Positions 1-26,322 of a DNA stretch of 26,322 nt are shown here, piece by piece. The position numbers were made by a program, and so were the translations under genes. Each line of letters opens with the position of its first letter. Positions within the stretch are counted from its first letter, which is position 1. The notes beneath the pieces are model-generated. The model was not told the DNA's origin. It saw only the letters and a program-made list of their open reading frames with translations, and did no database searches. Where the stretch lies: positions 1-26,322 of the IMG/VR virus record IMGVR_UViG_3300045988_013119. The stretch is one strand, 5' to 3'. Origin of the DNA: a virus. Taxonomy: Duplodnaviria > Heunggongvirae > Uroviricota > Caudoviricetes.

Positions 1-41
1 ACTGCATATCGTCGGCAGCGTCAGATGTGTATAAGAGACAG
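1..41. other. Synthetic Illumina Nextera adapter: 8-nt i5 index ACTGCATA followed by read-1 adapter and Tn5 mosaic end
   Basis: Positions 9-41 read TCGTCGGCAGCGTCAGATGTGTATAAGAGACAG, which I recognise as the Nextera read-1 adapter ending in the 19-bp Tn5 mosaic end. The 8 nt before it match the index I recall as N506/S506. Confidence 0.95.
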
Positions 42-73
42 TATTTATACAGTTATTGCATGGAGAAGATAAG

Positions 74-331
74 ATGCAGCAGTATCACTATCCACTGGAA
101 GACGGATTTACCGAAAGGATTCACACGCCGGGAGGCGTCAGGTCACTGGTGGAGGGATCGCACTTGATGAAATTACTCCGGGATCTCGATAAGGATGGAT
201 TTAATGTCGATGGCCCACTTGCCGAACTGACTGCACTGATTAACTACGTCACCAGCTCACAGATGTCTATGCAGGATCTGCAAACACATCTCGACTATTG
301 TGCCGAACAATTACGAAAACAAACCCGGTAA
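74..331 (+). CDS. Antirepressor C-terminal-domain-like protein, possibly 5-prime truncated by the contig edge
   Basis: ATG at 74 is preceded by GGAG at 62-65. The ORF track begins at a TTG at 56 and the frame stays open back into the adapter. The protein (IHTPGGVRSLVEGSHLMKLLRDL...LQTHLDY) is clearly paralogous to the C-terminus of the 1477-2163 protein (IHSPSGVLGLTENSLLMNLLNQL...IQTHAEY). Confidence 0.55.
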   Translation: MQQYHYPLEDGFTERIHTPGGVRSLVEGSHLMKLLRDLDKDGFNVDGPLAELTALINYVTSSQMSMQDLQTHLDYCAEQLRKQTR

Positions 332-337
332 ATTTAA

Positions 338-355
338 AGGCCGCAAGAGCGGCCT
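338..355. terminator. Hairpin AGGCCGC-AAGA-GCGGCCT between convergent ORFs, candidate bidirectional terminator
   Basis: A 7-bp GC-rich stem with a 4-nt loop sits between the stop of 74-331 (+) and the stop of 354-1082 (-). T/A-rich tracts flank it on both sides. Confidence 0.45.
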
Positions 356-1082
356 ATCGTTTCGCTTTGTGCTCATCCCAGCACGTTTTGCACCATGCCA
401 TTAAGCCGTCCGCATTTTGATTATTAGGGTAAAAGCTGGTTCGTTTTCTGCGGACATTACAAATTGGGCACCACTTCATATGGCGTGTATTCTTTGGGCC
501 ATCGAGACACCTTGCACACCACTTAGTCAATCCATCTGGATTTTTTGACGATTTCCTGAATTTTTCATATGGAAGGTTTATTCTGCATCGCAAGCACTGC
601 TTGCTACCACTTGAAACTCTGTTAGCTGATTCTTCTTTTGGCGGCGATGCAGAAGGTATTCTTGCTGGCTCTGATACTGCCTGAGGTGCTTTTTTAGATG
701 ACTGAGACGATATGTCATCACCAGGGAATCTTCCATGATATGCCGGACGCGTTGACACTCCAGGTGGAAGCTCAGCTGTAAACGGCTTTGGCTGAATCAG
801 TTGCCTCTCTTTTGCTAACTCCTGCTGTTTATAATATGTCTGGATTACCGCACTATCATAAGCAGGAGGTGCGGAAATATTAGGCGCATTACCTCCAGTT
901 TTTTGAAACTGAGTAGAGGTGTGTTCTATCACCTGTGTACGATTAATCGTTATCTCCCCATCTTCGGTCTTTATCGTTTTGTTATGATTAACGACCGTAC
1001 GATCAGAGATCTTAGTCTTGTTCTGGTTGATAACGTAAATAATCACCGCAACCACACCAACAACTATCCAGAAAACTTCCAT
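354..1082 (-). CDS. Membrane-anchored protein with a C-terminal tandem Cys-rich (zinc-ribbon-like) domain; function unknown
   Basis: 242-aa ORF with GAGG 7 nt upstream of the ATG. Residues 4-18 (FWIVVGVVAVIIYVI) form a hydrophobic helix followed by K/R residues, then a Ser/Pro/Gln-rich linker. The C-terminus carries repeated CxxC ... DGL..WCxxC units (CLRC...PDGLTKWCARC; WCPIC...ADGLMAWCKTC). Confidence 0.8.
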   Translation of the reverse strand: MEVFWIVVGVVAVIIYVINQNKTKISDRTVVNHNKTIKTEDGEITINRTQVIEHTSTQFQKTGGNAPNISAPPAYDSAVIQTYYKQQELAKERQLIQPKPFTAELPPGVSTRPAYHGRFPGDDISSQSSKKAPQAVSEPARIPSASPPKEESANRVSSGSKQCLRCRINLPYEKFRKSSKNPDGLTKWCARCLDGPKNTRHMKWCPICNVRRKRTSFYPNNQNADGLMAWCKTCWDEHKAKR

Positions 1083-1101
1083 TGCTTTTCCTCACAATAA
1101 C

Positions 1102-1118
1102 ATTACCTTAAAGGTAAT
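1102..1118. promoter_or_regulatory. Operator-like palindrome ATTACCTTAAAGGTAAT (copy A of ATTACCTT-N3-GGTAA)
   Basis: Perfect 17-bp palindrome 20 bp upstream of the start codon of the 354-1082 gene, in a divergent intergenic region. The same half-sites recur at 1195-1211 and 19342-19358. Confidence 0.45.
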
Positions 1119-1194
1119 ATCTTGCTTTCAGGTGATCAAGCGTTAAACGCAATCAACCAAATACGGTTGATTTTAATATTTCTTCGCGTTTATC

Positions 1195-1211
1195 ATTACC
1201 TTTGCGGTAAA
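1195..1211. promoter_or_regulatory. Operator-like inverted repeat ATTACCTTTGCGGTAAA (copy B)
   Basis: Shares ATTACCTT-N3-GGTAA with copies A and C and lies 93 bp from copy A in the same intergenic region. A TTTACA hexamer follows at 1212-1217. Confidence 0.4.
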
Positions 1212-1476
1212 TTTACATCGCACTCCTCTTGTGCCATAGTAATCGGGCACTGGATTTTGCCAGTGCCGGGATTGGCGTCCCGGGTTACTACAGAGGCACA
1301 TATGCCGCATAAGCGGTTTTTTTATGTGTAAAGCGCACCTATTCTATGGTGGGCTGTGTGGGGGCACCGAAAGGTGCGCCGGGTCCTTTGTAGCCGGTTA
1401 CGCCAACCCTGCACAGTTCACCACCAACCGATTGGCGTCGGTAGTGGTGATTAACCTAACTACAAAGGTGATCACT

Positions 1477-2163
1477 ATGACTGCTAACGTAACCCCATCT
1501 GTTTTTCATTTTGAATCAGAGGCAACCATTCGAGCCATTGTTATTGATGGAAATCCTTGGTTTGTTGCCAAAGACGTTATTAAAGCTCTTCAACTGACAA
1601 ACCCCACTATGTCAATAAAATCTCTTGATGATGATGAAAGGGCTAAATTTAACTTAGGCCGTCAAGGCGAAACCAATATTATCAACGAGTCAGGCCTCTA
1701 CACACTGATCCTCCGCTGCCGCGATGCGGTGACACCAGGCACTATCCCCTACCGCTTTCGTAAATGGGTTACAGGTGAGGTTCTTCCTCAGATCCGCCGC
1801 ACCGGAAGTTACATTAAAAACTCGCTCCCGCAGGAAGAACGCATAAAGATGGTTGCCGACCAGGTAGCCAACGCCACGGCGTCAGCAGTAATGCAGGCGA
1901 TGAAGATAGAGAACAAAACCTACAGTGCCCCGCTGAAGCCCGGCTACCGCAGCCTGATTCACTCGCCGTCTGGTGTTCTCGGCCTGACGGAGAACTCACT
2001 GCTGATGAATCTGCTGAACCAGTTACAGGAAGACGGGCACGACGTATCGGGCGCGGCGGCAGAGCTGACCACCATGTTCTGCTACATCGTCGGTGTGAGC
2101 AAATGCCTGCGTGATATCCAGACGCACGCGGAGTACATCAACGACAAAGCAGGATTCTTCTGA
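1477..2163 (+). CDS. Phage antirepressor with Bro-N/KilA-N-like N-terminal domain
   Basis: ATG at 1477 with AAAGGTG 7 nt upstream; the ORF track's longer start at 1324 lacks an RBS and runs through structured leader. The N-terminal region (FHFESEATIRAIVIDGNPWFVAKDVIKALQL...) is typical of the Bro-N antirepressor family as I recall it. Confidence 0.8.
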   Translation: MTANVTPSVFHFESEATIRAIVIDGNPWFVAKDVIKALQLTNPTMSIKSLDDDERAKFNLGRQGETNIINESGLYTLILRCRDAVTPGTIPYRFRKWVTGEVLPQIRRTGSYIKNSLPQEERIKMVADQVANATASAVMQAMKIENKTYSAPLKPGYRSLIHSPSGVLGLTENSLLMNLLNQLQEDGHDVSGAAAELTTMFCYIVGVSKCLRDIQTHAEYINDKAGFF

Positions 2164-2311
2164 CAGAACGGCGGCACATGGATGTGCCTTTAAATAATTC
2201 TGTACAGATTGCAGACTGTTGGTGAATAGCGTACTATTACCTCAAGGGTAAACGGATTGGTTTCATTTTTATTAATCCGTGTAATGAACTTATGAGATAT
2301 GAGGTAATGTC

Positions 2312-2485
2312 ATGCGAAACGAAAAATTGCAGATGCGTAGAGCGCAAGCTGCCGCAAGACGTTCTTTCAATGGAAGCGTAGAGTGCGTAAAAGTTACTAT
2401 GACAAAAGATCACGCAAGTCGCGTATCCCGCGCTTTCTTTGATTCTCGTAACAATAAGGAAAATTATGAGTTCGTCTGCGTCGCA
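2312..2485 (+). CDS. Small basic ORF (57 aa) overlapping the start of the YafO-like gene; candidate partner/antitoxin, unverified
   Basis: ATG at 2312 with GAGG at 2301-2304 (7-nt spacing). The ORF ends 20 nt inside the downstream gene, the usual toxin-antitoxin overlap geometry. It is below the size cutoff of the supplied ORF track. I recognise no homology. Confidence 0.3.
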
Positions 2486-3011
2486 GAATGATAAAAATCA
2501 AATTGTCAGATATAAGGGTCGAGTATTGCATACGCAAAATTTCTCGGCCCTTTGTGCATCTGATCTTGAGCTGAAGAAAGTATCTGATGCCTTTACCCAG
2601 TATTGGAAAACGGGATACCATCCATCTCTTGGTAAAGATGCTGCATTTGCTCGTCCGACAGAAATGCTTAAACTAAATGTCAGGCATACTCATGTCGATA
2701 ACCAAGACTATATTCCAGAAGATAGTGATAAAAAACACACTGGTAAAAAATCATCTTGGGATGCATGGAAAAATATAGCGTCTGTGCAAGTAAAATGCAT
2801 ACCAACAAGTGATTGCTTTTTAGTTTATTCGGTAAATCACAATCGTGATGCGCTGGTTATGTTTTTTGTTGACGCAGATGCCCACAACATAACTGAGCAA
2901 GAAGAGTTTAAAGAGGCAGCAATCACTATCAGTTATCAATTCTTTGAGAAAACAAAAACAGAACCAATGCCTTTAGAAGAAGATCTTTTTTCTGATAAAT
3001 GGAAGGAATAA
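2466..3011 (+). CDS. YafO-toxin-like domain protein (181 aa) encoded on a moron-like cargo locus
   Basis: ATG at 2466 with AAGGA upstream; the track's 2439 start lacks an RBS. Motifs GKDAAF...VRHTHVD...FLVYSVNHNRDALVMFFV...ADAH parallel the E. coli YafO motifs as I recall them (GRDALY...VAHIHL...HLVYCQG...). The gene looks AT-rich by eye, has its own terminator and is transcribed opposite to the tail genes. Confidence 0.7.
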   Translation: MSSSASQNDKNQIVRYKGRVLHTQNFSALCASDLELKKVSDAFTQYWKTGYHPSLGKDAAFARPTEMLKLNVRHTHVDNQDYIPEDSDKKHTGKKSSWDAWKNIASVQVKCIPTSDCFLVYSVNHNRDALVMFFVDADAHNITEQEEFKEAAITISYQFFEKTKTEPMPLEEDLFSDKWKE

Positions 3012-3032
3012 GCCCGCGTTGCGGGCTTTTTT
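3012..3032 (+). terminator. Rho-independent terminator of the YafO-like gene
   Basis: GCCCGC-GTT-GCGGGC hairpin followed by TTTTTT, immediately after the TAA stop at 3009-3011. Confidence 0.7.
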
Positions 3033-3072
3033 GTGTCTGCGGATTCCCGCCCGGGCGGCGGTGGCATTCGTT

Positions 3073-3097
3073 AAAAACAAGGCCGCGAAAGCGGCCT
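3073..3097 (-). terminator. Rho-independent terminator ending the minus-strand late operon
   Basis: On the minus strand: AGGCCGC-TTTC-GCGGCCT followed by TGTTTTT, downstream of the 46-aa ORF stop. Confidence 0.65.
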
Positions 3098-3109
3098 GTG
3101 ACATGTCAC
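3098..3109. repeat. 12-bp perfect palindrome GTGACATGTCAC, copy 1
   Basis: Exact 12-mer also present at 20382-20393 and 22647-22658. Here it sits between the stop of the 3117-3257 ORF and the terminator hairpin. Confidence 0.9.
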
Positions 3110-3116
3110 GCTCACG

Positions 3117-3257
3117 TTATGACAAGCCTATGTACCCTGCTACACCAGATAATATCAAAATAACTGCAACAGCAAATTCGCCATCGTCAATGATACATTT
3201 ACGGTTCATAACGCCAAGTGCAACAAGCGCAAACACAACAAGAATAAAAGCAATCAT
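3117..3257 (-). CDS. 46-aa small membrane protein (two predicted hydrophobic helices), holin-like candidate
   Basis: ATG with AAGGATGAG RBS 9 nt after the stop of the 824-aa gene. Translation is MIAFILVVFALVALGVMNRKCIIDDGEFAVAVILILSGVAGYIGLS. Absent from the supplied ORF track because of its size. Confidence 0.5.
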   Translation of the reverse strand: MIAFILVVFALVALGVMNRKCIIDDGEFAVAVILILSGVAGYIGLS

Positions 3258-3266
3258 TTCTCATCC

Positions 3267-5741
3267 TTATTGCGGAGTGACATCCTGTGGTCGCCACCAG
3301 TATGTCTGGTTAAACTCTTTCTTCGAACGTTGCTCCATTTTACGCAAATAGCCTGGTGAAAAATACTCCTGCATCTGGTTAAAGATCATGTGATCGAGAG
3401 CCGCCTTTAAGTACCAGAGATTCGCACCTGGCATCAAACCTTTCCCCAGCTTCACCAGATCACCACCAGTCTGCTCACTCTTCCCTTCCACAGCATTTAA
3501 CGGTATGCCCTGAGCAATCTTCACTACGTCATCAACCAGACCAGCTACCGGGCCAAGCATCGACGCCAGCGCGCCGCTTCCGTACCTAGTGTGATCTGAC
3601 AATAAAAAGTCACCGTAAAGGCCAAGACCACCACCTTTCAGTAGAGCACCAAGCCAAAATTTAGCAGCATCTTCTCCTGTCATCTCGCGAGGATTACGAC
3701 CAGACGCAAGGTCGTTAAGTTGCTGCGACAAAGCGCCAAGAATGGTCGTACTGGCAATAAACGTCGCAATATATGCCGCACGCCCACCAGCAGACGGCAT
3801 ACCCATAGCGCGTGACCAGTGACGCATAACTACCGAGATAGGGAACGATTTAAACAGGAAAACACTTCTCGTTAATTCACCTTTCCATGTTCCACGCTGA
3901 ATACCAGAACCGGTTATCAGTTGCTCACGTGCTCCCGGTGTAATAACAGCCATATCAACTTCTTCAGTTACGGCACCGAGAAGTTTACGCATTGCCTCAA
4001 ATTTCACGCGTTCAGGCTCACCAAGATGTTTAACTGCTGAATCAGGGATACGCATAATGCTTTCCGGTGTCAGCATCGTATTATTGCCGTTCCCCCAGTC
4101 CTCCTGTTGCGCCAGCTTCCATACGCTCCAGTCTGTTTCAGTAATCCCTTTGCTTTTCAGGATACGAAAATCAGAGTCATCGAGGCTACGAAGGTCTGGT
4201 GTCCGTGACACTACCTCTCCCAGGCTTCCCATCATTGTTACGCCATAGGCGCGCTTGTGCGCATCTGACCATGCTGTAAGCCCACTGGCACGCATTACCG
4301 CCGTTGCCGCCCAACGAGACACAGACGGCCCCATATTATCCATTGCCCAGCGGTTAACACTGCCAAGTAGAGATTCCATCGCCAGACCAGCGCGGCGCGC
4401 CCGCGCAAGCTCAGTACGGTTCGTTGGGTCCATAGCTTCAAGCTGGTTGCGGAATAACTGGTTCATTGGAAGGTTGGTCACCTTCGCAGACAGATACATG
4501 GTTCCAAGATCAGAGAACGATGACAGCAACGCGGATCCTAGTCGGCTGGCAACCAGCCAGTTGCGGATATTGTCAGACCAGCGCGCGATGTGCGGATTCG
4601 CTACAGGCTGTGTCTTTCCGGAAATAAAGTTGTACAGATTCTCTGTGTTGTTCGCCAGCCGCTCGACTTTACCGGTTTTACTCGGGTTAGCTGTTGCCGT
4701 TTCTGCCTTCACCTGATCAAGAAGAGAGCGGAAAACATGATCGGGGTTTGGGCCATATGTTTCCACCAGTGCAATATCTTTACTGATACCTTCCAGGTGA
4801 CCGACCATGATTTCCCATAGAGAGCGATCGCCATAAAGTTGCTGATATTGCAGATAGGAATCTGCATCTTTGAAATGTATCTGTCGTGATGCATTACCCC
4901 GGTTAGCACGTGCGCCGGAAATTCGCATTCCGGTATCAGTAAGCTTATTCAGCCCACCAGTAGCGATCGTGTTATAAGCCTCTCCAAGAAATGCAGACAA
5001 CTCGGCATCGTTCATCAGTTGTCCATCGACTCGGGTATAATATTTGCGATCCAGCTTACCTATAACATCGCTAACCCACTTATCCTTTGATACCGCCCCA
5101 ACCTTTTCCATAGAATGATGTTGAGGGATCCCCCAGTTTTCGAGATAGCCAATGTCCCCACCAGCATCATTAAACCGGCGGCGCAGTAGCTCTGTCACTT
5201 CTCTCCACGCCTTAGCACCTTTTCTTGCTTTAGCATTGCCAGTATTTTGCCCTCGCATTTCATATACCAGGTCACGCACGCCAGCTTCATCTTCAAACAG
5301 GCCAAAAAAGCGAGGATCAACTGCTTCAAATGCCTCCTGCAATTGACTCAATGCATAATCACGAGTGGCTTTTGTTCTGGATTCAACAGAGAGGAAATTC
5401 GATTTACCGTCTGCATTAAAAGCAATAGTACGGTTAAGAGCGCCAAGTTTCCCATCAGCCCCTTGATAGCTATTGATAAATTTATCCAATCTCTGACGTG
5501 CGGCTATAGTGAGAGCCACACGACGTTTCTTTAATGCCGCTTCTCGCTGTAATTCTTCAGATGCCAATTGTGCTGCACGATACAACCGTTCTGATTCGGA
5601 AAGTTGTCGCCACGACATCGGATCATCACGAGCAATGGAGCGCATATTTCGATAAATGCGGTCTTCAATGTTCTGTATTTCTCGCGCCGTTAACGTGCGC
5701 TGCGCCGCCTGCTGGACCGCTTGTATACATTCCTGTCTCAT
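3267..5741 (-). CDS. Large internal virion (ejection-type) protein, 824 aa
   Basis: Last large ORF of the structural operon, with GAGG RBS. The C-terminal third contains hydrophobic Gly/Ala-rich segments typical of podovirus ejection proteins. Position matches the T7 gp15/gp16 slot. Confidence 0.8.
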   Translation of the reverse strand: MRQECIQAVQQAAQRTLTAREIQNIEDRIYRNMRSIARDDPMSWRQLSESERLYRAAQLASEELQREAALKKRRVALTIAARQRLDKFINSYQGADGKLGALNRTIAFNADGKSNFLSVESRTKATRDYALSQLQEAFEAVDPRFFGLFEDEAGVRDLVYEMRGQNTGNAKARKGAKAWREVTELLRRRFNDAGGDIGYLENWGIPQHHSMEKVGAVSKDKWVSDVIGKLDRKYYTRVDGQLMNDAELSAFLGEAYNTIATGGLNKLTDTGMRISGARANRGNASRQIHFKDADSYLQYQQLYGDRSLWEIMVGHLEGISKDIALVETYGPNPDHVFRSLLDQVKAETATANPSKTGKVERLANNTENLYNFISGKTQPVANPHIARWSDNIRNWLVASRLGSALLSSFSDLGTMYLSAKVTNLPMNQLFRNQLEAMDPTNRTELARARRAGLAMESLLGSVNRWAMDNMGPSVSRWAATAVMRASGLTAWSDAHKRAYGVTMMGSLGEVVSRTPDLRSLDDSDFRILKSKGITETDWSVWKLAQQEDWGNGNNTMLTPESIMRIPDSAVKHLGEPERVKFEAMRKLLGAVTEEVDMAVITPGAREQLITGSGIQRGTWKGELTRSVFLFKSFPISVVMRHWSRAMGMPSAGGRAAYIATFIASTTILGALSQQLNDLASGRNPREMTGEDAAKFWLGALLKGGGLGLYGDFLLSDHTRYGSGALASMLGPVAGLVDDVVKIAQGIPLNAVEGKSEQTGGDLVKLGKGLMPGANLWYLKAALDHMIFNQMQEYFSPGYLRKMEQRSKKEFNQTYWWRPQDVTPQ

Positions 5742-5746
5742 TTAAT

Positions 5747-7549
5747 TTAACCTCTCAAGAAACACGCCACAGCAACATCAAACAGGCTGGAATCCTGTAT
5801 TGCCTGCTCACTTTCCCTGTTCGCTTCATCCAGTACTTCACGCGCACTGCGCGATTGTGGATTACCATCATCATCCAGCACGGTGATTATCATGTCCGGA
5901 GATTCAAGCAGCGAGTCTTCAGCTATACGCAGATCAATATCTCCTGCCGGATCTGCCATCATTTTTTGTTCTGTCTGTTGCAATATCTTACCGGGCTCAA
6001 AAGGAGCTACTTCGTCTGGCGTCCTGACCTCTGCTGTTTTATAGAATGAAACAGCCTGAGCATTAAGTTCACTTTCAGCCTGCTGTCTCCGTGCCAGTTC
6101 TGCTCGAGCTTCAAAAAACTGACCGCCAGGCTCATGCGGTGCCAACGCGTTACGGGAAAATTCCAGGCGTTCTTGTGCCTGCCGGATTCGTTGGTCAATA
6201 TCGCGAATTCTGGCCTGTTTATCTGATCGAGCACGAGACAAAGCTTTACCGCTACCAGTTGGCTCTTCTGCAAGAATTTGTGCGCGCTGTTCAGTGAGAT
6301 TGTCGATAATTCGTTGGCTATTAGCGATTTCAGACTGGTAAACCTGTCTATCGCCACGCGACAAAAGCTGCGCGGCCTGTTCTTCAAGCAACCGATTTTC
6401 TATAGCGCGCGCCGTTTTTCCATCATCTACAGATGACAGAGCCTCATTAACTGCCTGAGAAAGCAGACTCTTGTGCCCAGGGATTTCACTGAAAGATGCA
6501 GACTCAACAATGCTGGCAACGTCTACAGGTCTCCCCTGGCTAACATCAGACATGGCTTTTCGCAGAGCCTGAATGTGAGAATTACGCGAAAGCACGTTGA
6601 TCGGCACGCCAGGAGCAATATCAATTTCAGCATGATGAGCGGCATTCGCCGCCAGTGCAGCATCGATATCAACTGGTGAAAAATTTGGTGCGCTTGTAGA
6701 CTCGCCGCGAGAGTTAATAAATCTGCCGACACCACCAAACGCCACCCCAAGAACAGCATCAATAGCAATTGCCTGTCGATCCAACACATCATACTGGTTA
6801 GCCATTTCGCTATAGCCACCATCACGAAGCGTTTTTGCAGTAAGCCCACGCTGTGCCATACCGAACGCAATATTTGTACCTGCGGCATAGGCAATATCTG
6901 GCGTTGCACGTACTGCTGTTGCTGCGGCGCGTCGCACTGAACTCTCACCCGTCCGCGCAAGCTGAGCCGCCACACCTTCCGCCAGCGCACCACCAGCACG
7001 TAACCCGAGGCTCATAGGGATCAGTGTTCCGGCACCAGCAGTAATGCCCTGCACTAATCCCGCTTCCTGCGCCGTCCTGAAATCAACACCCTGTGCTATC
7101 AGCCGTTCAAACTCAGAAAAACCCTGTAGCGAAGTTACCGCCGCTGCACCTCCGACAGGACCACCGAGCGTTGTACCGACAACAGCCTGCCCGCCCATAT
7201 CGAACAACCCATAAAGAACCTGCCCGGCGGTTCCGGTTGTCGCGGCATCAGGCGTCAGCCGCTTAACCTGCTGCTCTGCTAGTTTTCTCTGCTCGGCAAT
7301 GTATGAAACTGAAGTATCATTGAGCGAGGTGTTTTCGTTAATAAACTGAGCAATCGGGGATACGATTTTATCCATCCCAGCCCATAGCAACTGATCTGGC
7401 TTTGCCACCAGCCCGGAGTACAAACCAGACAATGCCGCTCCTACAGCATTGTCGAAAAAACCAACATCGCTGTTAAAGCCCGCTGGATTTGATGCTGCTT
7501 CGTCAAGTTGCTGATTCTGGTTTACTGGATTAAGGCCAAAGTAACTCAT
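5747..7549 (-). CDS. Internal virion (ejection-type) protein, 600 aa, Gly/Ala-rich
   Basis: Stop overlaps the start of the adjacent upstream gene. The middle region is strongly Gly/Ala-rich and the C-terminus is predicted coiled-coil. Confidence 0.8.
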   Translation of the reverse strand: MSYFGLNPVNQNQQLDEAASNPAGFNSDVGFFDNAVGAALSGLYSGLVAKPDQLLWAGMDKIVSPIAQFINENTSLNDTSVSYIAEQRKLAEQQVKRLTPDAATTGTAGQVLYGLFDMGGQAVVGTTLGGPVGGAAAVTSLQGFSEFERLIAQGVDFRTAQEAGLVQGITAGAGTLIPMSLGLRAGGALAEGVAAQLARTGESSVRRAAATAVRATPDIAYAAGTNIAFGMAQRGLTAKTLRDGGYSEMANQYDVLDRQAIAIDAVLGVAFGGVGRFINSRGESTSAPNFSPVDIDAALAANAAHHAEIDIAPGVPINVLSRNSHIQALRKAMSDVSQGRPVDVASIVESASFSEIPGHKSLLSQAVNEALSSVDDGKTARAIENRLLEEQAAQLLSRGDRQVYQSEIANSQRIIDNLTEQRAQILAEEPTGSGKALSRARSDKQARIRDIDQRIRQAQERLEFSRNALAPHEPGGQFFEARAELARRQQAESELNAQAVSFYKTAEVRTPDEVAPFEPGKILQQTEQKMMADPAGDIDLRIAEDSLLESPDMIITVLDDDGNPQSRSAREVLDEANRESEQAIQDSSLFDVAVACFLRG

Positions 7550-10059
7550 TGCGGAATATCTCCGGAGAATCTCTGACGCTTCTGTGTCAGATCAAGAACA
7601 ACAGGAGAACCATCATCTTTCAGCAGATAACCAGTACCAAGTTTCACCAGGTACTGACTATCGCCGTAACTTTGCAAACCATACTGACCAGGCGGTGTTT
7701 TTATCCCGGTGCCGACAACTTGTTCATTCCAAGCCTGATTAACCTGCTTATCGAATTGCTCTGCAGACATTCCCCACGGCAAAAGGACATTCCCCATTCC
7801 GTTATAGTCATGCACGCCACCTGTAGCTACGTTAACAGCCTGTTTCCAGATATCAGTGTCAATTTCGCCTGATATCACGCCTTTTTTCGCCATCACACCA
7901 GCGTAATAGTCCTTTGCGATCTCGTATGCCATTGATGCCCCCTGAGCATCACCAGCAAATGCATCCTTCACCATGTCAGAAAACTCAAGGCGAAGATCAG
8001 CATCTTTAGGCATCGGAATACCTTTCGCATCATCAGTACCTTTACGAGCCGCCGCGCCAGCAAGAATTGTCTGCGCAGCGGTTTCAGGAGACACGGAAAC
8101 ATCCGGATTAAACCAGTTTTTTTCTGCCAAAATACCACCAGGCTTGTCCATCAGTATCCCGGCAACGGCAGCAGATGGAGCGTTGGCACTGATCTGCTGT
8201 AGTGCTGACATATACACCTGCCCACCACCAGTGCTCTGCCTGATGGTATCGAGATATGCTGCCTGTTGAGAAACTGGAGCATCACGAAAGAAAACACCGA
8301 TCTGATTGGCCTCGTCTTTGGAAAAGAACGTCAGTGGAGTGCCATATGACTTAGCAAGGTCACTGACCTGAGCGGCACGCAAGGCAACGCTATGTCCAAA
8401 GTTATCCTTATTGCTCATGTCGATAGGCTTTGCCTGTCCGGAGGCAAGAGAGAACTGCACAGGATCCGACTGCCGCTGCTTTATCACCTGATTTGCAGCC
8501 GAAACAACGTTGTCATAAAGAGCTGCGCGAGACGCATAACCCTCCCCTGTCTCACCAGTATCCGGGCGTAATTGCTCAACATATGCTGTAATGCTGCTTG
8601 TCGGCATGTTGCGGAAAGAGCCTATATACTGTCCGGCGATCTGCGTATTCTTAAACTCGGTATATCGCAGGTTTCCTTCTCTGACTCCATAAGCTGCAAT
8701 AAAATCATCCTCACCAGGTGGGTTAGGAAATTCAACGCCACGCATATACGCAGCTGTCGCATCGCGAACCTGGCTGTCAATCATCGTTTTATATTCATCC
8801 TGCTGCTGCCGACGCAGTTGATCCGCCTGTCGCATAAAACTTGCCTGCGCCTCAGAAGATGCCGCATCGAATGCTGCATTACCGGTATAGCGTTTGGTGT
8901 TGGTTGGAATTGTTGATAAACCAAGTGCTGCACTGACACCAGCAGTTAACTGCTGATCACTGTATGGCTGGCTACCGTTCTCATGATGGATAATGGCTGC
9001 ACAAAGCGCCTTCAGGGTATCAGGATTTGATGCATCGAGAGGCTCATCAGCAGAAACGCCAAGTTGTTCGCACACTGCTTTGATATACGACATAGTGTCA
9101 TTTTTATCAGTGGGCGGTGCCCAGCGATTAATTATCTCGCTGACGGTATCAATACCCTGCCTATGATACGACATCAGGTTCCGCCCTAATGCACGAATCC
9201 CGTGTTCAGGTGTTTCGAATTTAGCAAATCGACCATCATCACCGGTCTGGCCTACCCACGGATTAGTTTTGCTGTATTCGAGATTTCCTGGGTTATTGTT
9301 GCGTATGCCACGGGCACGATCGGAAGAGTCACTATCGGCTACAGCACGGCGAGCTCCAGCAGCAGTATCACTTAACTCGCCATTACTTTGGATGAATGCG
9401 GTCGCATTGTTTGCCGACCACTGGGACAATGCGGCATCAGCAACCTTCTCTTTAAACTCGATTTTCTTGGCCTGGATTTGCTCGTCGCTCCAGCCATGCG
9501 CAATGCCGTAATCCTCAATTTGCTGGAAAGTTTGCTTATTAGCCAATACGTATGCGGCGTTGTCGCCATACAATGCTGCGGCATTTTTACCATTGTTCAG
9601 CAGCGTAGCCTGAAACTGACCTTCTTCGTAGGCATTTATTTGCCCTATCTCGTGCCGCCCGGCCTGCGTAGTGAACTGAATACGCTGCTGCTGCGCCTGC
9701 TGCATGAAAGCATTACGAGCCTGTTCATCCGGCAGCGACATAGCCAGTTGTTCGACCTGAGCATCAAACTGCTGCGTATACTCCTGACCTTTTCCAATAG
9801 CATTTTTCCCTTTCAGGTTAAGCAAACCTGTTTCAGGGTTATTCAGCAGATCGCTGCTTATCTGGCTTAAGCTAAGAGAAGCATCCTGAGCCATAGCAAC
9901 ATTCGCGCGCTGTTTTGCCTGCGCAATAATACCTGCATATTGCTCTGCAACATCGCCAAGTACATCACCGACATTTGGTGTCTGAAACGATGAGAATCCC
10001 TGCGTCGAAATCCCTCTGCTCTGAACCTGACGGCCCGATGTTGTTGGTACAACTGGCAT
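7546..10059 (-). CDS. Large internal virion protein, 837 aa, with a conserved-looking central domain (GIRNNNPGNLEYS...INRWAPP)
   Basis: AAGGGGA RBS upstream. Its size and position fit a virion protein; the central motif looks like a conserved enzymatic or structural domain, but I cannot name it from memory. Confidence 0.8.
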   Translation of the reverse strand: MPVVPTTSGRQVQSRGISTQGFSSFQTPNVGDVLGDVAEQYAGIIAQAKQRANVAMAQDASLSLSQISSDLLNNPETGLLNLKGKNAIGKGQEYTQQFDAQVEQLAMSLPDEQARNAFMQQAQQQRIQFTTQAGRHEIGQINAYEEGQFQATLLNNGKNAAALYGDNAAYVLANKQTFQQIEDYGIAHGWSDEQIQAKKIEFKEKVADAALSQWSANNATAFIQSNGELSDTAAGARRAVADSDSSDRARGIRNNNPGNLEYSKTNPWVGQTGDDGRFAKFETPEHGIRALGRNLMSYHRQGIDTVSEIINRWAPPTDKNDTMSYIKAVCEQLGVSADEPLDASNPDTLKALCAAIIHHENGSQPYSDQQLTAGVSAALGLSTIPTNTKRYTGNAAFDAASSEAQASFMRQADQLRRQQQDEYKTMIDSQVRDATAAYMRGVEFPNPPGEDDFIAAYGVREGNLRYTEFKNTQIAGQYIGSFRNMPTSSITAYVEQLRPDTGETGEGYASRAALYDNVVSAANQVIKQRQSDPVQFSLASGQAKPIDMSNKDNFGHSVALRAAQVSDLAKSYGTPLTFFSKDEANQIGVFFRDAPVSQQAAYLDTIRQSTGGGQVYMSALQQISANAPSAAVAGILMDKPGGILAEKNWFNPDVSVSPETAAQTILAGAAARKGTDDAKGIPMPKDADLRLEFSDMVKDAFAGDAQGASMAYEIAKDYYAGVMAKKGVISGEIDTDIWKQAVNVATGGVHDYNGMGNVLLPWGMSAEQFDKQVNQAWNEQVVGTGIKTPPGQYGLQSYGDSQYLVKLGTGYLLKDDGSPVVLDLTQKRQRFSGDIPQ

Positions 10060-10071
10060 CTTATTATCCCC

Positions 10072-10611
10072 TTATCGACCGGTTGGAGTGCCAACAGCAG
10101 CAGAAATCGGCGCAGCCTTCTGAGAGAACGGGCTCCACGTTCCGCCGCCCATCTGGTATGCACCGTATGCTTTTAGTGGTGCCGTTAACAAAGTGCTGGT
10201 CATCGATGATTTAGCAGCCGACTGAGCAGCAGCCCCCTGTGCCTGAGCATTCATTCCCTGAACCTGATACCCATATGCCTCACGCTGAGCATTATTCACT
10301 GTCGTTAACGCATCAAGAGTGCCGAACTGAGCATTATCCGCAAAAACGTCAAGAGCTGTTCCGCTACTTAATTCCGCACCGGTAGCCCCCATAGTGGCCG
10401 CCGCAGTGCCTGAGCGTTGACGCATTTCACGACGACGCTGATCCGCTTCAATATTCCCACGATTGATTGAATCCTGTGCCTGAACTTCAGCAATTTCAGC
10501 ATTCCGATCAGCTATGGCTGACTGGTATTTTGCCTGCTTGCTCTGGCTGTACATTGACGCGGCTGTGGATGCCACTGTGACGGCAACCAAAGCGATGGCT
10601 GGGTTACACAT
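10072..10611 (-). CDS. Internal virion protein with N-terminal transmembrane helix, 179 aa
   Basis: Hydrophobic N-terminus (PAIALVAVTVASTAASMY) followed by an Ala/Gln-rich region. Translationally coupled to the upstream gene. Position matches the T7 gp14 slot. Confidence 0.75.
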   Translation of the reverse strand: MCNPAIALVAVTVASTAASMYSQSKQAKYQSAIADRNAEIAEVQAQDSINRGNIEADQRRREMRQRSGTAAATMGATGAELSSGTALDVFADNAQFGTLDALTTVNNAQREAYGYQVQGMNAQAQGAAAQSAAKSSMTSTLLTAPLKAYGAYQMGGGTWSPFSQKAAPISAAVGTPTGR

Positions 10612-11075
10612 TATTTTCTCTCCATGTGAAATCTGTGGAAATTAAGACCAAGAGCACCATAAGGCGCGGCTTCTTCAAGCCTGAATCCAAGCCAGTGCAG
10701 CCATGCTTTGGCAACATGGTTTCGCTCGTCGACGTAGTTTTCCAGGCGCGGATAAACTGCCAGCATCTGCTGCAATACAGGGCGGCAGTGGCGAAGAAAT
10801 GTCTTCTGATATTTTTCAATACGGCTGGTTCCGACCAGCCATGGCGTACCATTGCCACCGATCATTGACGCCGGAGATACACCAAACATGGTTACCAGTT
10901 CTCCGTTCGCGAACCCTGACCAGGCCATAGTCGCAGTGCGCAGACCAACGCGCAGCGCATCTTCGGTAGTCATCAGCGATACCGCATACAGTTCGTCAAT
11001 ATCAGCCTGACGAACATCCGGCAAAATCATCTGAAGATGCTCTTCGGTAGCGGGAATAATTCGAACATCGATCAT
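10611..11075 (-). CDS. Virion-associated protein, 154 aa, function unknown
   Basis: One-nt overlap with both neighbours in the structural operon. A weak GNAT-like terminal motif (NHVAKAWLHWLGF) is speculative. Confidence 0.7.
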   Translation of the reverse strand: MIDVRIIPATEEHLQMILPDVRQADIDELYAVSLMTTEDALRVGLRTATMAWSGFANGELVTMFGVSPASMIGGNGTPWLVGTSRIEKYQKTFLRHCRPVLQQMLAVYPRLENYVDERNHVAKAWLHWLGFRLEEAAPYGALGLNFHRFHMERK

Positions 11076-13546
11076 CAGAATCCCCCAACAGTAAGGCGAG
11101 GAATAACGGCAAGAACAGACAGTGGCAACGGGTCAAGCTGACGGATTCTTACACGTCCGTTTTTGCCCCAGTTACTGTCCAGTTTCACTTCTACTTTTCC
11201 GGTAGCATCATCAACAGAATCATCGTAGAACTCGAATTCACGCTGTGGATATTCGTACCATTTACCGCCGGGCGTAGTCGCCCAGATGCCGCGACTGGCA
11301 TTCACAACCAGAGTAACGGACGGGATCACCTGTTTTTTGTCCAGCAGCGTTTCCTGTCCGCTAATGTTGATATCCAGTGTTTCGAATTCAGCAGTTATTG
11401 GCAGGCCGATGTGCACAACAGCCCCCGGTGATTCCAGCGTGACGGCACCTCCGGAAACCACTTTCTGTGGTTCCACGTTCGCATCAGAGAGAATGTTTAC
11501 GGTCTGGCCTTCAAGATGAGACATGCCTCCAAATGTCCGGCGCGCCATCTGCCAGTTCGTGGTGGCCGCATTCCTGAGGGATGGCGGGACGTTCCTGTTA
11601 GCACGAACCACTACAGCGGTATTGCTGGTTACAGAAATAATGTCGCAACGTAATTCTTTTGACACTTCATCGCCAGTATCAGGATCAGTTCCGGTATAAG
11701 GGAACTGTAGTTGCGCACCAACATCACTACTGGTGAAGTACGCACCACCAGAAACACTGATTGTATATTCCGCGCGGTAATCCCATTCACCAGAACCACC
11801 AGTGATGGTCATCGTTCTGTCAGACGTATTTCTTCCATCATAGCTAAGGCCAGAATCAACAAAGAAAGCATCTTCATCGCTGGTAAATAAACGGCTGGAC
11901 AGTCTCTCGATGTATCTCACTGTTTGCCCGTTAACGGTTCTGTTAACGACGAAATACACCGCATCTTCATTGCCTTCGCTGATACTGCATGTGCTTTCAT
12001 ATTTTCCGGTACTGGATTGTGGTGCCCATGCAAAAACCTGCTGATCACGCAAATAGGTCATCACCAGTAATTTACCGTCATCACGAATGCAGAAGGCGCT
12101 GGAGTAAGGGACAATCGAGAAGCACCAGTCAACAATGCTGTGCTTCTGAAAAAGATGATTGGCAAGGATGGTCAGGTCGTTCCCCTGATAGCCGTCAACA
12201 TCGAATGAGTAGGCCAGATCACGGACAACACTGCCTTTCTCCTGGACGAACAGAGCAATATTCGCCACGGCAATTGGTGGGACATTGCTCGAGCCATTTG
12301 ATCCCTGAGAGCTGAATGCAAATGATGATGGGGTAAGCACTTTGTTCTGGTCGCCAGTGATGACGTACTCACCTCCGGAAGTCAGCGCCACCAGCGAACC
12401 AACATCAATCAGGTGACGGATCTCATTAACCTGACGCCCGGCATAGGTGTAGATAATTCTGTCGTCATCCTGCGTAGGATTGCTTTTGCCAAAATCCTTA
12501 TAATCCCCGGTACGGCTGGCCCAGATAGTCTGAGGGAACGCAGTCGATGCGGCGAAGTAAAGGCGTTGTTGATAATAAACAACAGTGCCAGGATAACCGT
12601 TAATACTGTTCCAGGCATATTTAGCCCATTTATAGCTGGCATTATCCTCGCCAACTACCTGCGAAGGGATATAGGAAATCACCTCGGCAGTTGCAGTAGT
12701 TCCATTTGCAGCAGAGATACGGGCAATGCCAAAACCACTGTGCAGATACTCCCACTCAATGCCGGTATCATCATCACCGGATCCGCCCCAGCCATCCCAT
12801 GATGTGCCTTCTGTATGCGAAGGGCGCAAAGTGCCTGTTTTGCCTGCTGTAACGGCGCGATAGTAGTTACTGTCTGCACGGCGAATATCGCCAATCGACG
12901 TACTCTTACTGGTTTCCCATACCGGCACAGAATCCACTGCAGGCTGTTCCAGATAGAACAATTTGCCTACCTGCTCCGCGCCAAAAATTGAGGCGCTTGC
13001 CGTTAACGTAATTGTCCCGGTGCTGGCGCTGGCATAAACCGTCACTGACTCGTCAATATTGATATCTTCAAATGGCCCGTTCTTCGTTACCACATCAACC
13101 AGTTGCCAGTTGTCATGCGCATAGCGGCGCAACTCTTTCGGCGGGTATGCCGGATGAACCAGCGTAAGCACGTCTGCGCTTTGCGTGAATTTAATTCGGA
13201 ACAGATCGGCTTCAGTATATGGCGTGGCAATTTCATAAATAACATTGCTGCTGTTCAGCACCAACGCACCATCTTTGATAACGCGCATGTACTGGTGTCC
13301 GAACTCCAGAGCATAAGTCTGAACCGTCGAGAACTGGAACGGGATCAGGCGGCATTTCCGATTTGGGTATTTGGCGGCACCGACAAAACGCGTACCAGGT
13401 CGATTCTCAACGCCGCCATACTGCCGCACGATAAAGTTATCGCACTTGCGCAATGCCACCTGGTACTTCGCCATGTCGATACGACCGTACAACGACGGTC
13501 CAATCTCACCACCGGCAAAGCTGGGCTGGATCCAACTGATAGCCAT
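11075..13546 (-). CDS. Tail tubular protein B-like (nozzle) protein, 823 aa
   Basis: Size and position after the tail-tubular-A-like gene. The N-terminus (MAISWIQPSFAGGEIGPSLYGRID) has the same style as the T7 gp12 N-terminus as I recall it. Confidence 0.65.
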   Translation of the reverse strand: MAISWIQPSFAGGEIGPSLYGRIDMAKYQVALRKCDNFIVRQYGGVENRPGTRFVGAAKYPNRKCRLIPFQFSTVQTYALEFGHQYMRVIKDGALVLNSSNVIYEIATPYTEADLFRIKFTQSADVLTLVHPAYPPKELRRYAHDNWQLVDVVTKNGPFEDINIDESVTVYASASTGTITLTASASIFGAEQVGKLFYLEQPAVDSVPVWETSKSTSIGDIRRADSNYYRAVTAGKTGTLRPSHTEGTSWDGWGGSGDDDTGIEWEYLHSGFGIARISAANGTTATAEVISYIPSQVVGEDNASYKWAKYAWNSINGYPGTVVYYQQRLYFAASTAFPQTIWASRTGDYKDFGKSNPTQDDDRIIYTYAGRQVNEIRHLIDVGSLVALTSGGEYVITGDQNKVLTPSSFAFSSQGSNGSSNVPPIAVANIALFVQEKGSVVRDLAYSFDVDGYQGNDLTILANHLFQKHSIVDWCFSIVPYSSAFCIRDDGKLLVMTYLRDQQVFAWAPQSSTGKYESTCSISEGNEDAVYFVVNRTVNGQTVRYIERLSSRLFTSDEDAFFVDSGLSYDGRNTSDRTMTITGGSGEWDYRAEYTISVSGGAYFTSSDVGAQLQFPYTGTDPDTGDEVSKELRCDIISVTSNTAVVVRANRNVPPSLRNAATTNWQMARRTFGGMSHLEGQTVNILSDANVEPQKVVSGGAVTLESPGAVVHIGLPITAEFETLDINISGQETLLDKKQVIPSVTLVVNASRGIWATTPGGKWYEYPQREFEFYDDSVDDATGKVEVKLDSNWGKNGRVRIRQLDPLPLSVLAVIPRLTVGGF

Positions 13547-14154
13547 CAGGACAACCTCGCAATGGTAAACTCGTCAACCGGTGGCTGTGGTTCCTGTGAT
13601 TCATTCTGGCTATGCGAGCCAGCACTAAGAATCACGCGATTGTACATATTGAGGGCAAACGTACCGAGGTCTGCATTCCCAGTGAGCGCCATGTTAATAG
13701 CTGCCGCAAGACGCCAGGCCAACGCCTCCATAAAAATGGCATCAAACATGTTCACATCTGAAACGCGAGAGACATACTTGAGCCATGCCTGCGGCTGGTC
13801 TGTGTAGATCAACTTTCCTGTTCCGTTGGTGTCTGCACCAACTTCGTACTGAACGCGCATTGCTGCTGTTGGATTGCGTACACCAGGAAGCATAATTTCA
13901 GTAATGCGCAGACAATCGGACGGGTACTGGTACGCATATTCCCAGTCAGGCGGTGGATTGCTCGTATCTGCAAGCGCCACGCGTTTGGTAGCAAAGTTCC
14001 AGTCAAAATCAGAAAGAACAGCATCACGGCAGGCCTCAAAGTGCAGCGAACATTCCCCCGCTTCCTTGCTGGCTTCCGTCAGGCTGTTAATACTGCGGCT
14101 GTTGCCAATATTGGACAGCGCACGATTACAGATCTCTACTACAGAGGCCATCAC
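13546..14154 (-). CDS. Tail tubular protein A-like (adaptor) protein, 202 aa
   Basis: Position between the head genes and the 823-aa gene. Loose N-terminal resemblance to T7 gp11 by memory (ALSNIGNSRSINSL vs ILASIGEPPVSTL). Confidence 0.6.
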   Translation of the reverse strand: MMASVVEICNRALSNIGNSRSINSLTEASKEAGECSLHFEACRDAVLSDFDWNFATKRVALADTSNPPPDWEYAYQYPSDCLRITEIMLPGVRNPTAAMRVQYEVGADTNGTGKLIYTDQPQAWLKYVSRVSDVNMFDAIFMEALAWRLAAAINMALTGNADLGTFALNMYNRVILSAGSHSQNESQEPQPPVDEFTIARLS

Positions 14155-14474
14155 TCACCTCCGTTACCGTACAGAGTTTCAGCCGCTGATTTTTCTACAT
14201 CCCTGGAAACAGGAGCGATCGCCATATCAGTGATCTGCAGATCGGCGCTGCGATTAACACCATCGTCAGTTTCTCTGGCAGACAGGCCTCGAATAACAGC
14301 CTTTGCAGTTATCATCACTTCTGTTCCGACGCCCTGAGGTTGCGCCTTCAGCTTATTCAATGTGTCGTTATTAAGAGTGATGCACAGCTCCCACGGGTAT
14401 TCATCGCGAGTTCTGGTTTCTCCGCTCTCATCCTGGTAGCTGTCAGTGCCGGTTTTGAGGTTTACGAGTTCCAT
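14151..14474 (-). CDS. Small structural protein, 107 aa
   Basis: ATG at 14474 with AGGAG 5 nt upstream; the track's 14480 start is a GTG. Four-nt overlap with the downstream gene. Confidence 0.7.
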   Translation of the reverse strand: MELVNLKTGTDSYQDESGETRTRDEYPWELCITLNNDTLNKLKAQPQGVGTEVMITAKAVIRGLSARETDDGVNRSADLQITDMAIAPVSRDVEKSAAETLYGNGGE

Positions 14475-14485
14475 ATACACTCCTG

Positions 14486-14507
14486 CAATAAAGGGGCCGA
14501 AGCCCCT
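14486..14507 (-). terminator. Intra-operon hairpin with U-tract (AGGGGC-TTCG-GCCCCT then TTTATT on the minus strand), possible attenuator
   Basis: GC-rich 6-bp stem with a 4-nt loop followed by a T-rich tract, between the 111-aa and 107-aa genes. Confidence 0.35.
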
Positions 14508-14524
14508 TGTCGGATTCGCGAGGC

Positions 14525-14860
14525 TTACACGCCCAGTTCTTTACGCTTATCTGCGATCTTCTCTCGGAGCGTTTCGGCTTTAGCGTTATGGTGTGGCTTC
14601 TCGTTAAAGAGCAATTCGTACTCTTCACGGAGCTTATCCAGTTCACCATCATCTGACACATCGTTGATGATTTTGGTGCTGGTTGCTGCCATAGACACCT
14701 TTCCTGCTACCTTTGCTTTTGCCTGTCTGGCTGCATCGTTAACAGGTTCCAGTGCGCTACCAGGCTCACCTTCGTATTCGATTTCTGCCCCCTCCGGCCA
14801 CAGTGTGTTATGGATATGAGAGAGGCGCAGAACGCGGTATCTTGGTTTCTCACCTGACAT
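14525..14860 (-). CDS. Small head/connector-associated protein, 111 aa
   Basis: ATG at 14860 with AAGGTGA RBS; the track's 14869 start is a GTG. Charged protein with a coiled-coil-like C-terminus. Confidence 0.7.
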   Translation of the reverse strand: MSGEKPRYRVLRLSHIHNTLWPEGAEIEYEGEPGSALEPVNDAARQAKAKVAGKVSMAATSTKIINDVSDDGELDKLREEYELLFNEKPHHNAKAETLREKIADKRKELGV

Positions 14861-14870
14861 CGATATCACC

Positions 14871-15308
14871 TTAACCAGTTACTTTTGAGCGGATCGGGTA
14901 CGGCGTATTGGCATCAACATCCAGACTGATACCCGCAGTGAATTTGCCGGCCGTTAGTGGGCCAGTTGCGACGGAGTAGTTAACACGCAGATATCGCTGA
15001 ACACCGGCTGGCACCTTTGCAGAAACAACTCGCTTACCTGCTGTCAGGGTGGCCTTTGCCAACGCACCACTATCATAAATAGTGGTCCAAGAGCTGTTAT
15101 TCTCACTCGTCTGCAACTGGATGTTTACAGTTGCCTCACCACTTGCCGTGGCGGCTTCGTTAACCAGCACCCAAAACTCAAGCGGGTAACCCACACCGAT
15201 ATCGCGACGGTTTCCATCAATTGGACCGAGATCGATTACGTCAGTAGAAGCCGCGGTATTCGTAACCGCCTGAGCTTCGGAGAACATCAACAGTTTGTCG
15301 GTGATCAT
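14871..15308 (-). CDS. Candidate capsid decoration/accessory protein, 145 aa
   Basis: Immediately downstream of the major capsid gene. Composition suggests a beta-rich fold. Preceded by a stem-loop (GTGGGTC-N6-GACCCAC) and GGAG RBS. Confidence 0.7.
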   Translation of the reverse strand: MITDKLLMFSEAQAVTNTAASTDVIDLGPIDGNRRDIGVGYPLEFWVLVNEAATASGEATVNIQLQTSENNSSWTTIYDSGALAKATLTAGKRVVSAKVPAGVQRYLRVNYSVATGPLTAGKFTAGISLDVDANTPYPIRSKVTG

Positions 15309-15359
15309 CTTCTTTCTCCATTAGTGGGTCTGTTACGACCCACAGGTTAATAACAGGCG

Positions 15360-16346
15360 TTACACCACGCGGGCTTCTGTTTCCAGAAGCGCATCAGTTT
15401 CACGGATTGGTACACCACGGAATGACGTCCACCACTCGCCTTCAGTCTCTTTTACGCTAATCGCCAGAGATGTTTTCTCCAGAGACTGCAGATCAAGAGC
15501 CTGGCCTACAGTGCGGTTCATGTAGAACACCGGGCGACCCATGCCACGGTTTGGAATGCGATGCAGTGCTTTAACCATCAACTTCGCAATATTTGCGGCA
15601 GAGGAAGGTTCTGAAAGATTGCTGACATCGATGTTTGCAATGCGAACAACATAACGCCAGTCACGCAGAGCAAGTCCGTTGTCCCATTTGTAATGGGTAC
15701 GGTAGCCTTCGTACTTGCCGCCATTAGCATCTTCCAGTGTCACCTGGCCTTTATCTTCCATCTGAATGCCAGCCTTCTGCCCTTTCGGGAAGATGCCATG
15801 CACGGTGTTTTCGCCCCACACCACTAACCAGATTGAGGTGTTATCTGTGCCCGTGCCACCAGCATCAATGATGTTCTGAGCATTACCTGCAGACAGGCTG
15901 GAATAGCGGGAGGACAGTCCCATAAACTGCTGAGGGTTAACGCTGGAATCACCATAAAACAGCGTCTGCGCCATCTGCTGATTCATCGCTTCAATAAATG
16001 CGCGGTCTTCAGACAGGCGGAATTCGGCGGTATTGCCGTTCAGATCAGCCAGTGACTTATCGACTTCAGCATAGGTTTCCAGCATGCCAACGGAATCGGT
16101 TACCTGCACTGTGGTTGATTTGCTTGGCTGTACGCCATAGTTCAGCAAACGCCAGGTAGCTGAAGGTAAACCAGAACGAATGGTGGTTCGGTGTCCGGTA
16201 GGAAGGTTCCCTTCGACAAAAGGCATATCCTGAAGGATCGGGTTAGTTTGACCGAGAAGCTCGATAATCTTATCGACTTTCCCGTTTGGATCGACGCGCT
16301 TACCCCAGTCAGCCAGCGTTAGCGCAGTTAAGCCTTTAACAGCCAT
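15360..16346 (-). CDS. Major capsid protein (probable HK97-fold), 328 aa
   Basis: Follows the scaffold gene. GAGAGG RBS is correctly spaced for the second ATG (16346) rather than the track's 16352. Size and position are typical. Confidence 0.8.
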   Translation of the reverse strand: MAVKGLTALTLADWGKRVDPNGKVDKIIELLGQTNPILQDMPFVEGNLPTGHRTTIRSGLPSATWRLLNYGVQPSKSTTVQVTDSVGMLETYAEVDKSLADLNGNTAEFRLSEDRAFIEAMNQQMAQTLFYGDSSVNPQQFMGLSSRYSSLSAGNAQNIIDAGGTGTDNTSIWLVVWGENTVHGIFPKGQKAGIQMEDKGQVTLEDANGGKYEGYRTHYKWDNGLALRDWRYVVRIANIDVSNLSEPSSAANIAKLMVKALHRIPNRGMGRPVFYMNRTVGQALDLQSLEKTSLAISVKETEGEWWTSFRGVPIRETDALLETEARVV

Positions 16347-16360
16347 TGTCATTTCCTCTC

Positions 16361-17062
16361 TTATTTGCCATAGAGCACTTCGGCCGCACTACGCTGGCCT
16401 TCATTACCACCGGTGACCATGCCATCTTCAGACATCGCCTTTCCGATTTTCACGAACGTTTTGACCAGGTCAGGGTGATTACCCAGTCCGGTGGTGTTCA
16501 GATATTCTTTGAGTTCAGGTGTCCCGAACTGGTCAAGCGCACGCTGTGCGGCGCTAAGGTTAGAAATCAACTTGTCGCCACCGATTTCTTTGTCAGCTTT
16601 TACATCCGCAGCCCACTGCTCGGTTGTTTTCTGCCAGGCTTCTGCCTGGCGCTGCTGAACACCTGCCAGAATCTTCGGATAAGCATCAACCAGCTTTTGC
16701 GCTTGCTCGTTGGTCAGGTTTAGTTCTCGCGCCACCGGCTCGAATTCCTTCAACGCTTCTGTATCCAGCTCTACGCCTTCGGCAGCCTGAAACTCGTACT
16801 TCTCAGGCGCACCCTCTGGTTTATCGCCGCCCTTTTTTTCATCCTGCTTATCGTTTTCAGGCTTTTTGTCATCAGCAGGTTTATCGCCATCAGAAACAGG
16901 TTGTGGCTTATCACCTTCCTGTTGTGATGGATCACCAACTGGAGCAGGGTTATCATCTGCATGCGCTGACGGTTCTGACGCAGCCGGAGCTGCCCCACCA
17001 TCGACTTGTTGCTCATTGCAAAGACGGCGATACAGCAAACGCTCAAATAAACTCATGATCAC
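16361..17062 (-). CDS. Scaffolding protein, 233 aa
   Basis: Highly acidic, Lys/Asp/Pro-rich low-complexity N-terminal half (DKPQPVSDGDKPADDKKPENDKQDEKKGGDKPEG) and helical C-terminal half, between portal and capsid genes. Confidence 0.7.
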   Translation of the reverse strand: MIMSLFERLLYRRLCNEQQVDGGAAPAASEPSAHADDNPAPVGDPSQQEGDKPQPVSDGDKPADDKKPENDKQDEKKGGDKPEGAPEKYEFQAAEGVELDTEALKEFEPVARELNLTNEQAQKLVDAYPKILAGVQQRQAEAWQKTTEQWAADVKADKEIGGDKLISNLSAAQRALDQFGTPELKEYLNTTGLGNHPDLVKTFVKIGKAMSEDGMVTGGNEGQRSAAEVLYGK

Positions 17063-17355
17063 TCCTGTTCACTGGCCTCTTTGGCCATCTTCAAATACTG
17101 TTCAGGGCAATGCGCCATAACGCGCTGAAACAGTTCCAGCGCCAGATTGCGTTGCCCCTCATTAAATGCCATTGCCATAGCATCCATCGGAGAGATAGCG
17201 GAAAACACCCGGCCTTTCTCCAGCACCGACCAGACAACGCGACGCCCCTGTTCACTGCTCATGACAAAGCGAATGTCATCAATTTCACGCTGTGCCATGT
17301 CACGTTGCTTACGGGCGTTTTCTTCTTTCAGTTGATCGTCTTCGTAATCTGTCAT
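17059..17355 (-). CDS. Small protein between portal and scaffold genes, 98 aa
   Basis: Four-nt overlaps with both neighbours, consistent with translational coupling. Confidence 0.7.
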   Translation of the reverse strand: MTDYEDDQLKEENARKQRDMAQREIDDIRFVMSSEQGRRVVWSVLEKGRVFSAISPMDAMAMAFNEGQRNLALELFQRVMAHCPEQYLKMAKEASEQE

Positions 17356-19031
17356 TGTGATTGCCCACCCTGACCACTAACTGCATTCGCCATAGCTGAC
17401 AACACACTCGGATCCGAAGTTTTAGCTTCGCTTAGCGTCTTGGCCCCCTGTGCCGCCGCCATCCCCATCGCCATCATTTGTTGCTGCTGTTGTTGCTGTG
17501 CCCGTTGCTGGCGAGCCTGCTCAACCTGTTCCTGCGGAACAATGACGGTTGGAGACACTCCGGACATATCAGCGAATGCATCGATCGCCTGATCAACGTT
17601 GAGTTTGTCGAGAGCTTCTGGTTTCGCTTGCGCAAGTTGACCAATGAAGTTAACCGTGGACGCCAGACTGGACAGGCCGATAGACTTCTGCGCCTGAGCC
17701 ATGACGGAAATGTATTCGACCTTCAGGGGCATGCCTTCCATCGCGTCAGGCGGTGGCGGCAGCATGTTTTTGCGCACCATCATCGAGAAAGCGCGGTCAA
17801 TGAGAGGATTAAGACATTCGTCGTTCAGACGCTCCAGAACCGGCCCCAACATCAGAAGTTTTTCTTCTTTCATTTCGATCACCGCTTCAACAGGCATCGA
17901 GCGGGTATTGATGTTCTGCAACATCATGAACAGATCGACAAAGTAGGCGCTGTTAATGATTTGACGAGTGTCCTGAATGTCTGCCACCAAATCTGCTGTA
18001 CTGGGGTTAACCAGATAAGCAGGCCTGAAGCCATCCTGACCAGTAATCTGATCGATATACGTGATGTCGCCAGGAAGAAGGGAGGCGCGCTGATTCTTGA
18101 GGGAAGTCGGAGCAACCATCGGCGGATTGGTGGCTTTATCAATCAACTGCGACTTGCGCTTCTGGAGAAGCTGCAATGCCTTAACAGGTCCAAGCGCCAG
18201 CATACCCGGGCATGATGATCCATAAACATCTTCGCCGTTAACTTCCCAGCGCGGAGCCATAATTGGAAACTCATCGAATCCGGACTCACGCAACAACTTG
18301 TCGTTATCTCCACCAACCTCGTAATAAACCGATTTGAATGGCTTGTTCTTGCTATCCAGCTTCGATGTATCGCGGTCAATGTTCGGGTAAACCGAATGCA
18401 TCACTTCGATCCACTTCTCGTAGGTGCCGCTTTCCCACATGCTTTTTACGGATTCGCTGACGTTATTTAGCCCGAACTCCTGAACAAGCTGACGAACAGT
18501 CATAGAGAACTTGCGAAAACAGGTGTCAACACTGCCACGAGGTGAGTTAGCCAGGTAGTAACTGCCTATCGGGAATGGCATTGTGCGAATGATGTCCTCG
18601 TCATCCTCCAGCACTGCCATTGCACCAGTGCTGTATGTGCCGAGGCTTCCGTATAACTGCGGAAGAGACTGGTAGAGATTCGACTTATTGAACATATCGT
18701 TCATGCGGTTCTGAACTGCCTCAAGCCACAACTTAACAGGGCCATAATCCATCATTTCAGGATCTGGCGTAGCCAGGCGAAACCACGGACGCGCGGGGCT
18801 TGTGATGCCTGACATCATGCCGCTGGCGAGAGTGCGCGCCGCCATAGTCCCGGTCGAATCAATAATGCGTGTATTGCGCCGATCGTTACGGTTGGCCTCA
18901 GAAGTCAGAAAGCGGGAACCACGCGGGTTGATGTAATCACTCAACTCGCGCCAGTGCGGCTCGAACGACTGACGCTCGCTTTCAAGTTGTGCGAACTGTT
19001 TGTTCAATCGCTCTTTAGTTGTTTCCGCCAT
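17352..19031 (-). CDS. Portal protein, 559 aa
   Basis: Large ORF immediately upstream of scaffold and capsid with GGAG RBS. The Gln/Ala/Gly-rich C-terminal tail (QQRAQQQQQQQMMAMGMAAAQG) resembles the T7 gp8 C-terminus by memory. Confidence 0.8.
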   Translation of the reverse strand: MAETTKERLNKQFAQLESERQSFEPHWRELSDYINPRGSRFLTSEANRNDRRNTRIIDSTGTMAARTLASGMMSGITSPARPWFRLATPDPEMMDYGPVKLWLEAVQNRMNDMFNKSNLYQSLPQLYGSLGTYSTGAMAVLEDDEDIIRTMPFPIGSYYLANSPRGSVDTCFRKFSMTVRQLVQEFGLNNVSESVKSMWESGTYEKWIEVMHSVYPNIDRDTSKLDSKNKPFKSVYYEVGGDNDKLLRESGFDEFPIMAPRWEVNGEDVYGSSCPGMLALGPVKALQLLQKRKSQLIDKATNPPMVAPTSLKNQRASLLPGDITYIDQITGQDGFRPAYLVNPSTADLVADIQDTRQIINSAYFVDLFMMLQNINTRSMPVEAVIEMKEEKLLMLGPVLERLNDECLNPLIDRAFSMMVRKNMLPPPPDAMEGMPLKVEYISVMAQAQKSIGLSSLASTVNFIGQLAQAKPEALDKLNVDQAIDAFADMSGVSPTVIVPQEQVEQARQQRAQQQQQQQMMAMGMAAAQGAKTLSEAKTSDPSVLSAMANAVSGQGGQSQ

Positions 19032-19045
19032 TTCAATGACTCCGG

Positions 19046-19252
19046 TTACTGACCAAGCAGCGTTTTACCGCTGGTATTAGCGGTTGATGTGTCGCCCTGA
19101 GAACCGGTAAGCAGCGTAGAACTACGACCAGCAGCAGCGCGACGGCGACGTGTTTCTTCGTCGCGGGCATCAACAACGGCAGCATCCTGCTCCTGTGGTG
19201 CTGCCTGAACTTCTGGTGTTGCAGGCACTGATGGTGAGCTACCCATGCACAT
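19046..19252 (-). CDS. Small hypothetical protein, 68 aa, upstream of portal
   Basis: ATG at 19252 with GGAG 8 nt upstream. Its start context (CGGAGTCATTGA then ATG) duplicates the portal start context at 19033-19044, which supports a real translation start. Confidence 0.5.
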   Translation of the reverse strand: MCMGSSPSVPATPEVQAAPQEQDAAVVDARDEETRRRRAAAGRSSTLLTGSQGDTSTANTSGKTLLGQ

Positions 19253-19341
19253 ATCAATGACTCCGTACGCAATTAAATTATTACCAATTTAACCACATAT
19301 GATTTATTTATCGTAGATAGTTGACATTTAACGCGCGAATT

Positions 19342-19358
19342 ATTACCTTTCAGGTAAC
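19342..19358. promoter_or_regulatory. Operator-like inverted repeat ATTACCTTTCAGGTAAC (copy C)
   Basis: Shares ATTACCTT-N3-GGTAA with copies A and B. A perfect TTGACA hexamer lies at 19321-19326, and the 10-mer AATTATTACC is also present at 19276-19285. Confidence 0.4.
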
Positions 19359-19679
19359 TAAAGAGTTCATTCCGGTTACTAACCTGACTGGCTTGTCGTT
19401 AAATTGAACAGGTGGAGTGAGCTTTTATTTTGAGCAGTACGGCGTATGGCACATGCGACGATAGCGGTCTGGATACGTTTAAGGGGCACCCTCCCTTGCT
19501 CGGGCAAACGAACCAGGTAGCCGGAATGTGCAAGTCGAGCGGTTTTATTCCGCGCACGGGGATTCACCATCCCGGCGATTCGGTGTGACGCCTCGGAAGA
19601 GACGAGGGTACAACGATGAGAGCATTTATGGAGCCGCGACAAAGTGTGGTGCCTTAACAGGCTAAGTGCTCTCAGCGTT

Positions 19680-19756
19680 GTGGCATTAGCTCAGTTGGAC
19701 AGAGCAACCGCCTTCTAAGCGGTTGGTCGCAGGTTCGAATCCTGCATGCCACGCCA
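19680..19756 (+). tRNA. tRNA-Arg (anticodon UCU), phage-encoded, argU-like core with a divergent acceptor stem
   Basis: Cloverleaf read by hand: acceptor GTGGCAT/ATGCCAC, D-arm GCTC-AGTTGGACA-GAGC, anticodon arm ACCGC-CTTCTAA-GCGGT (anticodon TCT), variable TGGTC, T-arm GCAGG-TTCGAAT-CCTGC, discriminator G, encoded CCA. Confidence 0.85.
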
Positions 19757-19799
19757 GAATCACGCCTAAGGACCGTGATGCCAGAAGTTCCAGGGGCTT

Positions 19800-19841
19800 G
19801 GCGGTGATGGTTTCCCTTGAAGGACTATCACCGCCCTTTTT
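19800..19841 (+). terminator. Terminator downstream of the tRNA (GGCGGTGAT ... ATCACCGCC then CTTTTT)
   Basis: 9-bp perfect stem with an 18-nt loop followed by a T-run. Confidence 0.5.
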
Positions 19842-19919
19842 ACAGCAGGACGCCATTGCGATGACTTCATGCTGTAAACCAGTACAGCCACGGAAGGCAT
19901 AACTCATTGCTTCCAGTTC

Positions 19920-19943
19920 GCCCGGTTCGCCGGGCATTTTTTT
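19920..19943 (+). terminator. Strong hairpin plus U-tract (GCCCGG-TTCG-CCGGGC then ATTTTTTT) abutting the RBS of the 140-aa ORF; terminator or attenuator
   Basis: 6-bp GC stem with a UUCG tetraloop and 7 T. Only about 11 nt separate the T-run from the ATG at 19955. Confidence 0.6.
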
Positions 19944-19954
19944 AAGGTGAGATT

Positions 19955-20377
19955 ATGAAGACAATTGATATGTTGGCTAAGTATCTAAATGAATGGCCAT
20001 TAAAATATTCTCGTATCGTTCAGGCTGAAGACTGCGTTTTTTATGGCGTTTTTGCTGGTAATGAAATGCATTACGAAGTAATTCAGAGTGAGGGACTGAC
20101 CGGGTTAACTCTTAGCGAAGACCATGGTACTAGCGTTACGTTCCATGACTGGATAACAGCACAACGTTCTGAAATGGAAAAAGGCGATGTGTTTGATATT
20201 TCTCGCTCTGTATACGCCAAAGAAAAAAGTGATGATGATTACATGCGCGAAAACTTATACAACATGAAGTTACAATGCCTGGCTGAAGTGCTTAGTAAAA
20301 GATCTTTACTTGATGTGGTTGGTGCTGAGCAGGACGCCAAGGCAATCAACGCCGCATTCGATAAAATAACCTTCTAA
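19955..20377 (+). CDS. Hypothetical soluble protein, 140 aa, on a cargo locus between terminase and portal
   Basis: AAGGTGA RBS. The ORF looks AT-rich by eye and is transcribed opposite to the late operon. It has its own terminator and no hydrophobic segments. I recognise no homology. Confidence 0.75.
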   Translation: MKTIDMLAKYLNEWPLKYSRIVQAEDCVFYGVFAGNEMHYEVIQSEGLTGLTLSEDHGTSVTFHDWITAQRSEMEKGDVFDISRSVYAKEKSDDDYMRENLYNMKLQCLAEVLSKRSLLDVVGAEQDAKAINAAFDKITF

Positions 20378-20381
20378 CGCA

Positions 20382-20393
20382 GTGACATGTCAC
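20382..20393. repeat. 12-bp perfect palindrome GTGACATGTCAC, copy 2
   Basis: Exact 12-mer 5 nt after the TAA stop of the 140-aa ORF and 4 nt before the terminator hairpin. Confidence 0.9.
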
Positions 20394-20396
20394 AAA

Positions 20397-20424
20397 CAGC
20401 CAGCCGATGAGCTGGCTTTGTTTT
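20397..20424 (+). terminator. Rho-independent terminator (AGCCAGC-CGATGA-GCTGGCT then TTGTTTT)
   Basis: 7-bp stem and T-rich tail between the convergent 140-aa ORF and the terminase large subunit gene. Confidence 0.65.
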
Positions 20425-20467
20425 ATCCTCATCAGAGGATATCAACGACATTATCCCCACCAGCGGA

Positions 20468-21943
20468 TTAAGCATAGGGATCGTAATCTGTGATGGCCTT
20501 GCCTTGCTGGTTCTGCTGACCGGGAATTCGCAGACGCTTCGACACAGGGAACGCAAACGTCAGCAGTAGCGCATCGCCTTTACCAGGAGAACGCCCAAGC
20601 CGCTCCTTGATATCTTCCTTCTGTTCGATAATGATTTTACCGTCCACGCGAACTTTGTACTCTGCCGCCGACAGGTCGTCCGCTGTTTCCTGGTCATCCA
20701 GCATGCCGCCCAGCCTCAGCCATGTCTTGCATGAATTGAACATCTCCCCACGCTTGTTGAGCATCTGCGGGTCAGTAGACGCGCCACCGAACGGAACAAG
20801 TTGCCATGTACGACCCCATCCGTCACCGATTGACTTCAAACCGGTTCCGTAACCGAAGTCGATGAACACCGCGTCAGCCTGATACTGGTCTTCAAAGTCA
20901 GCGATACGCTTTGCCATAATCAGATCGTCAGTGGTCTTGTTGCCAGTCCACAGCACCTTACTGTGCAGCCCCTGCCGCAGGTATATCACAGCGTCATCAA
21001 CGCCTGAGTATGCCGGGTCAACGCCGATTATCACCGGAGCATGTGCAACCTGCGCAGCGGTGACCACCCGTTTCATTGCCTCGTCAGTAAGTCCGGTAGG
21101 GATAAACTGCAATTCAGATGCATCCGGGAATATGCCGCGCACACGGATTTTAACGAAGTCGCTGTCTTCCCCGTAGTCATCAACCCATTTCTGCAACTGC
21201 TGTTTGTTGGTGCCTTCCACCGTCCGGCTGTCAATCTGCGCAGTTTTCCAGCGGTGTTTATATTTGCGGAAACATTCGCGGAAACGTCCGGTATTACGCG
21301 TCGGGTTTCCGAACGCCACCCAGATAATCTCAGTGTCTTCGTCCGTTAGCGCACCCTCGGCAACTTCCCACACCAGATCCGCAATGTTCGACGCTTCATC
21401 GAATACCACGATGATGCGTTTGCGCTCGTTGTGTAGTCCGGCGAATGCCTCAGTGTTGTGCTCAGACCAGGGTATTGCGTCAGCTCGCCACCGCTTGTCG
21501 TGTCCAGGATCATTGCTGTACATCGCGGTAGCGGTACAGGTAAACCAGTCTTTCGTGATAGCAAGGTTCGACCACTTGATAATTTCCGGCCAGGTCTTCG
21601 TTCGTAGCTGGTTGTCGGTGTTGGCGGTCACCACAACCTTACAATCCTCGCAAGTGGACATGCCCCAGTTGATCAGCATTGAGATGAATGCGGATTTACC
21701 AATACCGTGACCCGAAGCGCGTGCCAGCATAAGCGGCTGATAGCGCGTCTCTGGATTCTGCAGGTGATCACGTATCTCTCGGAACGCATCAGCCTGCCAC
21801 TGACGTGGACCGGTGGCATGTGCCAGTTCAGTCCCATCTTCCCCCCACGGGAACGCATAGAGGGCATAGCCAAGCGGATCGTGAGTGAACCCTGCAATAT
21901 CCTCGATTAACTGCTCTTCAGGAGATAACGCTGTATCTGTCAC
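20468..21943 (-). CDS. Terminase large subunit, 491 aa
   Basis: P-loop-like SGHGIGKS, Walker-B-like IIVVFDEAS, a C-terminal nuclease-type region (VIIGVDPAYSG), and a four-nt overlap with the small subunit gene. Confidence 0.9.
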   Translation of the reverse strand: MTDTALSPEEQLIEDIAGFTHDPLGYALYAFPWGEDGTELAHATGPRQWQADAFREIRDHLQNPETRYQPLMLARASGHGIGKSAFISMLINWGMSTCEDCKVVVTANTDNQLRTKTWPEIIKWSNLAITKDWFTCTATAMYSNDPGHDKRWRADAIPWSEHNTEAFAGLHNERKRIIVVFDEASNIADLVWEVAEGALTDEDTEIIWVAFGNPTRNTGRFRECFRKYKHRWKTAQIDSRTVEGTNKQQLQKWVDDYGEDSDFVKIRVRGIFPDASELQFIPTGLTDEAMKRVVTAAQVAHAPVIIGVDPAYSGVDDAVIYLRQGLHSKVLWTGNKTTDDLIMAKRIADFEDQYQADAVFIDFGYGTGLKSIGDGWGRTWQLVPFGGASTDPQMLNKRGEMFNSCKTWLRLGGMLDDQETADDLSAAEYKVRVDGKIIIEQKEDIKERLGRSPGKGDALLLTFAFPVSKRLRIPGQQNQQGKAITDYDPYA

Positions 21944-22536
21944 TGATTACCATCCTGACGTTCTTTGAGTCGCTTCCTGGCTGCTGCTATGCGATCAGCA
22001 ATTGTCACATTCACATTAACATCCAGACGTTCTTTGAATGCGTTGACATCAACATGCTTACCAATCAGCTCAAGGTTCTTCACCTTGTCAGGCCATTTAA
22101 TTTTTTTGAGGATTGTCTCTATTGAATCCTCGTTCATGTTCATGATGGTCGATGACAGATCAAAGCCACTAAGCGTAGTGCGCCAGATTTTCGGCCACTC
22201 ACGGATTGGTTTAAGGCTCCCATCGTCGTTGAGGATGTCGATCACGTCCATCTGGTCGATCTCCACCAGGCGCATGAGAACGTAATCAGCACTGACACGC
22301 ATTCGTTTGTTGCGCTCCTCCATCAACTCGGCAATCCGTTTCTGAATGCGTTCATCGCGCATCATGACACTGGCTTTAACTGCCGCTGTATTTGGGGAGA
22401 ATCCTGCGTTAATCGCAGCCTGAGTCTGGTTTTCAGGCGTTTTGATGTATGACTGGCAATAAGCCTCCTGCATTGCTGTGAGCGGCTTAAATTGCGTTGA
22501 TTTGCGTTTATAGGTTTTAGGTTCAGCAGGCATCAT
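21940..22536 (-). CDS. Terminase small subunit, 198 aa
   Basis: Start moved to the ATGATG at 22536; the track's TTG at 22614 would run through the terminator-like hairpin. The N-terminus (KPLTAMQEAYCQSYIKTPENQTQAAINAGFSPNTA) has the typical small-terminase pattern. Confidence 0.8.
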   Translation of the reverse strand: MMPAEPKTYKRKSTQFKPLTAMQEAYCQSYIKTPENQTQAAINAGFSPNTAAVKASVMMRDERIQKRIAELMEERNKRMRVSADYVLMRLVEIDQMDVIDILNDDGSLKPIREWPKIWRTTLSGFDLSSTIMNMNEDSIETILKKIKWPDKVKNLELIGKHVDVNAFKERLDVNVNVTIADRIAAARKRLKERQDGNQ

Positions 22537-22579
22537 AACCACCGTGGTAATTGTTACCGTTGTGGTAATAGTACCATGC

Positions 22580-22605
22580 AAAATAAAGCCGCCATAGTTG
22601 GCGGC
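22580..22605 (-). terminator. Terminator-like hairpin (GCCGCC-AACTAT-GGCGGC then TTTATTTT on the minus strand) immediately upstream of the late operon
   Basis: 6-bp GC stem and U-tract between the early-region genes and the small terminase start, like a lambdoid tR-prime/antitermination arrangement. Confidence 0.5.
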
Positions 22606-22646
22606 AGTATTCAAAATCCATCAAATTCATCATGCATAATCTACTC

Positions 22647-22658
22647 GTGACATGTCAC
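22647..22658. repeat. 12-bp perfect palindrome GTGACATGTCAC, copy 3
   Basis: Exact 12-mer overlapping the stop codon of the 22655-22993 gene, about 40 nt upstream (in the transcription direction) of the hairpin at 22580-22605. Confidence 0.9.
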
Positions 22659-22993
22659 ACTATTAATTTCGTTTCATGCCAGCCTTTAGTCACCCAGCAT
22701 TGCGAGTCACCATTACACGGGCATGAATTAACTGGAACTCTCTCGCCGCACTTACCGCAACGTTTTCTGCTGATCGATTTTATACGCCCGCGCACGCGTG
22801 CATCATCCTGGCGGATCAGTAACGCTATATACTCACCAAATTCGTAAGGCGCACGCCCGGGGCGACGCGTGGCACAGTTACGCTCCAGCATTTCAATTTC
22901 CTGAGCATCAAGCACAATCTCCAGCTTACGCACACCAGATGCAGCTTGTCTGGCTCTCTGAGCGGCTTTGCGCTCTGCTGCTGATTTAGCCAT
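22655..22993 (-). CDS. Basic protein with C-terminal Cys cluster (zinc-finger-like), 112 aa; candidate late-gene regulator by position
   Basis: ATG at 22993; the track's 22996 start is a TTG. The C-terminus reads CGKCGERVPVNSCPCNGDSQC. It is the last early gene before the terminator-like hairpin and terminase. Confidence 0.7.
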   Translation of the reverse strand: MAKSAAERKAAQRARQAASGVRKLEIVLDAQEIEMLERNCATRRPGRAPYEFGEYIALLIRQDDARVRGRIKSISRKRCGKCGERVPVNSCPCNGDSQCWVTKGWHETKLIV

Positions 22994-23267
22994 CAATATT
23001 TACCTTTATCGCGAACACCTTTACCGGTTTATCACCGAAGTGCGGATGTGTGATTGTCTTGATTTCATATCCGTCATACGGGACGTCAATTCTTCGGCTG
23101 GAATCGTCGCGCTTCGGATATCCCTTTGTGATAATCAGGCGGTCATACTCCCGGAACATAATTCGCTTATTCCAGTAGTCATTACACAGGCGATACTCTT
23201 CCGTTTTCTCTCCACGAATCATGGCATCGAAGTATTCACCTTTGACGGCAAGTTGCAGGTTAGCCAT
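22986..23267 (-). CDS. ASCH/DUF3850-like small protein, 93 aa
   Basis: Start at the TAATG overlap with the upstream gene, GGAGG RBS. The motif KGEYFDAMIRGEKTEEYR matches my recollection of the DUF3850 family. Confidence 0.7.
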   Translation of the reverse strand: MANLQLAVKGEYFDAMIRGEKTEEYRLCNDYWNKRIMFREYDRLIITKGYPKRDDSSRRIDVPYDGYEIKTITHPHFGDKPVKVFAIKVNIDG

Positions 23268-23527
23268 TACCGCACCTCCAGTCTCCATACCGCCTGACCA
23301 ATCCGGCTGGCATAGGTATCTTTGGATACTGCTCCGTCTTTAGCCAGCTCCATAAGAATTTTGCGCAAATCTGCCGAACGCCATTCTTCATCAGGAAATT
23401 CCTTCTCCATTGCCAACCGCAGATTCCAGGTTGCTATCGTGAATGGATATTCCCCGCCGAGAGCTTTATCTTGCAGGGCAGCCCGGGAACGCATCACCTG
23501 CAAAACCTTCTCTTTTACATCCATCAT
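23267..23527 (-). CDS. Hypothetical early protein, 86 aa
   Basis: Start at the ATGA overlap with the upstream gene's stop and GAAGGGGG RBS. The track's longer version overlaps the upstream gene by about 150 nt. Confidence 0.6.
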   Translation of the reverse strand: MMDVKEKVLQVMRSRAALQDKALGGEYPFTIATWNLRLAMEKEFPDEEWRSADLRKILMELAKDGAVSKDTYASRIGQAVWRLEVR

Positions 23528-23895
23528 TTCGCCCCCTTCGGAGGTTCTGGCAACGTCATCCAGAACAAGACGTTCCCTAACCACGATAAAGTGCCGTCGC
23601 TCAACTCCACGTATTCCCCTTGCACCTGTCCTGCCATATACTCGCCGTGCTTTGAATAAATTAAAATCCAATCATCTTGAGGGGGCATTCGCTCACTACA
23701 GCTTATCCAACCATCCGGAATTACCGGATAGTTGCCCGACAGTTCGTTCAACTTGTAAGTCTGGCTTACAGTCTCGACTTCCAGCGATGCCAGAGCAATT
23801 TCATAAGCCCGACGCTCAATATTGTCTCGGACGTCCAGGCTGCCTATACGCTCTTTGATTTCTTTAATCAGTTCTTTGTCGGTGAACGTTGTCAT
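23524..23895 (-). CDS. DUF551-like prophage protein, 123 aa
   Basis: The C-terminal signature (WILIYSK...WLGNVLFWMTLPEPP) matches my recollection of DUF551 proteins from enterobacterial prophages. Confidence 0.7.
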   Translation of the reverse strand: MTTFTDKELIKEIKERIGSLDVRDNIERRAYEIALASLEVETVSQTYKLNELSGNYPVIPDGWISCSERMPPQDDWILIYSKHGEYMAGQVQGEYVELSDGTLSWLGNVLFWMTLPEPPKGAK

Positions 23896-23898
23896 GTG

Positions 23899-24186
23899 TT
23901 AGTCCTCATCCACTTCAACGCCATCTTTCAGCGTGATGCCGTGCCAATCATCAGCCCAACTGGTTAGCCCTGGCGCATCAATGCTAGGCATATAGACGCT
24001 TGCAGTGTGGTAGCCCTTATCGTTATCAATGCTGGCAACGTGCTCGCCGTTGTATGCGCTCAGCGTGTCCAGGACGCTATAAAACTTTCCTCCGGCTGCC
24101 CTGAAATCCTTTACAGCCTTCACAAGGCGATTCCACGCTTTTTCCTGTTCTGGCGTCAGGTCGATTAATTCCTGCAAAGTTGCCAT
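23899..24186 (-). CDS. Hypothetical early protein, 95 aa
   Basis: AAGGAG RBS within the conserved junction GCATCAAAGGAGAGTGA. Confidence 0.7.
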   Translation of the reverse strand: MATLQELIDLTPEQEKAWNRLVKAVKDFRAAGGKFYSVLDTLSAYNGEHVASIDNDKGYHTASVYMPSIDAPGLTSWADDWHGITLKDGVEVDED

Positions 24187-24187
24187 A

Positions 24188-24679
24188 TCACTCTCCTTTG
24201 ATGCGAATGCCAGTGGTACTCATTCTCCTGATTTCCCAAAGCACACGAGGAACACCACCGTTTCCGACCGGATCGCGTTTACTCCGCAGGGCGACGCTTG
24301 ATTCCGCCCAGCTTTTTCTTGGAGGAAGCTCTTTCACACGAACAAAACCAGCTGCGCGAAGAGATGCTCCTGATTCATCTGCCTGGGTGTACGTAATACA
24401 ACGTTGATAACCCATAGCTTTTGCTGCCCGCCAGACAGCACCATAAAGCGCGCTGTTAGCGTTGCGTTCTCCTGTGGTACATGTGCGATTTACTTCAAGT
24501 GTTAATCCATCGTCCAAATGTCGTGCAACAGGTCTACCAGCTGTCGCCACACCTATCAATTCTCCGGCATCATTTCTCAGACCAATGCTGAATTTATGCC
24601 CAACAGGTGGTTTATTGTGTCGGTGATGTCTGGATATAAACGCCTTCGCAACACGAAGAGTAACCGGTGAAATTTGCAT
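24188..24679 (-). CDS. Hypothetical protein, 163 aa, possibly GNAT-fold acetyltransferase-like
   Basis: Start at the internal ATG at 24679 with AAGGAG RBS. The motif ASLRAAGFVRV is a weak GNAT-like signature. Confidence 0.65.
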   Translation of the reverse strand: MQISPVTLRVAKAFISRHHRHNKPPVGHKFSIGLRNDAGELIGVATAGRPVARHLDDGLTLEVNRTCTTGERNANSALYGAVWRAAKAMGYQRCITYTQADESGASLRAAGFVRVKELPPRKSWAESSVALRSKRDPVGNGGVPRVLWEIRRMSTTGIRIKGE

Positions 24680-24681
24680 TC

Positions 24682-25281
24682 TCACTCTCCTTTGATGCCA
24701 ATGTTTACAGCCTGGCAAGCCTCTTTGAGCACCCAGTCAACAGCGTCTTTCCATGCTCCGGTTTCGGCTGGCGGATTCTCATTTTTTACCTGCTCATAGA
24801 AACGCATTGCTTTAACCAGTCCTTCAGGCACTACCGACGCTGGCAAGGCGGGGTGATGGTAGAGTGGCACAGTTTTGTACAGTGGCTCGCCAGGAGTTCT
24901 GTCAACCTGATTCCATTCTTCAACCCAGGCATCAACAACCGCTTTGCTGGTTGATACATGTTCTTCTGAATCTACATTTTGTCCTGATATACAGAACATA
25001 ACTGCCTCTGCTTCCAGCTCGCCCAGCAGCGCTAAGACGGTAGCGGGATTGGCTGCGGCGATGAATTCAGCATTGGCCTGCTGTTCCATTTGGAAATCTT
25101 CATCGAAACCGCTTTCTGGATGCGCCCCTTCAATTCTGCAAATGGGAATATATCCAGCAGCCTCGCGATGAATTAGAGCATCATCACCATCAAATCGGCC
25201 CTCTCCATATTCGAGCGACCACTCGCCACACGTTGCTTTTTCTGCCTTAGCACGCAGTGCCTGATAATCAATCTTGCTCAC
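24682..25281 (-). CDS. Ead/Ea22-like prophage protein, 199 aa
   Basis: The segment FIAAANPATVLALLGELEAE and overall acidic composition match my recollection of the Ea22-like family common in lambdoid early regions. Confidence 0.7.
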   Translation of the reverse strand: MSKIDYQALRAKAEKATCGEWSLEYGEGRFDGDDALIHREAAGYIPICRIEGAHPESGFDEDFQMEQQANAEFIAAANPATVLALLGELEAEAVMFCISGQNVDSEEHVSTSKAVVDAWVEEWNQVDRTPGEPLYKTVPLYHHPALPASVVPEGLVKAMRFYEQVKNENPPAETGAWKDAVDWVLKEACQAVNIGIKGE

Positions 25282-25880
25282 TGGTTGCCTCCTTTGCGAA
25301 GCTGGGCAGCAAAGTCAACTAACCACTCAGTCATTTCAACCTTCCCTACCAGGTCTGAACCAGGGTGCATACAGCAATCACTCTGCGCCGCTTTGAAATC
25401 CTTATACTCATATTCTTGGGCCACCAGATTTTTTGCAGCTTCTATAGCAGCATCCACCCCCTGCGCCCGCACTTCAGACAGGAAAGCATCGGTGGCTGGA
25501 ATGGGCTTTTGTGGTGATATAGCAATGCGAATTGTCTCAAGGTCTGGATCTGTTTCCGCTGCTGGCACCTTGATATAACCCATCTGCACCCCATTCATGA
25601 TGAATCTGCGACGGTCATCACATATCGCCTTTAGCCCCGCATTCTCCGCTGCCAGCGTCGAAAACTTCTCGTGTGCCAACTTAACAGCTGCATCAGCCTG
25701 CTTAATTGACTCAATCGCTCTCTGGTGGTCTTCGGCCAGCTCATTAGCACGCACCAACTGAACTTCCAGTTGCGCTGCCAAACAGCGAACAAGCACGGAT
25801 GGTGCGCCTGTCATGTCGTCAGCTAACGCATGCCCTGATGCCACTAAATCTTTGATCATACCTTCAGCCATACTTTCCAT
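25278..25880 (-). CDS. Hypothetical early protein, 200 aa, predicted helical
   Basis: GAGGG RBS and ATGA overlap with the downstream gene. Confidence 0.7.
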   Translation of the reverse strand: MESMAEGMIKDLVASGHALADDMTGAPSVLVRCLAAQLEVQLVRANELAEDHQRAIESIKQADAAVKLAHEKFSTLAAENAGLKAICDDRRRFIMNGVQMGYIKVPAAETDPDLETIRIAISPQKPIPATDAFLSEVRAQGVDAAIEAAKNLVAQEYEYKDFKAAQSDCCMHPGSDLVGKVEMTEWLVDFAAQLRKGGNQ

Positions 25881-25941
25881 CTTTACCCTCGCTTATCCAC
25901 ATAACTTATTGATTACATTGATAACTAAAAAGATCGTCGAT

Positions 25942-26241
25942 TCAGAACTTTTCGATGTTCCAGCCACCACCTGCTTTCTTTGGTTTAACCGTTACCCCGA
26001 TGATTCGGAACGGATACTGATCTGCGGCGACTTTGGTTTTCACCCTGGCGTCGTCGCTCCAGAAACCTTTCACTTCGTGCAGTTCCATCTCGCCGGTGGC
26101 GAGCATCACAGCAAAATCGGGCGTATAGAACGTGTTGTCAGCTAACCGCAGCTTGATACCCTCAAATCGATACCAGACGATTTCTCCTGCACGTTTACGC
26201 AGCTCAAGGTGCTGGCAATACGCAGATTCTGTTTTGTTCAT
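25942..26241 (-). CDS. PD-(D/E)XK-fold (DUF1064/VRR-NUC-like) phage protein, 99 aa, possibly 5-prime partial
   Basis: PD...E.K arrangement (YTPDFAV...EMELHEVKG). The frame stays open upstream to the adapter junction, so the true start may lie beyond the contig. Confidence 0.6.
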   Translation of the reverse strand: MNKTESAYCQHLELRKRAGEIVWYRFEGIKLRLADNTFYTPDFAVMLATGEMELHEVKGFWSDDARVKTKVAADQYPFRIIGVTVKPKKAGGGWNIEKF

Positions 26242-26276
26242 CTGGCCTGTTTTGAGTCGACCAAGAGCCTGTATCT

Positions 26277-26322
26277 CTGTCTCTTATACACATCTCCGAG
26301 CCCACGAGACAAGAGGCAATCT
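26277..26322. other. Synthetic Illumina Nextera adapter: mosaic end and read-2 adapter followed by 8-nt i7 index AAGAGGCA
   Basis: CTGTCTCTTATACACATCTCCGAGCCCACGAGAC followed by AAGAGGCA (which I recall as N711) and ATCT, the start of the P7 sequence. Confidence 0.95.

Follow-up and report, generated by a model that had tools for sequence, protein, structure and literature searches.

The locus and its control region

The window analysed here, a stretch of 26,322 nucleotides of viral DNA, matches epsilon15/phiV10-like temperate podoviruses from base 42 onward, being 97% identical to TL-2011b and patchily similar to phiV10. E. coli 85.0412 carries, integrated at the guaA 3′ end, a prophage with 100% identity to the window region. 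Bases 9–41 are an Illumina Nextera adapter, so the start of the window is a library artefact. Near this end, at 354–1082 on the minus strand, lies a gene for a 242-aa protein that is 100% identical to WP_021529108.1, a PGAP CDS named ‘hypothetical protein’ whose accession was not found in the literature. This is a genuine gene, as yet uncharacterised, that an epsilon15/phiV10-like E. coli prophage carries as an accessory. The gene sits in a variable accessory region, with a tailspike/p19-like gene on one side and the ejection-protein genes on the other, the latter including an 824-aa protein and a T7 gp14-like core protein, and its GC content (0.438) is lower than that of the surrounding window (0.497).

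The divergent antirepressor that the initial annotation placed next door is a Bro-N protein. Two RNAs separate it from the gene, an isrK-like sRNA (1247–1323) and a C4 antisense RNA (1342–1428), both above their Rfam gathering thresholds; together with the antirepressor, they make up a P1-type c4-ant immunity module. On the other flank, a GC-rich hairpin is likely the terminator common to the gene and the convergent p19-like gene. The features of the locus are collected in Table 1.

Table 1. Coding, structural and regulatory features of the gene, in window coordinates.
Feature	Position	Strand	Evidence or remark
CDS, membrane-tethered tandem zinc-ribbon protein, 242 aa, ATG start	354..1082	-	ORF list, phrog_6762, homologue clusters
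Shine-Dalgarno GAGGAA, 5 nt 5′ of ATG	1088..1093	-	read from sequence
Single N-terminal TM helix, residues 3–20, predicted N-out/C-in	1023..1076	-	AlphaFold, pLDDT ~90
Conserved juxtamembrane segment, residues 21–58, NQNKTK.SDRTVV...TIKTEDGEITINRTQV	909..1022	-	alignments A1, A3
Pro/Ser/Gln-rich linker, residues 59–157, predicted disordered	612..908	-	pLDDT <50
Zinc ribbon 1, residues 161–194, CxxC-x22-CxxC	501..602	-	invariant C163, C166, C189, C192; pLDDT >90
Zinc ribbon 2, residues 203–236, CxxC-x22-CxxC	375..476	-	invariant C205, C208, C231, C234
Proximal operator ATTACCTTAAAGGTAAT = ATTACCTT-A-AAGGTAAT, perfect 8+1+8 palindrome	1102..1118		starts 20 bp 5′ of start codon
Distal operator, core TTACCTTTGCGGTAA, 93 bp from proximal	1195..1211		113 bp upstream of start codon
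Candidate sigma-70 promoter TTGATC(1139–1134)-17-TACCTT(1116–1111), predicted start near 1104	1111..1139	-	read from sequence
GC-rich hairpin, terminator-like site AGGCCGCTCTTGCGGCCT	338..355		directly past stop codon

Two operator-like palindromes had been described upstream of the gene, a perfect one at 20 bp and a second copy at about 115 bp. The first is exactly as described. The second lies where it was placed and keeps its TTACC-N5-GGTAA core intact, but is imperfect, with three mismatches to the 17-mer. The proximal operator overlaps the -10 hexamer TACCTT and the predicted start of the sole plausible promoter; this promoter is a candidate assigned only from its consensus and its conservation, and it scored under the threshold of a simple promoter scan. 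The distal operator abuts the -35 of the divergent isrK/C4/antirepressor promoter, TTTACA(1212)-17-CATAGT(1240).

The core motif occurs five times in the window, where none is expected, so its recurrence is not due to chance; this is in line with the earlier view of a tightly regulated gene. In the full prophage, we found 17 sites at ≤1 mismatch (11 perfect and six with one mismatch) versus 0.8 expected. On each side of an HTH repressor gene (12430–13014 in L006; protein WP_000836290.1) lie two of them, and others are found 5′ of the integrase gene, the portal operon, the tail fibre gene, a YafO-like gene and the antirepressor operon, as well as upstream of the gene that comes just 3′ of replication-protein gene P. 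Two further prophage promoters, the PL-like one and the one at 15.4 kb, share the layout of the 242-aa gene: one operator covers the -10/start and a second lies farther upstream, there at a distance of 62 bp. Because the sites flank the repressor gene and many promoters, TTACC-N5-GGTAA is best read as the operator of the main prophage repressor, which would control a dispersed regulon; the assignment to the HTH repressor comes solely from site mapping, and repressor binding is predicted. The 2007 epsilon15 genome paper by Kropinski is said to report a similar operator consensus, ATTACC...GGTAAT, bound by gp38. The prophage repressor has an HTH_3 domain and no S24 domain, so induction depends on antirepressors. 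No LexA box was present in the control region at 1083–1486, and the two matches in the window lie elsewhere, at chance level.

The overlap of promoter and operator recurs 5′ of homologues from six sequence groups, namely E. coli, the L073 group, Enterobacter/Citrobacter/Salmonella, Serratia, Pectobacterium, and Providencia. Five of these groups have TTGAnn-17-TA(C/A)C(T/C)T upstream, and Pectobacterium instead has TTGACA-16-TACCTT, with a 16-nt spacer. An equivalent operator is located 32–45 nt 5′ of the ATG in the Enterobacter, Citrobacter, Salmonella, Serratia, Pectobacterium, and Providencia phage homologues, the last of which use another operator, TTAACC-N5-GGTTAA. In the Enterobacter/Citrobacter/Salmonella and Providencia groups, a terminator directly precedes the promoter-operator of the gene. 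One other homologue clade has no palindrome upstream. The palindrome TGTGACATGTCACA, upstream of some homologues, was considered as a CRP site and rejected, since its spacer is 4 bp and CRP needs 6 bp.

Since the operator of the main repressor covers the promoter -10, the gene is predicted to be OFF in a stable lysogen and to be expressed early or on induction, when the repressor is absent or inactivated. For this phage, the prediction runs against the initial reading of the gene as lysogeny-expressed, as both the -10 and the predicted start lie under the operator. Only in relatives that lie directly downstream of cI (described below) is lysogenic expression plausible.

Protein architecture and the zinc-ribbon module

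The protein is built of four regions (Table 1), and the layout proposed earlier survives almost unchanged. The N-terminus consists of M-E followed directly by the helix, leaving just two residues before the TM segment; the AlphaFold model shows the single N-terminal helix that had been proposed. In the juxtamembrane segment, N21 and G42 are nearly invariant in the family alignments A1 and A3, and residues 26–55 possibly form a β-hairpin, modelled at low confidence (pLDDT 44–53). The linker is of low complexity, as first noted, its 99 residues including 14 Pro, 12 Ser, and 8 Gln, and its sequence and length differ among homologues. The TM helix and the juxtamembrane segment are conserved as strongly as the zinc domain.

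In the AlphaFold model, built with a 28-sequence alignment, the C-terminal domain (residues 160–242) folds into two β-β-(β)-α units with pLDDT >90. They correspond to the two repeats recognized at the outset, C163xxC166...N-P-DGL-TK-WC189xxC192 and C205xxC208...N-A-DGL-MA-WC231xxC234, which are 35% identical over 40 aa (E 1e-7). All eight cysteines, together with W188, W230, and G184, are invariant among 26 diverse family members that we aligned. The cysteines make up two Cys4 sites, as in the layout of the Stc1 domain, and are predicted to bind zinc.

Basic residues mark the cytoplasmic side of a TM helix (the positive-inside rule), and Cys4-Zn sites are stable in the cytoplasm. Among 58 members of the same architecture, the mean number of Lys and Arg is 0.07 before the helix versus 3.5 in the 15 residues after it; from this distribution and the positive-inside rule, the N-terminus is placed outside and the remainder, including the zinc domain, in the cytoplasm. 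The zinc domain is itself basic, with 20 Lys/Arg per 85 residues and a pI of 9.9. Thus, the protein is predicted to be a bitopic inner-membrane protein, N-out, whose juxtamembrane segment, ~100-residue tether, and basic zinc domain are cytoplasmic.

The Cys-rich module, which could not at first be placed in a family, does fall outside the curated ones. In a Pfam scan at E up to 1, Stc1 (PF12898) was the sole return, at 21.2 bits (E 4.4e-4), missing the gathering threshold of 24.8 bits; relatives with multiple repeats of the module exceed this threshold at 33.9, 39.2, and 56.2 bits. Three distant family members carry the precomputed Pfam accession PF27269.1. There were no NCBIfam matches, and PADLOC-DB 2.0 returned no family at E up to 0.1. 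The only full-length profile match is to phrog_6762 (E 2.2e-150, residues 1–242 on profile positions 1–242), whose PHROG function annotation is ‘unknown’. PHROG profiles for endonuclease VII, HNH endonuclease, primase, and Lar-like proteins match within the ribbons only. The last of these, phrog_5558 ‘Lar-like restriction alleviation protein’, covers ribbon 2 alone (residues 201–241, E 3e-9), the generic zinc ribbon. With the full-length model, Foldseek found nothing significant in the PDB (best E 1.2), and a sequence search of the PDB with the zinc domain gave borderline matches only.

When profiles were searched exhaustively with the zinc domain, 3204 representative clusters matched at E up to 1e-3; many are arrays of 4–10 repeats, and roughly 40–60 bear a TM helix. 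The module is fused at the C-terminus of an MkoC-like SF1 helicase and recurs within a PbeA-like helicase, and this ribbon type also precedes phage HNH and EndoVII nucleases. Against viral models (BFVD), Foldseek gave 40 matches at E<1e-3, the named ones being mostly HNH, beta-beta-alpha-Me, EndoVII, or ‘Stc1 domain’ proteins of phages and giant viruses. Structural matches of the zinc domain include Hpy99I, PacI, and viral HNH proteins, and the N-terminal zinc ribbon of PacI gives a borderline profile match to ribbon 1 (E 0.074).

The 242-aa protein shares with Stc1 and with the HNH, EndoVII, and PacI ribbons an arrangement of two CxxC-x(~22)-CxxC units with F...DG...WC. It differs from them in scoring under the Pfam threshold, in lacking catalytic His/Asn, and in being anchored by a TM helix. 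No invariant or near-invariant His or Asn was seen within the ribbons in alignment A3, and the D-H position of HNH reads D-G; having ribbons without conserved His or Asn, the protein is not a nuclease, and the Cys4 scaffold alone is common to it and the HNH/EndoVII nucleases. The eukaryotic Stc1 tandem zinc finger binds protein. Because the ribbon is widespread, Stc1-like, and HNH-associated, and lacks catalytic residues, we regard the module as an accessory unit that probably binds nucleic acid, an assignment drawn purely from its domain associations. The type of zinc module is thus already known, if poorly characterised.

Distribution and genomic context

We identified 33 clusters of full-length homologues in Enterobacterales, with 38–96% identity, from Escherichia, Superficieibacter, Enterobacter, Citrobacter, Salmonella, Serratia, Providencia, Pectobacterium, and Buttiauxella, all carrying the database name ‘hypothetical protein’. 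Of 5426 complete E. coli genomes, 129 have the gene; every copy is chromosomal and annotated as ‘hypothetical protein’. Six of 50,697 phage records contain it (TL-2011b, which appears twice, YeP4, YeP5, YeP6, and phiARM81mr), and all of these phages are temperate. In TL-2011b, the copy is intact and has no CDS annotation; a disrupted copy, suggested by an N-terminal truncation in tblastn, was discarded, as the ORF is whole and the truncation is an effect of low-complexity filtering. The gene is absent from phiV10. This absence and the low count among phage records uphold the original view of an accessory gene outside the structural operon, and its lack in phiV10 and other close relatives makes it dispensable.

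Among epsilon15-like phages, the ejection-protein genes flank the gene on one side and the immI/tailspike region on the other. This slot is kept in prophages of Serratia, Providencia, Yersinia, and Pectobacterium and in many IMG/VR contigs, in the order tailspike / p19-like → [antirepressor] → gene → / ← ejection protein, with the cassette inverted in E. coli relative to the other epsilon15-like prophages. Its neighbours vary and include Bro-N, KilA-N/ANT, Rha, and the toxin–antitoxin modules HicAB and YafO. As an accessory cassette, the gene is mobile among temperate phages and brings along a promoter, an operator, and a terminator of its own.

Farther afield, we examined eight distant loci that keep the TM helix (L004, L092, L097–L101, and L103), from non-enterobacterial hosts and Edwardsiella, and all eight lie in lysogeny-control modules. 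In Acinetobacter L097, the gene comes directly after an Arc-like repressor, itself divergent from a KilA-N antirepressor, and faces a homologue of an ejection protein of 856 aa. Outside podoviruses, there are four cases in which the gene is 3′ of a cI-type repressor on the same strand. It follows directly in Aeromonas phiARM81mr (19-bp gap), prophage L092 (15-bp gap), and Acinetobacter L098, and one small membrane ORF intervenes in Acinetobacter L100. In at least these four phages, the gene is probably co-transcribed with cI. A convergent cI abuts the gene in Oceanobacter L101 and Pseudoalteromonas L103. In Edwardsiella, a Rha gene precedes the family member and an integrase is adjacent. One family member occupies a myovirus tail-fibre accessory slot, and another accompanies a cI-like gene on a small resolvase-flanked element.

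The place downstream of cI is the slot of λ rexAB, HK022 nun, and 933W stk. Distant family members resemble these genes in that a cI-type repressor directly precedes them on the same strand; they differ in having no homology to them, and the window gene differs further in sitting in the antirepressor region under an operator, not beside the repressor gene.

Possible functions

One close parallel in position is SieA of P22, a superinfection-exclusion protein that keeps P22-like podoviruses from injecting their DNA and is the only studied injection blocker for short-tailed phages according to that source (PMC10883804). Slot and orientation are alike, the P22 order being 20, 16 → / ← sieA ← orf59a ← mnt / arc ant → 9 (tailspike), and both are inner-membrane proteins of temperate podoviruses encoded by one-gene cassettes, each under a promoter of its own. 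The two show no similarity in sequence (BLASTP E 0.23 over seven residues). SieA has three TM segments (PMC10883804) and no zinc domain, whereas in the 242-aa protein a single TM helix is combined with a large zinc-ribbon domain in the cytoplasm; moreover, SieA is expressed in lysogens, whereas the promoter of our gene carries the operator of the main repressor.

Our preferred reading, held tentatively and with somewhat less than even confidence, is that the gene encodes a membrane-tethered, DNA-binding protein of superinfection exclusion or defence. Superinfection exclusion was among the roles put forward at the outset, and an exclusion or defence role is the best-supported guess from comparative context, given the restriction to temperate phages, the mobility and variable neighbours of the cassette, its low GC content, its dispensability, and its occurrence in the slots of sieA and downstream of cI. 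Since relatives are almost always beside phage immunity genes, the family is a candidate for a new type of phage exclusion or defence. In mechanistic terms, the zinc ribbons would bind nucleic acid at the membrane’s cytoplasmic face, where the protein would capture or block DNA emerging from the ejection conduit of an incoming phage, acting without a partner protein; interception at the conduit is suggested by a basic domain held on a leash of ~100 residues at this face of the membrane. In the window phage, the protein would be made right after infection or on antirepressor-driven induction and would be silent in the stable lysogen, so as to protect the cell during establishment and lytic growth, whereas in the lambdoid relatives, where it is probably co-transcribed with cI, it would act in the lysogen. 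If the predicted repression holds, the protein would be unable to protect a stable lysogen of the window phage, which would make it atypical among prophage exclusion genes. This predicted repression, the lack of any PADLOC or NCBIfam match, and the lack of similarity to SieA all weaken the exclusion or defence reading.

A rival reading is abortive infection, whereby the ribbons would sense phage DNA or replication intermediates and their clustering would oligomerise the TM and juxtamembrane segment, damaging the membrane in a Rex-like fashion. The position downstream of cI is that of rexAB, defence helicases carry the zinc module too, toxin–antitoxin genes lie nearby, and the strong conservation of the TM and juxtamembrane segment alongside the zinc domain would be in keeping with such a role. 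However, one TM helix with two external residues is a poor pore former and no PADLOC model matched, and we consider this mechanism unlikely. A modulator of the lysis-lysogeny switch would instead hold the repressor, the antirepressor, or an FtsH-like host factor at the membrane, or bind operator DNA. This would account for a gene that is almost always within immunity modules (cI or immI) and has a control region in common with the C4/isrK-regulated antirepressor, in a prophage whose repressor, having no S24 domain, is induced via antirepressors; yet phiV10 and other viable close relatives do without the gene although their repressor and operators are the same, and its widely differing neighbours argue against a specific regulatory partner, which makes this role rather unlikely.

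There are three further possibilities. Phage phi29, a lytic Bacillus phage, has in p16.7 a membrane-anchored DNA-binding protein that acts in genome replication. The 242-aa protein could likewise tether the phage’s own DNA to the membrane for replication or packaging, as it has the same topology of N-terminal TM anchor and cytoplasmic basic domain, presumed to bind nucleic acid, and belongs to the repressor-controlled early regulon of the window phage. The DNA-binding folds are unrelated, though, and its family is restricted to the immunity regions of temperate phages. Dispensability in phiV10 and other close relatives also speaks against such a tether, as does the same-strand position 3′ of cI, with probable co-transcription, in at least four phages; we find it quite improbable. 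An early anti-restriction or anti-defence factor, Lar- or Ral-like, would agree with the predicted early, repressor-controlled expression and with the phrog_5558 match on ribbon 2; this match, however, spans a generic zinc ribbon alone, the Pfam scan returned Stc1 and no Lar family, a position downstream of cI is untypical of anti-defence genes, and a basic domain is no DNA mimic, all of which makes the idea very unlikely. The least probable of the functions considered is host takeover, for instance by a membrane-anchored inhibitor of cell division with a role like that of P1 Icd or λ Kil. The overall design of the 242-aa protein, in which a Pro/Gln-rich leash joins an N-out anchor to a globular domain at the C-terminus, is ZipA-like, and the adjacent c4-antirepressor module is of P1 type; but no similarity to any known division inhibitor was found, and such a function would be ill served by the probable co-transcription with cI in several phages.

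If the exclusion or defence reading is true, the family would be a second, mechanistically different answer to the problem solved by SieA, in another podovirus lineage, because it lacks sequence similarity to SieA, yet occupies the same slot as well as the lambdoid position downstream of cI. The broader claim, that the family is an unrecognised and widespread exclusion or defence class of Gammaproteobacteria, in which a leashed tandem zinc-ribbon intercepts DNA in a manner distinct from SieA, Imm, Sp, and Rex, is less likely than not. In the literature, we found neither the TM-leash-tandem-ribbon architecture nor its association with immunity regions described, and zinc goes unmentioned in a 2024 review of superinfection exclusion. 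As a single gene of 0.7 kb, it is easy to test; if it had no phenotype, it would be just another conserved hypothetical prophage gene. The family also offers a concrete case of a dispersed, P1-like repressor regulon that would directly control accessory cassettes in epsilon15/phiV10-like phages.

Dispersed operators and the prophage repressor

Scanning the complete prophage at guaA of E. coli 85.0412 (L006) for the repressor operator TTACC-N5-GGTAA revealed 11 perfect and six one-mismatch sites, dispersed throughout the prophage. Operators are found at int, on both sides of the repressor gene, and at a gene that closely follows the replication-protein P gene, with further sites at the terminase small subunit gene, the portal operon, the YafO-like gene, the antirepressor, the target gene, and the tail fibre. 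The prophage repressor has an HTH and lacks an S24 domain. This layout is a scheme of direct global repression like that of P1 C1. A phage-borne tRNA-Arg gene (anticodon TCT; 19680–19756, plus strand) has the terminase region on one side and the portal region on the other, with the operator copy at 19342–19358 nearby.

Features of the window and of homologue loci
Feature	Position	Strand	Remark
p19-like small protein gene	56–331	+	epsilon15 gp19 homologue
isrK-like sRNA	1247–1323	+	56.7 bits
C4 antisense RNA	1342–1428	+	79.5 bits
Bro-N antirepressor	1324–2163	+	
YafO-family toxin-like gene	2312–3011	+	Pfam 25.8 bits, just above cut-off
Operator copies within the window	1102, 1195, 2236, 19342, 22554		
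Palindrome TGTGACATGTCACA	about -74 from homologue ATG		L066, L070, L071
Imperfect TGTGACATGTCACA variants			L065, L067–L069

The antirepressor module and adjacent genes

Upstream of the Bro-N antirepressor, the isrK-like sRNA and the C4 antisense RNA stand in tandem (1247–1428, plus strand) and make up a c4-ant module of the P1 type. Two copies of GATTGGCGTC are present, one inside the isrK-like RNA (~1271–1280) and one just downstream of C4 (~1433–1442); C4 itself contains the complementary sequence GCCAACCC, so the two copies look like its paired target sites. Phage TL-2011b has the same pair of RNAs and, at a second antirepressor, a sar RNA of the P22 type. The small p19-like protein shares homology with the C-terminal domain of Bro-N (phrog_450 matches both, with a tblastn identity of 40–45%) and may be an antirepressor C-domain that stands alone.

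On the other side of the antirepressor, the YafO-like gene is preceded by an operator copy at 2236–2252 and by a 59-aa ORF that overlaps it and is possibly an antitoxin. The GC content of the YafO-like gene region is only 0.37, and in Pectobacterium, HicAB occupies the equivalent place. The window's 5' end carries 33 nt (positions 9–41) that exactly match the Illumina Nextera read-1 adapter plus the Tn5 mosaic end, TCGTCGGCAGCGTCAGATGTGTATAAGAGACAG, and phage-genome homology begins at about base 42; this end of the contig is an artefact of the library and has no biological meaning.

Homologues of the target gene and its zinc module

The target gene's homologues in Enterobacter, Citrobacter, and Salmonella have a second palindrome, TGTGACATGTCACA, placed 2 bp from the promoter's -35 on its upstream side. 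A CRP site was considered and rejected for this palindrome, which has a 4 bp spacer versus 6 bp in a CRP site. In the homologue of Yersinia phage YeP5 (region 1988–2100), the TM helix is followed at once by a (K-T)n stretch, encoded by a run of AAAACT hexanucleotide repeats. Its coding sequence is annotated from 1900, probably ~29 codons too early; the conserved start, M-E-I-F-W, lies at 1987. Both the GenBank and the RefSeq record of phage TL-2011b give its intact 242-aa ORF (4312–5040) no annotation beyond a misc_feature, ‘similar to hypothetical protein’.

Three distant family members (P0098, P0182, and P0184) carry the precomputed Pfam accession PF27269.1, possibly a recent addition to Pfam that encompasses the TM and zinc-ribbon architecture. 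The double zinc-ribbon module is also found in helicases (P0105 and P0035), as an appendage of a MkoC-like (Mokosh) helicase and in several copies within a PbeA-like helicase that has HEAT repeats, which suggests that it is reused in defence proteins as a nucleic-acid-binding or sensing unit.

Follow-up and report, generated by a model that had tools for sequence, protein, structure and literature searches.

An IsrK and C4 RNA module in the leader of a Bro-N antirepressor gene of a Uetakevirus-type Escherichia coli prophage

In the immI regions of phages P1 and P7, an operator, one or more promoters, site a1 in a hairpin loop, site b1, a terminator-like hairpin, the C4 RNA, site a2 and site b2 over the ribosome-binding site follow one another on a single strand; in P1 the annotated order is C1 operator, two promoters, a1, b1, c4, a2 and b2, and then icd and ant. 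C4 matures from the operon leader as an RNA of about 77 nt, whose 5' end is reportedly generated by RNase P (Hartmann et al., 1995). Competition of a1/b1 with a2/b2 was proposed by Citron and Schuster (1990), as summarised in Weinberg et al. (2010), who described a two-hairpin 'c4-a1b1' motif.

In Salmonella Gifsy-1, IsrK supplied in trans raises translation of anrP more than 100-fold (139-fold), and STnc1160, an RNA of ~80 nt, is processed from the read-through transcript (PMC4825925). Compensatory mutations demonstrated the pairs G28-C162 and G31-C159 (Hershko-Shalev et al., PMC4825925). The authors explain activation by the upstream orf45 and translational coupling, and they compare the system with the CI RNA of P4, with P1 and C4 not mentioned (PMC4825925). 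Binding of IsrK to Hfq and activation of a downstream antirepressor-like gene in trans have been shown for Gifsy-1 only.

Three other systems bear on the locus studied here. In the APSE phages of Hamiltonella defensa, the same tandem of isrK and C4 lies directly upstream of a Bro-N gene and is both annotated and published. The CI RNA of satellite phage P4, with seqA and seqC, is processed from the leader of its own operon and has complementary sites upstream and downstream. It acts by premature transcription termination, not by blocking a ribosome-binding site. Antirepressor synthesis in P22 is likewise held down by an RNA, sar, that pairs at the ant ribosome-binding site; this RNA comes from the opposite strand and is classed in another Rfam family.

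We analysed a stretch of 26,322 nt (hereafter the window, meaning the whole stretch) from a Uetakevirus-type podovirus prophage, in contrast to the P1-like plasmid prophage, and compared the leader of its Bro-N gene with these systems.

Two Rfam families ahead of the Bro-N gene

When the whole window was scanned against Rfam at the curated thresholds, three matches were obtained, two of which, an IsrK small RNA followed by a C4 antisense RNA, fill the leader on the plus strand (Table 1). The hairpin-rich leader is a copy of the known two-RNA control module, IsrK and then C4, as in phage P1 and Salmonella Gifsy-1. This module is real and functional-looking, yet ordinary: both RNAs are curated families found by a routine Rfam scan, already known and simply unannotated in this type of E. 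coli prophage. RefSeq and GenBank records of such prophages list no RNA genes at the leader, and the GenBank record of phage vB_EcoP_ZX5 (ZX5) annotates a stretch of C4 as a 37-aa 'ash family protein'. Our analysis flags this annotation gap; as the RNA families and their logic are established, it adds little for wider biology.

Table 1. Features of the Bro-N gene leader and flanking sequences, in window coordinates.
Feature	Position	Strand	Description
Operator-like palindrome TTACCTTAAAGGTAA	1103-1117		Extended as ATTACCTT-A-AAGGTAAT at 1102-1118; 21 nt upstream of the ATG (1082) of the divergent gene
Operator-like palindrome TTACCTTTGCGGTAA	1196-1210		Adjoins the -35 element of the IsrK/C4/ant promoter
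Sigma-70 promoter-like site	1212-1240	+	TTTACA, 17-nt spacer, CATAGT, upstream TG (extended -10)
IsrK hairpin 1	1246-1267	+	Loop ATTTTG at 1254-1259; covaries in 41 homologues
IsrK sRNA	1247-1323	+	RF01394, 56.7 bits (gathering score 50), E = 7e-10, model positions 1-77 of 77
Site a1, GATTGGCGT	1270-1278	+	Loop of IsrK hairpin 2 and adjoining bases; complement of C4 a'
Site b1, CTACAGAGG	1288-1296	+	Unpaired linker of IsrK; complement of C4 b'
IsrK intrinsic terminator	1304-1322	+	5-bp G+C-rich stem, loop ATAA, seven T
C4 antisense RNA	1342-1428	+	RF01695, 79.5 bits (gathering score 45), E = 2.5e-14, model positions 1-87 of 87
b', CCTTTGTAG	1385-1393	+	Loop of C4 stem P3, unpaired in the fold
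a', ACGCCAACC	1400-1408	+	Single-stranded junction between C4 stem P3 and the 3' strand of stem P1
Site a2, GATTGGCGTC	1430-1439	+	ant leader, a few nt after C4; GATTGGCGT at 1430-1438; exact repeat of 1270-1279
Site b2, CTACAAAGG	1460-1468	+	ant leader; overlaps the Shine-Dalgarno sequence AAGGTGA of ant
ant, Bro-N protein, putative antirepressor	1477-2163	+	228 aa; Pfam Bro-N, 5e-20; same CDS called by RefSeq

A first-pass annotation had described the region as a GC-rich gap of about 360 bp, dense in hairpins, and had suggested that it might contain a cis-acting leader element or a small regulatory RNA for post-transcriptional control of the antirepressor. This suggestion is borne out by the scores of IsrK and C4 above the Rfam gathering values and by structural and intermolecular covariation in related phages (see below). 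The dimensions needed correction: the gap measures 394 bp (1083-1476), from the ATG of the divergent gene (1082, minus strand) to that of the Bro-N gene (1477), and over its whole length it is not GC-rich (48.3%, compared to 49.7% for the window), a description that holds for its presumed transcribed part only (53.9% in 1247-1476), with 61% in C4 and 36.6% in the promoter part.

Repeat search and folding recovered all three hairpins that had been picked out, within 1 nt of where they had been placed, and each could be assigned. The first is IsrK hairpin 1, whose arms (1246-1253, GGCACTGG, and 1260-1267, CCAGTGCC) form 8 bp with 100% complementarity around a loop that has 6 nt and not the 5 originally read. 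The terminator of IsrK accounts for the terminator-like one (GCCGC-ATAA-GCGGT, 1304-1317; seven T, 1316-1322), and the GNRA hairpin, GCACC-GAAA-GGTGC at 1364-1377 with a 5-bp stem and a GAAA loop, belongs to C4 as its stem P2. The earlier description had overlooked the 17-bp outer stem of C4 as well as the repeated, mutually complementary sites a and b. Compared with 200 dinucleotide shuffles, folding gave z = -2.1 for 1247-1323, -3.6 for 1342-1428 and -4.8 for 1247-1500, and none of the 200 shuffles of the last segment folded equally well.

The predicted fold of IsrK has the traits of its family, namely two 5' hairpins, a single-stranded linker and a Rho-independent terminator. Its score is below those of relatives (76.7 bits in TL-2011b and 77.9 in ZX5). 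The architecture of the c4-a1b1 motif (RF03163) is also present, with two hairpins, a1 in the second loop and b1 just 3' of the second hairpin, and IsrK of the window is the equivalent of this motif of P1. The upstream element nevertheless scores as isrK in the window and as c4-a1b1 in P1: the RF03163 match in the window, 26.9 bits at 1234-1286, does not reach the gathering score of 46.7, unlike those of P1 (51.0 bits) and Gifsy-1 (48.1 bits), a shortfall that coincides with, and is due to, an inverted hairpin-1 loop in the window.

C4 folds with a minimum free energy of -45.2 kcal/mol into an outer stem, P1, of 17 bp (1347-1363 / 1407-1423) that encloses P2 (1364-1368 / 1373-1377, with the GAAA loop) and P3 (1378-1382 / 1394-1398). 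A long outer stem around two hairpins, the first with a stable tetraloop, characterises the C4 family, and the tetraloop rule is that of Weinberg et al. (2010). In C4 of phage P1, too, b' is the P3 loop and a' the junction following P3, and this RNA scores 68.8 bits compared to 79.5 for the window; the 3' strand of the outer stem is followed by ACCACC in the window and by GCCACC in phage P1. Alignment to the annotated c4 of phage P1 predicts a mature C4 of ~78 nt (~1348-1425). Among 56 homologues, 16 of the 27 consensus pairs of C4 show compensatory double changes, and the consensus structure is the same as that of the window. Structural conservation in related phages, on which the regulatory proposal had been staked beforehand, is thus what we find: the C4 stems and IsrK hairpin 1 both covary.

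The strand of the two RNAs bears on a reading in which an antisense RNA of the P22 sar type, transcribed from the minus strand, would cross the ant ribosome-binding site. The first-pass annotation had drawn the P22 analogy, and in TL-2011b sar is matched marginally at another place in the genome (44.8 bits versus 43; L001 6215-6282). Yet both Rfam matches in the leader are on the plus strand, the same as ant and within its own leader, as in P1/P7 immI, the Rfam scan gave no match to sar (RF00262) in the window, and no minus-strand promoter-like site was found in 1000-1600. We therefore set the P22 analogy aside and regard a sar-type RNA here as scarcely credible.

Complementary sites and their covariation

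The sites of C4 and their targets were compared as loop-restricted duplexes, since unrestricted RNAduplex runs with whole segments open the P3 stem and separate cognate from non-cognate pairs weakly. On this basis, the helix of b' with b2 has 9 bp (-12.6 kcal/mol) and that with b1 also 9 bp, one of them G-U (-12.5 kcal/mol), while a' forms 10 bp with one bulge with a1 (-16.6 kcal/mol) and, through 1400-1406, 7 bp with 1432-1438 of a2 (-10.3 kcal/mol). Across the 26-kb window, exact matches to the a and b sites are confined to IsrK and the ant leader. For APSE, by comparison, a second distant target in the DNA polymerase gene has been proposed by its authors, and no second target is present in this window; the APSE sequences are distant from ours (69% over 51% of the query) and the Bro-N proteins are ~25% identical.

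The Bro-N protein itself is 82% identical to ORF4 of ZX5, a phage classified in genus Uetakevirus, which carries both IsrK and C4 as judged with Rfam. Overexpression of ORF4 cut lysogeny ~1000-fold and the protein promotes lytic growth, as reported in the ZX5 paper, which does not mention RNA control. The Bro-N protein of the window has no detectable similarity to Ant of P1, an ANT/KilAC domain protein. The phages with names nearest to the window are TL-2011b, ZX5 and O157 typing phage 10, and 133 complete E. coli genomes contain the leader at a coverage of at least 80%, with parts of it in 948 of 5426 genomes.

We collected 79 IMG/VR loci that encode a close Bro-N relative, which gave 57 distinct leaders. 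These fall into four specificity types, in each of which the C4 segment has changed in step with its two targets. In type W, that of the window, b' CCTTTGTAG faces CTACAGAGG at b1 and CTACAAAGG at b2; in type T (TL-2011b) b' is CCTTTTAG with CTAAAAGG at both targets; in type K (L043) b' is CCACTTAG with CTAAGTGG at both targets; and in type A (L024) it is a' that changes, to GTGCAAAC, with ATTTGCAC at both targets. Hence b', b1 and b2 covary across types W, T and K, and a', a1 and a2 covary in L024. As in P1/P7, the a and b sequences are specificity determinants that vary between related phages.

A scan with a C4 pattern provided a wider set of 120 loci with 36 distinct b' loops. The pattern fixes a' as GCCAACCC, so that this set tests covariation of the b sites only. 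An exact Watson-Crick complement of at least 7 nt to b' was found downstream in 33 of 36 cases and upstream in 23 of 36, compared to about 4% when b' loops were paired with the wrong locus; this control allowed Watson-Crick pairs only, the background being too high to inform when G-U pairs were admitted. Each of the 36 representative units contains, between b1 and C4, 5-8 consecutive T, and in most of them a start codon follows the end of b2 by about 7-13 nt. The ORFs downstream in this set have either 180-230 or 62-81 aa, and these two sizes indicate that direct control and control through a leader ORF both occur in the family. In the window there is no leader ORF like icd of P1, and it is the antirepressor gene's own Shine-Dalgarno sequence that b2 covers.

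Gifsy-1 resembles the window in having IsrK with a leaky terminator, a C4 family RNA, a2, b2 and an antirepressor-like gene. Its IsrK (34316-34240) is followed by a C4 family RNA (34214-34131; 69 bits), then by a2 (CGATTGGCGTC), b2 (ATCACCGGAGG) and the anrP ATG, and the C4 family member is the STnc1160 region. The a1, a' and a2 sequences are the same as in the window (ATTGGCGT / ACGCCAA), whereas b specificity differs, and AnrP is an ORF6N protein whereas that of the window is a Bro-N protein. Counted from the start of Gifsy-1 IsrK, G28 and G31 fall in a1 and C159 and C162 in a', and the compensatory mutations in Gifsy-1 therefore demonstrate pairing of a1 with a'. By the same count, orf45 starts (A107) with the AUG found at the 5' end of the outer stem of C4. 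In Gifsy-1 the 45 codons of orf45 run through C4 and its stop overlaps the anrP ATG, whereas in the window the equivalent frame, from ATG 1346, closes after 15 codons at a TAG within b', and so the published Gifsy-1 mechanism cannot apply unchanged.

The same frames bear on the reading that the leader encodes a small protein, be it a repressor of the Arc/Mnt type, a leader peptide like orf45 or icd, or an N-terminal extension of Ant from ATG 1324, and that its hairpins are incidental. ORFs of 69 aa (1122-1331) and 32 aa (1356-1454) do exist in the leader, as does an open frame from ATG 1324 into ant; orf45 of Gifsy-1 is translated and needed for full activation (PMC4825925), and the 'ash family protein' of the ZX5 record is annotated at the same place. 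However, no Pfam or NCBIfam match was obtained for any small ORF, the 'ash family protein' and Gifsy-1 orf45 among them, and indels of 1 nt in b1, b' and b2 shift the reading frames between close relatives, the set of ORFs being a different one in TL-2011b. Besides the early stop in the frame of ATG 1346, ATG 1324 comes directly after the T run and has no Shine-Dalgarno sequence, and substitutions keep base pairing, not codons. The leader had been judged from the outset to lack a convincing ORF, and it does, which leaves the Arc/Mnt-type ORF put forward at the same time unsupported; we consider a small-protein function very improbable.

Control of the antirepressor gene

We consider it very likely that the region is an RNA immunity module of the P1 immI type in front of a Bro-N antirepressor gene, in which C4 blocks the ant ribosome-binding site and IsrK titrates C4. 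The steps can be proposed from P1/P7 and Gifsy-1. Transcription would start near G1247, from the sigma-70 promoter beside the operator-like palindrome at 1196-1210, and most transcripts would end at a weak terminator to yield a 77-nt IsrK. That terminator is probably leaky, read-through having been shown for IsrK of Gifsy-1 (PMC4825925), and the read-through transcripts would contain C4 and the ant leader. C4 would be excised from this leader, presumably with a 5' end cut by RNase P as in P1/P7, and would pair with the leader, b' of its P3 loop with b2 and a' of its junction with a2. As b2 overlaps the ant Shine-Dalgarno sequence, ribosomes would be excluded, Ant would not be made and the prophage repressor would stay active. 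IsrK, with a1 and b1, would be a target mimic that, when abundant, frees the ant ribosome-binding site. Its copies of the target sites and additional complementarity in the linker would let it bind C4 much more stably than the leader does, the duplex of C4 with IsrK being predicted at -34.5 kcal/mol. The module would explain how the antirepressor is kept silent in a widespread type of E. coli prophage and how RNA pairings set immunity specificity.

Start site and promoter assignment are consistent with spacing: the promoter-like site, which is conserved in relatives, ends 7 nt before position 1 of the IsrK model, the same distance as in Gifsy-1, whose IsrK has its +1 7 nt past TATATT. Counted from this +1, A107, G28 and further published positions of Gifsy-1 fall on the bases expected. 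The prophage repressor probably controls the promoter. Palindromes of the form TTACC-N5-GGTAA are strongly enriched and intergenic, with 6 in the window against 0.37 expected (none of 100 shuffles reached 6) and 14 in the TL-2011b genome against 0.97 expected; the spacing variant TTACC-N6-GGTAA does not occur. Two of the TL-2011b sites are in its main immunity region, flanked by an HTH repressor-like gene on one side and the divergent neighbour of that gene on the other. The palindrome at 1196-1210 is nearly invariant among the 57 distinct related leaders, and its position matches that of C1 operator Oc4 (Op51), annotated at the c4 promoters of P1. The protein that binds these sites in the window would accordingly be a putative repressor, an identity suggested by this parallel, and the homologue of TL-2011b 5306-5890 is the candidate. 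No LexA box (CTG-N10-CAG) was seen by eye near the promoter, the hairpin-1 sequence CTGGATTTTGCCAG having the wrong spacing.

Control could also be exerted on transcription, as in P4, with C4 pairing with a1/b1 (and a2/b2) on nascent RNA and so causing termination at the IsrK terminator or downstream, the ant ribosome-binding site not being the main target. The P4 layout is alike, a processed RNA between upstream and downstream complementary sites as here, and translational repression by C4 of phage P1 is reportedly coupled to Rho-dependent termination (Biere et al., 1992). Stem P1 of C4 sometimes overlaps terminator hairpins (Weinberg et al., 2010), and in Gifsy-1, whose authors drew the parallel to P4 CI themselves, IsrK in trans raised a transcriptional fusion 8-fold (PMC4825925). 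This increase is nonetheless far below the 139-fold effect on translation in the same system (PMC4825925), and a translational target is what the placing of b2 points to: here it overlaps the Shine-Dalgarno sequence, and in most of the 36 units the start codon follows shortly after it. We regard termination as the main mode of control as unlikely; it is compatible with translational control and may act in addition.

Two observations touch on translational repression by C4. The ant leader alone can fold into a hairpin that covers the Shine-Dalgarno sequence and the AUG, and some repression could for this reason be independent of C4; as a conserved sequestering element this hairpin was left out of the model, being much weaker in TL-2011b. 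In Gifsy-1, constitutive STnc1160 left the toxicity of IsrK unrelieved, which fits poorly with a simple repressor role of C4 (PMC4825925).

The isrK and c4-a1b1 models match the same place in Gifsy-1, so that IsrK and a1b1 would be one element under two names. A broader proposal, which we consider evenly poised, is that both are a terminated target mimic sponging C4 from its own read-through, that orf45/STnc1160 of Gifsy-1 is C4 and its activation anti-antisense, and that the module is a portable three-site RNA 'barcode', with dozens of a/b specificities, set before unrelated antirepressor-like genes (ANT/KilAC, ORF6N, Bro-N), to which Uetakevirus-type prophages add P1-like dispersed repressor operators. 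If IsrK is the a1b1 decoy, the P1 and Gifsy-1 literatures, so far treated as separate, would be united, still a modest advance; this link between IsrK and P1 c4 and a natural IsrK variant with an inverted loop are the modest gains of the analysis.

The inverted hairpin-1 loop of IsrK

The IsrK consensus has a conserved hairpin-1 loop, GCAAAAUC, a trait and not a formal criterion of the family, which is replaced in the window by its exact inverse, AUUUUG. At the DNA level, reverse complementation of ATTTTG gives exactly CAAAAT, the loop of the closest relatives and of the Rfam consensus, and the minus strand of hairpin 1 of the window matches the isrK consensus GCACUGGCAAAAUCCAGUGCC exactly, the inversion being so clean because the arms of hairpin 1 form a perfect palindrome. 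The ATTTTG loop has no counterpart among the other sequences in the alignment of IsrK homologues, and another class of homologues has TTATAAAGC in this place. The inversion costs ~20 bits in the isrK score, with the family score still above threshold. As it removes a strongly conserved loop sequence, IsrK of the window may be impaired, and this copy would be a natural mutant for testing the role of the loop. Leader L033 differs from the window by the loop inversion and a single substitution only. Identical copies with the inverted loop are present in two complete genomes and in IMG/VR contigs, which indicates that the inverted loop is a real allele and not an assembly error.

Dispersed operator-like palindromes and the genes beside them

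The palindrome TTACC-N5-GGTAA was strongly enriched both in the window (6 sites vs 0.37 expected) and in the sequence of the related phage TL-2011b (L085; 14 sites vs 0.97 expected). When site positions were compared with ORFs or annotated CDSs, the majority appeared to be intergenic; two TL-2011b sites lie within the HTH repressor/divergent gene region, and further sites occur immediately upstream of the small terminase gene. The palindromes look like a candidate dispersed operator set for one repressor, resembling the dispersed C1 operators of P1.

Features in the window and in related sequences
Feature	Sequence	Position	Strand
Nextera adapter match	window	9-41	
Divergent 242-aa gene	window	354-1082	minus
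TTACC-N5-GGTAA	window	1103-1117	
TTACC-N5-GGTAA	window	1196-1210	
IsrK hairpin 1 loop	window	1254-1259	
Possible ant leader hairpin	window	1439-1485	
TTACC-N5-GGTAA	window	2237-2251	
59-aa ORF	window	2312-2491	
YafO-family toxin gene	window	2466-3011	
TTACC-N5-GGTAA	window	19343-19357	
tRNA-Arg(TCT) gene	window	19680-19756	
TTACC-N5-GGTAA	window	22536-22550	
TTACC-N5-GGTAA	window	22554-22568	
C4 antisense RNA	Gifsy-1 (L084)	34131-34214	minus
C4 RNA	ZX5 (L206)	1358-1443	
37-aa 'ash family protein' CDS	ZX5 (L206)	1372-1485	
Marginal P22 sar RNA match	TL-2011b (L001)	6215-6282	

Downstream of ant, a 59-aa ORF overlaps the gene that follows it, which encodes a YafO-family toxin (Pfam YafO_toxin, 1e-5; RefSeq call, type II toxin), and the third of the window palindromes stands before the two. 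They may form a putative toxin-antitoxin pair under prophage repressor control. On the other side of the leader, the product of the divergent gene has an N-terminus that looks hydrophobic by eye, and its C-terminal part is rich in Cys and matches Stc1 weakly, below threshold; the TL-2011b equivalent of this gene is annotated as a misc_feature only. The prophage also carries a tRNA-Arg(TCT) gene with an operator-like palindrome ~320 nt upstream, and Gifsy-1 likewise has a tRNA-Arg, close to its own isrK locus.

IsrK loop inversion and C4 RNAs in related phages

The hairpin 1 loop of IsrK reads ATTTTG, the exact reverse complement of the conserved loop CAAAAT, and is a clean loop inversion inside a perfect palindromic stem; a few identical copies of this inverted-loop form were present among public genomes. 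In the Salmonella prophage Gifsy-1, the published 'orf45'/STnc1160 is a member of the C4 antisense RNA family (69 bits), and the start codon of orf45 is the AUG that sits at the C4 outer stem's 5' end, a connection absent from the Gifsy-1 paper. The C4 RNA of the related phage vB_EcoP_ZX5 is overlapped by a CDS annotated as 'ash family protein', whose 37-aa product was without match to any Pfam or NCBIfam model and which is probably a mis-annotation of the C4 RNA gene. TL-2011b additionally showed a marginal P22 sar RNA match (44.8 bits, threshold 43) ~2 kb beyond its ant gene, with no above-threshold counterpart in the window.

Leader boundary, ant hairpin and contig end

Upstream of window position ~1190, just ahead of the operator-like site, there is sharp divergence in many of the related leaders. 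This position is a mosaic boundary, and the exchangeable unit extends from the operator through ant. Folded alone, the ant leader gave a possible hairpin in which the SD and AUG are paired with 1441-1457 (z = -3.1); its TL-2011b equivalent was much weaker. At the window start lies the Nextera transposase adapter sequence TCGTCGGCAGCGTCAGATGTGTATAAGAGACAG, so that this end of the contig is library sequence left untrimmed rather than phage DNA.

Follow-up and report, generated by a model that had tools for sequence, protein, structure and literature searches.

The window analysed here, the whole stretch of 26,322 nucleotides of viral DNA, carries two overlapping genes near its start, both on the + strand, placed between a putative promoter and an intrinsic terminator:

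2209..2237, + strand, putative sigma-70 promoter read from the sequence: TTGCAG (2209-2214), a 17-nt spacer and TACTAT (2232-2237)
2237..2251, no strand, dyad TTACC-N5-GGTAA across the -10/+1 region; an operator-like motif found phage-wide, with which the conserved left flank ends
2252..3071, + strand, swappable cargo cassette, bordered on each side by conserved prophage DNA; boundaries approximate
2301..2305, + strand, putative Shine-Dalgarno sequence GAGGT read from the sequence, 6 nt 5′ of the small-ORF start; TGAGG is kept in most related loci
2312..2491 including the stop codon, + strand, small ORF, candidate antitoxin of 59 aa with a pI of 9.9; gp45 of phage TL-2011b, phrog_6685
2456..2460, + strand, putative Shine-Dalgarno sequence AAGGA of the toxin gene, within the small ORF and 5 nt 5′ of ATG 2466; ATAAGG is kept in the alignment
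2466..3011, + strand, gene for a long-form YafO-family toxin of 181 aa, from ATG 2466 to TAA 3011; gp44 of TL-2011b, phrog_1651, RefSeq WP_001555165.1
3010..3035, + strand, intrinsic terminator AAGCCCGC-GTT-GCGGGCTT followed by TTTTGT; stem-loop at 3010-3028 with an 8-bp stem including 6 G-C pairs, then the T run

The two reading frames overlap by 26 nt, and the presumed ribosome-binding site of the toxin gene lies inside the small ORF, a layout that fits translational coupling. An earlier reading made from the sequence alone (the sequence-only reading) had already assigned a 181-aa product to 2466-3011 and seen a clean intrinsic terminator at the gene end, and both agree with the coordinates given above. 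It also described the upstream ORF correctly as basic, but its extent of 2312-2485, with 57 aa and an overlap of 20 nt, was too short and is corrected here. The AT-richness noted by eye was confirmed by a windowed calculation: the GC content of 2200-3032 is 0.391, the lowest of all 833-nt stretches in the window (mean 0.497, sd 0.026), and the toxin gene alone has a GC content of 0.375 and a GC3 of 0.30. As for orientation, the locus had been described as transcribed opposite to the adjacent tail operon. The cassette is indeed convergent with a minus-strand virion/injection operon, but the neighbouring Bro-N gene (RefSeq start 1477) lies on the same strand as the cassette, which is therefore not an isolated opposite-strand unit.

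Some features of the immediate neighbours were also recorded. The Bro-N/antirepressor-like gene occupies 1324-2163 (+) when the ORF is taken mechanically from 1324 (279 aa), while the RefSeq start gives a protein of 228 aa; its stop codon is followed by a weak hairpin at 2170-2188 (GGCACAT..ATGTGCC). On the other side, the virion/injection operon ends with a very hydrophobic 46-aa ORF at 3117-3257 (-), which belongs to phrog_7892 and has a RefSeq annotation; its minus-strand terminator at 3097-3080 faces the cassette terminator.

YafO-family proteins are endoribonucleases of the RelE/HigB fold; they stop translation by cleaving mRNA within the ribosome or close to it. The 181-aa protein had been placed in this family from its motifs, and a profile-HMM search supports the assignment. 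The protein matched the Pfam family PF13957 (YafO_toxin) over residues 46-148 and profile positions 3-88 of 101, with a score of 25.9 bits against a cut-off of 25 (E 1.1e-5), which is a small margin. NCBIfam held no specific model for it and gave sub-threshold noise only for either cassette protein, and in PHROGs the families of the toxin (phrog_1651) and of its partner (phrog_6685) are each listed as ‘unknown function’. A word-indexed search with the toxin returned no more than 27 close clusters; their members are about 180 aa long throughout and come from Enterobacterales wherever the organism is named. We then compared a profile of 23 close homologues with 1.8 billion representatives and obtained 70 cluster representatives, YafO-like only, about 40 of which are long forms of 165-200 aa, with canonical YafO (~130 aa) at the weak end of the matches. 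PF13957 was matched by 37 of 56 aligned members of the toxin superfamily, with a best E-value of 1e-39. In this 56-sequence alignment, which includes E. coli K-12 YafO, the residues F43, G56, H76 and H140 are invariant and G50, P64, W98, S115 and Y121 are nearly so; the motifs GKD, RHxH, TSD..LVY and AH are aligned and kept between the 181-aa toxin and E. coli YafO.

An AlphaFold model of the toxin, of moderate confidence (pLDDT 62, pTM 0.62) and poor over residues 51-120 including the RHxH motif, showed the RelE/ParE-superfamily (BECR) fold. No significant match was found when this model was compared with the BFVD structures, profile searches of PDB sequences gave spurious matches only, and a sequence search of the PDB found no solved YafO structure. 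Among alleles that are 71-80% identical the toxin gene has a dN/dS of 0.04-0.13, indicating purifying selection. With a profile match above threshold, links to canonical YafO, retained motifs and a RelE/HigB fold, the 181-aa protein is a real though divergent YafO-family member, and it looks like a functional endoribonuclease that would cleave RNA. The toxin call as such is not new: the RefSeq entry for this protein already reads ‘type II toxin-antitoxin system YafO family toxin’. Published work refers only briefly to YafO-like genes of prophages or tailocins (PMC9836087, PMC4684702).

Compared with E. coli YafO the protein has about 49 extra residues. The sequence-only reading had placed about 50 residues at the C-terminus, which does not hold: the additional length is split over three segments, with residues 2-18 extending the N-terminus, 89-108 inserted internally and 164-181 extending the C-terminus. 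Only the long form has these three segments, and they are conserved (W98, W101 and an LFxDKW motif). Together with the marginal Pfam score, this conservation would suit a domesticated, non-toxic domain, one that for example binds the ribosome or RNA without cleavage, in which case the pair would be ordinary accessory phage genes. We consider this improbable, given that every superfamily-invariant residue is retained, that purifying selection is strong, and that the mobility and the strict pairing of the two genes, described below, resemble those of toxin-antitoxin modules.

We then analysed the small upstream ORF. The sequence-only reading had made its proposal depend on a coding signal of this ORF in homologous loci, and such a signal is present. 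The dN/dS is 0.19-0.25 in its own frame but 1.0-1.3 in the two other frames; a value of about 0.2 confined to its own frame indicates that the ORF is a protein-coding gene, also under purifying selection. Homologues of the 59-aa protein keep a constant length of 59-60 aa in Salmonella, Hafnia, Lelliottia and Serratia. Its central segment VKVTMTKDHASRVSRAFF and its hydrophobic-acidic C-terminus YEFVCVAE are conserved, while the N-terminal helix of the short partners is basic (RRAQAAARR and equivalents). The ORF is annotated in TL-2011b as the hypothetical gp45, whereas the E. coli RefSeq records listed omit it with one exception, and a literature search found nothing on the protein.

In sequence and structure comparisons the partner resembled no described antitoxin. 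No Pfam, NCBIfam or PADLOC model was matched by any of the partners, and no recognised antitoxin or DNA-binding domain was found in the 59-aa protein. Its structure model consists of three helices without a compact fold (pTM 0.32) and had no structural match in the PDB. Moreover, the protein gave no YafN, Phd or RelB signal and no match to PF02604, so that two earlier observations stand, namely that the ORF is unlike YafN/RelB and that the locus lacks a recognisable YafN-type antitoxin. The charge pattern is also unusual: the partner has a pI of 9.9 and the toxin a mildly acidic pI of 6.0, while type II pairs usually show the reverse.

Two further ideas about the small ORF were rejected. The C-terminal tail of YafN can be aligned with the partner motif by eye and by MAFFT, but homology was not supported by hhalign (P = 0.05, probability 1%) nor by an HMM of the partner core, by which YafN ranked 270th among ~4000 shuffled YafN sequences. 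A cis-regulatory RNA in the small ORF or its leader was likewise discarded: Rfam gave nothing above noise, the folding z-score was -0.79, and the alignment fold had a positive covariation term with one compensatory pair. Separately, we observed that synonymous divergence in the small ORF (2312-2465; pS ~0.31, dS 0.4-0.8) is several-fold below that of the adjacent toxin gene for the same locus pairs (2493-3008; pS 0.65-0.77), where it is near saturation. Conserved RNA structure does not account for this low divergence; a recombination breakpoint or a constraint at the nucleotide level is possible.

The association of the two genes was then followed across loci. A small ORF of 55-67 aa overlaps the toxin start in all of the 51 related loci (51/51). 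Toxin homologues at 28-46% identity are preceded by small basic ORFs of 53-84 aa that can be aligned with the 59-aa protein, and these distant pairs lie between siphovirus tail genes, in an Arsenophonus prophage, at a chromosomal site beside a type I restriction-modification (R-M) gene and on short metagenomic contigs. A canonical YafO of 131 aa is also preceded by an alignable small partner, of 62 aa. Longer partners of 108-139 aa occur in phage EC.W1-9, a Rahnella plasmid, a Klebsiella phage-like plasmid and other E. coli prophages, and they end in the same motif, a VKVTMTKDHASRVSRAFF-like segment followed by a hydrophobic-acidic C-terminus. What is conserved between short and long partners thus lies in the centre and at the C-terminus rather than in the basic helix. 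The identities of partner and toxin co-vary (Spearman 0.93), and in the E. coli genomes both genes are complete in all 63 copies, with no toxin-only copy. The pair has moved as a unit, being found at the podovirus hotspot described below, in a siphovirus tail region, in other prophages, at the R-M-adjacent site and on plasmids. The sequence-only reading had left the choice between a toxin-antitoxin module with an uncharacterised antitoxin and a solitary toxin domain. Because the small ORF is conserved, under selection and always co-inherited, the two-gene toxin-antitoxin module is favoured over the solitary toxin, and the 59-aa protein is most likely the antitoxin of the pair.

Alternatively, the YafO-like enzyme could require the small protein for its expression or activity, as a regulator or cofactor that binds nucleic acid, with the neutralising factor encoded elsewhere or absent. 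The arginine-rich basic N-terminal helix of the short partners, the dissimilarity to every antitoxin family searched and the unusual combination of a basic partner with a mildly acidic toxin all agree with such a role. However, the partner is upstream, overlapping and co-diverging in every context examined, what is conserved is the central and C-terminal segment, as expected of a toxin-binding region, and the toxin does not occur alone among the 63 E. coli copies. We therefore hold a regulator or cofactor to be quite unlikely and retain the antitoxin assignment.

Over this region the window is identical to a prophage carried by E. coli strain 85.0412, and it shares 98.7% identity with phage TL-2011b. 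The cassette occurs in 61 of 5426 complete E. coli genomes, whereas flank DNA matches were found in ~538 E. coli genomes, which include these 61; in the records inspected, the flank DNA was located in a sister prophage. In sister prophages and Phi05 phages the flank matches end near 2251 and restart near 3072. Other cargo follows the Bro-N gene there: a divergent YafO pair, which in the sister prophages consists of a 108-aa partner and a 170-aa toxin; a DUF4760 protein; a small ORF with a DUF2335 protein; or a 210-aa hypothetical protein. The differing cargo at the same post-Bro-N site indicates a cargo hotspot, with a swappable unit at ~2252-3071. The host element is an epsilon15/TL-2011b-like E. 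coli prophage, and the cassette is exchangeable cargo within it. We also observed that a 53-aa ORF annotated as ‘transmembrane anchored’ is often present 3′ of the hotspot cargo. Neither cassette protein matched the PADLOC-DB 2.0 models of described defence proteins at E-values up to 1, and the hotspot context is only suggestive of a role in defence.

Expression of the cassette appears to depend on sequences that belong to the phage rather than to the insert. The putative promoter at 2209-2237 scores 8/12, under the scanner threshold, and its -35 TTG and -10 TAnnAT are kept in related loci. It sits in the conserved hotspot flank, outside the AT-rich insert, and precedes unrelated cargo genes too. 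The dyad that overlaps it has constant arms and a variable spacer in related loci. Five exact copies are present in the window against 0.00 expected (1103-1117, 1196-1210, 2237-2251, 19343-19357 and 22554-22568), with a one-mismatch copy at 22536-22550. TL-2011b contains 10 copies against 0.08 expected, at positions 5172, 5234, 5946, 8227, 8289, 11590, 14819, 33333, 34385 and 34478. Three of the latter flank a gene for an HTH (CI-like) repressor, two on one side and one on the other, and further copies precede terminase, portal-side, Bro-N and cargo genes. Most copies lie directly 3′ of a -10-like hexamer, usually with a TTGAYN -35 sequence ~17 nt upstream. With unrelated cargo behind it and copies throughout both phage sequences, the dyad was rejected as an autoregulatory operator specific to the toxin-antitoxin pair, and as it is the only conserved dyad at the cassette promoter, no such operator was found there. 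The motif is probably the predicted operator of one phage regulator acting at ~10 promoters, likeliest that of the prophage repressor.

If so, expression of the cassette from a silent prophage is doubtful. This weakens the earlier description of the locus as a classic moron while keeping a role in the lytic cycle possible: the own terminator and the low GC content fit that description, whereas the promoter comes from the conserved hotspot flank and carries a dyad common to ~10 phage promoters. T4 RegB is a RelE-like nuclease that degrades host or early mRNAs. By analogy, the cassette could serve lytic growth, with a promoter that the prophage repressor shuts through the dyad, a YafO-like RNase made on induction or infection that degrades host or early mRNAs, and a small protein that times or restrains it. 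The position of the dyad over the -10/+1 region of the cassette promoter and at ~8-10 other promoter-like phage sites, including both sides of the HTH repressor gene, is in line with this idea, as is the use of one promoter by unrelated cargo at the same site. Nevertheless, the dyad-binding repressor is a candidate only, and a site that holds unrelated accessory genes and carries the cassette in only 61 of the ~538 flank-matching E. coli genomes indicates that the cassette is dispensable for lytic growth. The same gene pair is moreover found outside phages, on plasmids and beside R-M genes, which is typical of autonomous toxin-antitoxin modules. We regard a dedicated lytic-cycle function as unlikely.

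The reading that we prefer, at a probability of about 0.62, is that the cassette is a type II toxin-antitoxin module and an exchangeable piece of phage cargo, in which a long-form YafO toxin is paired with a minimal basic antitoxin. The downstream gene would encode a long-form YafO endoribonuclease, and the upstream, translationally coupled gene a basic protein of 59 residues that would bind the toxin and neutralise it, with the central segment and the hydrophobic-acidic C-terminus as the likely contact elements. Once synthesis of the small, probably labile partner ceased, free toxin would be expected to arrest translation. The likely benefit to the phage would lie in competition, in defence (abortive infection or exclusion) or in addiction. 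Against this reading stand the marginal Pfam score, the moderate toxin model, a partner without a known domain, the reversed charges and the lack of a PADLOC match.

The best-known relative is YafN-YafO of the E. coli K-12 dinB operon. The two systems share the toxin family PF13957 with the motifs GR/KD, RHxH, (T/S)SD..LVY and AH, and an antitoxin gene upstream in close coupling. K-12 YafO differs in its length of 132 aa against 181 aa here, where the N-terminus is extended, 20 residues are inserted and the C-terminus is 18 residues longer, and its direct hhalign comparison with the profile of the cassette toxin is weak (probability 6%). YafN is a 97-aa acidic protein that matches PF02604, in contrast to the basic 59-aa partner without a Phd/YefM domain, and the K-12 locus is chromosomal whereas the present cassette is phage cargo. 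Pairing with YafN (Phd/YefM-type) is a K-12 feature that is absent here and from some other PF13957 loci. The sequence identity of the toxin to the ribosome-dependent mRNA interferases HigB2, HigB and RelE (5mje, 7nbu, 6af3, 2khe) is only 4-13%, and the antitoxins of those systems, unlike the 59-aa protein, carry HTH domains. HigBA has the toxin gene first, while PF_YafO systems are listed as antitoxin then toxin in a 2025 review, in which the ribosome dependence of YafO is treated as debated (PMC11980606). The order in the cassette, partner then toxin, agrees with the order listed for PF_YafO.

Among the sampled loci, YafO toxins are accompanied by partners of several types. The divergent YafO pairs found at the same prophage site, on Klebsiella/Rahnella phage-plasmids and in phage EC.W1-9 resemble the cassette in a toxin of 168-171 aa, an overlapping upstream partner and the same C-terminal motif, but toxin identity is ~31% and the partner, of 108-139 aa, has a longer and different N-terminal part. 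IncFIB plasmids of Klebsiella, Enterobacter and Escherichia carry PF13957-type toxins of canonical size with an abutting, unannotated upstream partner, as in the cassette; these partners, however, are 165-205 aa long, unlike YafN and without evident similarity to the 59-aa protein, and may constitute a third class of YafO partner. Given that the IncFIB toxins pair with such unrelated proteins, partner exchange appears common in the family, and the K-12 pairing with YafN is one of several. A Pseudomonas plasmid likewise carries a YafO-family toxin of canonical size with an abutting unannotated upstream protein of this kind.

What appears to be new here is the partner family, its consistent pairing with long-form YafO, and the hotspot and operator context. 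A more far-reaching proposal, which we put forward tentatively and consider less probable than its negation, is that the 59-residue protein founds a family of minimal basic antitoxins without a known DNA-binding fold, the usual partner of long-form and some canonical YafO toxins in phages, plasmids and chromosomes, and that here the pair is placed under a prophage-repressor operator, silent in the lysogen and firing only on induction or infection. If true, a repressor-wired pair of this kind would be regulated in a way that is unusual for toxin-antitoxin modules borne by phages.

YafO is among the least studied toxins of the RelE superfamily, and a distinct long-form branch of it is accompanied by a tiny partner protein that automated annotation mostly misses. 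Since the partner is mostly unannotated in the RefSeq E. coli records, such loci look like orphan toxins. If the partner family were recognised, these annotations would be corrected, structural studies of how YafO is neutralised would gain a small two-protein system, and a further candidate class of cargo would be known for a well-defined prophage hotspot, which could be examined for effects on exclusion or defence. Should the phage-wide dyad be the repressor operator, the locus would also provide a simple test of the timing of toxin-antitoxin expression from a phage.

A further observation concerns a gene elsewhere in the window. The ORF at 354-1082 (-) encodes a 242-aa protein with a hydrophobic N-terminal segment and a cysteine-rich C-terminal region; the protein's own family is phrog_6762. 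Two stretches of the C-terminal region match zinc-ribbon-type families, with a weak match to Pfam Stc1, and its PHROG matches include endonuclease VII, HNH and Lar-like restriction alleviation families. In TL-2011b the counterpart of this region is annotated just as a misc_feature, ‘similar to hypothetical protein’.

What the first reader, a model, noticed from the sequence alone, without database searches (positions are those of the whole stretch)
3098..22658. Perfect 12-bp palindrome GTGACATGTCAC recurs three times, always just upstream of an intrinsic terminator
Exact copies lie at 3098-3109, 20382-20393 and 22647-22658. A given 12-mer is expected roughly 0.003 times in 26 kb on both strands, so three copies are not chance. 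Each copy sits within a few nucleotides of a stop codon and is followed, in the transcription direction, by a hairpin plus U-tract (3073-3097 minus, 20397-20424 plus, 22580-22605 minus). The three sites mark the end of the tail operon, the end of the terminase-portal cargo gene, and the early/late junction upstream of terminase. Such a palindrome-terminator element could be a binding site for a phage regulator controlling termination or readthrough, an RNA processing signal, or a recombination boundary for cargo exchange. A one-mismatch copy (GTGCCATGTCAC, 17292-17303) lies inside a coding region and is probably incidental.
Basis: seen in the sequence. Interest (0 to 1): 0.62.

Follow-up and report, generated by a model that had tools for sequence, protein, structure and literature searches.

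The report
Phage regulator's binding site at operon ends
The repeated 12-base palindrome is real, and it is most likely the DNA docking site of a small uncharacterised phage protein whose own gene ends inside one copy; this protein-and-site pair recurs in many unrelated phages.

Summary
GTGACATGTCAC occurs exactly three times in the window (0 expected). Each copy lies next to a stop codon and upstream of an intrinsic terminator.

The window is an epsilon15/phiV10-like (Uetakevirus) prophage. The three sites are conserved at the same places in phiV10, epsilon15, SPN1S and Tyrion. Core columns are 35/36 invariant; flank columns are 31/120.

The main finding concerns the 112-aa Cys-rich protein whose TGA stop lies inside copy A (22655-22996, minus). 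It belongs to an unannotated family (no Pfam match, 213 clusters). Its confident AlphaFold model resembles ribbon-helix-helix DNA binders.

The motif GTGAC-N2-GTCAC follows this gene into unrelated phages:
- Pectobacterium myovirus ZF40
- N15 and phiKO2
- a Yersinia P2-like phage
- Vibrio and Aeromonas phages
- metagenomic contigs

In at least six lineages the motif overlaps the gene's stop codon. Controls without the gene have none.

Best reading: the palindrome is this protein's operator. In this genus it sits at transcription-unit boundaries, where the protein probably acts on elongating RNA polymerase, as a roadblock or insulator with possible self-regulation. Binding and the direction of the effect are untested.

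The half-sites equal those of matS (MatP), but the spacer is one base shorter and no sequence homology to MatP was detected. The terminator link is specific to this genus.

The parts
22647..22658 (.). Palindrome copy A (GTGACATGTCAC). It overlaps the TGA stop of the family gene and lies at the junction of the early operon and the terminase genes.
   Evidence: Exact in 75 of 79 close relatives. Same place in epsilon15, SPN1S and Tyrion, with a 1-mismatch copy in phiV10.
22655..22996 (-). Gene for the 112-aa candidate binder (ATG at 22993). It has an N-terminal basic helix, a predicted ribbon-helix-helix core and a C-terminal Cys-rich knuckle (C79, C82, C91, C99). It corresponds to epsilon15 gp49, phiV10 p55 and N15 gp46.
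22580..22605 (-). Intrinsic terminator after copy A (GCCGCCAACTATGGCGGC followed by TTTATTTT).
   Evidence: Conserved in relatives.
20382..20393 (.). Palindrome copy B, between the convergent terminase-large gene and the cargo gene.
   Evidence: Exact in 52 of 61 relatives. It is the constant edge of a variable cargo slot.
20398..20425 (+). Bidirectional-looking terminator next to copy B (AGCCAGCCGATGAGCTGGCT followed by TTGTTTTA).
19955..20377 (+). Cargo gene (140 aa, phrog_4846) that ends 4 nt before copy B.
   Evidence: Relatives carry at least 7 alternative genes at this place.
3098..3109 (.). Palindrome copy C, at the end of the long structural operon.
   Evidence: Core 12/12 invariant with flanks 0/40 identical in five genomes.
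3072..3097 (-). Intrinsic terminator that abuts copy C (AGGCCGCTTTCGCGGCCT followed by TGTTTTTA).
3117..3257 (-). Last gene of the structural operon, a 46-aa membrane protein equivalent to phiV10 p21. Its stop lies 7 nt before copy C.
   Evidence: Sequence. phiV10 annotation.
17292..17303 (.). One-mismatch copy GTGCCATGTCAC inside a coding region. It is probably incidental and not part of the system.
   Evidence: Present in phiV10 but absent from epsilon15.

Best explanation
The palindrome is the DNA recognition site (general form GTGAC-N2-GTCAC) of the small protein encoded at 22655-22996 on the minus strand. This protein is a previously undescribed phage ribbon-helix-helix protein with a C-terminal zinc-ribbon-like knuckle, and it presumably binds as a dimer.

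In epsilon15/phiV10-like phages the sites lie at the 3' boundaries of transcription units:
- the end of the early operon, which is the protein's own stop codon
- the terminase/cargo junction
- the end of the structural operon
- in Salmonella members only, a decaying fourth site at the end of the lysis genes

Each site lies just before an intrinsic terminator.

The most likely mode of action is on elongating RNA polymerase rather than on promoters. The bound dimer would act as a roadblock or insulator that limits readthrough between modules. Because one site covers its own stop codon, it would also limit its own synthesis, as Lac repressor does at O3.

Shown: the conservation of the motif, its linkage to the gene and the fold prediction. 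Inferred: binding itself, the dimer and the negative sign of the effect.
For: Not chance, and under selection:
- 3 exact copies against 0 expected.
- The same three syntenic sites occur in phiV10, epsilon15, SPN1S and Tyrion. Core columns are 35/36 invariant against 31/120 flank columns.

Gene-site linkage across unrelated phages:
- ZF40 (67% identical protein): 3 exact copies, one 2 nt after the gene's stop.
- N15 and phiKO2 (35%): GTGACTGGTCAC three times at syntenic places, one over the TGA stop.
- Yersinia P2-like phage: 2 sites.
- Vibrio K303 and L102 (31-38%): 3 sites each.
- Aeromonas phage (33%): variant GTGACCGGACAC three times next to the gene.
- Metagenomic members at 27-36% identity: the motif lies over the stop codon in L094, L096, L100 and (with 1 mismatch) L098, and over the start in L095.

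Statistical and control checks:
- An unbiased scan of all inverted repeats with 5-nt arms ranks GTGAC-N2 first or joint first in the window, epsilon15, ZF40 and K303.
- 22 of 80 pieces (about 9 kb each) recovered through the 14-mer alone carry the gene, often with the site at its 3' end.
- Controls without the gene have none: BcepC6B 42 kb, N15 left arm 19 kb, E. coli K-12 55 kb.

Protein:
- The AF2 model has pLDDT 92.
- There are weak RHH_5 and RepB Pfam hints.
- Basic residues R8 and R13 are conserved.

Elongation-level action:
- Sites lie at stop codons, between cistrons, inside ORFs and before terminators, not at recognisable promoters.
- There is a precedent of an operator at the 3' end of its own gene: LacI forms a roadblock at O3 (PMC3711431 abstract).
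Against: No binding experiment exists.

A roadblock placed just upstream of a terminator seems redundant, and nothing here gives the sign of the effect.

One short contig with a family gene has no site (L101). In the Yersinia phage the sites are 3.3 kb from the gene.

It is unknown when the protein is made; its gene lies in an operon expected to be silent in the lysogen.

58 of 80 loci found through the 14-mer show no family gene in the stored piece, and the rest of those contigs could not be read.
Confidence: 0.55

Rival explanations
1. Same protein and DNA site, but a positive effect. The protein loads onto RNA polymerase from sites just before terminators and suppresses termination locally, as a Q-like antiterminator without processivity. 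This would let early transcription enter the terminase genes and let structural-operon transcription continue.
For: The layout 'regulator gene, then site, then terminator, then late genes' at site A resembles lambda Q-PR'-tR'. A weak promoter-like match uses the palindrome's GTGACA as the -35 element (epsilon15, SPN1S and Tyrion have GTGACA-17-TAAATT). The palindrome precedes the terminator in the direction of transcription at 14 of 15 sites. A Cys-rich domain could contact RNA polymerase. In N15 one site lies upstream of the leader terminator of the antirepressor operon.
Against: At site B the palindrome follows the terminator in the late-gene direction, so it would only help a cargo gene read antisense into the terminase gene. 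Sites inside repA (N15) and inside ZF40 ORFs are hard to explain by antitermination. There is no similarity to any Q family. RHH proteins are nearly always repressors (general knowledge). A separate extended -10-like element with a repressor-type operator lies after terminator A, so the terminase genes probably have their own promoter.
Confidence: 0.15
2. The element works as RNA. The transcript forms a small hairpin (GUGA-CNNG-UCAC) that the protein's arginine-rich N-terminus binds. Binding would control termination where a terminator follows, or translation where a ribosome-binding site follows.
For: Every site is in transcribed sequence. Many sites lie 9-19 nt before a start codon: N15 gene 47, L100, the L005-type insert, K303 (twice), L102 and Aeromonas (twice). 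Others abut terminator hairpins. The N-terminal AERKxxQRxR helix looks like an arginine-rich motif.
Against: The hairpin is only 4 bp, with a free energy of -1.2 kcal/mol, and no flank extends it. The fifth base of each arm is invariant although it could not pair. The predicted fold is that of double-stranded-DNA binders. No Rfam family matches. Full dyad symmetry, including a palindromic centre in this genus, is what a dimer on duplex DNA requires.
Confidence: 0.1
3. The sites have a DNA-organising or segregation role, not a transcriptional one. They would form a phage version of MatP/matS, or would be bound by host MatP. Dispersed sites would bridge or position phage DNA, or exclude host SMC complexes.
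For: The half-sites are identical to matS, GTGACRNYGTCAC (PMC6907758). MatP-matS is among the top structural matches and has the longest alignment. All hosts of family-bearing phages seen are Enterobacterales, Vibrio or Aeromonas. The family occurs in plasmid-prophages such as N15, phiKO2 and K303, which carries ParA. K303 also has one 13-bp site of matS type.
Against: The spacer is 2 bp, not 3, in every site of every lineage. hhalign against E. coli MatP gives a probability of 0.2%. The prophage integrates at guaA, outside Ter (PMC9782041). The tight placement at stop codons and terminators is not explained. In N15 the true SopB centromeres are a different motif.
Confidence: 0.1
4. The palindrome is mainly a recombination boundary, a linker at which cargo genes are swapped. 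The neighbouring gene merely hitch-hikes.
For: At site B, at least 7 different reverse-oriented genes follow the constant terminator-palindrome block, each with its stop exactly 4 nt from the palindrome. At site A some relatives have an extra ORF that begins 9 nt after the palindrome. Site C borders a variable moron and antirepressor region.
Against: Twelve base pairs is too short for homologous exchange, and no dedicated recombinase is linked. The motif is equally conserved where no cargo varies, for example inside N15/phiKO2 repA and inside ZF40 ORFs. Conserved functional elements naturally form the edges of variable regions.
Confidence: 0.07

Closest known systems
Ribbon-helix-helix repressors and their inverted-repeat operators (Arc, Mnt, CopG, omega, ParG, RHH antitoxins)
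   Same: The proteins are small. The model shows an extended strand followed by two helices after a basic N-terminus, and the target is a short dyad-symmetric DNA site. The best structural matches are RHH proteins.
   Different: No sequence-profile membership was found. The protein carries an extra C-terminal Cys-rich knuckle. The operators are not at promoters but at stop codons, cistron junctions and terminators. The strand region varies while the outer half-sites are invariant, which suggests that the conserved N-terminal helix reads GTGAC.
MatP / matS of E. coli
   Different: The site is 12 bp with an N2 spacer, against 13 bp with an N3 spacer. No sequence homology was detected. The four-helix bundle and coiled coil are absent. 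The sites are in a phage, not in the Ter macrodomain.
Lac repressor at O3 (roadblock autoregulation at the 3' end of lacI)
   Same: The operator overlaps the 3' end of the regulator's own gene, so the bound protein can stop polymerase before the stop codon is transcribed (PMC3711431).
   Different: The protein family is different. Here the arrangement is conserved across many phage lineages and is repeated at other unit ends. The function has not been demonstrated.
Lambda Q / qut / tR' late-gene switch
   Same: A regulator gene lies immediately upstream of a site, then a terminator, then the late genes. The protein contains Cys residues.
   Different: There is no Q homology. There are three sites, two of them without any promoter. 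A separate promoter-like element lies downstream of the terminator.
N15 SopB dispersed centromeres
   Same: Several short palindromes are scattered over a phage genome and bound by one phage protein. N15 carries both systems.
   Different: The N15 SopB sites are GCGACC-N2-GGTCGC, a different motif at different places. The window has no ParA or ParB.

Membership tests
Ribbon-helix-helix DNA-binding proteins | Strand-helix-helix fold that pairs into a two-stranded ribbon | tested here: inconclusive
Ribbon-helix-helix DNA-binding proteins | Match to a curated RHH sequence family | tested here: not met
   No Pfam or NCBIfam hit passes its cut-off. There are only weak RHH_5 (2 of 73 members, E 0.013), RepB-RCR_reg and YbfE-like hits.
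Ribbon-helix-helix DNA-binding proteins | Sequence-specific binding to repeated or inverted DNA half-sites | not testable with these tools
   Only co-occurrence of the gene and the motif was shown.
MatP / matS | 13-bp site GTGACRNYGTCAC | tested here: not met
   All sites have a 2-bp spacer, giving 12 bp. The consensus is taken from PMC6907758.
MatP / matS | Protein homologous to MatP | tested here: not met
   hhalign gives a probability of 0.2%. There is only a weak fold match to 3vea_B.
Lambda-type Q antitermination module | Q-family protein, with its binding element inside a late promoter that is followed by a terminator | tested here: not met
   No Q-family match was found. The promoter-like match at site A is weak (9/12), and sites B and C have none.
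N / nut (boxB) RNA hairpin antitermination | Stable RNA stem-loop recognised by an arginine-rich peptide | tested here: not met
   The 12-mer folds to a 4-bp stem at -1.2 kcal/mol. No boxA-like partner was looked for.
Host extragenic palindromes (REP/BIME type) | Abundant in the host chromosome, independent of phage genes | tested here: inconclusive
   There are 0 copies in 55 kb of E. coli K-12, including the guaA attachment region. The motif follows a phage gene across seven host genera. The whole chromosome was not scanned.
ParB/SopB centromere sites | Sites bound by a partition protein encoded with a ParA ATPase | tested here: not met
   No ParA or ParB was found among the window proteins that were scanned, which were the early region and the cargo genes. 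Not all window ORFs were scanned. In N15 the SopB-type repeats are a different motif.
Roadblock autoregulation (LacI-O3 type) | Operator at or over the 3' end of the regulator's own gene | tested here: met
   The stop codon lies inside the site in the window, epsilon15, SPN1S, Tyrion, phiV10, N15, phiKO2, L094, L096, L100 and L098.
Roadblock autoregulation (LacI-O3 type) | Bound protein truncates its own transcript | not testable with these tools
   This needs transcript 3'-end mapping and tmRNA-tagging assays.

The most novel reading that the evidence does not exclude
The protein is a new kind of elongation-stage regulator that works from DNA sites placed at stop codons and immediately before intrinsic terminators. 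It would set how much polymerase crosses each module boundary, including the early-to-late junction, in epsilon15-like phages. Its GTGAC half-sites and RHH core reflect common ancestry with the chromosomal MatP/matS system.
Probability: 0.2. Interest if true: 0.8.

Novelty: new variant of a known kind. Interest (0 to 1): 0.62.

Why it matters
How epsilon15/phiV10-like phages time and insulate their operons is not known. These phages include serotype-converting and O157-typing phages.

This work pairs an unannotated protein family (213 clusters, no Pfam entry) with a precise 12-bp site. It gives exact coordinates to mutate and a gene to delete.

The pair is portable across podo-, myo- and siphoviruses and across plasmid-prophages. 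It would therefore be a general regulatory module and a useful annotation rule: GTGAC-N2-GTCAC over a TGA stop flags the gene.

The identity of the half-sites with matS raises a testable evolutionary link to a chromosome-organising protein. The constant palindrome-terminator block also marks cargo slots where accessory genes are exchanged.

Tried and rejected
- **Genome end or cos site.** The phiV10 record starts inside copy A. This is only the depositor's numbering after the last gene's stop codon.
- **The 'repressor' sites annotated in epsilon15.** These are a different motif, TTACC-N5-GGTAA.
- **N15 SopB centromeres.** These are a different motif, GCGACC-N2-GGTCGC.
- **MatP homology.** Rejected by hhalign.
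- **Promoter function of the palindrome.** Only site A has a weak match. Sites B and C have none in either direction (and inspection of the sequence).
- **Known RNA families.** No Rfam family covers the sites.
- **Sequence search of the PDB.** Nothing significant, with a single sequence or with a profile.
- **First AF2 run.** It used a shallow alignment, gave pLDDT 64 and was discarded.
- **Orientation of the central dinucleotide as a DNA-versus-RNA test.** Uninformative, because a palindrome gives the same stem from either strand.
- **Residue differences behind the Aeromonas half-site variant.** None are obvious.

Could not be done:
- The afdb50 fold library was unavailable.
- The epsilon15 genome paper (PMC2698709) is not held.
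- No held paper contains the 12-mer.
- The 'gp46' seen in a telomere-phage lysogen proteome could not be matched to this family.
Full report
**Observation**

GTGACATGTCAC occurs exactly at 3098, 20382 and 22647. No dinucleotide-preserving shuffle gave a single copy. The only near copy, at 17292, has one mismatch and lies in a coding region.

Reading the sequence with the ORF list gives the following positions:
- Copy A contains the TGA stop of the minus-strand gene 22655-22996.
- Copy B starts 4 nt after the TAA of the plus-strand gene 19955-20377.
- Copy C starts 7 nt after the TAA of a 46-aa minus-strand gene (3257-3117).

A consensus scan finds hairpin-plus-T-tract sites at 22605-22588 (-), 20398-20417 (+) and 3097-3080 (-). 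The one refinement is that terminator A lies 41 nt from the palindrome.

**Where the window comes from**

The window is an epsilon15/phiV10-like (Uetakevirus) prophage, with the late genes on the minus strand.

The same 12-mer sits at the same three places in four relatives:
- E. coli phiV10, where copy A has one mismatch
- Salmonella epsilon15
- Salmonella SPN1S
- Enterobacter phage Tyrion

This holds although the intergenic flanks have diverged. In ungapped comparison of five genomes, 35 of 36 core columns are invariant against 31 of 120 flank columns. At site C the figures are 12/12 core and 0/40 flank.

A one-sided terminator accompanies 14 of 15 sites. The two Salmonella phages have a decaying fourth copy over the Rz stop codon, at the end of the lysis genes. 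In 80 IMG/VR relatives, site A is exact in 75 of 79 and site B in 52 of 61. No extra copies occur elsewhere in 1.5 Mb.

**The decisive lead**

The gene that ends inside copy A encodes a 112-aa protein, MAKSAAERKAAQRARQ...CGKCG...CPC...C.
- It has no Pfam or NCBIfam family and belongs to phrog_536.
- Every database name for it is 'hypothetical'.
- The family is small: 213 clusters at 50% identity.

Homologues occur in phages with unrelated virion modules, and the motif travels with them.

| Phage or contig | Protein identity | Sites found |
|---|---|---|
| Pectobacterium myovirus ZF40 | 67% | three exact copies, one 2 nt after the gene's stop |
| N15 and phiKO2 | 35% | GTGACTGGTCAC three times at syntenic places, one over the TGA stop; flanks diverged |
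| Yersinia P2-like phage | 39% | two sites 33 bp apart |
| Vibrio K303 and a Vibrio contig | 31-38% | GTGAC(G/A)CGTCAC three times each |
| Aeromonas phage | 33% | variant GTGACCGGACAC three times within 2.6 kb, one 13 nt before the gene |
| Metagenomic members L094, L096, L100, L098 | 27-36% | motif over the stop codon (one mismatch in L098) |
| Metagenomic member L095 | 32% | motif over the start codon |

Further checks agree:
- A blind count of all inverted repeats with 5-nt arms puts GTGAC-N2 first or joint first in the window, epsilon15, ZF40 and K303. In N15 it ranks just after the SopB repeats.
- In the reverse direction, a scan for the 14-mer TGTGACATGTCACA returned 80 pieces of about 9 kb. 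Of these, 22 carry the family gene, often with the site at its 3' end, and 47 of 82 instances lie in contexts homologous to family-bearing phages.
- Controls lacking the gene have no site: BcepC6B (a structural relative), the N15 left arm and 55 kb of E. coli K-12.

**The protein**

With a 73-member alignment, AlphaFold gives a confident model (pLDDT 92). It shows a basic helix at 5-19, an extended segment at 22-29, helices at 30-42 and 52-74, a Cys knuckle and a short terminal helix.

The outer half-sites are invariant across the family, while the central two bases vary. In the protein, R8 and R13 of the N-terminal helix are conserved, while the strand segment varies. I infer that the N-terminal helices read GTGAC and that the ribbon lies over the centre. 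This is not shown.

**What it most likely does**

The sites are not at recognisable promoters. They lie at stop codons, between cistrons 9-19 nt before start codons, inside ORFs (N15/phiKO2 repA and two ZF40 genes) and before terminators. That pattern fits a protein that meets elongating polymerase.

In this prophage the three sites close three units: the early operon, the terminase/cargo junction and the long structural operon. The late operons appear to have their own promoters with repressor-type operators, TTACC-N5-GGTAA at 22554 and 19343.

I therefore favour a roadblock or insulator that limits readthrough between modules. It would also throttle its own gene, because polymerase stopped at site A has not yet transcribed the stop codon. 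The known parallel is LacI at O3 (PMC3711431).

My estimates are about 0.75 that the palindrome is this protein's DNA site and about 0.35 that the action is a negative roadblock.

**Rivals**

- *Local antitermination.* This fits the order 'site then terminator'. It fails at site B in the late-gene direction and at intragenic sites.
- *RNA hairpin.* The stem is only 4 bp at -1.2 kcal/mol, and the predicted fold is that of duplex-DNA binders.
- *matS resemblance.* The half-sites are identical, the consensus being GTGACRNYGTCAC. However, the spacer is always one base shorter, hhalign finds no homology to MatP, and the phage integrates at guaA.
- *Recombination signal.* The palindrome is the constant edge of variable cargo, with at least 7 alternative genes at site B, each with its stop 4 nt away. 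But 12 bp is too short, and the motif is equally conserved where nothing varies.

**Novelty and verdict**

No held paper contains the 12-mer, and the family has no annotation.

This is a new variant of a known kind, a small dimeric repressor-type protein with an inverted-repeat operator. It is unusual in three ways:
- The operator is built into the gene's own stop codon.
- The sites are placed beside terminators.
- The half-sites equal matS.

The finding is real and biologically meaningful. The mechanism still needs experiments.

Noticed in passing
window 1247-1428 (+): Rfam finds isrK (1247-1323) and C4 antisense RNA (1342-1428). This is a P1-type immI antirepressor control module, and it converges on palindrome C. 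N15 has the same pair, and one of its GTGACTGGTCAC sites lies about 66 bp upstream of that operon's start.
   Followed up: partly
window 1103, 1196, 2237, 19343, 22554: A second dispersed palindrome family, TTACC-N5-GGTAA, is present. It is of the same type as the sites annotated 'repressor' in epsilon15. The copy at 22554 follows an extended -10-like TGgTACTAT (22577-22569, minus) between terminator A and the terminase genes. This suggests that the late operons have their own repressor-controlled promoters.
   Followed up: partly
window 19955-20393 and loci L005-L084: This is a hypervariable cargo slot. The terminase-terminator-palindrome side is constant. At least 7 different reverse-oriented genes follow in relatives, each with its stop codon exactly 4 nt from the palindrome.
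   Followed up: partly
L005, L010, L017, L033 (about 10339-10560): Some close relatives carry an extra small ORF inserted directly after palindrome A. Its RBS-like gaaggtg and its ATG lie 9 nt after the palindrome.
   Followed up: no
window 19680-19756 (+): A tRNA-Arg (anticodon TCT) lies between the terminase and portal genes. It overlaps the 83-aa minus-strand ORF 19686-19937, so that ORF call is doubtful.
   Followed up: no
L091 6769 (Vibrio phage K303): One 13-bp GTGACACCGTCAC fits the matS consensus. It sits beside the phage's three 12-bp sites.
   Followed up: no
window 21940-22614 (-): The long TTG-start reading of the small terminase gene (as annotated in phiV10) would begin upstream of terminator A. 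The shorter start used in epsilon15 is more plausible.
   Followed up: no
window 24188-24718 (-): A Mom-like DNA modification protein is encoded in the early region (phrog_1384; the Pfam Mom match is below its cut-off).
   Followed up: no
L088 14479, 16930, 22124, 26561 (N15): The four GCGACC-N2-GGTCGC repeats were recovered. They are presumably the dispersed SopB centromeres, and they are distinct from the GTGAC-N2-GTCAC sites.
   Followed up: partly

Follow-up and report, generated by a model that had tools for sequence, protein, structure and literature searches.

Two conserved hairpins in the capsid-to-tail region of a phiV10-like late operon: a candidate leaky terminator and a candidate mRNA-stability element

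The head-gene region of this phage raises the question of whether two small inverted repeats between late genes are functional RNA structures and, if so, what each of them does. The window (the whole stretch of DNA that was analysed, 26,322 nt) belongs to a phiV10/epsilon15-like (Uetakevirus) prophage of E. coli with the late genes on the minus strand. It shares 98% DNA identity with phiV10 and 100% with a prophage of E. coli 85.0412, and prophages of this type are present in 532/5426 complete E. coli genomes (about 1 in 10). Relatives of phiV10 serve as O157 typing and reporter phages, and knowing where the late transcripts end and how they are protected aids engineering, e.g., the choice of a reporter insertion site that spares capsid and tail dosage. 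The operon from gp3 to gp17 consists of 15 consecutive genes over about 16 kb and has just two intergenic gaps longer than 14 nt. These gaps are 51 and 50 nt long, and each contains one hairpin (Table 1). The first-pass annotation had reported a GC hairpin at 14486-14507 after the 111-aa gene, which is essentially right apart from the refined arm positions. It had also reported a 7-bp stem-loop between the capsid gene and the next ORF, which is present 2 nt from the earlier placement at about 15322-15341.

Table 1. Hairpins, neighboring genes and translation signals in the capsid-to-tail region of the window.
Feature	Positions	Strand	Evidence or remark
Major capsid protein gene (epsilon15 gp7 / BPP-1 Bbp17 type)	15360..16346	-	phrog_212, E 4e-113; annotated in phiV10 and by PGAP
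Capsid-gene stop codon	15360-15362	-	hairpin 2 begins 16 nt later
Hairpin 2, GUGGGUC-GUAACA-GACCCAC	15324..15343	-	inverted repeat: arms 15324-15330 and 15337-15343
Shine-Dalgarno GGAG of cement-protein gene	15316..15319	-	read from sequence; ATG 15308-15306; 4 nt after hairpin 2
145-aa Bbp16-family capsid cement protein gene (epsilon15 gp8 homologue)	14871..15308	-	Pfam PF21190, E 6e-49; PDB 3J4U chain H, E 3e-29; PGAP name
111-aa gene (epsilon15 gp9 homologue), last before hairpin 1	14525..14860	-	phrog_590 only
Hairpin 1, AAGGGGC-UUCG-GCCCCUU	14491..14508	-	inverted repeat: arms 14491-14497 and 14502-14508, UUCG loop
Hairpin 1 U-rich tract, UUUAUUGC	14485..14492	-	after G+C core; first two U double as last two stem bases
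Shine-Dalgarno AGGAG of gp10-like gene	14480..14484	-	read from sequence; ATG 14474-14472
107-aa gp10-like 'capsid staple' gene, first after hairpin 1	14151..14474	-	PDB 3J40 chain N (epsilon15 gp10, capsid protein), E 3e-21; Pfam PF21628
Tail tubular protein A-like gene (epsilon15 gp11), first tail gene	13546..14151	-	phrog_394 'tail protein', phrog_9239 'tail tubular protein'

Most of the genes around the hairpins can be assigned. The product of the 111-aa gene gave no match in Pfam, NCBIfam or PDB. The gp10-like gene is missing from 30-34 of 239 related loci (about 13%) and from phage EC.W1-9, and its Shine-Dalgarno sequence is kept as CAGGAG or UGGAG in relatives. The assignment of the first tail gene agrees with the epsilon15 gp11 record, where T7 tail tubular protein A is noted as an HHpred match. 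From gp10 to gp17 the genes overlap or abut, with gaps of -4 to 12 nt. A consensus scan, which unusual promoters could escape, found a single promoter-like site on the minus strand downstream of hairpin 1 (10639-10610), and the total of such sites in the window is below chance expectation.

Hairpin 1 resembles an intrinsic terminator. Its 7-bp stem is built from a core of five G-C pairs and two A-U pairs, is closed by a UUCG tetraloop, and in the RNA is followed by UAUUGCAGGAG. The folding energy is -12.7 kcal/mol (z -3.1). The hairpin begins 16 nt past the UAA stop of the 111-aa gene on the transcribed (minus) strand and ends 6 nt upstream of the AGGAG of the gp10-like gene. The tail contains 5/8 U when counted from the G+C core, but 3/8 U after the full 7-bp stem, and on the latter count a consensus terminator scan did not flag it. 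The scan did not flag hairpin 2 either. At the evident operon-end terminator (3080-3097) the U-tract is better (6/8) than the interrupted one of hairpin 1, and this difference fits a hairpin 1 terminator of partial strength. The U-rich stretch sits just upstream of the Shine-Dalgarno sequence, and its conservation could reflect translation instead of termination.

The hairpin 1 structure is found in all 63 distinct intergenic variants drawn from the 239 related loci. Mean folding energy is -13.1 kcal/mol in this family and -4.7 kcal/mol in shuffles, and each variant is significant on its own. There are 13 distinct G+C stems, including the compensatory forms GGGGC/GCCCC, GGGGCC/GGCCCC, GGAGGCC/GGCCUCC and GGGGGC/GCCCCC, and the loops are all tetraloops, mostly UUCG. 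The 8 nt after the G+C core contain 4-8 U in 63/63 variants. The sequence of the tract varies and reaches UUUUUUUU in the Pantoea clade. In epsilon15, the same slot holds CGGGGCC-AUUC-GGCCCCG followed by CUUUUCUAU, annotated in GenBank as a rho-independent terminator, and in BPP-1 it holds CGGGGGC-UUCGU-GCCCCCG followed by CUUUUUCUUG, directly 5′ of the tail tubular A gene. Limnohabitans phage DC33 likewise has a terminator here, between the capsid gene(s) and tail tubular A. In BPP-1, DC33 and the loci without gp10, the hairpin lies exactly between the capsid module and tail tubular A, whereas in the window itself the gp10-like capsid gene intervenes.

Hairpin 2 is a perfect 7-bp stem with a GUAACA loop, followed by UAAUGGAG, and has no U-tract. 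Its folding energy is -13.6 kcal/mol (z -4.4). In 46/49 distinct variants of this slot there is a hairpin far more stable than shuffles (family mean -13.5 vs. -3.0 kcal/mol). The family includes 31 distinct stems, with GNRA-type and other stable tetraloops frequent among the loops. Stems range over 7-12 bp and loops over 3-7 nt, but the geometry is fixed: the hairpin begins 14-16 nt past the stop codon and leaves 4 nt before the GGAG. The 4-nt spacing holds in 32/37 enterobacterial variants, and spacings of 2-3 nt occur only with an extended stem. No U-tract follows the hairpin among 37-40 enterobacterial variants, so hairpin 2 is not a canonical terminator. A Pseudomonas prophage clade has a post-capsid hairpin 15 nt from the GGAG with a U-rich tail, which points to 3′-end formation or protection of the capsid mRNA. 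At the same slot, BPP-1 and Burkholderia phage KL4 have a G+C hairpin without a U-tract, which in BPP-1 lies some 27 nt from the start codon and keeps no fixed offset. Epsilon15 lacks the hairpin.

The hairpin 2 stems also covary. In the alignment 80-81% of cells are paired, compared with 71% in shuffles (0/500 shuffles as high), and double changes occur at 4-5 of the 7 pairs. The MAFFT alignment of 41 spacer variants left about half of them one column out of register, owing to a 1-nt difference in the upstream spacer. From this alignment RNAalifold returned 4 pairs only (-0.86 kcal/mol), and a covariance model built on it retained the same register. The pair counts are thus underestimates, and we relied on alignment-free hairpin calls. 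Whole-spacer folding energies did not discriminate sense from antisense for the hairpin 2 spacer. The strand signal is found in the internal positions that are not Watson-Crick pairs: read on the mRNA strand, 12 variants have G·U at such positions and none has A·C. This count comes from a stricter stem-extension rule than one running into the flanks, which yields spurious A·C pairs.

Neither hairpin is exceptional by folding energy alone. They come only 12th and 15th among the 557 simple hairpins of the window's minus strand, and hairpins of comparable stability occur within genes. Perfect 7-8-bp inverted repeats number five in the 1.2 kb region, and the terminator-scan total for the window is at chance level. 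All of this would suit two functionless chance repeats, but we consider that reading the least credible of all. The 16 kb contain just two sizeable gaps, each with one of the hairpins, pairing is held across many stem sequences and from Pseudomonas and Bordetella to E. coli elements, and covariation exceeds shuffle and slide controls. Position and conservation thus raise both hairpins above chance. It is also very improbable that the repeats act as DNA, i.e., as sites for dimeric proteins or as cruciforms, or that they act on the antisense strand. The perfect palindromic arms are compatible with DNA recognition, and the whole-spacer energies at hairpin 2 leave room for it. The many stem sequences of hairpin 2, with loops variable in both length and sequence, do not form a conserved sequence-specific site, however, and the G·U intermediates on the mRNA strand correspond to A·C in DNA or antisense RNA, with the reverse never seen. 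At hairpin 1, folding is more favorable on the sense than on the antisense strand (Wilcoxon p = 0.001), and the U-tract in the window is confined to the sense strand.

Several known classes of element were also considered. Rfam 15 covariance models gave no match up to E = 10 on either strand of positions 14300-15500. The sequences of both hairpins are single copy in the 26-kb window, even at 3 mismatches, which rules out a palindrome of the REP/BIME type dispersed within it. RNase III needs stems longer than 7-12 bp, and an RNase III site was ruled out on that account. A sequence-specific protein operator was likewise ruled out, as stems and loops are not conserved in sequence.

The comparative evidence supports the view that both hairpins are selected RNA structures on the late mRNA. 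Our preferred reading, to which we give a probability of roughly 0.55, takes hairpin 1 for an intrinsic, leaky terminator at the junction of capsid and tail genes and hairpin 2 for an intercistronic mRNA-stability hairpin. The data show anatomy, position, and conservation with covariation on the mRNA strand, and from these we infer termination, leakiness and stabilization. Both stem-loops would form in the late polycistronic minus-strand mRNA. Hairpin 1, with its UUUAUUG tail, would act as a Rho-independent terminator for host RNA polymerase at the end of the capsid module, and the tail and internal-virion genes downstream would be reached by read-through. The terminator would have to be leaky because the downstream genes abut or overlap without an evident promoter of their own. 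Its likely effect would be less transcript for the low-copy tail genes, together with a protected 3′ end on the capsid-module transcripts. Published work describes inefficient terminators as a means of balancing gene expression in phages, with T7 as the demonstrated case (PMC9163698). A literature search for transcript mapping (Term-seq, RNA-seq) in epsilon15/phiV10 phages found no relevant study. Hairpin 2 would be a stable intercistronic hairpin, unspecific in sequence and not a terminator. Most likely, it is a barrier to RNA decay that keeps capsid mRNA abundant. It lies just past the stretch that a ribosome halted at the capsid stop codon would cover and shortly before the next ribosome-binding site, so that it can remain folded on translated mRNA. 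Hairpins of this kind are ordinary, routine regulatory elements, and they open no long-standing question.

The first-pass annotation had proposed partial terminators or stabilizing hairpins that set head-to-tail protein stoichiometry. The terminator part stands for hairpin 1, which has intrinsic-terminator anatomy and an annotated counterpart in the epsilon15 slot, and does not extend to hairpin 2, given its missing U-tract. The stoichiometry part finds a basis where hairpin 1 is at the capsid/tail border, i.e., in BPP-1 and about 13% of relatives. In the window, the gp10-like capsid gene just downstream means that there is no clean head/tail division, and its position fits poorly with a dosage step purely between capsid and tail. 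A stoichiometry step at hairpin 2 is not supported, given the proteins on either side of it. In BPP-1 the Bbp16-type cement protein is equimolar with the capsid protein (PMC3863775), so a step-down in expression between the two genes would not serve stoichiometry.

Hairpin 1 may instead not terminate at all during the lytic cycle. If antitermination of the lambda Q kind acts on the late transcription complexes, hairpin 1 could be a 3′ stabilizer of processed RNA and its U-rich tail, immediately 5′ of the Shine-Dalgarno sequence, a translation enhancer for the next gene. We regard this as unlikely. It draws on a strong terminator-like hairpin, GCCGCC-AACUAU-GGCGGC followed by UUUAUUUUG (22605-22588), that stands at the very start of the packaging/late genes (terS), directly after the gene for a 113-aa PHROG 'transcriptional regulator'. 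With this hairpin beside a putative regulator, late antitermination is possible, and hairpin 1 would then be read through. An attempt to identify the regulator as an antiterminator yielded only its PHROG name: there is no match in Pfam, NCBIfam or PDB and no detectable similarity to known antiterminators in these databases. Further, terS-terL is separated from the head-tail operon by an opposite-strand region with a tRNA and terminators, so that the polymerase arriving at hairpin 1 would be a different complex from any modified at terS. The full motif of hairpin plus U-tract is kept from Bordetella to E. coli phages, for which selection for termination is the simplest explanation.

The closest competitor to a decay barrier at hairpin 2 is a role for the downstream cement gene, which we consider possible but clearly less probable than our preferred reading. 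Hairpin 2 could be a protective 5′ stem-loop that remains after RNase E cleavage in the A/U-rich upstream spacer. Alternatively, as an insulator or standby-site module, it could hold the ribosome-binding site accessible and make translation of the cement gene independent of ribosomes that terminate on the capsid gene. 5′ stem-loops such as that of ompA stabilize mRNAs against RNase E and provide a precedent. The 3′ base of the stem is constantly 4 nt from the GGAG despite the varying stem and loop lengths, and the predicted fold leaves the Shine-Dalgarno sequence of the cement gene unpaired. This fixed distance suits a translation-linked role at least as well as it suits a decay barrier. The two hairpins also bracket exactly the cement and gp9 genes. 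Against a role for the cement gene stand the larger offset and U-rich tail in the Pseudomonas clade and the position of the BPP-1 hairpin, and gp8 of epsilon15 is expressed without such a hairpin. A combined version treats the hairpins as a pair. RNase E cutting in the A/U-rich spacer past the capsid stop might release an mRNA of some 850 nt that encodes the cement and 111-aa proteins, with hairpin 2 as the protective 5′ stem-loop and hairpin 1 as the 3′ end. We find this improbable. If true, the message would be doubly capped and long-lived, a capsid-accessory transcript conserved from BPP-like to epsilon15-like podoviruses, and the setting of cement output would depend on neither the capsid gene nor the tail genes.

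The nearest counterpart of hairpin 1 as a leaky terminator is the epsilon15 gp9-gp10 terminator (NC_004775, stem_loop 7664-7686), whose annotation is itself a prediction. It shares the slot, orthologous neighbors, a G+C stem, a tetraloop and a U-rich tail that is followed by the gp10 Shine-Dalgarno sequence. The stem-loops themselves differ, with AAGGGGC-UUCG-GCCCCUU in the window. The epsilon15 element also includes an A-tract, and its annotation covers both strands, while hairpin 1 is one-directional. In T7, the leaky terminator Tφ separates gene 10 (capsid) from gene 11 (tail tubular protein A). Like hairpin 1, it is internal, lies past the capsid gene(s) and precedes tail tubular A and B genes that need read-through, and the gene downstream of the hairpin 1 region encodes a T7 gp11-type protein. 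The two have no sequence relationship. Tφ acts on T7 RNA polymerase; phages of the phiV10/epsilon15 group lack their own polymerase and would rely on that of the host. Unlike at Tφ, the cement gene, the 111-aa gene and (downstream) the gp10-like gene intervene around hairpin 1. These parallels suggest that an internal terminator at the capsid/tail-tube junction may be an old feature common to podoviruses with T7-like tail tubes, despite their different RNA polymerases.

Intercistronic stem-loops that stabilize mRNA include the REP hairpins between malE and malF and the hairpins after pufBA in the Rhodobacter puf operon. Hairpin 2 resembles these in being stable, in lacking a U-tract and in standing between cistrons after the gene whose product is needed most, and its structure rather than its sequence is conserved. 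It differs from them in that it is not a dispersed repeat, is tightly fixed relative to the next ribosome-binding site, and precedes a gene whose product is probably needed in equal amounts. BPP-1 has the same order as the window throughout, from the capsid gene through a hairpin without a U-tract (after bbp17), the cement gene, a small gene and a hairpin with a U-tract (between bbp15 and bbp14) to tail tubular A. Neither hairpin is annotated in the BPP-1 record. The first lacks the fixed 4-nt offset from the Shine-Dalgarno sequence seen in the window. BPP-1 has no gp10-like gene, so its putative terminator, unlike that of the window, falls exactly at the capsid/tail border.

Across window 13500-17500 the DNA matches Escherichia phage phiV10 and related phages (genus Uetakevirus, epsilon15 group) at 98% identity, and window 14100-15700 is 100% identical to a prophage in E. 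coli strain 85.0412. Of 5426 complete E. coli genomes, 532 carry some version of the latter stretch. The late genes are on the minus strand, and the table lists the five genes from capsid to tail tubular protein A in the direction of transcription.

Genes, hairpins and conserved motifs located in the window
Feature	Position	Strand	Match or sequence
Major capsid protein	15360-16346	minus	phrog_212
Motif from capsid stop codon	15351-15362	minus	UAAC(G/C)CCUG
Hairpin 2 arms	15324-15330, 15337-15343	minus	GUGGGUC-GUAACA-GACCCAC, then UAAUGGAG
145-aa Bbp16-family capsid cement protein	14871-15308	minus	Pfam PF21190; PDB 3J4U chain H, E 3e-29
111-aa protein (gp9 type)	14525-14860	minus	no PDB, Pfam or NCBIfam match
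Motif 3′ of gp9 stop codon	14517-14527	minus	UAAGCCUC
Hairpin 1 arms	14491-14497, 14502-14508	minus	AAGGGGC-UUCG-GCCCCUU, then UAUUGCAGGAG
107-aa homologue of epsilon15 gp10, "capsid staple"	14151-14474	minus	PDB 3J40 chain N, E 3e-21; PF21628
Tail tubular protein A-like	13546-14151	minus	phrog_394, phrog_9239
113-aa PHROG "transcriptional regulator"	22655-22996		no Pfam, NCBIfam or PDB match
Annotated terS start	22614		TTG
terS hairpin	22588-22605	minus	GCCGCC-AACUAU-GGCGGC, then UUUAUUUUG
tRNA-Arg (anticodon UCU)	19680-19756	plus	ARAGORN and PGAP
83-aa ORF	19686-19937	minus	
Terminator-like hairpin 3′ of tRNA-Arg	19800-19835	plus	strong
Terminator-like hairpin closing late operon	3080-3097		AGGCCGC/GCGGCCU, tail UGUUUUU
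Terminator-like hairpin	338-355		AGGCCGC/GCGGCCU

The first-pass annotation had proposed two inverted repeats in the head-gene cluster as partial terminators or stabilisers that set head-to-tail stoichiometry. Both are found in the sequence, on the minus strand, with the coordinates of the second 2 nt off, and the interpretation was right in part only. Hairpin 1 has a folding energy of -12.7 kcal/mol (z -3.1). Hairpin 2 lacks a U-tract and folds at -13.6 kcal/mol (z -4.4). By thermodynamics alone the two do not stand out: of the 557 simple hairpins on the minus strand of the window they come 12th and 15th, intragenic hairpins of equal stability exist there, and the same 1.2 kb holds five perfect 7-8-bp inverted repeats. 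A consensus terminator scan called neither hairpin and gave no excess over shuffles. Their distinction comes from position. Across gp3-gp17 (15 genes, ~16 kb) neighbouring genes overlap or are no more than 14 nt apart, except at two gaps of 51 nt and 50 nt, which hold one hairpin apiece. Judged by their conservation in relatives, both are real functional elements, and both belong to known kinds of element.

We compared loci encoding relatives of the cement protein, drawn from GTDB genomes, IMG/VR and annotated phages. The spacer 3′ of the gp9-type gene occurs as 63 distinct sequences among 239 loci, all 63 with a G+C stem and tetraloop (UUCG in 44; GGUU, GGAU or GGUC in a Pantoea clade). Their mean energy is -13.1 kcal/mol vs -4.7 for dinucleotide shuffles, significant in 63/63, and the eight bases 3′ of the G+C core contain 4-8 U in every variant. 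There are 13 distinct stems, including the compensatory forms GGAGGCC/GGCCUCC and GGGGGC/GCCCCC, and the following tract also differs between variants (UUUAUUG, UUUCUUG, UUUUUUUC, UUCUUUUU, UUUCUUCC). Epsilon15 has CGGGGCC-AUUC-GGCCCCG followed by CUUUUCUAU in the same slot, and its GenBank record labels this a rho-independent terminator (a prediction). The distant relative BPP-1, a Bordetella phage, has CGGGGGC-UUCGU-GCCCCCG followed by CUUUUUCUUG between its small gene bbp15 and the tail tubular A gene bbp14. A terminator is also present in Limnohabitans phage DC33; Burkholderia phage KL4 and Pseudomonas phage Shamal have none at this slot. Since the stem-loop and U-rich tail are kept across the family, epsilon15 and BPP-1, hairpin 1 is, on comparative grounds, a conserved element with the shape of a canonical terminator.

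In the window hairpin 1 is followed by the gp10-like capsid gene and so does not mark a clean boundary between head and tail genes. No gp10-like gene exists in 30-34 of the 239 loci, in the phage isolate EC.W1-9 or in BPP-1, KL4, Shamal and DC33; a review calls epsilon15 gp10 expendable for maturation and infectivity (PMC7602432). In all relatives without it the spacer leads directly into the tail tubular A gene, and the terminator is present in this shortened layout in E. coli loci, EC.W1-9, BPP-1 and DC33. The ancestral order was probably capsid, cement, small gene, terminator and tail tube. This terminator position matches that of Tφ in T7, located between gene 10 and gene 11. Inefficient terminators in T7 serve to balance expression (PMC9163698).

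Downstream of hairpin 1, gp10-gp17 are packed without gaps, and a promoter scan of this stretch gave no convincing promoter-like site. We therefore infer that transcription has to read through the terminator, which must be either leaky or overridden. With an interruption and 5/8 U, its U-tract is weaker than that of the evident operon-end terminator at 3080-3097 (6/8 U), which would fit partial strength. Late transcription could instead be under antitermination control, as suggested by a strong terminator-like hairpin at the annotated 5′ end of terS (22605-22588), directly after a putative regulator. However, the regulator belongs to no recognisable family, and an opposite-strand region with a tRNA and terminators lies between terS-terL and the head-tail operon. 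The searchable literature holds no transcript mapping for this phage group. For hairpin 1 the preferred reading is a leaky terminator at the junction, its counterpart already annotated in epsilon15, with the tail genes probably reached by read-through. The proposed partial terminator survives for hairpin 1 in this form, qualified by the capsid gene downstream of it.

The capsid-to-cement spacer occurs as 49 distinct sequences. In 46 the hairpin is far above shuffles in stability (mean -13.5 vs -3.0 kcal/mol), and the other three have one mismatch inside the stem. The 31 distinct stems include GUGGGUC/GACCCAC, GUGGGCC/GGCCCAC, AUGGGCC/GGCCCAU, AGCGGGGC/GCCCCGCU, GGCGGGC/GCCCGCC, AGCGGCCCG/CGGGCUGCU and GUCGGCC/GGCCGAC, and the loops are frequently the stable tetraloops GUAA, GUGA, GAAA and GCAA. 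Covariation was counted on a MAFFT alignment of 41 variants (A1) and a covariance-model-based alignment (A2), both partly out of register. In A1 and A2, 80-81% of helix cells are paired vs 71% in shuffles (0/500 as high), double changes occupy 21-24 cells vs 5-6 expected and affect 4-5 of the 7 pairs, and the structure outscores all slid controls. With pairs called by a strand-neutral rule, 12 distinct variants (about six independent events) have internal non-Watson-Crick positions that are G·U on the mRNA strand, and none is A·C, which points to selection on the sense RNA and not on DNA or an antisense transcript. Spacing is tight: 14-16 nt separate the stem from the capsid stop codon on its 5′ side and 4 nt from GGAG on its 3′ side (2-3 nt only with an extended stem), despite stems of 7-12 bp and loops of 3-7 nt. 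No enterobacterial variant has a U-tract. BPP-1 (GGGGGCGG-GCGA-CCGCCCCC) and KL4 also have G+C hairpins without a U-tract after the capsid gene. In a Pseudomonas prophage clade the slot is occupied by another hairpin, with a U-rich tail. In epsilon15 the spacer has been lost completely, and only 12 nt separate the two genes. The motif from the capsid stop codon is invariant in 41/41 enterobacterial spacer variants (A1 columns 1-10), though non-coding; the one 3′ of the gp9 stop codon is well conserved too.

Several roles can be considered for hairpin 2. A protein operator is disfavoured by conservation that is sequence-unspecific and biased to stability, a canonical terminator by the missing U-tract, and an RNase III site by the short stem, short stems being unsuitable for this enzyme. 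The hairpin is placed ~15 nt past the capsid stop codon, about as far 3′ as a terminating ribosome extends, and stops just short of the next Shine-Dalgarno sequence. Such placement would allow folding to persist on heavily translated mRNA and so would suit a physical barrier to RNA decay. We favour protection of the 3′ side of the capsid-gene mRNA, and a link to the capsid 3′ end gains support from the terminator-like hairpin of the Pseudomonas clade. Given its fixed 4-nt offset to GGAG, the hairpin would fit about as well an action on the cement cistron that follows, where it could be a stem-loop protecting the 5′ end or an insulator of the ribosome-binding site. The BPP-1 cement protein is essential and equimolar with the capsid protein (PMC3863775), so a dosage step here would be useless for stoichiometry, and the role first suggested for hairpin 2 is weakened. 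From sequence, it is a previously unannotated, ordinary kind of intercistronic RNA hairpin with several candidate roles.

The gp10-like gene, present in the window at 14151-14474 (minus), is missing from relatives that include the loci L007 (1677-1732), L022 and L029. The Bbp16-type cement gene is kept in all gp10-less relatives and, as gp8, in epsilon15. This makes it questionable which protein truly forms the capsid cement in epsilon15-type phages, whose cement density was attributed to gp10 in 3J40, a model at 4.5 Å. The terS hairpin, which the 113-aa regulator gene directly precedes, lies within the annotated 5′ end of terS; it may control the packaging and late genes by attenuation or antitermination, or terS may have been annotated from a wrong start. 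The tRNA-Arg, which overlaps the 83-aa ORF, runs against the direction of the late genes; the phiV10 RefSeq has hypothetical protein PhiV10p04 at the matching position. The hairpins at 3080-3097 and 338-355 share the same 7-bp stem. The segment that they flank contains a BRO-N gene and the gene of a YafO-family toxin, and may be a cargo cassette with duplicated terminators as its boundaries. The record of DC33 (GenBank PQ492659, our locus L253) places it in the Inoviridae (filamentous phage); this line looks wrong, because the 39-kb genome of DC33 has its capsid, cement and tail-tube genes in a block like that of BPP-1.

Follow-up and report, generated by a model that had tools for sequence, protein, structure and literature searches.

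A structured RNA absent from Rfam in a putative repressor-controlled accessory unit between the terminase and portal genes of epsilon15-like phages

The gap between the large terminase gene and the gp3-like and portal genes of an epsilon15/phiV10-like phage contains a 246-nt structured RNA of an uncatalogued family. This RNA is the most conserved and most unusual component of what may be a single plus-strand accessory transcription unit under repressor control. The tRNA-Arg and the 140-aa ORF (ORF140) that accompany it are, by themselves, routine phage accessories. Our best guess, held with moderate confidence, is that the RNA represents a put-like, RNA-only antiterminator or an early leader RNA. 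The probability that the gap is one such unit and that its RNA acts on its own polymerase, allowing read-through of the two terminators that follow, is put at roughly 0.4. The analysis covers a 26,322-nt stretch of DNA (IMG/VR virus record IMGVR_UViG_3300045988_013119, positions 1 to 26,322), referred to below as the window.

Organization of the accessory unit

The gap extends from the gp3-like 68-aa late gene on the left (19046-19252, minus strand; phrog_831), which is followed by the portal gene (17352-19031; PF12236, E 9e-188, and RefSeq annotation), to the large terminase subunit gene on the right (20468-21943, minus strand; assigned from the phiV10 and epsilon15 annotations). It measures 1215 nt, less than the interruption of about 1.4 kb given in the first-pass annotation. 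Within it lie, in order, a promoter and operator (19321-19357), an 80-nt leader, the 246-nt RNA, a tRNA-Arg(UCU), terminators T1 and T2, a cargo ORF and terminator T3. The first-pass annotation had described the locus as a cargo insertion; this is true of the ORF slot, which is swappable, and not of the whole unit, which is conserved in Uetakeviruses of Escherichia, Salmonella, Klebsiella and Enterobacter. On this comparison, the unit is a standard part of epsilon15/phiV10-like phages (genus Uetakevirus) rather than a private insertion, and the swappable cargo is solely the ORF 3' of the second terminator. The 5' 430 nt of the gap (19253-19679), with the promoter, the operator and the structured RNA, fall outside the segment flagged initially.

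A sigma-70-type promoter is predicted at 19321-19349 on the plus strand, with a -35 hexamer TTGACA (19321-19326), a 17-nt spacer and a -10 hexamer TACCTT (19344-19349), and transcription would start near 19356. This promoter was read from the sequence, and is absent from the scan output because its -10 hexamer agrees with the consensus at only three of six bases. SPN1S and an Enterobacter prophage share the arrangement TTGACA-N17-TACCYT. An operator-like palindrome, TTACCTTTCAGGTAA (19343-19357), overlaps the -10 hexamer and the probable start site. The pattern TTACCTnnnAGGTAA, with up to two mismatches, occurs seven times in the window where 0.5 would be expected, a count reached in none of 100 shuffles; it is matched best at 1103, 1196 and 2237, which lie in the immunity region (C4 RNA/antirepressor), and at the promoter site itself. 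A repressor site is annotated at the equivalent position in the epsilon15 record. As judged from these matches, the C4/antirepressor region and the accessory unit carry operators of a single type, and the same repressor logic is found in the P1 record, where C1 controls immI (c4) and ban alike. Since its promoter is overlapped by an immunity-region operator palindrome, the unit is probably an early lytic transcript, and not the lysogen-expressed cargo that had been considered. The 5' leader that follows (19358-19437, plus strand) is conserved among Uetakeviruses, including epsilon15, in the alignment, and the epsilon15 BLAST match spans query positions 13-95, in the leader region.

Three plus-strand terminators are predicted, each a GC-rich hairpin with a U-tract, as is typical of intrinsic terminators. 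T1 lies at 19800-19841 (hairpin 19800-19835, a 14-bp stem followed by CTTTTT, dG -22.8 kcal/mol). T2 (19920-19943; hairpin 19920-19935, GCCCGG-TTCG-CCGGGC followed by ATTTTTTT, dG -12.7) abuts the Shine-Dalgarno sequence of ORF140, and its T-run ends at 19943, 11 nt 5' of the ORF140 ATG, as first described; T2 is conserved in the Enterobacter prophage and in epsilon15, whose record lists it as a rho-independent terminator. T3 (20398-20425; hairpin 20398-20417, dG -12.1) closes the unit before the convergent terminase gene. With the predicted promoter upstream of the terminators, where the first-pass annotation had placed it by argument, ORF140 needs read-through for its expression. The search of the gap found no minus-strand intrinsic terminators, so late transcription in the antisense direction meets no obvious block.

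Structure and conservation of the RNA

The structured RNA occupies 19438-19683 on the plus strand, where covariance model R1 detects it (142 bits, E 4e-48) as a single copy in the window. Its helices are P1 (19440-19445 with 19455-19460), P2 (19468-19472 with 19513-19517), which encloses the variable hairpin P3, the variable hairpin P4 (19535-19558), P5 (19559-19563 with 19569-19573), P6 (19591-19595 with 19603-19607) and the long 3' stem P7 (19611-19624 with 19667-19680). A pseudoknot joins CACC (19565-19568) to GGTG (19582-19585). The element ends in a conserved GUUGUGG, preserved also in copies that have no tRNA, and here the terminal GUGG (19680-19683) serves at once as the last four bases of the RNA and the first four of the tRNA. 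Across copies, the element is 165-246 nt long, with four or more helices and the pseudoknot. The 3' strand of P7, with variants UGCUCUCA, UGCUCUUUCC and UGCUCUUAUC, resembles boxA; some RNA variants carry T-arm-like hairpins in the P7 loop, and P7 is absent altogether from P1-type and other copies.

The 19-nt strand GGUAGCCGGAAUGUGCAAG (19516-19534, plus strand) shows no change in the 13 phage sequences that BLAST supplied for the first alignment; its invariance in later loci is circular, as these were fetched by the exact 19-mer. Two stretches of this strand are candidate docking sites, with the P1 loop GCACAU (19449-19454) potentially pairing with AUGUGC (19526-19531) and the P3 loop CUUG (19492-19495) with CAAG (19531-19534). 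The first of these pairings never varies across the sequences and therefore offers no covariation to assess, and for the second, most of the ten sequences compared have a CCUUG motif in the P3 loop, in a hairpin that is otherwise variable.

A set of 56 non-redundant sequences was used to assess the fold. In this set, 94.6% of the cells are paired, compared to 27-48% in slid controls; 13 pairs change on both sides, compared to 8.7 in shuffles (reached in two of 500); and the covariation score is 0.242, compared to 0.115 in shuffles (reached in none of 500). The pseudoknot changes from CACC/GGTG to AACC/GGTT in six sequences, and compensatory variants are present in P7, where the boxA-like strand covaries with its partner. 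A pairing of TCYGG with the invariant CCGGA, proposed by RNAalifold, was dropped, and TCYGG/CCRGG was preferred because it covaries. The fold of the single sequence is no better than that of shuffles (z = -1.0), and the structural signal thus comes entirely from comparison between sequences. That comparison shows the RNA to be a conserved, strand-specific structure.

Conservation might alternatively reflect a protein gene on the opposite strand (mEp460_037; an 87-aa ORF at 19379-19642 here) or a DNA-level site, and hypothetical proteins are indeed annotated antisense to the element in some records. These antisense ORFs appear to be spurious, and most records annotate nothing at the site. The conserved blocks contain one-base indels, the variable segments are of unequal length, the helices are preserved by compensatory changes and include G-U pairs that work on the plus strand only, and the 87-aa ORF has only a marginal PHROG match over 21 residues. 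On these grounds such an origin is considered highly improbable.

The RNA family is absent from Rfam. A search of 19200-20500 against Rfam 15 (4227 models, E up to 10) gave no match except the tRNA, with weak chance matches elsewhere, and the lambdoid copies of the element gave no match either. A literature search covering the sequence string, P1 ban/trnI, N-independent antitermination and catalogues of phage structured RNAs found no description of the element; the Pas sRNAs belong to a different locus. Resemblances to CRISPR repeats and complementarity to 16S rRNA, both judged by eye, were dropped as unsupported. In the main text of Fremin et al. 2023 (PMC10690425), which reports 8,495 unnamed candidate structured RNAs from IMG/VR, the same viral contig collection, one candidate (DNAVirus_2961) is said to overlap tRNA-Arg predictions in some cases. 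That main text, to which the comparison is confined, gives no function, context or name for DNAVirus_2961 (PMC10690425).

Distribution and genomic contexts

The element is present in 1840 of 5426 complete E. coli genomes (34%), and the exact 19-mer in 24 genome stretches and at least 120 viral contigs. A 19-mer match in an Oscillospiraceae genome bin (L025) is attributed to chance, as the rest of the element is missing and about four chance matches are expected. The hosts of the element include N-less lambdoid phages (cdtI, mEp460 and the Stx2c phages), P1 and the Uetakeviruses. Each genome checked has one copy; a second was sought in mEp460 (the PR operon and the whole genome) and in the window by nhmmer and by the covariance model with filters off, and none was found.

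In nearly all contexts the element heads a transcription unit in the same orientation, namely the PL leader of N-less lambdoid phages, where it is directly 3' of the early-left promoter, the C1-controlled ban operon of P1, where it precedes ban, and the Uetakevirus unit. The nearest large upstream ORF belongs to a single cI-like repressor cluster, on the same strand, at 76 of 149 loci, 50 of these with the S24 GDSM motif. In mEp460, the interval from cI to the element holds the terminator of cI, operator-like repeats and a TTGCAT-17-TATCTT promoter, and a strong terminator separates the element from the first early-left gene. Phage SopranoGao has a terminator-promoter pair immediately 5' of the element. 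No N-like ORF was found downstream in 50 cI-repressor loci or in the mEp460 annotation.

A co-oriented terminator with dG <= -15 is present within 600 nt in 25 of 54 contexts (46%), which are not phylogenetically independent; the corresponding figures are five of 54 for the opposite strand and 10% for control windows. In many contexts a strong terminator is found 250-420 nt downstream of the element, and P1-type copies have none within 600 nt downstream and lie 2.3 kb from Pban. A conserved, intricate fold within a 5' leader that has a terminator beyond it, along with the tRNA association and the T-arm-like inserts, is also what might be expected of a riboswitch-like attenuator, sensing a ligand or a tRNA and gating early transcription at the downstream terminator. 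However, no expression platform with alternative pairing is visible, since the terminator lies outside the conserved fold, 100-190 nt beyond it, with a whole tRNA in between at the Uetakevirus locus studied here, and the downstream genes are unrelated between contexts. An attenuator therefore seems quite unlikely.

The element is fused head-to-tail to a tRNA at 50 of 159 loci, with tRNA-Arg(UCU) directly 3' in 29, tRNA-Ile(AAU) directly 3' in two and a tRNA with a CAU anticodon directly 5' in 19; the other 109 have no tRNA nearby. Neither Rfam nor ARAGORN gave a signal for a tRNA remnant 3' of the tRNA-less copies, which have a small hairpin after the GUUGUGG end. Such fusions bear on the main rival explanation, which is possible, if doubtful: the element may be a stand-alone, stable, trans-acting RNA, freed early in lytic growth by RNase P or by its own terminator, that binds or mimics a conserved host component. 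It could be a decoy or inhibitor of a nuclease, of a tRNA-directed defence or of an RNA-binding protein, or else a ribozyme; the terminators would simply end an RNA gene, and ORF140 would be expressed by leakage. Fusion would then let tRNA processing define the RNA ends, the unvarying 19-nt strand and the elaborate fold point to recognition of a conserved partner, and the T-arm-like hairpins, the strong downstream terminators and the single copy per genome are all compatible with this explanation. So is epsilon15, in which T2 and the cargo ORF persist after the loss of T1, the tRNA and the core of the RNA; the RNA is thus not indispensable for keeping that ORF. Nevertheless, the element is almost always 5' of co-oriented genes, an arrangement that a free RNA gene would not need, and in lambdoid phages it sits between the early-left promoter and the entire early-left operon. 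No candidate target has been identified.

The tRNA, ORF140 and the cargo slot

As the first-pass annotation proposed, the unit encodes a tRNA-Arg(UCU) with an encoded CCA (19680-19756, plus strand). It is the only tRNA that ARAGORN calls in the window (tct, anticodon at position 35), and it scores 73.3 bits against the Rfam tRNA model RF00005, for which the gathering score is 29. Its acceptor stem had been called divergent, and it is unlike what we take to be the stem of host argU. From the general mechanism of tRNA 5' maturation, RNase P would be expected to cleave at 19679/19680. AGA, the codon that this tRNA would read, accounts for 6.7 per 1000 codons in the prophage genes and for 0.87 in a set of 43 genes of the host strain, a 7.7-fold enrichment (p = 3e-13). 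The enrichment anticipated for the late genes was borne out only in part, with AGA concentrated in tail/ejection and early genes and absent from those for capsid, portal and terminase.

ORF140 (19955-20377, plus strand) begins with an ATG preceded by AAGGTGAG. Its GC content of 0.40, compared to 0.50 for the window, confirms an AT-richness first judged by eye. It matches phrog_4846 end to end (E 6.5e-92) and has 103 homologs with identity down to 38% and conserved columns, including one of 42% identity in the same slot of the Enterobacter prophage; by this comparison it is a real, conserved gene family. A profile search of 1.84 billion representative proteins returned only 33 matches, of which the few long, multi-repeat ones contain no meaningful Pfam domains. 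Among 44 Uetakevirus loci, the slot holds ORF140 in 19, an Sf6-gp66-like gene in 11 (the type found in phiV10 and epsilon15) and a 263-aa protein in seven, and the ORFs found there belong to at least five unrelated families, all beginning about 440 nt past the invariant block, always at the same junction after T2. The position is, on the evidence of these collinear relatives, a phage moron or cargo slot, and the hotspot suggested initially is real. The further suggestion that ORF140 has a defence or counter-defence role gained no support: no match was found in Pfam (E up to 0.1), PADLOC (E up to 1) or PDB sequences, and a low-confidence AlphaFold model (pLDDT 61) gave no Foldseek match in the PDB (E up to 0.001).

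It is unlikely that the unit is a plain cargo locus in which the tRNA offsets the rarity of AGA, ORF140 acts in defence or counter-defence and the RNA is a processing or stabilising leader that, for example, keeps Rho or RNase E off a long transcript that is not translated. The AGA enrichment and the variable slot would be accounted for, as would the boxA-like P7 strand, and the transcript is untranslated for roughly 600 nt between its start and ORF140, a stretch that would lie open to Rho if it had no structure. However, the RNA is no tRNA leader, given the 109 loci without a nearby tRNA; a pseudoknot and 19 invariant bases preserved across otherwise unrelated phages exceed what stabilisation needs; the boxA-like strand is part of a stem whose two sides covary; and ORF140 matches no defence model or fold.

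A possible role in early transcription

If the RNA is a put-like antiterminator or early leader RNA, the unit might operate as follows. On induction or infection, repressor would leave the operator and the unit would be transcribed. The nascent RNA would fold and, like the put RNA of HK022, act on the polymerase transcribing it, and a fraction of polymerases would pass T1 and T2 into the cargo ORF, which would be expressed solely via this read-through. The RNase P cut would free the tRNA, which would supply decoding of AGA codons in phage genes. The equivalent step in lambdoid phages would be passage of the leader terminator into the N-less early-left operon.

Several observations do not sit easily with this mechanism. 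There is one copy per genome and none in the mEp460 PR operon, epsilon15 keeps T2 and the cargo ORF without the RNA, and the P1-type copies, without P7 or a nearby terminator, are distant from Pban, in an operon region that is not needed to form plaques (PMC10695390). The terminator enrichment is expected just as much from a free-standing RNA gene that ends in a terminator of its own, the contexts counted for that enrichment are not independent, and the tRNA fusion, with the RNase P release that it implies, fits a free stable RNA at least as well.

It is possible, although doubtful, that this RNA of 165-246 nt represents a new class of processive antiterminators made of RNA only, or reprogrammes the polymerase in some other way. 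If so, it would stand in for N/nut or put in a broad set of temperate phages of enterobacteria, including N-less lambdoid phages (cdt- and Stx2c-converting phages among them), P1-like plasmid prophages and epsilon15-like podoviruses, and in about a third of the E. coli sequenced, early prophage genes would be under a regulator that has gone unrecognised. To our knowledge, RNA-only antitermination is known in very few systems, namely HK022 put and Bacillus EAR, and the passage of early terminators in N-less lambdoid phages is mostly unexamined. Whatever its function, a complex, covarying RNA that lies at an early control point, occurs in the model phage P1 and in toxin-converting phages and is missed by standard annotation pipelines deserves a curated family.

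Comparison with known systems

The put RNA of HK022 binds the beta' zinc-binding domain of RNA polymerase and suppresses termination. Like put, the element is a cis-encoded structured RNA just 3' of the early-left promoter of N-less lambdoid phages, is followed by terminators that early transcription must pass and would require no dedicated phage protein nearby; the order of operator/promoter, element and terminators is found in mEp460 as well as in the window (T1/T2). Unlike putL and putR, which are RNA-only processive antiterminators of about 70 nt with two stem-loops (PMC9378689), the element is 165-246 nt long, with at least four helices and a pseudoknot. HK022 has put at both PL and PR, as lambda has nutL and nutR, whereas the element has a single copy. 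A search of the HK022 nun-cI-cro region with the element profile found no similarity.

The lambda and P22 nut sites and the rrn boxA offer a second comparison. The element also lies in an early-left leader, and the P7 3' strand contains a boxA-like UGCUCU(U/C)(U/C/A) followed by the GU-rich GUUGUGG. Unlike in the lambda-type N/nut systems, there is no N-like gene, and the boxA-like strand is base-paired in P7, so the element was not assigned to that class; P1-type and other copies, moreover, have no P7 at all. The EAR RNA of the Bacillus eps operon, which is pseudoknotted, lies inside its operon and promotes read-through of distal terminators. The P1 ban copy is similarly placed mid-operon, but EAR is from a different phylum and has no sequence relationship to the element.

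Like ROOL, GOLLD and P1 C4, the element is a non-coding phage RNA encoded beside tRNA genes, with ends that tRNA maturation enzymes would set. ROOL and GOLLD differ in being 500-800 nt long, in other phyla and in Rfam, with no match found to the element, and C4, which the Rfam scan detects elsewhere in the window, is an 87-nt antisense RNA with a known target, released by RNase P in P1. Finally, the cargo slot resembles phage morons in having a variable, AT-rich ORF between terminators, in opposite orientation within a structural gene block. Unlike in morons, the promoter is not the ORF's own and is shared with a conserved RNA/tRNA unit, and the repressor operator on that promoter points to early lytic rather than lysogenic expression.

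The terminase-portal gap and its cargo slot

A prophage of E. coli strain 85.0412 matches the flagged region at 100% identity, and the Uetakevirus phages phiV10, HEMP4, PAS61 and TL-2011b match it at 94-98%. On the minus strand, the small and large terminase genes are followed by a 1215-nt gap, a 68-aa gp3-like gene and the portal gene; no hairpin-plus-T-tract site was found on the minus strand of this gap. The tRNA, ORF and terminators that the first-pass annotation had described are all present. ARAGORN calls a tRNA-Arg(UCU) at 19680-19756 (+), the only tRNA in the window, and the Rfam tRNA model concurs (73 bits). There are three plus-strand terminators, each a hairpin plus T-tract (T1, 19800-19835; T2, 19920-19935; T3, 20398-20417), and T2 does end, as had been claimed, 11 nt upstream of the start codon of the 140-aa cargo ORF, ORF140 (19955-20377, +), which has a good Shine-Dalgarno sequence. 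Two minus-strand ORFs, one antisense to the tRNA (19686-19937, equivalent to PhiV10p04, phrog_4647) and one farther upstream, antisense to the RNA element described below (19379-19642, resembling the mEp460_037 annotation), are both probably artefacts of gene calling that have spread through databases.

ORF140 is AT-rich, as it had appeared by eye (40% GC versus 50% in the window), and conserved in related phages, with a full-length phrog_4846 match and 103 homologues down to 38% identity, all from Enterobacteriaceae and all named 'hypothetical'. Its profile retrieved just 33 proteins from 1.84 billion representatives, searches of Pfam, PADLOC and PDB sequences gave no match, and neither did a fold search with its low-confidence structure model (pLDDT 61). 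An Enterobacter prophage carries a 42%-identical homologue in the identical slot. Across 44 Uetakevirus loci, the slot after T2 is occupied by ORF140 (19), an Sf6-gp66-like gene (11, including phiV10 and epsilon15), a 263-aa protein (7) or others; the ORF alone is swappable cargo. The type phage, epsilon15 (2450-2720 of retrieved stretch L005), is a deletion derivative: the RNA core and the tRNA are gone, and what is left is the leader, the first hairpin, half of T1, T2 and the cargo ORF. In this region its record marks an RNase III site as well as sites for a repressor and IHF. Elsewhere in the window, a 176-aa ORF (24188-24718, -) has a weak Mom-family match below cutoff (22.7 versus 27.1 bits).

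A structured RNA upstream of the tRNA

Cargo consisting of a tRNA and an ORF is ordinary. The 246-nt RNA element upstream (19438-19683, +) represents an RNA family that is well supported, widespread and uncharacterised and that occupies a key control point in temperate phages. When the gap was used as a BLAST query, about 245 nt directly upstream of the tRNA (19439-19683) matched unannotated DNA of unrelated phages at 80-84% identity. Carriers include the lambdoid phages mEp460, cdtI, Stx2c phages and some Stx2a phages, along with P1, P7, D6, SJ46, Klebsiella and Enterobacter phages and one phage listed under Stenotrophomonas. The exact probe GGTAGCCGGAATGTGCAAG, a 19-mer invariant across the first 13 phage sequences aligned, found 24 genome stretches and at least 120 viral contigs (120 distinct core sequences). 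Of 5426 complete E. coli genomes, 1840 carry the element, whether in the chromosome or in P1-like plasmids, and among the matches listed nothing is annotated beneath it except the adjoining tRNA. A complete copy on a 1.7-kb contig of a Bacillota genome bin (L037) is probably enterobacterial contamination or mis-binning, and the 19-mer alone in an Oscillospiraceae bin (L025) is probably a chance match.

The alignment consists of near-invariant blocks between hairpins variable in sequence and length, with one-base indels that exclude coding, antisense coding included; G-U pairs fix the orientation as the plus strand. Four nested helices and two pseudoknots were scored in 56 representatives (<95% identical). 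Paired cells amounted to 94.6%, versus 27-48% with slid partners, and both sides change in 13 pairs, with a covariation score of 0.242 versus 0.115 in shuffles (0/500). A pseudoknot between CACC (loop) and GGTG becomes AACC/GGTT in six sequences; a candidate involving the invariant strand, GCACAU/AUGUGC, varies in none of the 56 representatives. The hairpin enclosed by helix P2 has very different stem sequences; a CCUUG loop motif, which could pair with CAAG in the invariant strand, recurs in most of ten sequences viewed by eye. P7, the long 3' stem, has a variable loop of 31-97 nt and clear compensatory variants. In the 1720a and SPN1S variants (L009, ~2200-2300; L015, ~2130-2230) this loop contains two T-arm-like hairpins, CTGGTTCAATTCCAG and GTCCGTTCGATTCGGAC, which could be tRNA fragments or tRNA mimicry. 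The alignment was turned into a covariance model, which scores 142 bits in the window and, with filters off, finds exactly one copy there and one in the whole mEp460 genome. Two tandem copies downstream of a cI-like repressor (L057, 3991-4155 and 4798-4960, minus) flank a 166-aa ORF of opposite strand, which suggests that the element can serve as a recombination junction for cargo.

A search of Rfam 15 (E up to 10) gave no match for the element here or in lambdoid copies, and no description of it was found in Rfam or the searchable literature. A catalogue published in 2023, with 8,495 candidate structured RNAs drawn from IMG/VR and left unnamed, may include it; one of the entries sometimes overlaps tRNA-Arg predictions (PMC10690425).

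The tRNA junction and AGA codons

The 3' strand of P7 (19667-19683 in the window, and at other loci) reads UGCUCUCA, UGCUCUUUCC or UGCUCUUAUC, a boxA-like sequence followed by the GU-rich GUUGUGG. As this strand is paired and covarying, the boxA likeness is a lead, not evidence. In tRNA-less copies, GUUGUGG is followed by a small D-arm- or boxB-like hairpin, GCGCAGGCUGAUGCGC. Here the first four bases of the tRNA come from the terminal GUUGUGG, which may explain the tRNA's unusual acceptor stem, and RNase P would therefore split the element from the tRNA. A serious rival to a cis-acting role is a stable RNA that tRNA processing sets free to act in trans. Across 159 loci, tRNA-Arg(UCU) lies directly 3' of the element in 29 and tRNA-Ile(AAU) in 2, a CAU-anticodon tRNA lies directly 5' in 19 (P1-like), and 109 have no tRNA nearby.

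In the prophage genes AGA accounts for 6.7 of every 1000 codons, against 0.87 for 43 host core genes from the same strain (7.7-fold, p = 3e-13). The proposed enrichment in late genes held for the large tail or ejection genes, where AGA is concentrated along with the early genes, and failed for the capsid, portal and terminase genes, which have zero AGA codons. Given this enrichment and distribution, codon supplementation is a reasonable role for the tRNA.

Probable repressor-controlled transcription of the RNA element

In 76 of 149 loci, the nearest large ORF upstream is on the same strand as the element and belongs to a single cI-like repressor cluster; the S24 motif is present in 50 of these 76. 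mEp460 has the cI terminator, operator-like repeats and a TTGCAT-17-TATCTT promoter in the interval from cI to the RNA element, which places the element at the head of the early-left transcript, as its leader; before the first early-left gene comes a strong terminator. The lytic Klebsiella phage SopranoGao has a terminator and promoter directly upstream of the element, and in phage P1 the element is found between trnI and ban, inside the C1-controlled ban operon. In the window, the palindrome TTACCTTTCAGGTAA overlaps a putative promoter (TTGACA-17-TACCTT, 19321-19349, +). The palindrome has 7 matches in the window versus 0.5 expected. It recurs at 1103, 1196 and 2237 in an immI-like immunity module (1103-2251), near an isrK-like RNA (1247-1323) and a C4 antisense RNA (1342-1428) that overlap the start region of a Bro-N antirepressor ORF (1324-2163). 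In the three phage types alike (lambdoid, P1 and that of the window), the element is therefore probably part of a repressor-controlled early transcript. Beside the operators, a 242-aa ORF (354-1082, -) has endonuclease VII / HNH-like zinc-finger matches in PHROGs, and a 190-aa ORF (2439-3011, +; 37% GC), with a YafO-toxin Pfam match just at cutoff (25.8 versus 25 bits), may be a further cargo gene beside the immunity region.

Possible function and comparison with known systems

Within 600 nt downstream of the element, a strong co-oriented terminator (dG <= -15) is present in 25 of 54 contexts; the opposite strand has one in 5 of 54, and control windows in 10%. No N-like gene was found in the mEp460 annotation or in 50 loci downstream of a cI-like repressor. 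The HK022 putL RNA makes polymerase terminator-resistant without any protein (PMC9378689), and the RNA element resembles it in position, in the absence of N, in the terminators downstream and in the co-oriented genes. These features tip the balance towards a role in cis, as antiterminator or early leader, and antitermination would let polymerase reach ORF140 behind two terminators. Less likely than this role or a free RNA are a riboswitch-like attenuator and a mere stabilising leader. Against antitermination, epsilon15 still keeps T2 and a cargo gene without the RNA core, tRNA and T1, phage P1-type copies lack P7 and a nearby terminator, and the ban region is dispensable for phage P1 plaques (PMC10695390). 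The likeness to put is positional only, as there is no similarity of sequence or architecture, and put has two copies whereas the RNA element has one per genome. With phage P1 the parallel is one of control: one operator type is found at both the immunity module and the RNA/tRNA unit of the window, as C1 acts over both immI and ban.

What the first reader, a model, noticed from the sequence alone, without database searches (positions are those of the whole stretch)
22537..22996. Early/late junction: Cys-rich small protein, palindrome, terminator-like hairpin and direct repeats before terminase
The last early gene (22655-22993) encodes a basic 112-aa protein with a CxxC-x8-CxC-x5-C cluster. Its stop codon is embedded in a copy of GTGACATGTCAC. 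A GC hairpin with U-tract follows, then two imperfect direct repeats containing ATTACCAC, then the small terminase start. A terminator sitting immediately upstream of the first late gene is the arrangement expected for antitermination-dependent late expression, which makes the Cys-rich protein a candidate late regulator. The supplied ORF track's TTG start for terminase would run through this hairpin and is probably wrong.
Basis: inference. Interest (0 to 1): 0.45.

Follow-up and report, generated by a model that had tools for sequence, protein, structure and literature searches.

The report
Phage operon boundary with paired DNA-binding sites
This is the junction between the early genes and the DNA-packaging genes of a phiV10/epsilon15-type E. 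coli phage: the small Cys-rich protein is an uncharacterised ribbon-helix-helix DNA-binding protein whose likely 12-bp target overlaps its own stop codon in many unrelated phages, and the "direct repeats" are two repressor operators on a promoter of the packaging genes.

Summary
The window is a Uetakevirus (phiV10/epsilon15-like).

- **The 112-aa protein** (phiV10 gp55, eps15 gp49, N15 gp46, PHROG 536) is not Q-like or Ogr/Delta-like. Its AlphaFold model (pLDDT 91) matches ribbon-helix-helix (RHH) DNA-binding proteins, with a C-terminal Cys4 zinc knuckle added.
- **The palindrome** generalises to GTGAC-NN-GTCAC. It overlaps or abuts the stop codon of this gene family in E. coli, Salmonella, Klebsiella, Pantoea, Rahnella, Pectobacterium, N15/phiKO2 and Vibrio phages. 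It occurs three times per genome against about 0.03 expected. Each copy follows the order stop codon, site, terminator. It is most likely the protein's operator.
- **The "direct repeats"** are two tandem 17-bp dyads, ATTACC-N5-GGTAAT. The epsilon15 GenBank record annotates this class as prophage repressor sites. They overlap a conserved extended -10 (TGnTAnnAT) and the terS ribosome-binding site.

So the packaging operon probably has its own repressor-controlled promoter downstream of the terminator, and antitermination is not required. Homologues also coexist with true Q proteins in N15, ZF40 and at least one lambdoid prophage.

The ATG start for terS is correct and the TTG start is wrong. 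The function of the RHH-Zn protein is inferred, not shown.

The parts
22655..22993 (-). Last gene of the early-right operon: 112-aa basic RHH + Cys4 zinc-knuckle protein (phiV10 gp55 / eps15 gp49 / N15 gp46 family, PHROG 536)
22647..22658 (.). Site A1: palindrome GTGACATGTCAC containing the TGA stop of the RHH-Zn gene; presumptive operator of that protein
   Evidence: the same GTGAC-NN-GTCAC overlaps or abuts the stop codon of homologues in many lineages.
22580..22605 (-). Intrinsic terminator ending the early operon: 7-bp GC stem, 4-nt loop, TTTATTTT
   Evidence: 7 pairs, 6 GC. (-13.8 kcal/mol). Conserved in eps15, PAT1 and C. braakii; replaced by non-homologous terminators in Rahnella, Pantoea, Citrobacter and Enterobacter prophages.
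22568..22576 (-). Predicted extended -10 promoter element TGGTACTAT for the terS operon; its last two bases start operator O1
   Evidence: Read directly from the sequence. TG and TAnnAT are conserved while the middle base varies: TGG/TGA/TGT + TACTAT, TATTAT, TAGTAT or TATGAT, across lineages with different upstream DNA. Not detected by the two-hexamer scan. Inference.
22553..22569 (-). Operator O1, ATTACCACAACGGTAAC (class ATTACC-N5-GGTAAT)
   Evidence: Same class annotated 'protein_bind repressor, lysogeny' in eps15 GenBank AY150271.2, including the site before terS.
22535..22551 (-). Operator O2, ATTACCACGGTGGTTAT, overlapping the terS Shine-Dalgarno (GGTGG, 22543..22539) and the first ATG
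   Evidence: The tandem pair is also present in eps15, PAT1 and the Klebsiella phage.
21940..22536 (-). terS (small terminase), true start ATG 22536 or 22533
   Evidence: Pfam Terminase_2, E 1e-29, from residue 19. Annotation in relatives. In-frame stops upstream in other lineages.
20382..20393 (.). Site A2: second exact GTGACATGTCAC, between the stop of the reverse-oriented ORF140 (20377) and a bidirectional terminator hairpin (20398-20417) after terL
   Evidence: Conserved after terL in eps15 and phiV10, in the Klebsiella phage and in six Uetakevirus-like prophages of other genera.
3098..3109 (.). Site A3: third exact GTGACATGTCAC, 7 nt after the stop of the last structural-operon gene (3117..3257) and 1 nt before terminator GGCCGCTTTCGCGGCC+TTGTTTTT
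   Evidence: Same position in phiV10 (19493) and eps15 (19517).
19342..19358 (-). Another ATTACC-N5-GGTAAT operator, heading the portal/structural operon
   Evidence: Equivalent sites at phiV10 3251 and eps15 2931, the latter annotated as a repressor site.

Best explanation
The region is a transcription-unit boundary of a phiV10/epsilon15-type temperate podophage, and it holds two separate protein-DNA systems.

(1) RHH-Zn protein and its site. The last early gene encodes a dimeric ribbon-helix-helix DNA-binding protein with a C-terminal zinc knuckle. Its cognate site is the palindrome GTGAC-NN-GTCAC, which overlaps its own stop codon and recurs at two other operon ends. I infer that the bound protein acts as a boundary or roadblock-type regulator. 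It would limit transcription out of the operon it closes, so it would also limit its own mRNA. The lacI-O3 case is a precedent for an operator at the 3' end of the regulator's own gene. The adjacent intrinsic terminator would complete the insulation.

(2) Packaging operon promoter. Downstream of the terminator, the packaging/late operon starts from its own extended -10 promoter. That promoter is covered by two tandem 17-bp operators of the prophage repressor (SPC32H Rep family). In the lysogen terS would therefore be silenced directly by Rep, not by a Q-type antitermination switch.

Shown: the sequence features, their conservation and enrichment, the fold class, and the linkage between gene and site.
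Inferred: that the protein binds the palindrome, that the TGnTAnnAT element is an active promoter, that Rep binds O1/O2, and the roadblock role.
For: Fold:
- Weak RHH Pfam and NCBIfam hits.
- Invariant Cys.

Gene-site linkage:
- GTGAC-NN-GTCAC overlaps the TGA stop in the window, eps15, PAT1, the Klebsiella phage, N15, phiKO2 and Vibrio 10N.237. It lies 0-7 nt past the stop in ZF40 and Chlobot.
- 15 of 21 species-representative prophages have it within 10 nt of the stop.
- Only N2 spacing occurs.
- Three sites per genome in eps15, N15 and the window, against 0.02-0.05 expected.
- Half-sites are invariant while the centre varies (AT, TG, AG, AC, CT, GT).
- The three Providencia homologues (two of them identical in sequence) have a replaced beta-strand (FVTPQWQVES instead of RKLELVLD) and lack the motif.

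Boundary role:
- All three window copies follow the order stop codon, site, terminator.
- In other lineages the gene is followed by non-homologous terminators.

Promoter and Rep:
- The motif is enriched: 15 in phiV10 against 1.04 expected, 6 in the window against 0.71.
- It clusters around the repressor gene and at unit heads, and is annotated as repressor sites in eps15.
- phiV10 gp40 is a homologue of SPC32H Rep 5D50, E 4e-42.
- TGnTAnnAT fused to ATTACC is conserved in at least 7 lineages whatever lies upstream.
Against: - No binding, transcript or mutant data exist for this family.
- Rouxiella has a typical beta-strand but no site within 3 kb. The Yersinia P2-like phage and Samsonia have the site only kilobases away.
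- In N15 and phiKO2 the site is followed by the next gene, not by a terminator.
- A roadblock placed upstream of a terminator is an unusual design.
- The extended -10 has no recognisable -35 and was not called by the promoter scan, so it may need an activator.
- Intergenic space in a compact phage genome coincides with terminators anyway, so proximity of site and terminator could be incidental.
Confidence: 0.5

Rival explanations
1. The Cys-rich protein is the late antiterminator. It is loaded at or near its DNA site just upstream of the terminator and lets RNA polymerase read through T1 into terS and the late genes. This would be Q-like logic with a non-Q protein.
For: - The gene sits immediately before the late operon in all Uetakevirus-like genomes.
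- The order gene, DNA site, terminator is conserved even where the terminators are not homologous.
- No Q homologue is annotated in phiV10 or eps15.
- The profile has a weak resemblance to the DksA/TraR RNA-polymerase-binding zinc finger, E 0.02-0.04.
Against: - No homology to any Q family or to Ogr.
- The family coexists with annotated Q-like proteins in N15 and ZF40, and by my reading of unscanned ORFs in at least one lambdoid prophage.
- A conserved promoter-like element with repressor operators lies after the terminator.
- In the Klebsiella phage, L097 and L103, terS has that element but no terminator in front.
- Site A2 lies after, not before, the hairpin in the late direction.
- Site A3 ends the structural operon. 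Read-through there would run antisense into the Bro-N/ant gene.
- No conserved promoter or pause element lies between the gene and T1.
- Foldseek gives no TraR or DksA match.
Confidence: 0.12
2. The RHH-Zn protein is an upstream activator of the weak (no -35) terS promoter, binding site A1 at about -72 to -102.
For: - The extended -10 lacks a -35.
- The distance from site to -10 is 53, 55, 73/74 or 84 nt in different lineages, roughly in helical phase. These are my own counts, with about a 0.1 chance probability.
- In Vibrio K233 a site lies 19 nt before terS.
Against: - Natural 1-nt spacer variants exist.
- In the Klebsiella, Pseudocitrobacter and C. werkmanii prophages a whole gene separates A1 from the terS promoter.
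- Sites A2 and A3 and the N15, ZF40 and lambdoid copies are not upstream of any late promoter.
- Most RHH proteins are repressors (established knowledge).
Confidence: 0.1
3. The palindromes are not this protein's sites. They could be bound by a host factor (for example MatP, whose matS half-sites are identical), or serve as recombination or mosaic-boundary sequences, or act as a small RNA hairpin.
For: - The half-sites GTGAC/GTCAC equal matS, GTGAC-RNY-GTCAC (PMC3603311).
- The family's host range, as sampled here, is almost wholly Enterobacterales, Vibrio and Aeromonas.
- The sites sit at module junctions.
Against: - Spacing is strictly N2, never N3.
- Prophages avoid true matS (PMC3603311).
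- As RNA the hairpin is only -2.9 kcal/mol. The arms never covary; they are invariant, which is the signature of sequence-specific recognition.
- Presence of the site tracks presence of the gene and its beta-strand type.
Confidence: 0.1
4. The protein is a MatP-like or centromere-binding-like DNA organiser. It would bridge its three sites through the zinc domain, for replication, segregation or packaging rather than transcription.
For: - A binding site immediately downstream of the binding protein's gene is the classic parB-parS / sopB-sopC layout (established knowledge).
- The sites flank terS-terL.
Against: - hhalign against MatP aligns only the RHH helices, E 0.06.
- There is no four-helix bundle or coiled coil.
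- Many genomes appear to carry one site only in the stretches examined.
- N15 already has SopAB.
- The module occurs far from the terminase genes in lambdoid, N15 and ZF40 contexts.
Confidence: 0.08

Closest known systems
Ribbon-helix-helix repressors (Arc/Mnt of P22, CopG, MetJ, NikR, antitoxins such as TacA/ParD)
   Same: Predicted beta-alpha-alpha core with a basic N-terminal arm. Short palindromic target of the size one RHH dimer covers. Phage-encoded small regulator.
   Different: Carries a conserved C-terminal Cys4 zinc knuckle, which I do not know from characterised RHH proteins (own knowledge). No Pfam RHH model reaches threshold. The site sits at the 3' end of its own gene, inside the stop codon, instead of at a promoter.
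MatP/matS of E. coli
   Same: RHH DNA reader preceded by a basic helix. Identical half-sites GTGAC/GTCAC. Occurs in the same bacterial groups.
   Different: The site is 12 bp (N2), not 13 bp (RNY). The protein lacks the N-terminal four-helix bundle and the C-terminal coiled coil. No significant sequence similarity (E 0.06).
Lambda-type Q antitermination module (Q gene, PR' with QBE, tR')
   Same: A regulator gene lies directly upstream of a terminator that precedes the late genes.
   Different: No Q homology. No conserved promoter or pause between the gene and the terminator. A separate promoter with repressor operators follows the terminator. The family coexists with real Q proteins elsewhere.
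SPC32H/epsilon15 Rep repressor and its palindromic operators
   Same: O1 and O2 fit ATTACC-N5-GGTAAT, the class annotated as repressor sites in epsilon15. A tandem pair would suit a Rep tetramer. The phiV10 repressor is a 5D50 homologue.
   Different: Here the operators guard a late (terminase) operon rather than the immunity-region promoters. Binding to these particular sites has not been tested.
lacI-O3 roadblock autoregulation and mycobacteriophage L5 'stoperators'
   Same: Regulator-binding sites placed at gene ends or overlapping stop codons, where they block elongating polymerase.
   Different: Different protein folds. For this family the roadblock activity is only inferred.

Membership tests
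Q-type antiterminators (lambda Q PF03589, 82-type PF06530, Q21) | Sequence or profile homology to a Q family | tested here: not met
   Pfam at E<=10 gave none. Among 59 family members at E<=1, no Q family appears in the 25 listed of 43 families. hhalign against N15 Q-like gave E 0.41 and against lambda Q E 0.31.
Q-type antiterminators (lambda Q PF03589, 82-type PF06530, Q21) | Late promoter with a Q-binding element and promoter-proximal pause between the Q gene and the terminator | tested here: inconclusive
   Only a 9/12 sigma-70-like match that uses the palindrome as -35. Its -10 and its spacing to the terminator are not conserved between the window and eps15.
Q-type antiterminators (lambda Q PF03589, 82-type PF06530, Q21) | Is the sole late switch of its phage | tested here: not met
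   Homologues coexist with annotated Q-like proteins in N15 (gp40) and ZF40 (gp25). A Q-like ORF also lies downstream in at least one lambdoid prophage, by my reading of unscanned ORFs.
Ogr/Delta late activators (PF04606) | About 72-aa CxxC...CxxxxC zinc-finger protein homologous to Ogr | tested here: not met
   No Pfam hit.
Ogr/Delta late activators (PF04606) | TGT-N12-ACA site upstream of late promoters | tested here: not met
   None in 22537-22700.
Ribbon-helix-helix (CopG/Arc/MetJ) superfamily | beta-alpha-alpha fold | tested here: met
Ribbon-helix-helix (CopG/Arc/MetJ) superfamily | Sequence membership in a curated RHH family | tested here: inconclusive
   Only sub-threshold hits: RHH_5, RHH_1 and RepB-RCR_reg in a few members; YbfE, E 0.052.
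Ribbon-helix-helix (CopG/Arc/MetJ) superfamily | Dimer that binds a short repeated or palindromic DNA site | not testable with these tools
   Indirect support only: gene-site co-occurrence and the beta-strand/motif correlation.
MatP/matS | 13-bp site GTGAC-RNY-GTCAC | tested here: not met
   All sites have N2 spacing; none has N3.
MatP/matS | MatP architecture (four-helix bundle + RHH + coiled coil) and homology | tested here: not met
DksA/TraR C4 zinc-finger proteins | CxxC-x17-CxxC finger homologous to PF01258 | tested here: inconclusive
   Profile against PDB: YbiI E 0.02, TraR E 0.04. The fourth Cys is not in the TraR position. No Pfam hit. No structural match.
Epsilon15/SPC32H Rep operators | 17-bp dyad ATTACC-N5-GGTAAT enriched at the immunity region and unit heads | tested here: met
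   O1 and O2 have 1 mismatch each. Enrichment. Annotated as repressor sites in AY150271.2. Clusters flank the repressor gene.
Epsilon15/SPC32H Rep operators | Bound by Rep | not testable with these tools
   The Rep gene lies outside the window. phiV10 gp40 is a homologue of 5D50, E 4e-42.
Intrinsic (rho-independent) terminators | GC-rich hairpin followed by a U tract | tested here: met
   7-bp stem with 6 GC pairs, loop of 4, TTTATTTT; -13.8 kcal/mol.

The most novel reading that the evidence does not exclude
PHROG 536 proteins would be a new class of DNA-site-dependent elongation or termination regulators. An RHH reader is fused to a DksA/TraR-like zinc module. The protein is deposited on a matS-like 12-bp site built into its own stop codon, from where it acts on RNA polymerase arriving at the adjacent terminator. 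It would either antiterminate into late or nin genes, or enforce the operon boundary. This would give Uetakeviruses their missing late switch.
Probability: 0.12. Interest if true: 0.8.

Novelty: new variant of a known kind. Interest (0 to 1): 0.55.

Why it matters
Epsilon15/phiV10-type phages are structural-biology models, serotype converters and diagnostic reporter phages, yet I found no description of how their late genes are controlled in the papers I could search.

This analysis gives a concrete and testable map of the early/late junction:
- a repressor-guarded promoter for the terminase operon;
- an uncharacterised, widespread family of small phage proteins paired with a precise 12-bp target.

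A regulator whose operator is embedded in its own stop codon, conserved from E. coli podophages to N15 and Vibrio phages, is an unusual and easily testable design. The resemblance of the site to the chromosome-organising matS motif adds a second question.

The work also corrects the terS start in RefSeq phiV10-type annotations.

Tried and rejected
- **Q and Ogr/Delta homology.** Tested with Pfam and hhalign; negative.
- **Ogr-type DNA site.** Absent.
- **Palindrome as the prophage repressor operator.** Rejected. phiV10 and eps15 have no copy in the immunity region. The repressor-type motif is the other one, ATTACC-N5-GGTAAT.
- **Palindrome as a CRP site.** Rejected on spacing, by direct reading.
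- **Palindrome as a stable RNA hairpin.** Rejected: -2.9 kcal/mol and invariant arms.
- **Palindrome as true matS.** Rejected: spacing is N2, not N3.
- **Rfam search of the region.** Only a sub-threshold rseX hit, 28.6 bits against 50.
- **RNA hairpin formed by O1/O2 that would sequester the terS SD and AUG** (-19.5 kcal/mol). I regard it as a by-product of two palindromic operators, though a translational effect is not excluded.
- **TraR/DksA lead.** Not supported by structure searches.
- **Technical failures.** Alignment-based locus searches failed for lack of conserved stretches. The afdb50 fold library was unavailable. The epsilon15 genome paper and the SPC32H Rep paper were not held. The phage ZX5 paper deals with other regulators.

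Full report
**Identity of the window.** The genes of interest are on the minus strand. Megablast finds 96-98% identity to E. coli O157 typing phages 9 and 10, PAS61 and phiV10, all in genus Uetakevirus, the epsilon15 group. Read on the minus strand the order is:
- early-right operon (DUF1064, Mom-like, DUF551, ASCH);
- the 112-aa gene;
- terS and terL;
- a reverse-oriented insert carrying tRNA-Arg;
- portal and structural genes.

The 112-aa gene corresponds to phiV10 gp55 and epsilon15 gp49.

**Checking the observation.**
- The gene runs 22993..22655 and encodes 112 aa with pI 9.8. Cys at 79, 82, 91, 93 and 99 give CxxC-x8-CxC-x5-C. Its ATG overlaps the ASCH stop codon (ATGGCTAA).
- The TGA stop sits inside the perfect palindrome GTGACATGTCAC at 22647-22658.
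- A 7-bp GC hairpin with TTTATTTT follows 41 nt later.
- Two ATTACCAC copies precede the ATG ATG of terS.
- The TTG start at 22614 would read through the hairpin. The Pfam terminase domain starts at residue 19 of the ATG form. Relatives are annotated from the ATG. Three other lineages have in-frame stops 6-39 nt upstream of it.

**The 'direct repeats' are repressor-type operators.** Each ATTACCAC is the left arm of a 17-bp dyad:
- O1 is ATTACCACAACGGTAAC (22569..22553).
- O2 is ATTACCACGGTGGTTAT (22551..22535).

The class ATTACC-N5-GGTAAT has 6 matches in the window against 0.71 expected, and 15 in phiV10 against 1.04. The epsilon15 GenBank record annotates exactly such sites as 'protein_bind, repressor, lysogeny'. 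These include the one before terS and clusters flanking the repressor gene. In phiV10 they head nearly every transcription unit: terS, portal operon, tail fibre, lysis, int, PL, PR and two internal early units that also follow terminators. The phiV10 repressor is a clear homologue of SPC32H Rep, PDB 5D50, E 4e-42. Rep is reported to bind palindromic sites as a tetramer (PMC9638917, discussing Kim et al. 2016), which suits a tandem pair.

**A promoter lies between the terminator and terS.** Immediately upstream of O1 is TGGTACTAT. This fits an extended -10 (TGnTATAAT), and its last two bases begin the operator. Across lineages the TG and TAnnAT are kept while the middle base varies:
- TGG/TGA/TGT + TACTAT in E. 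coli relatives;
- TGTTACTAT in eps15 and PAT1;
- TGGTATTAT in a Klebsiella phage;
- TGTTAGTAT, TGATAGTAT and TGTTATGAT in Pseudocitrobacter, Erwinia and Rahnella/Advenella.

The upstream DNA differs between these lineages: two unrelated terminators, or the end of a umuD-like gene. This is inference from conservation, and the two-hexamer scan did not call it. It still means that terS need not depend on read-through of the terminator. O2 covers the terS SD and ATG. As RNA the two operators fold into a -19.5 kcal/mol hairpin, which I treat as a by-product.

**The protein.**
- No Pfam family matches, for the query or for 59 relatives.
- PHROG 536, 'transcriptional regulator', matches at E 1.6e-54.
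- An exhaustive search found 154 representative relatives at E up to 0.001. Those with a host assignment are from Enterobacterales, Vibrio or Aeromonas; one hit is from an Advenella MAG.
- R13, C79, C82 and C99 are invariant, with a fourth Cys nearby.
- AlphaFold gives pLDDT 91: a basic helix (5-19), then helices 30-42 and 52-74, a zinc knuckle, and helix 100-107.
- Comparisons with N15 Q, lambda Q and P2 Ogr are negative.
- The profile weakly resembles the DksA/TraR zinc finger (YbiI E 0.02, TraR E 0.04). Structure searches do not confirm this.

**The palindrome belongs to the gene.**
- GTGACATGTCAC occurs exactly three times in the window: 22647, 20382 and 3098. It sits at the same three positions in phiV10 and epsilon15.
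- Generalised to GTGAC-NN-GTCAC, it overlaps the TGA stop of the homologue in PAT1, a Klebsiella phage, N15 and phiKO2 (GTGACTGGTCAC) and Vibrio 10N.237 (GTGACAGGTCAC). These proteins are as little as about 35% identical. It lies 0-7 nt past the stop in ZF40 and Chlobot.
- Among 21 species-representative prophages, 12 have it at offset -1 and 3 at +5 or +7.
- The last sense codon varies, but its third base G is fixed.
- Only N2 spacing occurs. N15, eps15 and the window each have three sites against 0.02-0.05 expected.
- The arms are invariant while the centre varies. That is the signature of sequence-specific protein recognition, not of an RNA stem (-2.9 kcal/mol).
- The three Providencia homologues have a different beta-strand, the DNA-reading element of RHH proteins, and they lack the motif.
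- I conclude, by inference, that this is the protein's operator.

**What the sites do.** In the window each copy follows the order stop codon, site, terminator:
- A1: own stop, 41 nt, T1.
- A3: stop of the last structural gene, 7 nt, site, 1 nt, T3.
- A2: stop of the reverse-oriented ORF140, 4 nt, site, 4 nt, bidirectional hairpin after terL.

In other lineages the gene is followed by non-homologous terminators, so it habitually closes an operon. By my reading of their unscanned ORFs, four prophage loci show lambdoid nin-region genes downstream, and at least one has a Q-like ORF. N15 and ZF40 carry both a homologue and an annotated Q-like protein. The family is therefore not a Q substitute in those phages.

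The reading that fits all three window copies is a boundary or roadblock regulator that also limits its own transcript. lacI-O3 and the L5 'stoperators' are precedents (own knowledge). Activation of the terS promoter fits only A1. The spacings of 53, 55, 73/74 and 84 nt are roughly in helical phase, but this is not significant. Antitermination fits A1 but not A2 or A3. None of these roles can be decided without experiments.

**Verdict.** The locus is an operon boundary carrying:
- an uncharacterised RHH-Zn regulator with a conserved gene-end operator;
- an intrinsic terminator;
- a Rep-guarded promoter for the packaging operon.

It is a new variant of a known kind, of moderate interest, with clear experiments available.

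Noticed in passing
window 19680-19756 (+) and 19955-20377 (+): A tRNA-Arg(TCT) and a 140-aa ORF are oriented against the late genes. They form an insert between terL and the portal operon, with their own terminators at 19800-19835, 19920-19935 and 20398-20417.
   Followed up: partly
window 24188-24718 (-): A 176-aa ORF has a sub-threshold Pfam match to the Mom DNA-modification family (E 8.6e-5, 22.7 bits against a cutoff of 27.1).
   Followed up: no
L003 (phiV10) e.g. 20921-20935, 24739-24751, 35116-35130; L091 (eps15) 24751-24764, 35953-35967: Many ATTACC-N5-GGTAAT sites are followed about 30 nt later by a recurring CATATGTGGTTT-like string. It may be the spacer and -10 of a shared promoter type.
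   Followed up: no
L089 3283-3360 (Klebsiella phage ST11-OXA245phi3.2); L097, L098: In some relatives a umuD-like gene with a perfect LexA box (TACTGT-N8-ACAGTA) and a TTGACT -35 is inserted between the RHH-Zn gene and terS. Palindrome A1 then sits 6 nt upstream of that -35.
   Followed up: partly
window 17292-17303: A one-mismatch copy of the palindrome (GTGCCATGTCAC) lies inside the gene after portal. It is present with one mismatch in phiV10 but absent in eps15, so it is probably chance.
   Followed up: yes
L092 (N15) 28550, 33237, 39269: N15 has three GTGAC-NN-GTCAC sites: one at the gp46 stop, one between gene 33 and a terminator, and one inside repA. Two of the three have the same orientation relative to transcription.
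   Followed up: partly
L003 (phiV10 RefSeq) 41-715; L088 (PAT1) 3311-3982: Public annotations of terS in phiV10 and PAT1 use upstream starts that run through the terminator and operators. These are probably mis-annotated starts.
   Followed up: yes
window 23267-23671 (-) and 23524-23895 (-): Two sizeable minus-strand ORFs overlap by about 150 nt. The downstream one carries DUF551. The TTG start of the other is probably too far upstream.
   Followed up: no
window 1102-1118, 1195-1211, 2236-2252: Three more repressor-type operators lie at the far end of the window. One perfect copy sits immediately before the RBS of the 242-aa ORF 354..1082 (tail-fibre region).
   Followed up: partly
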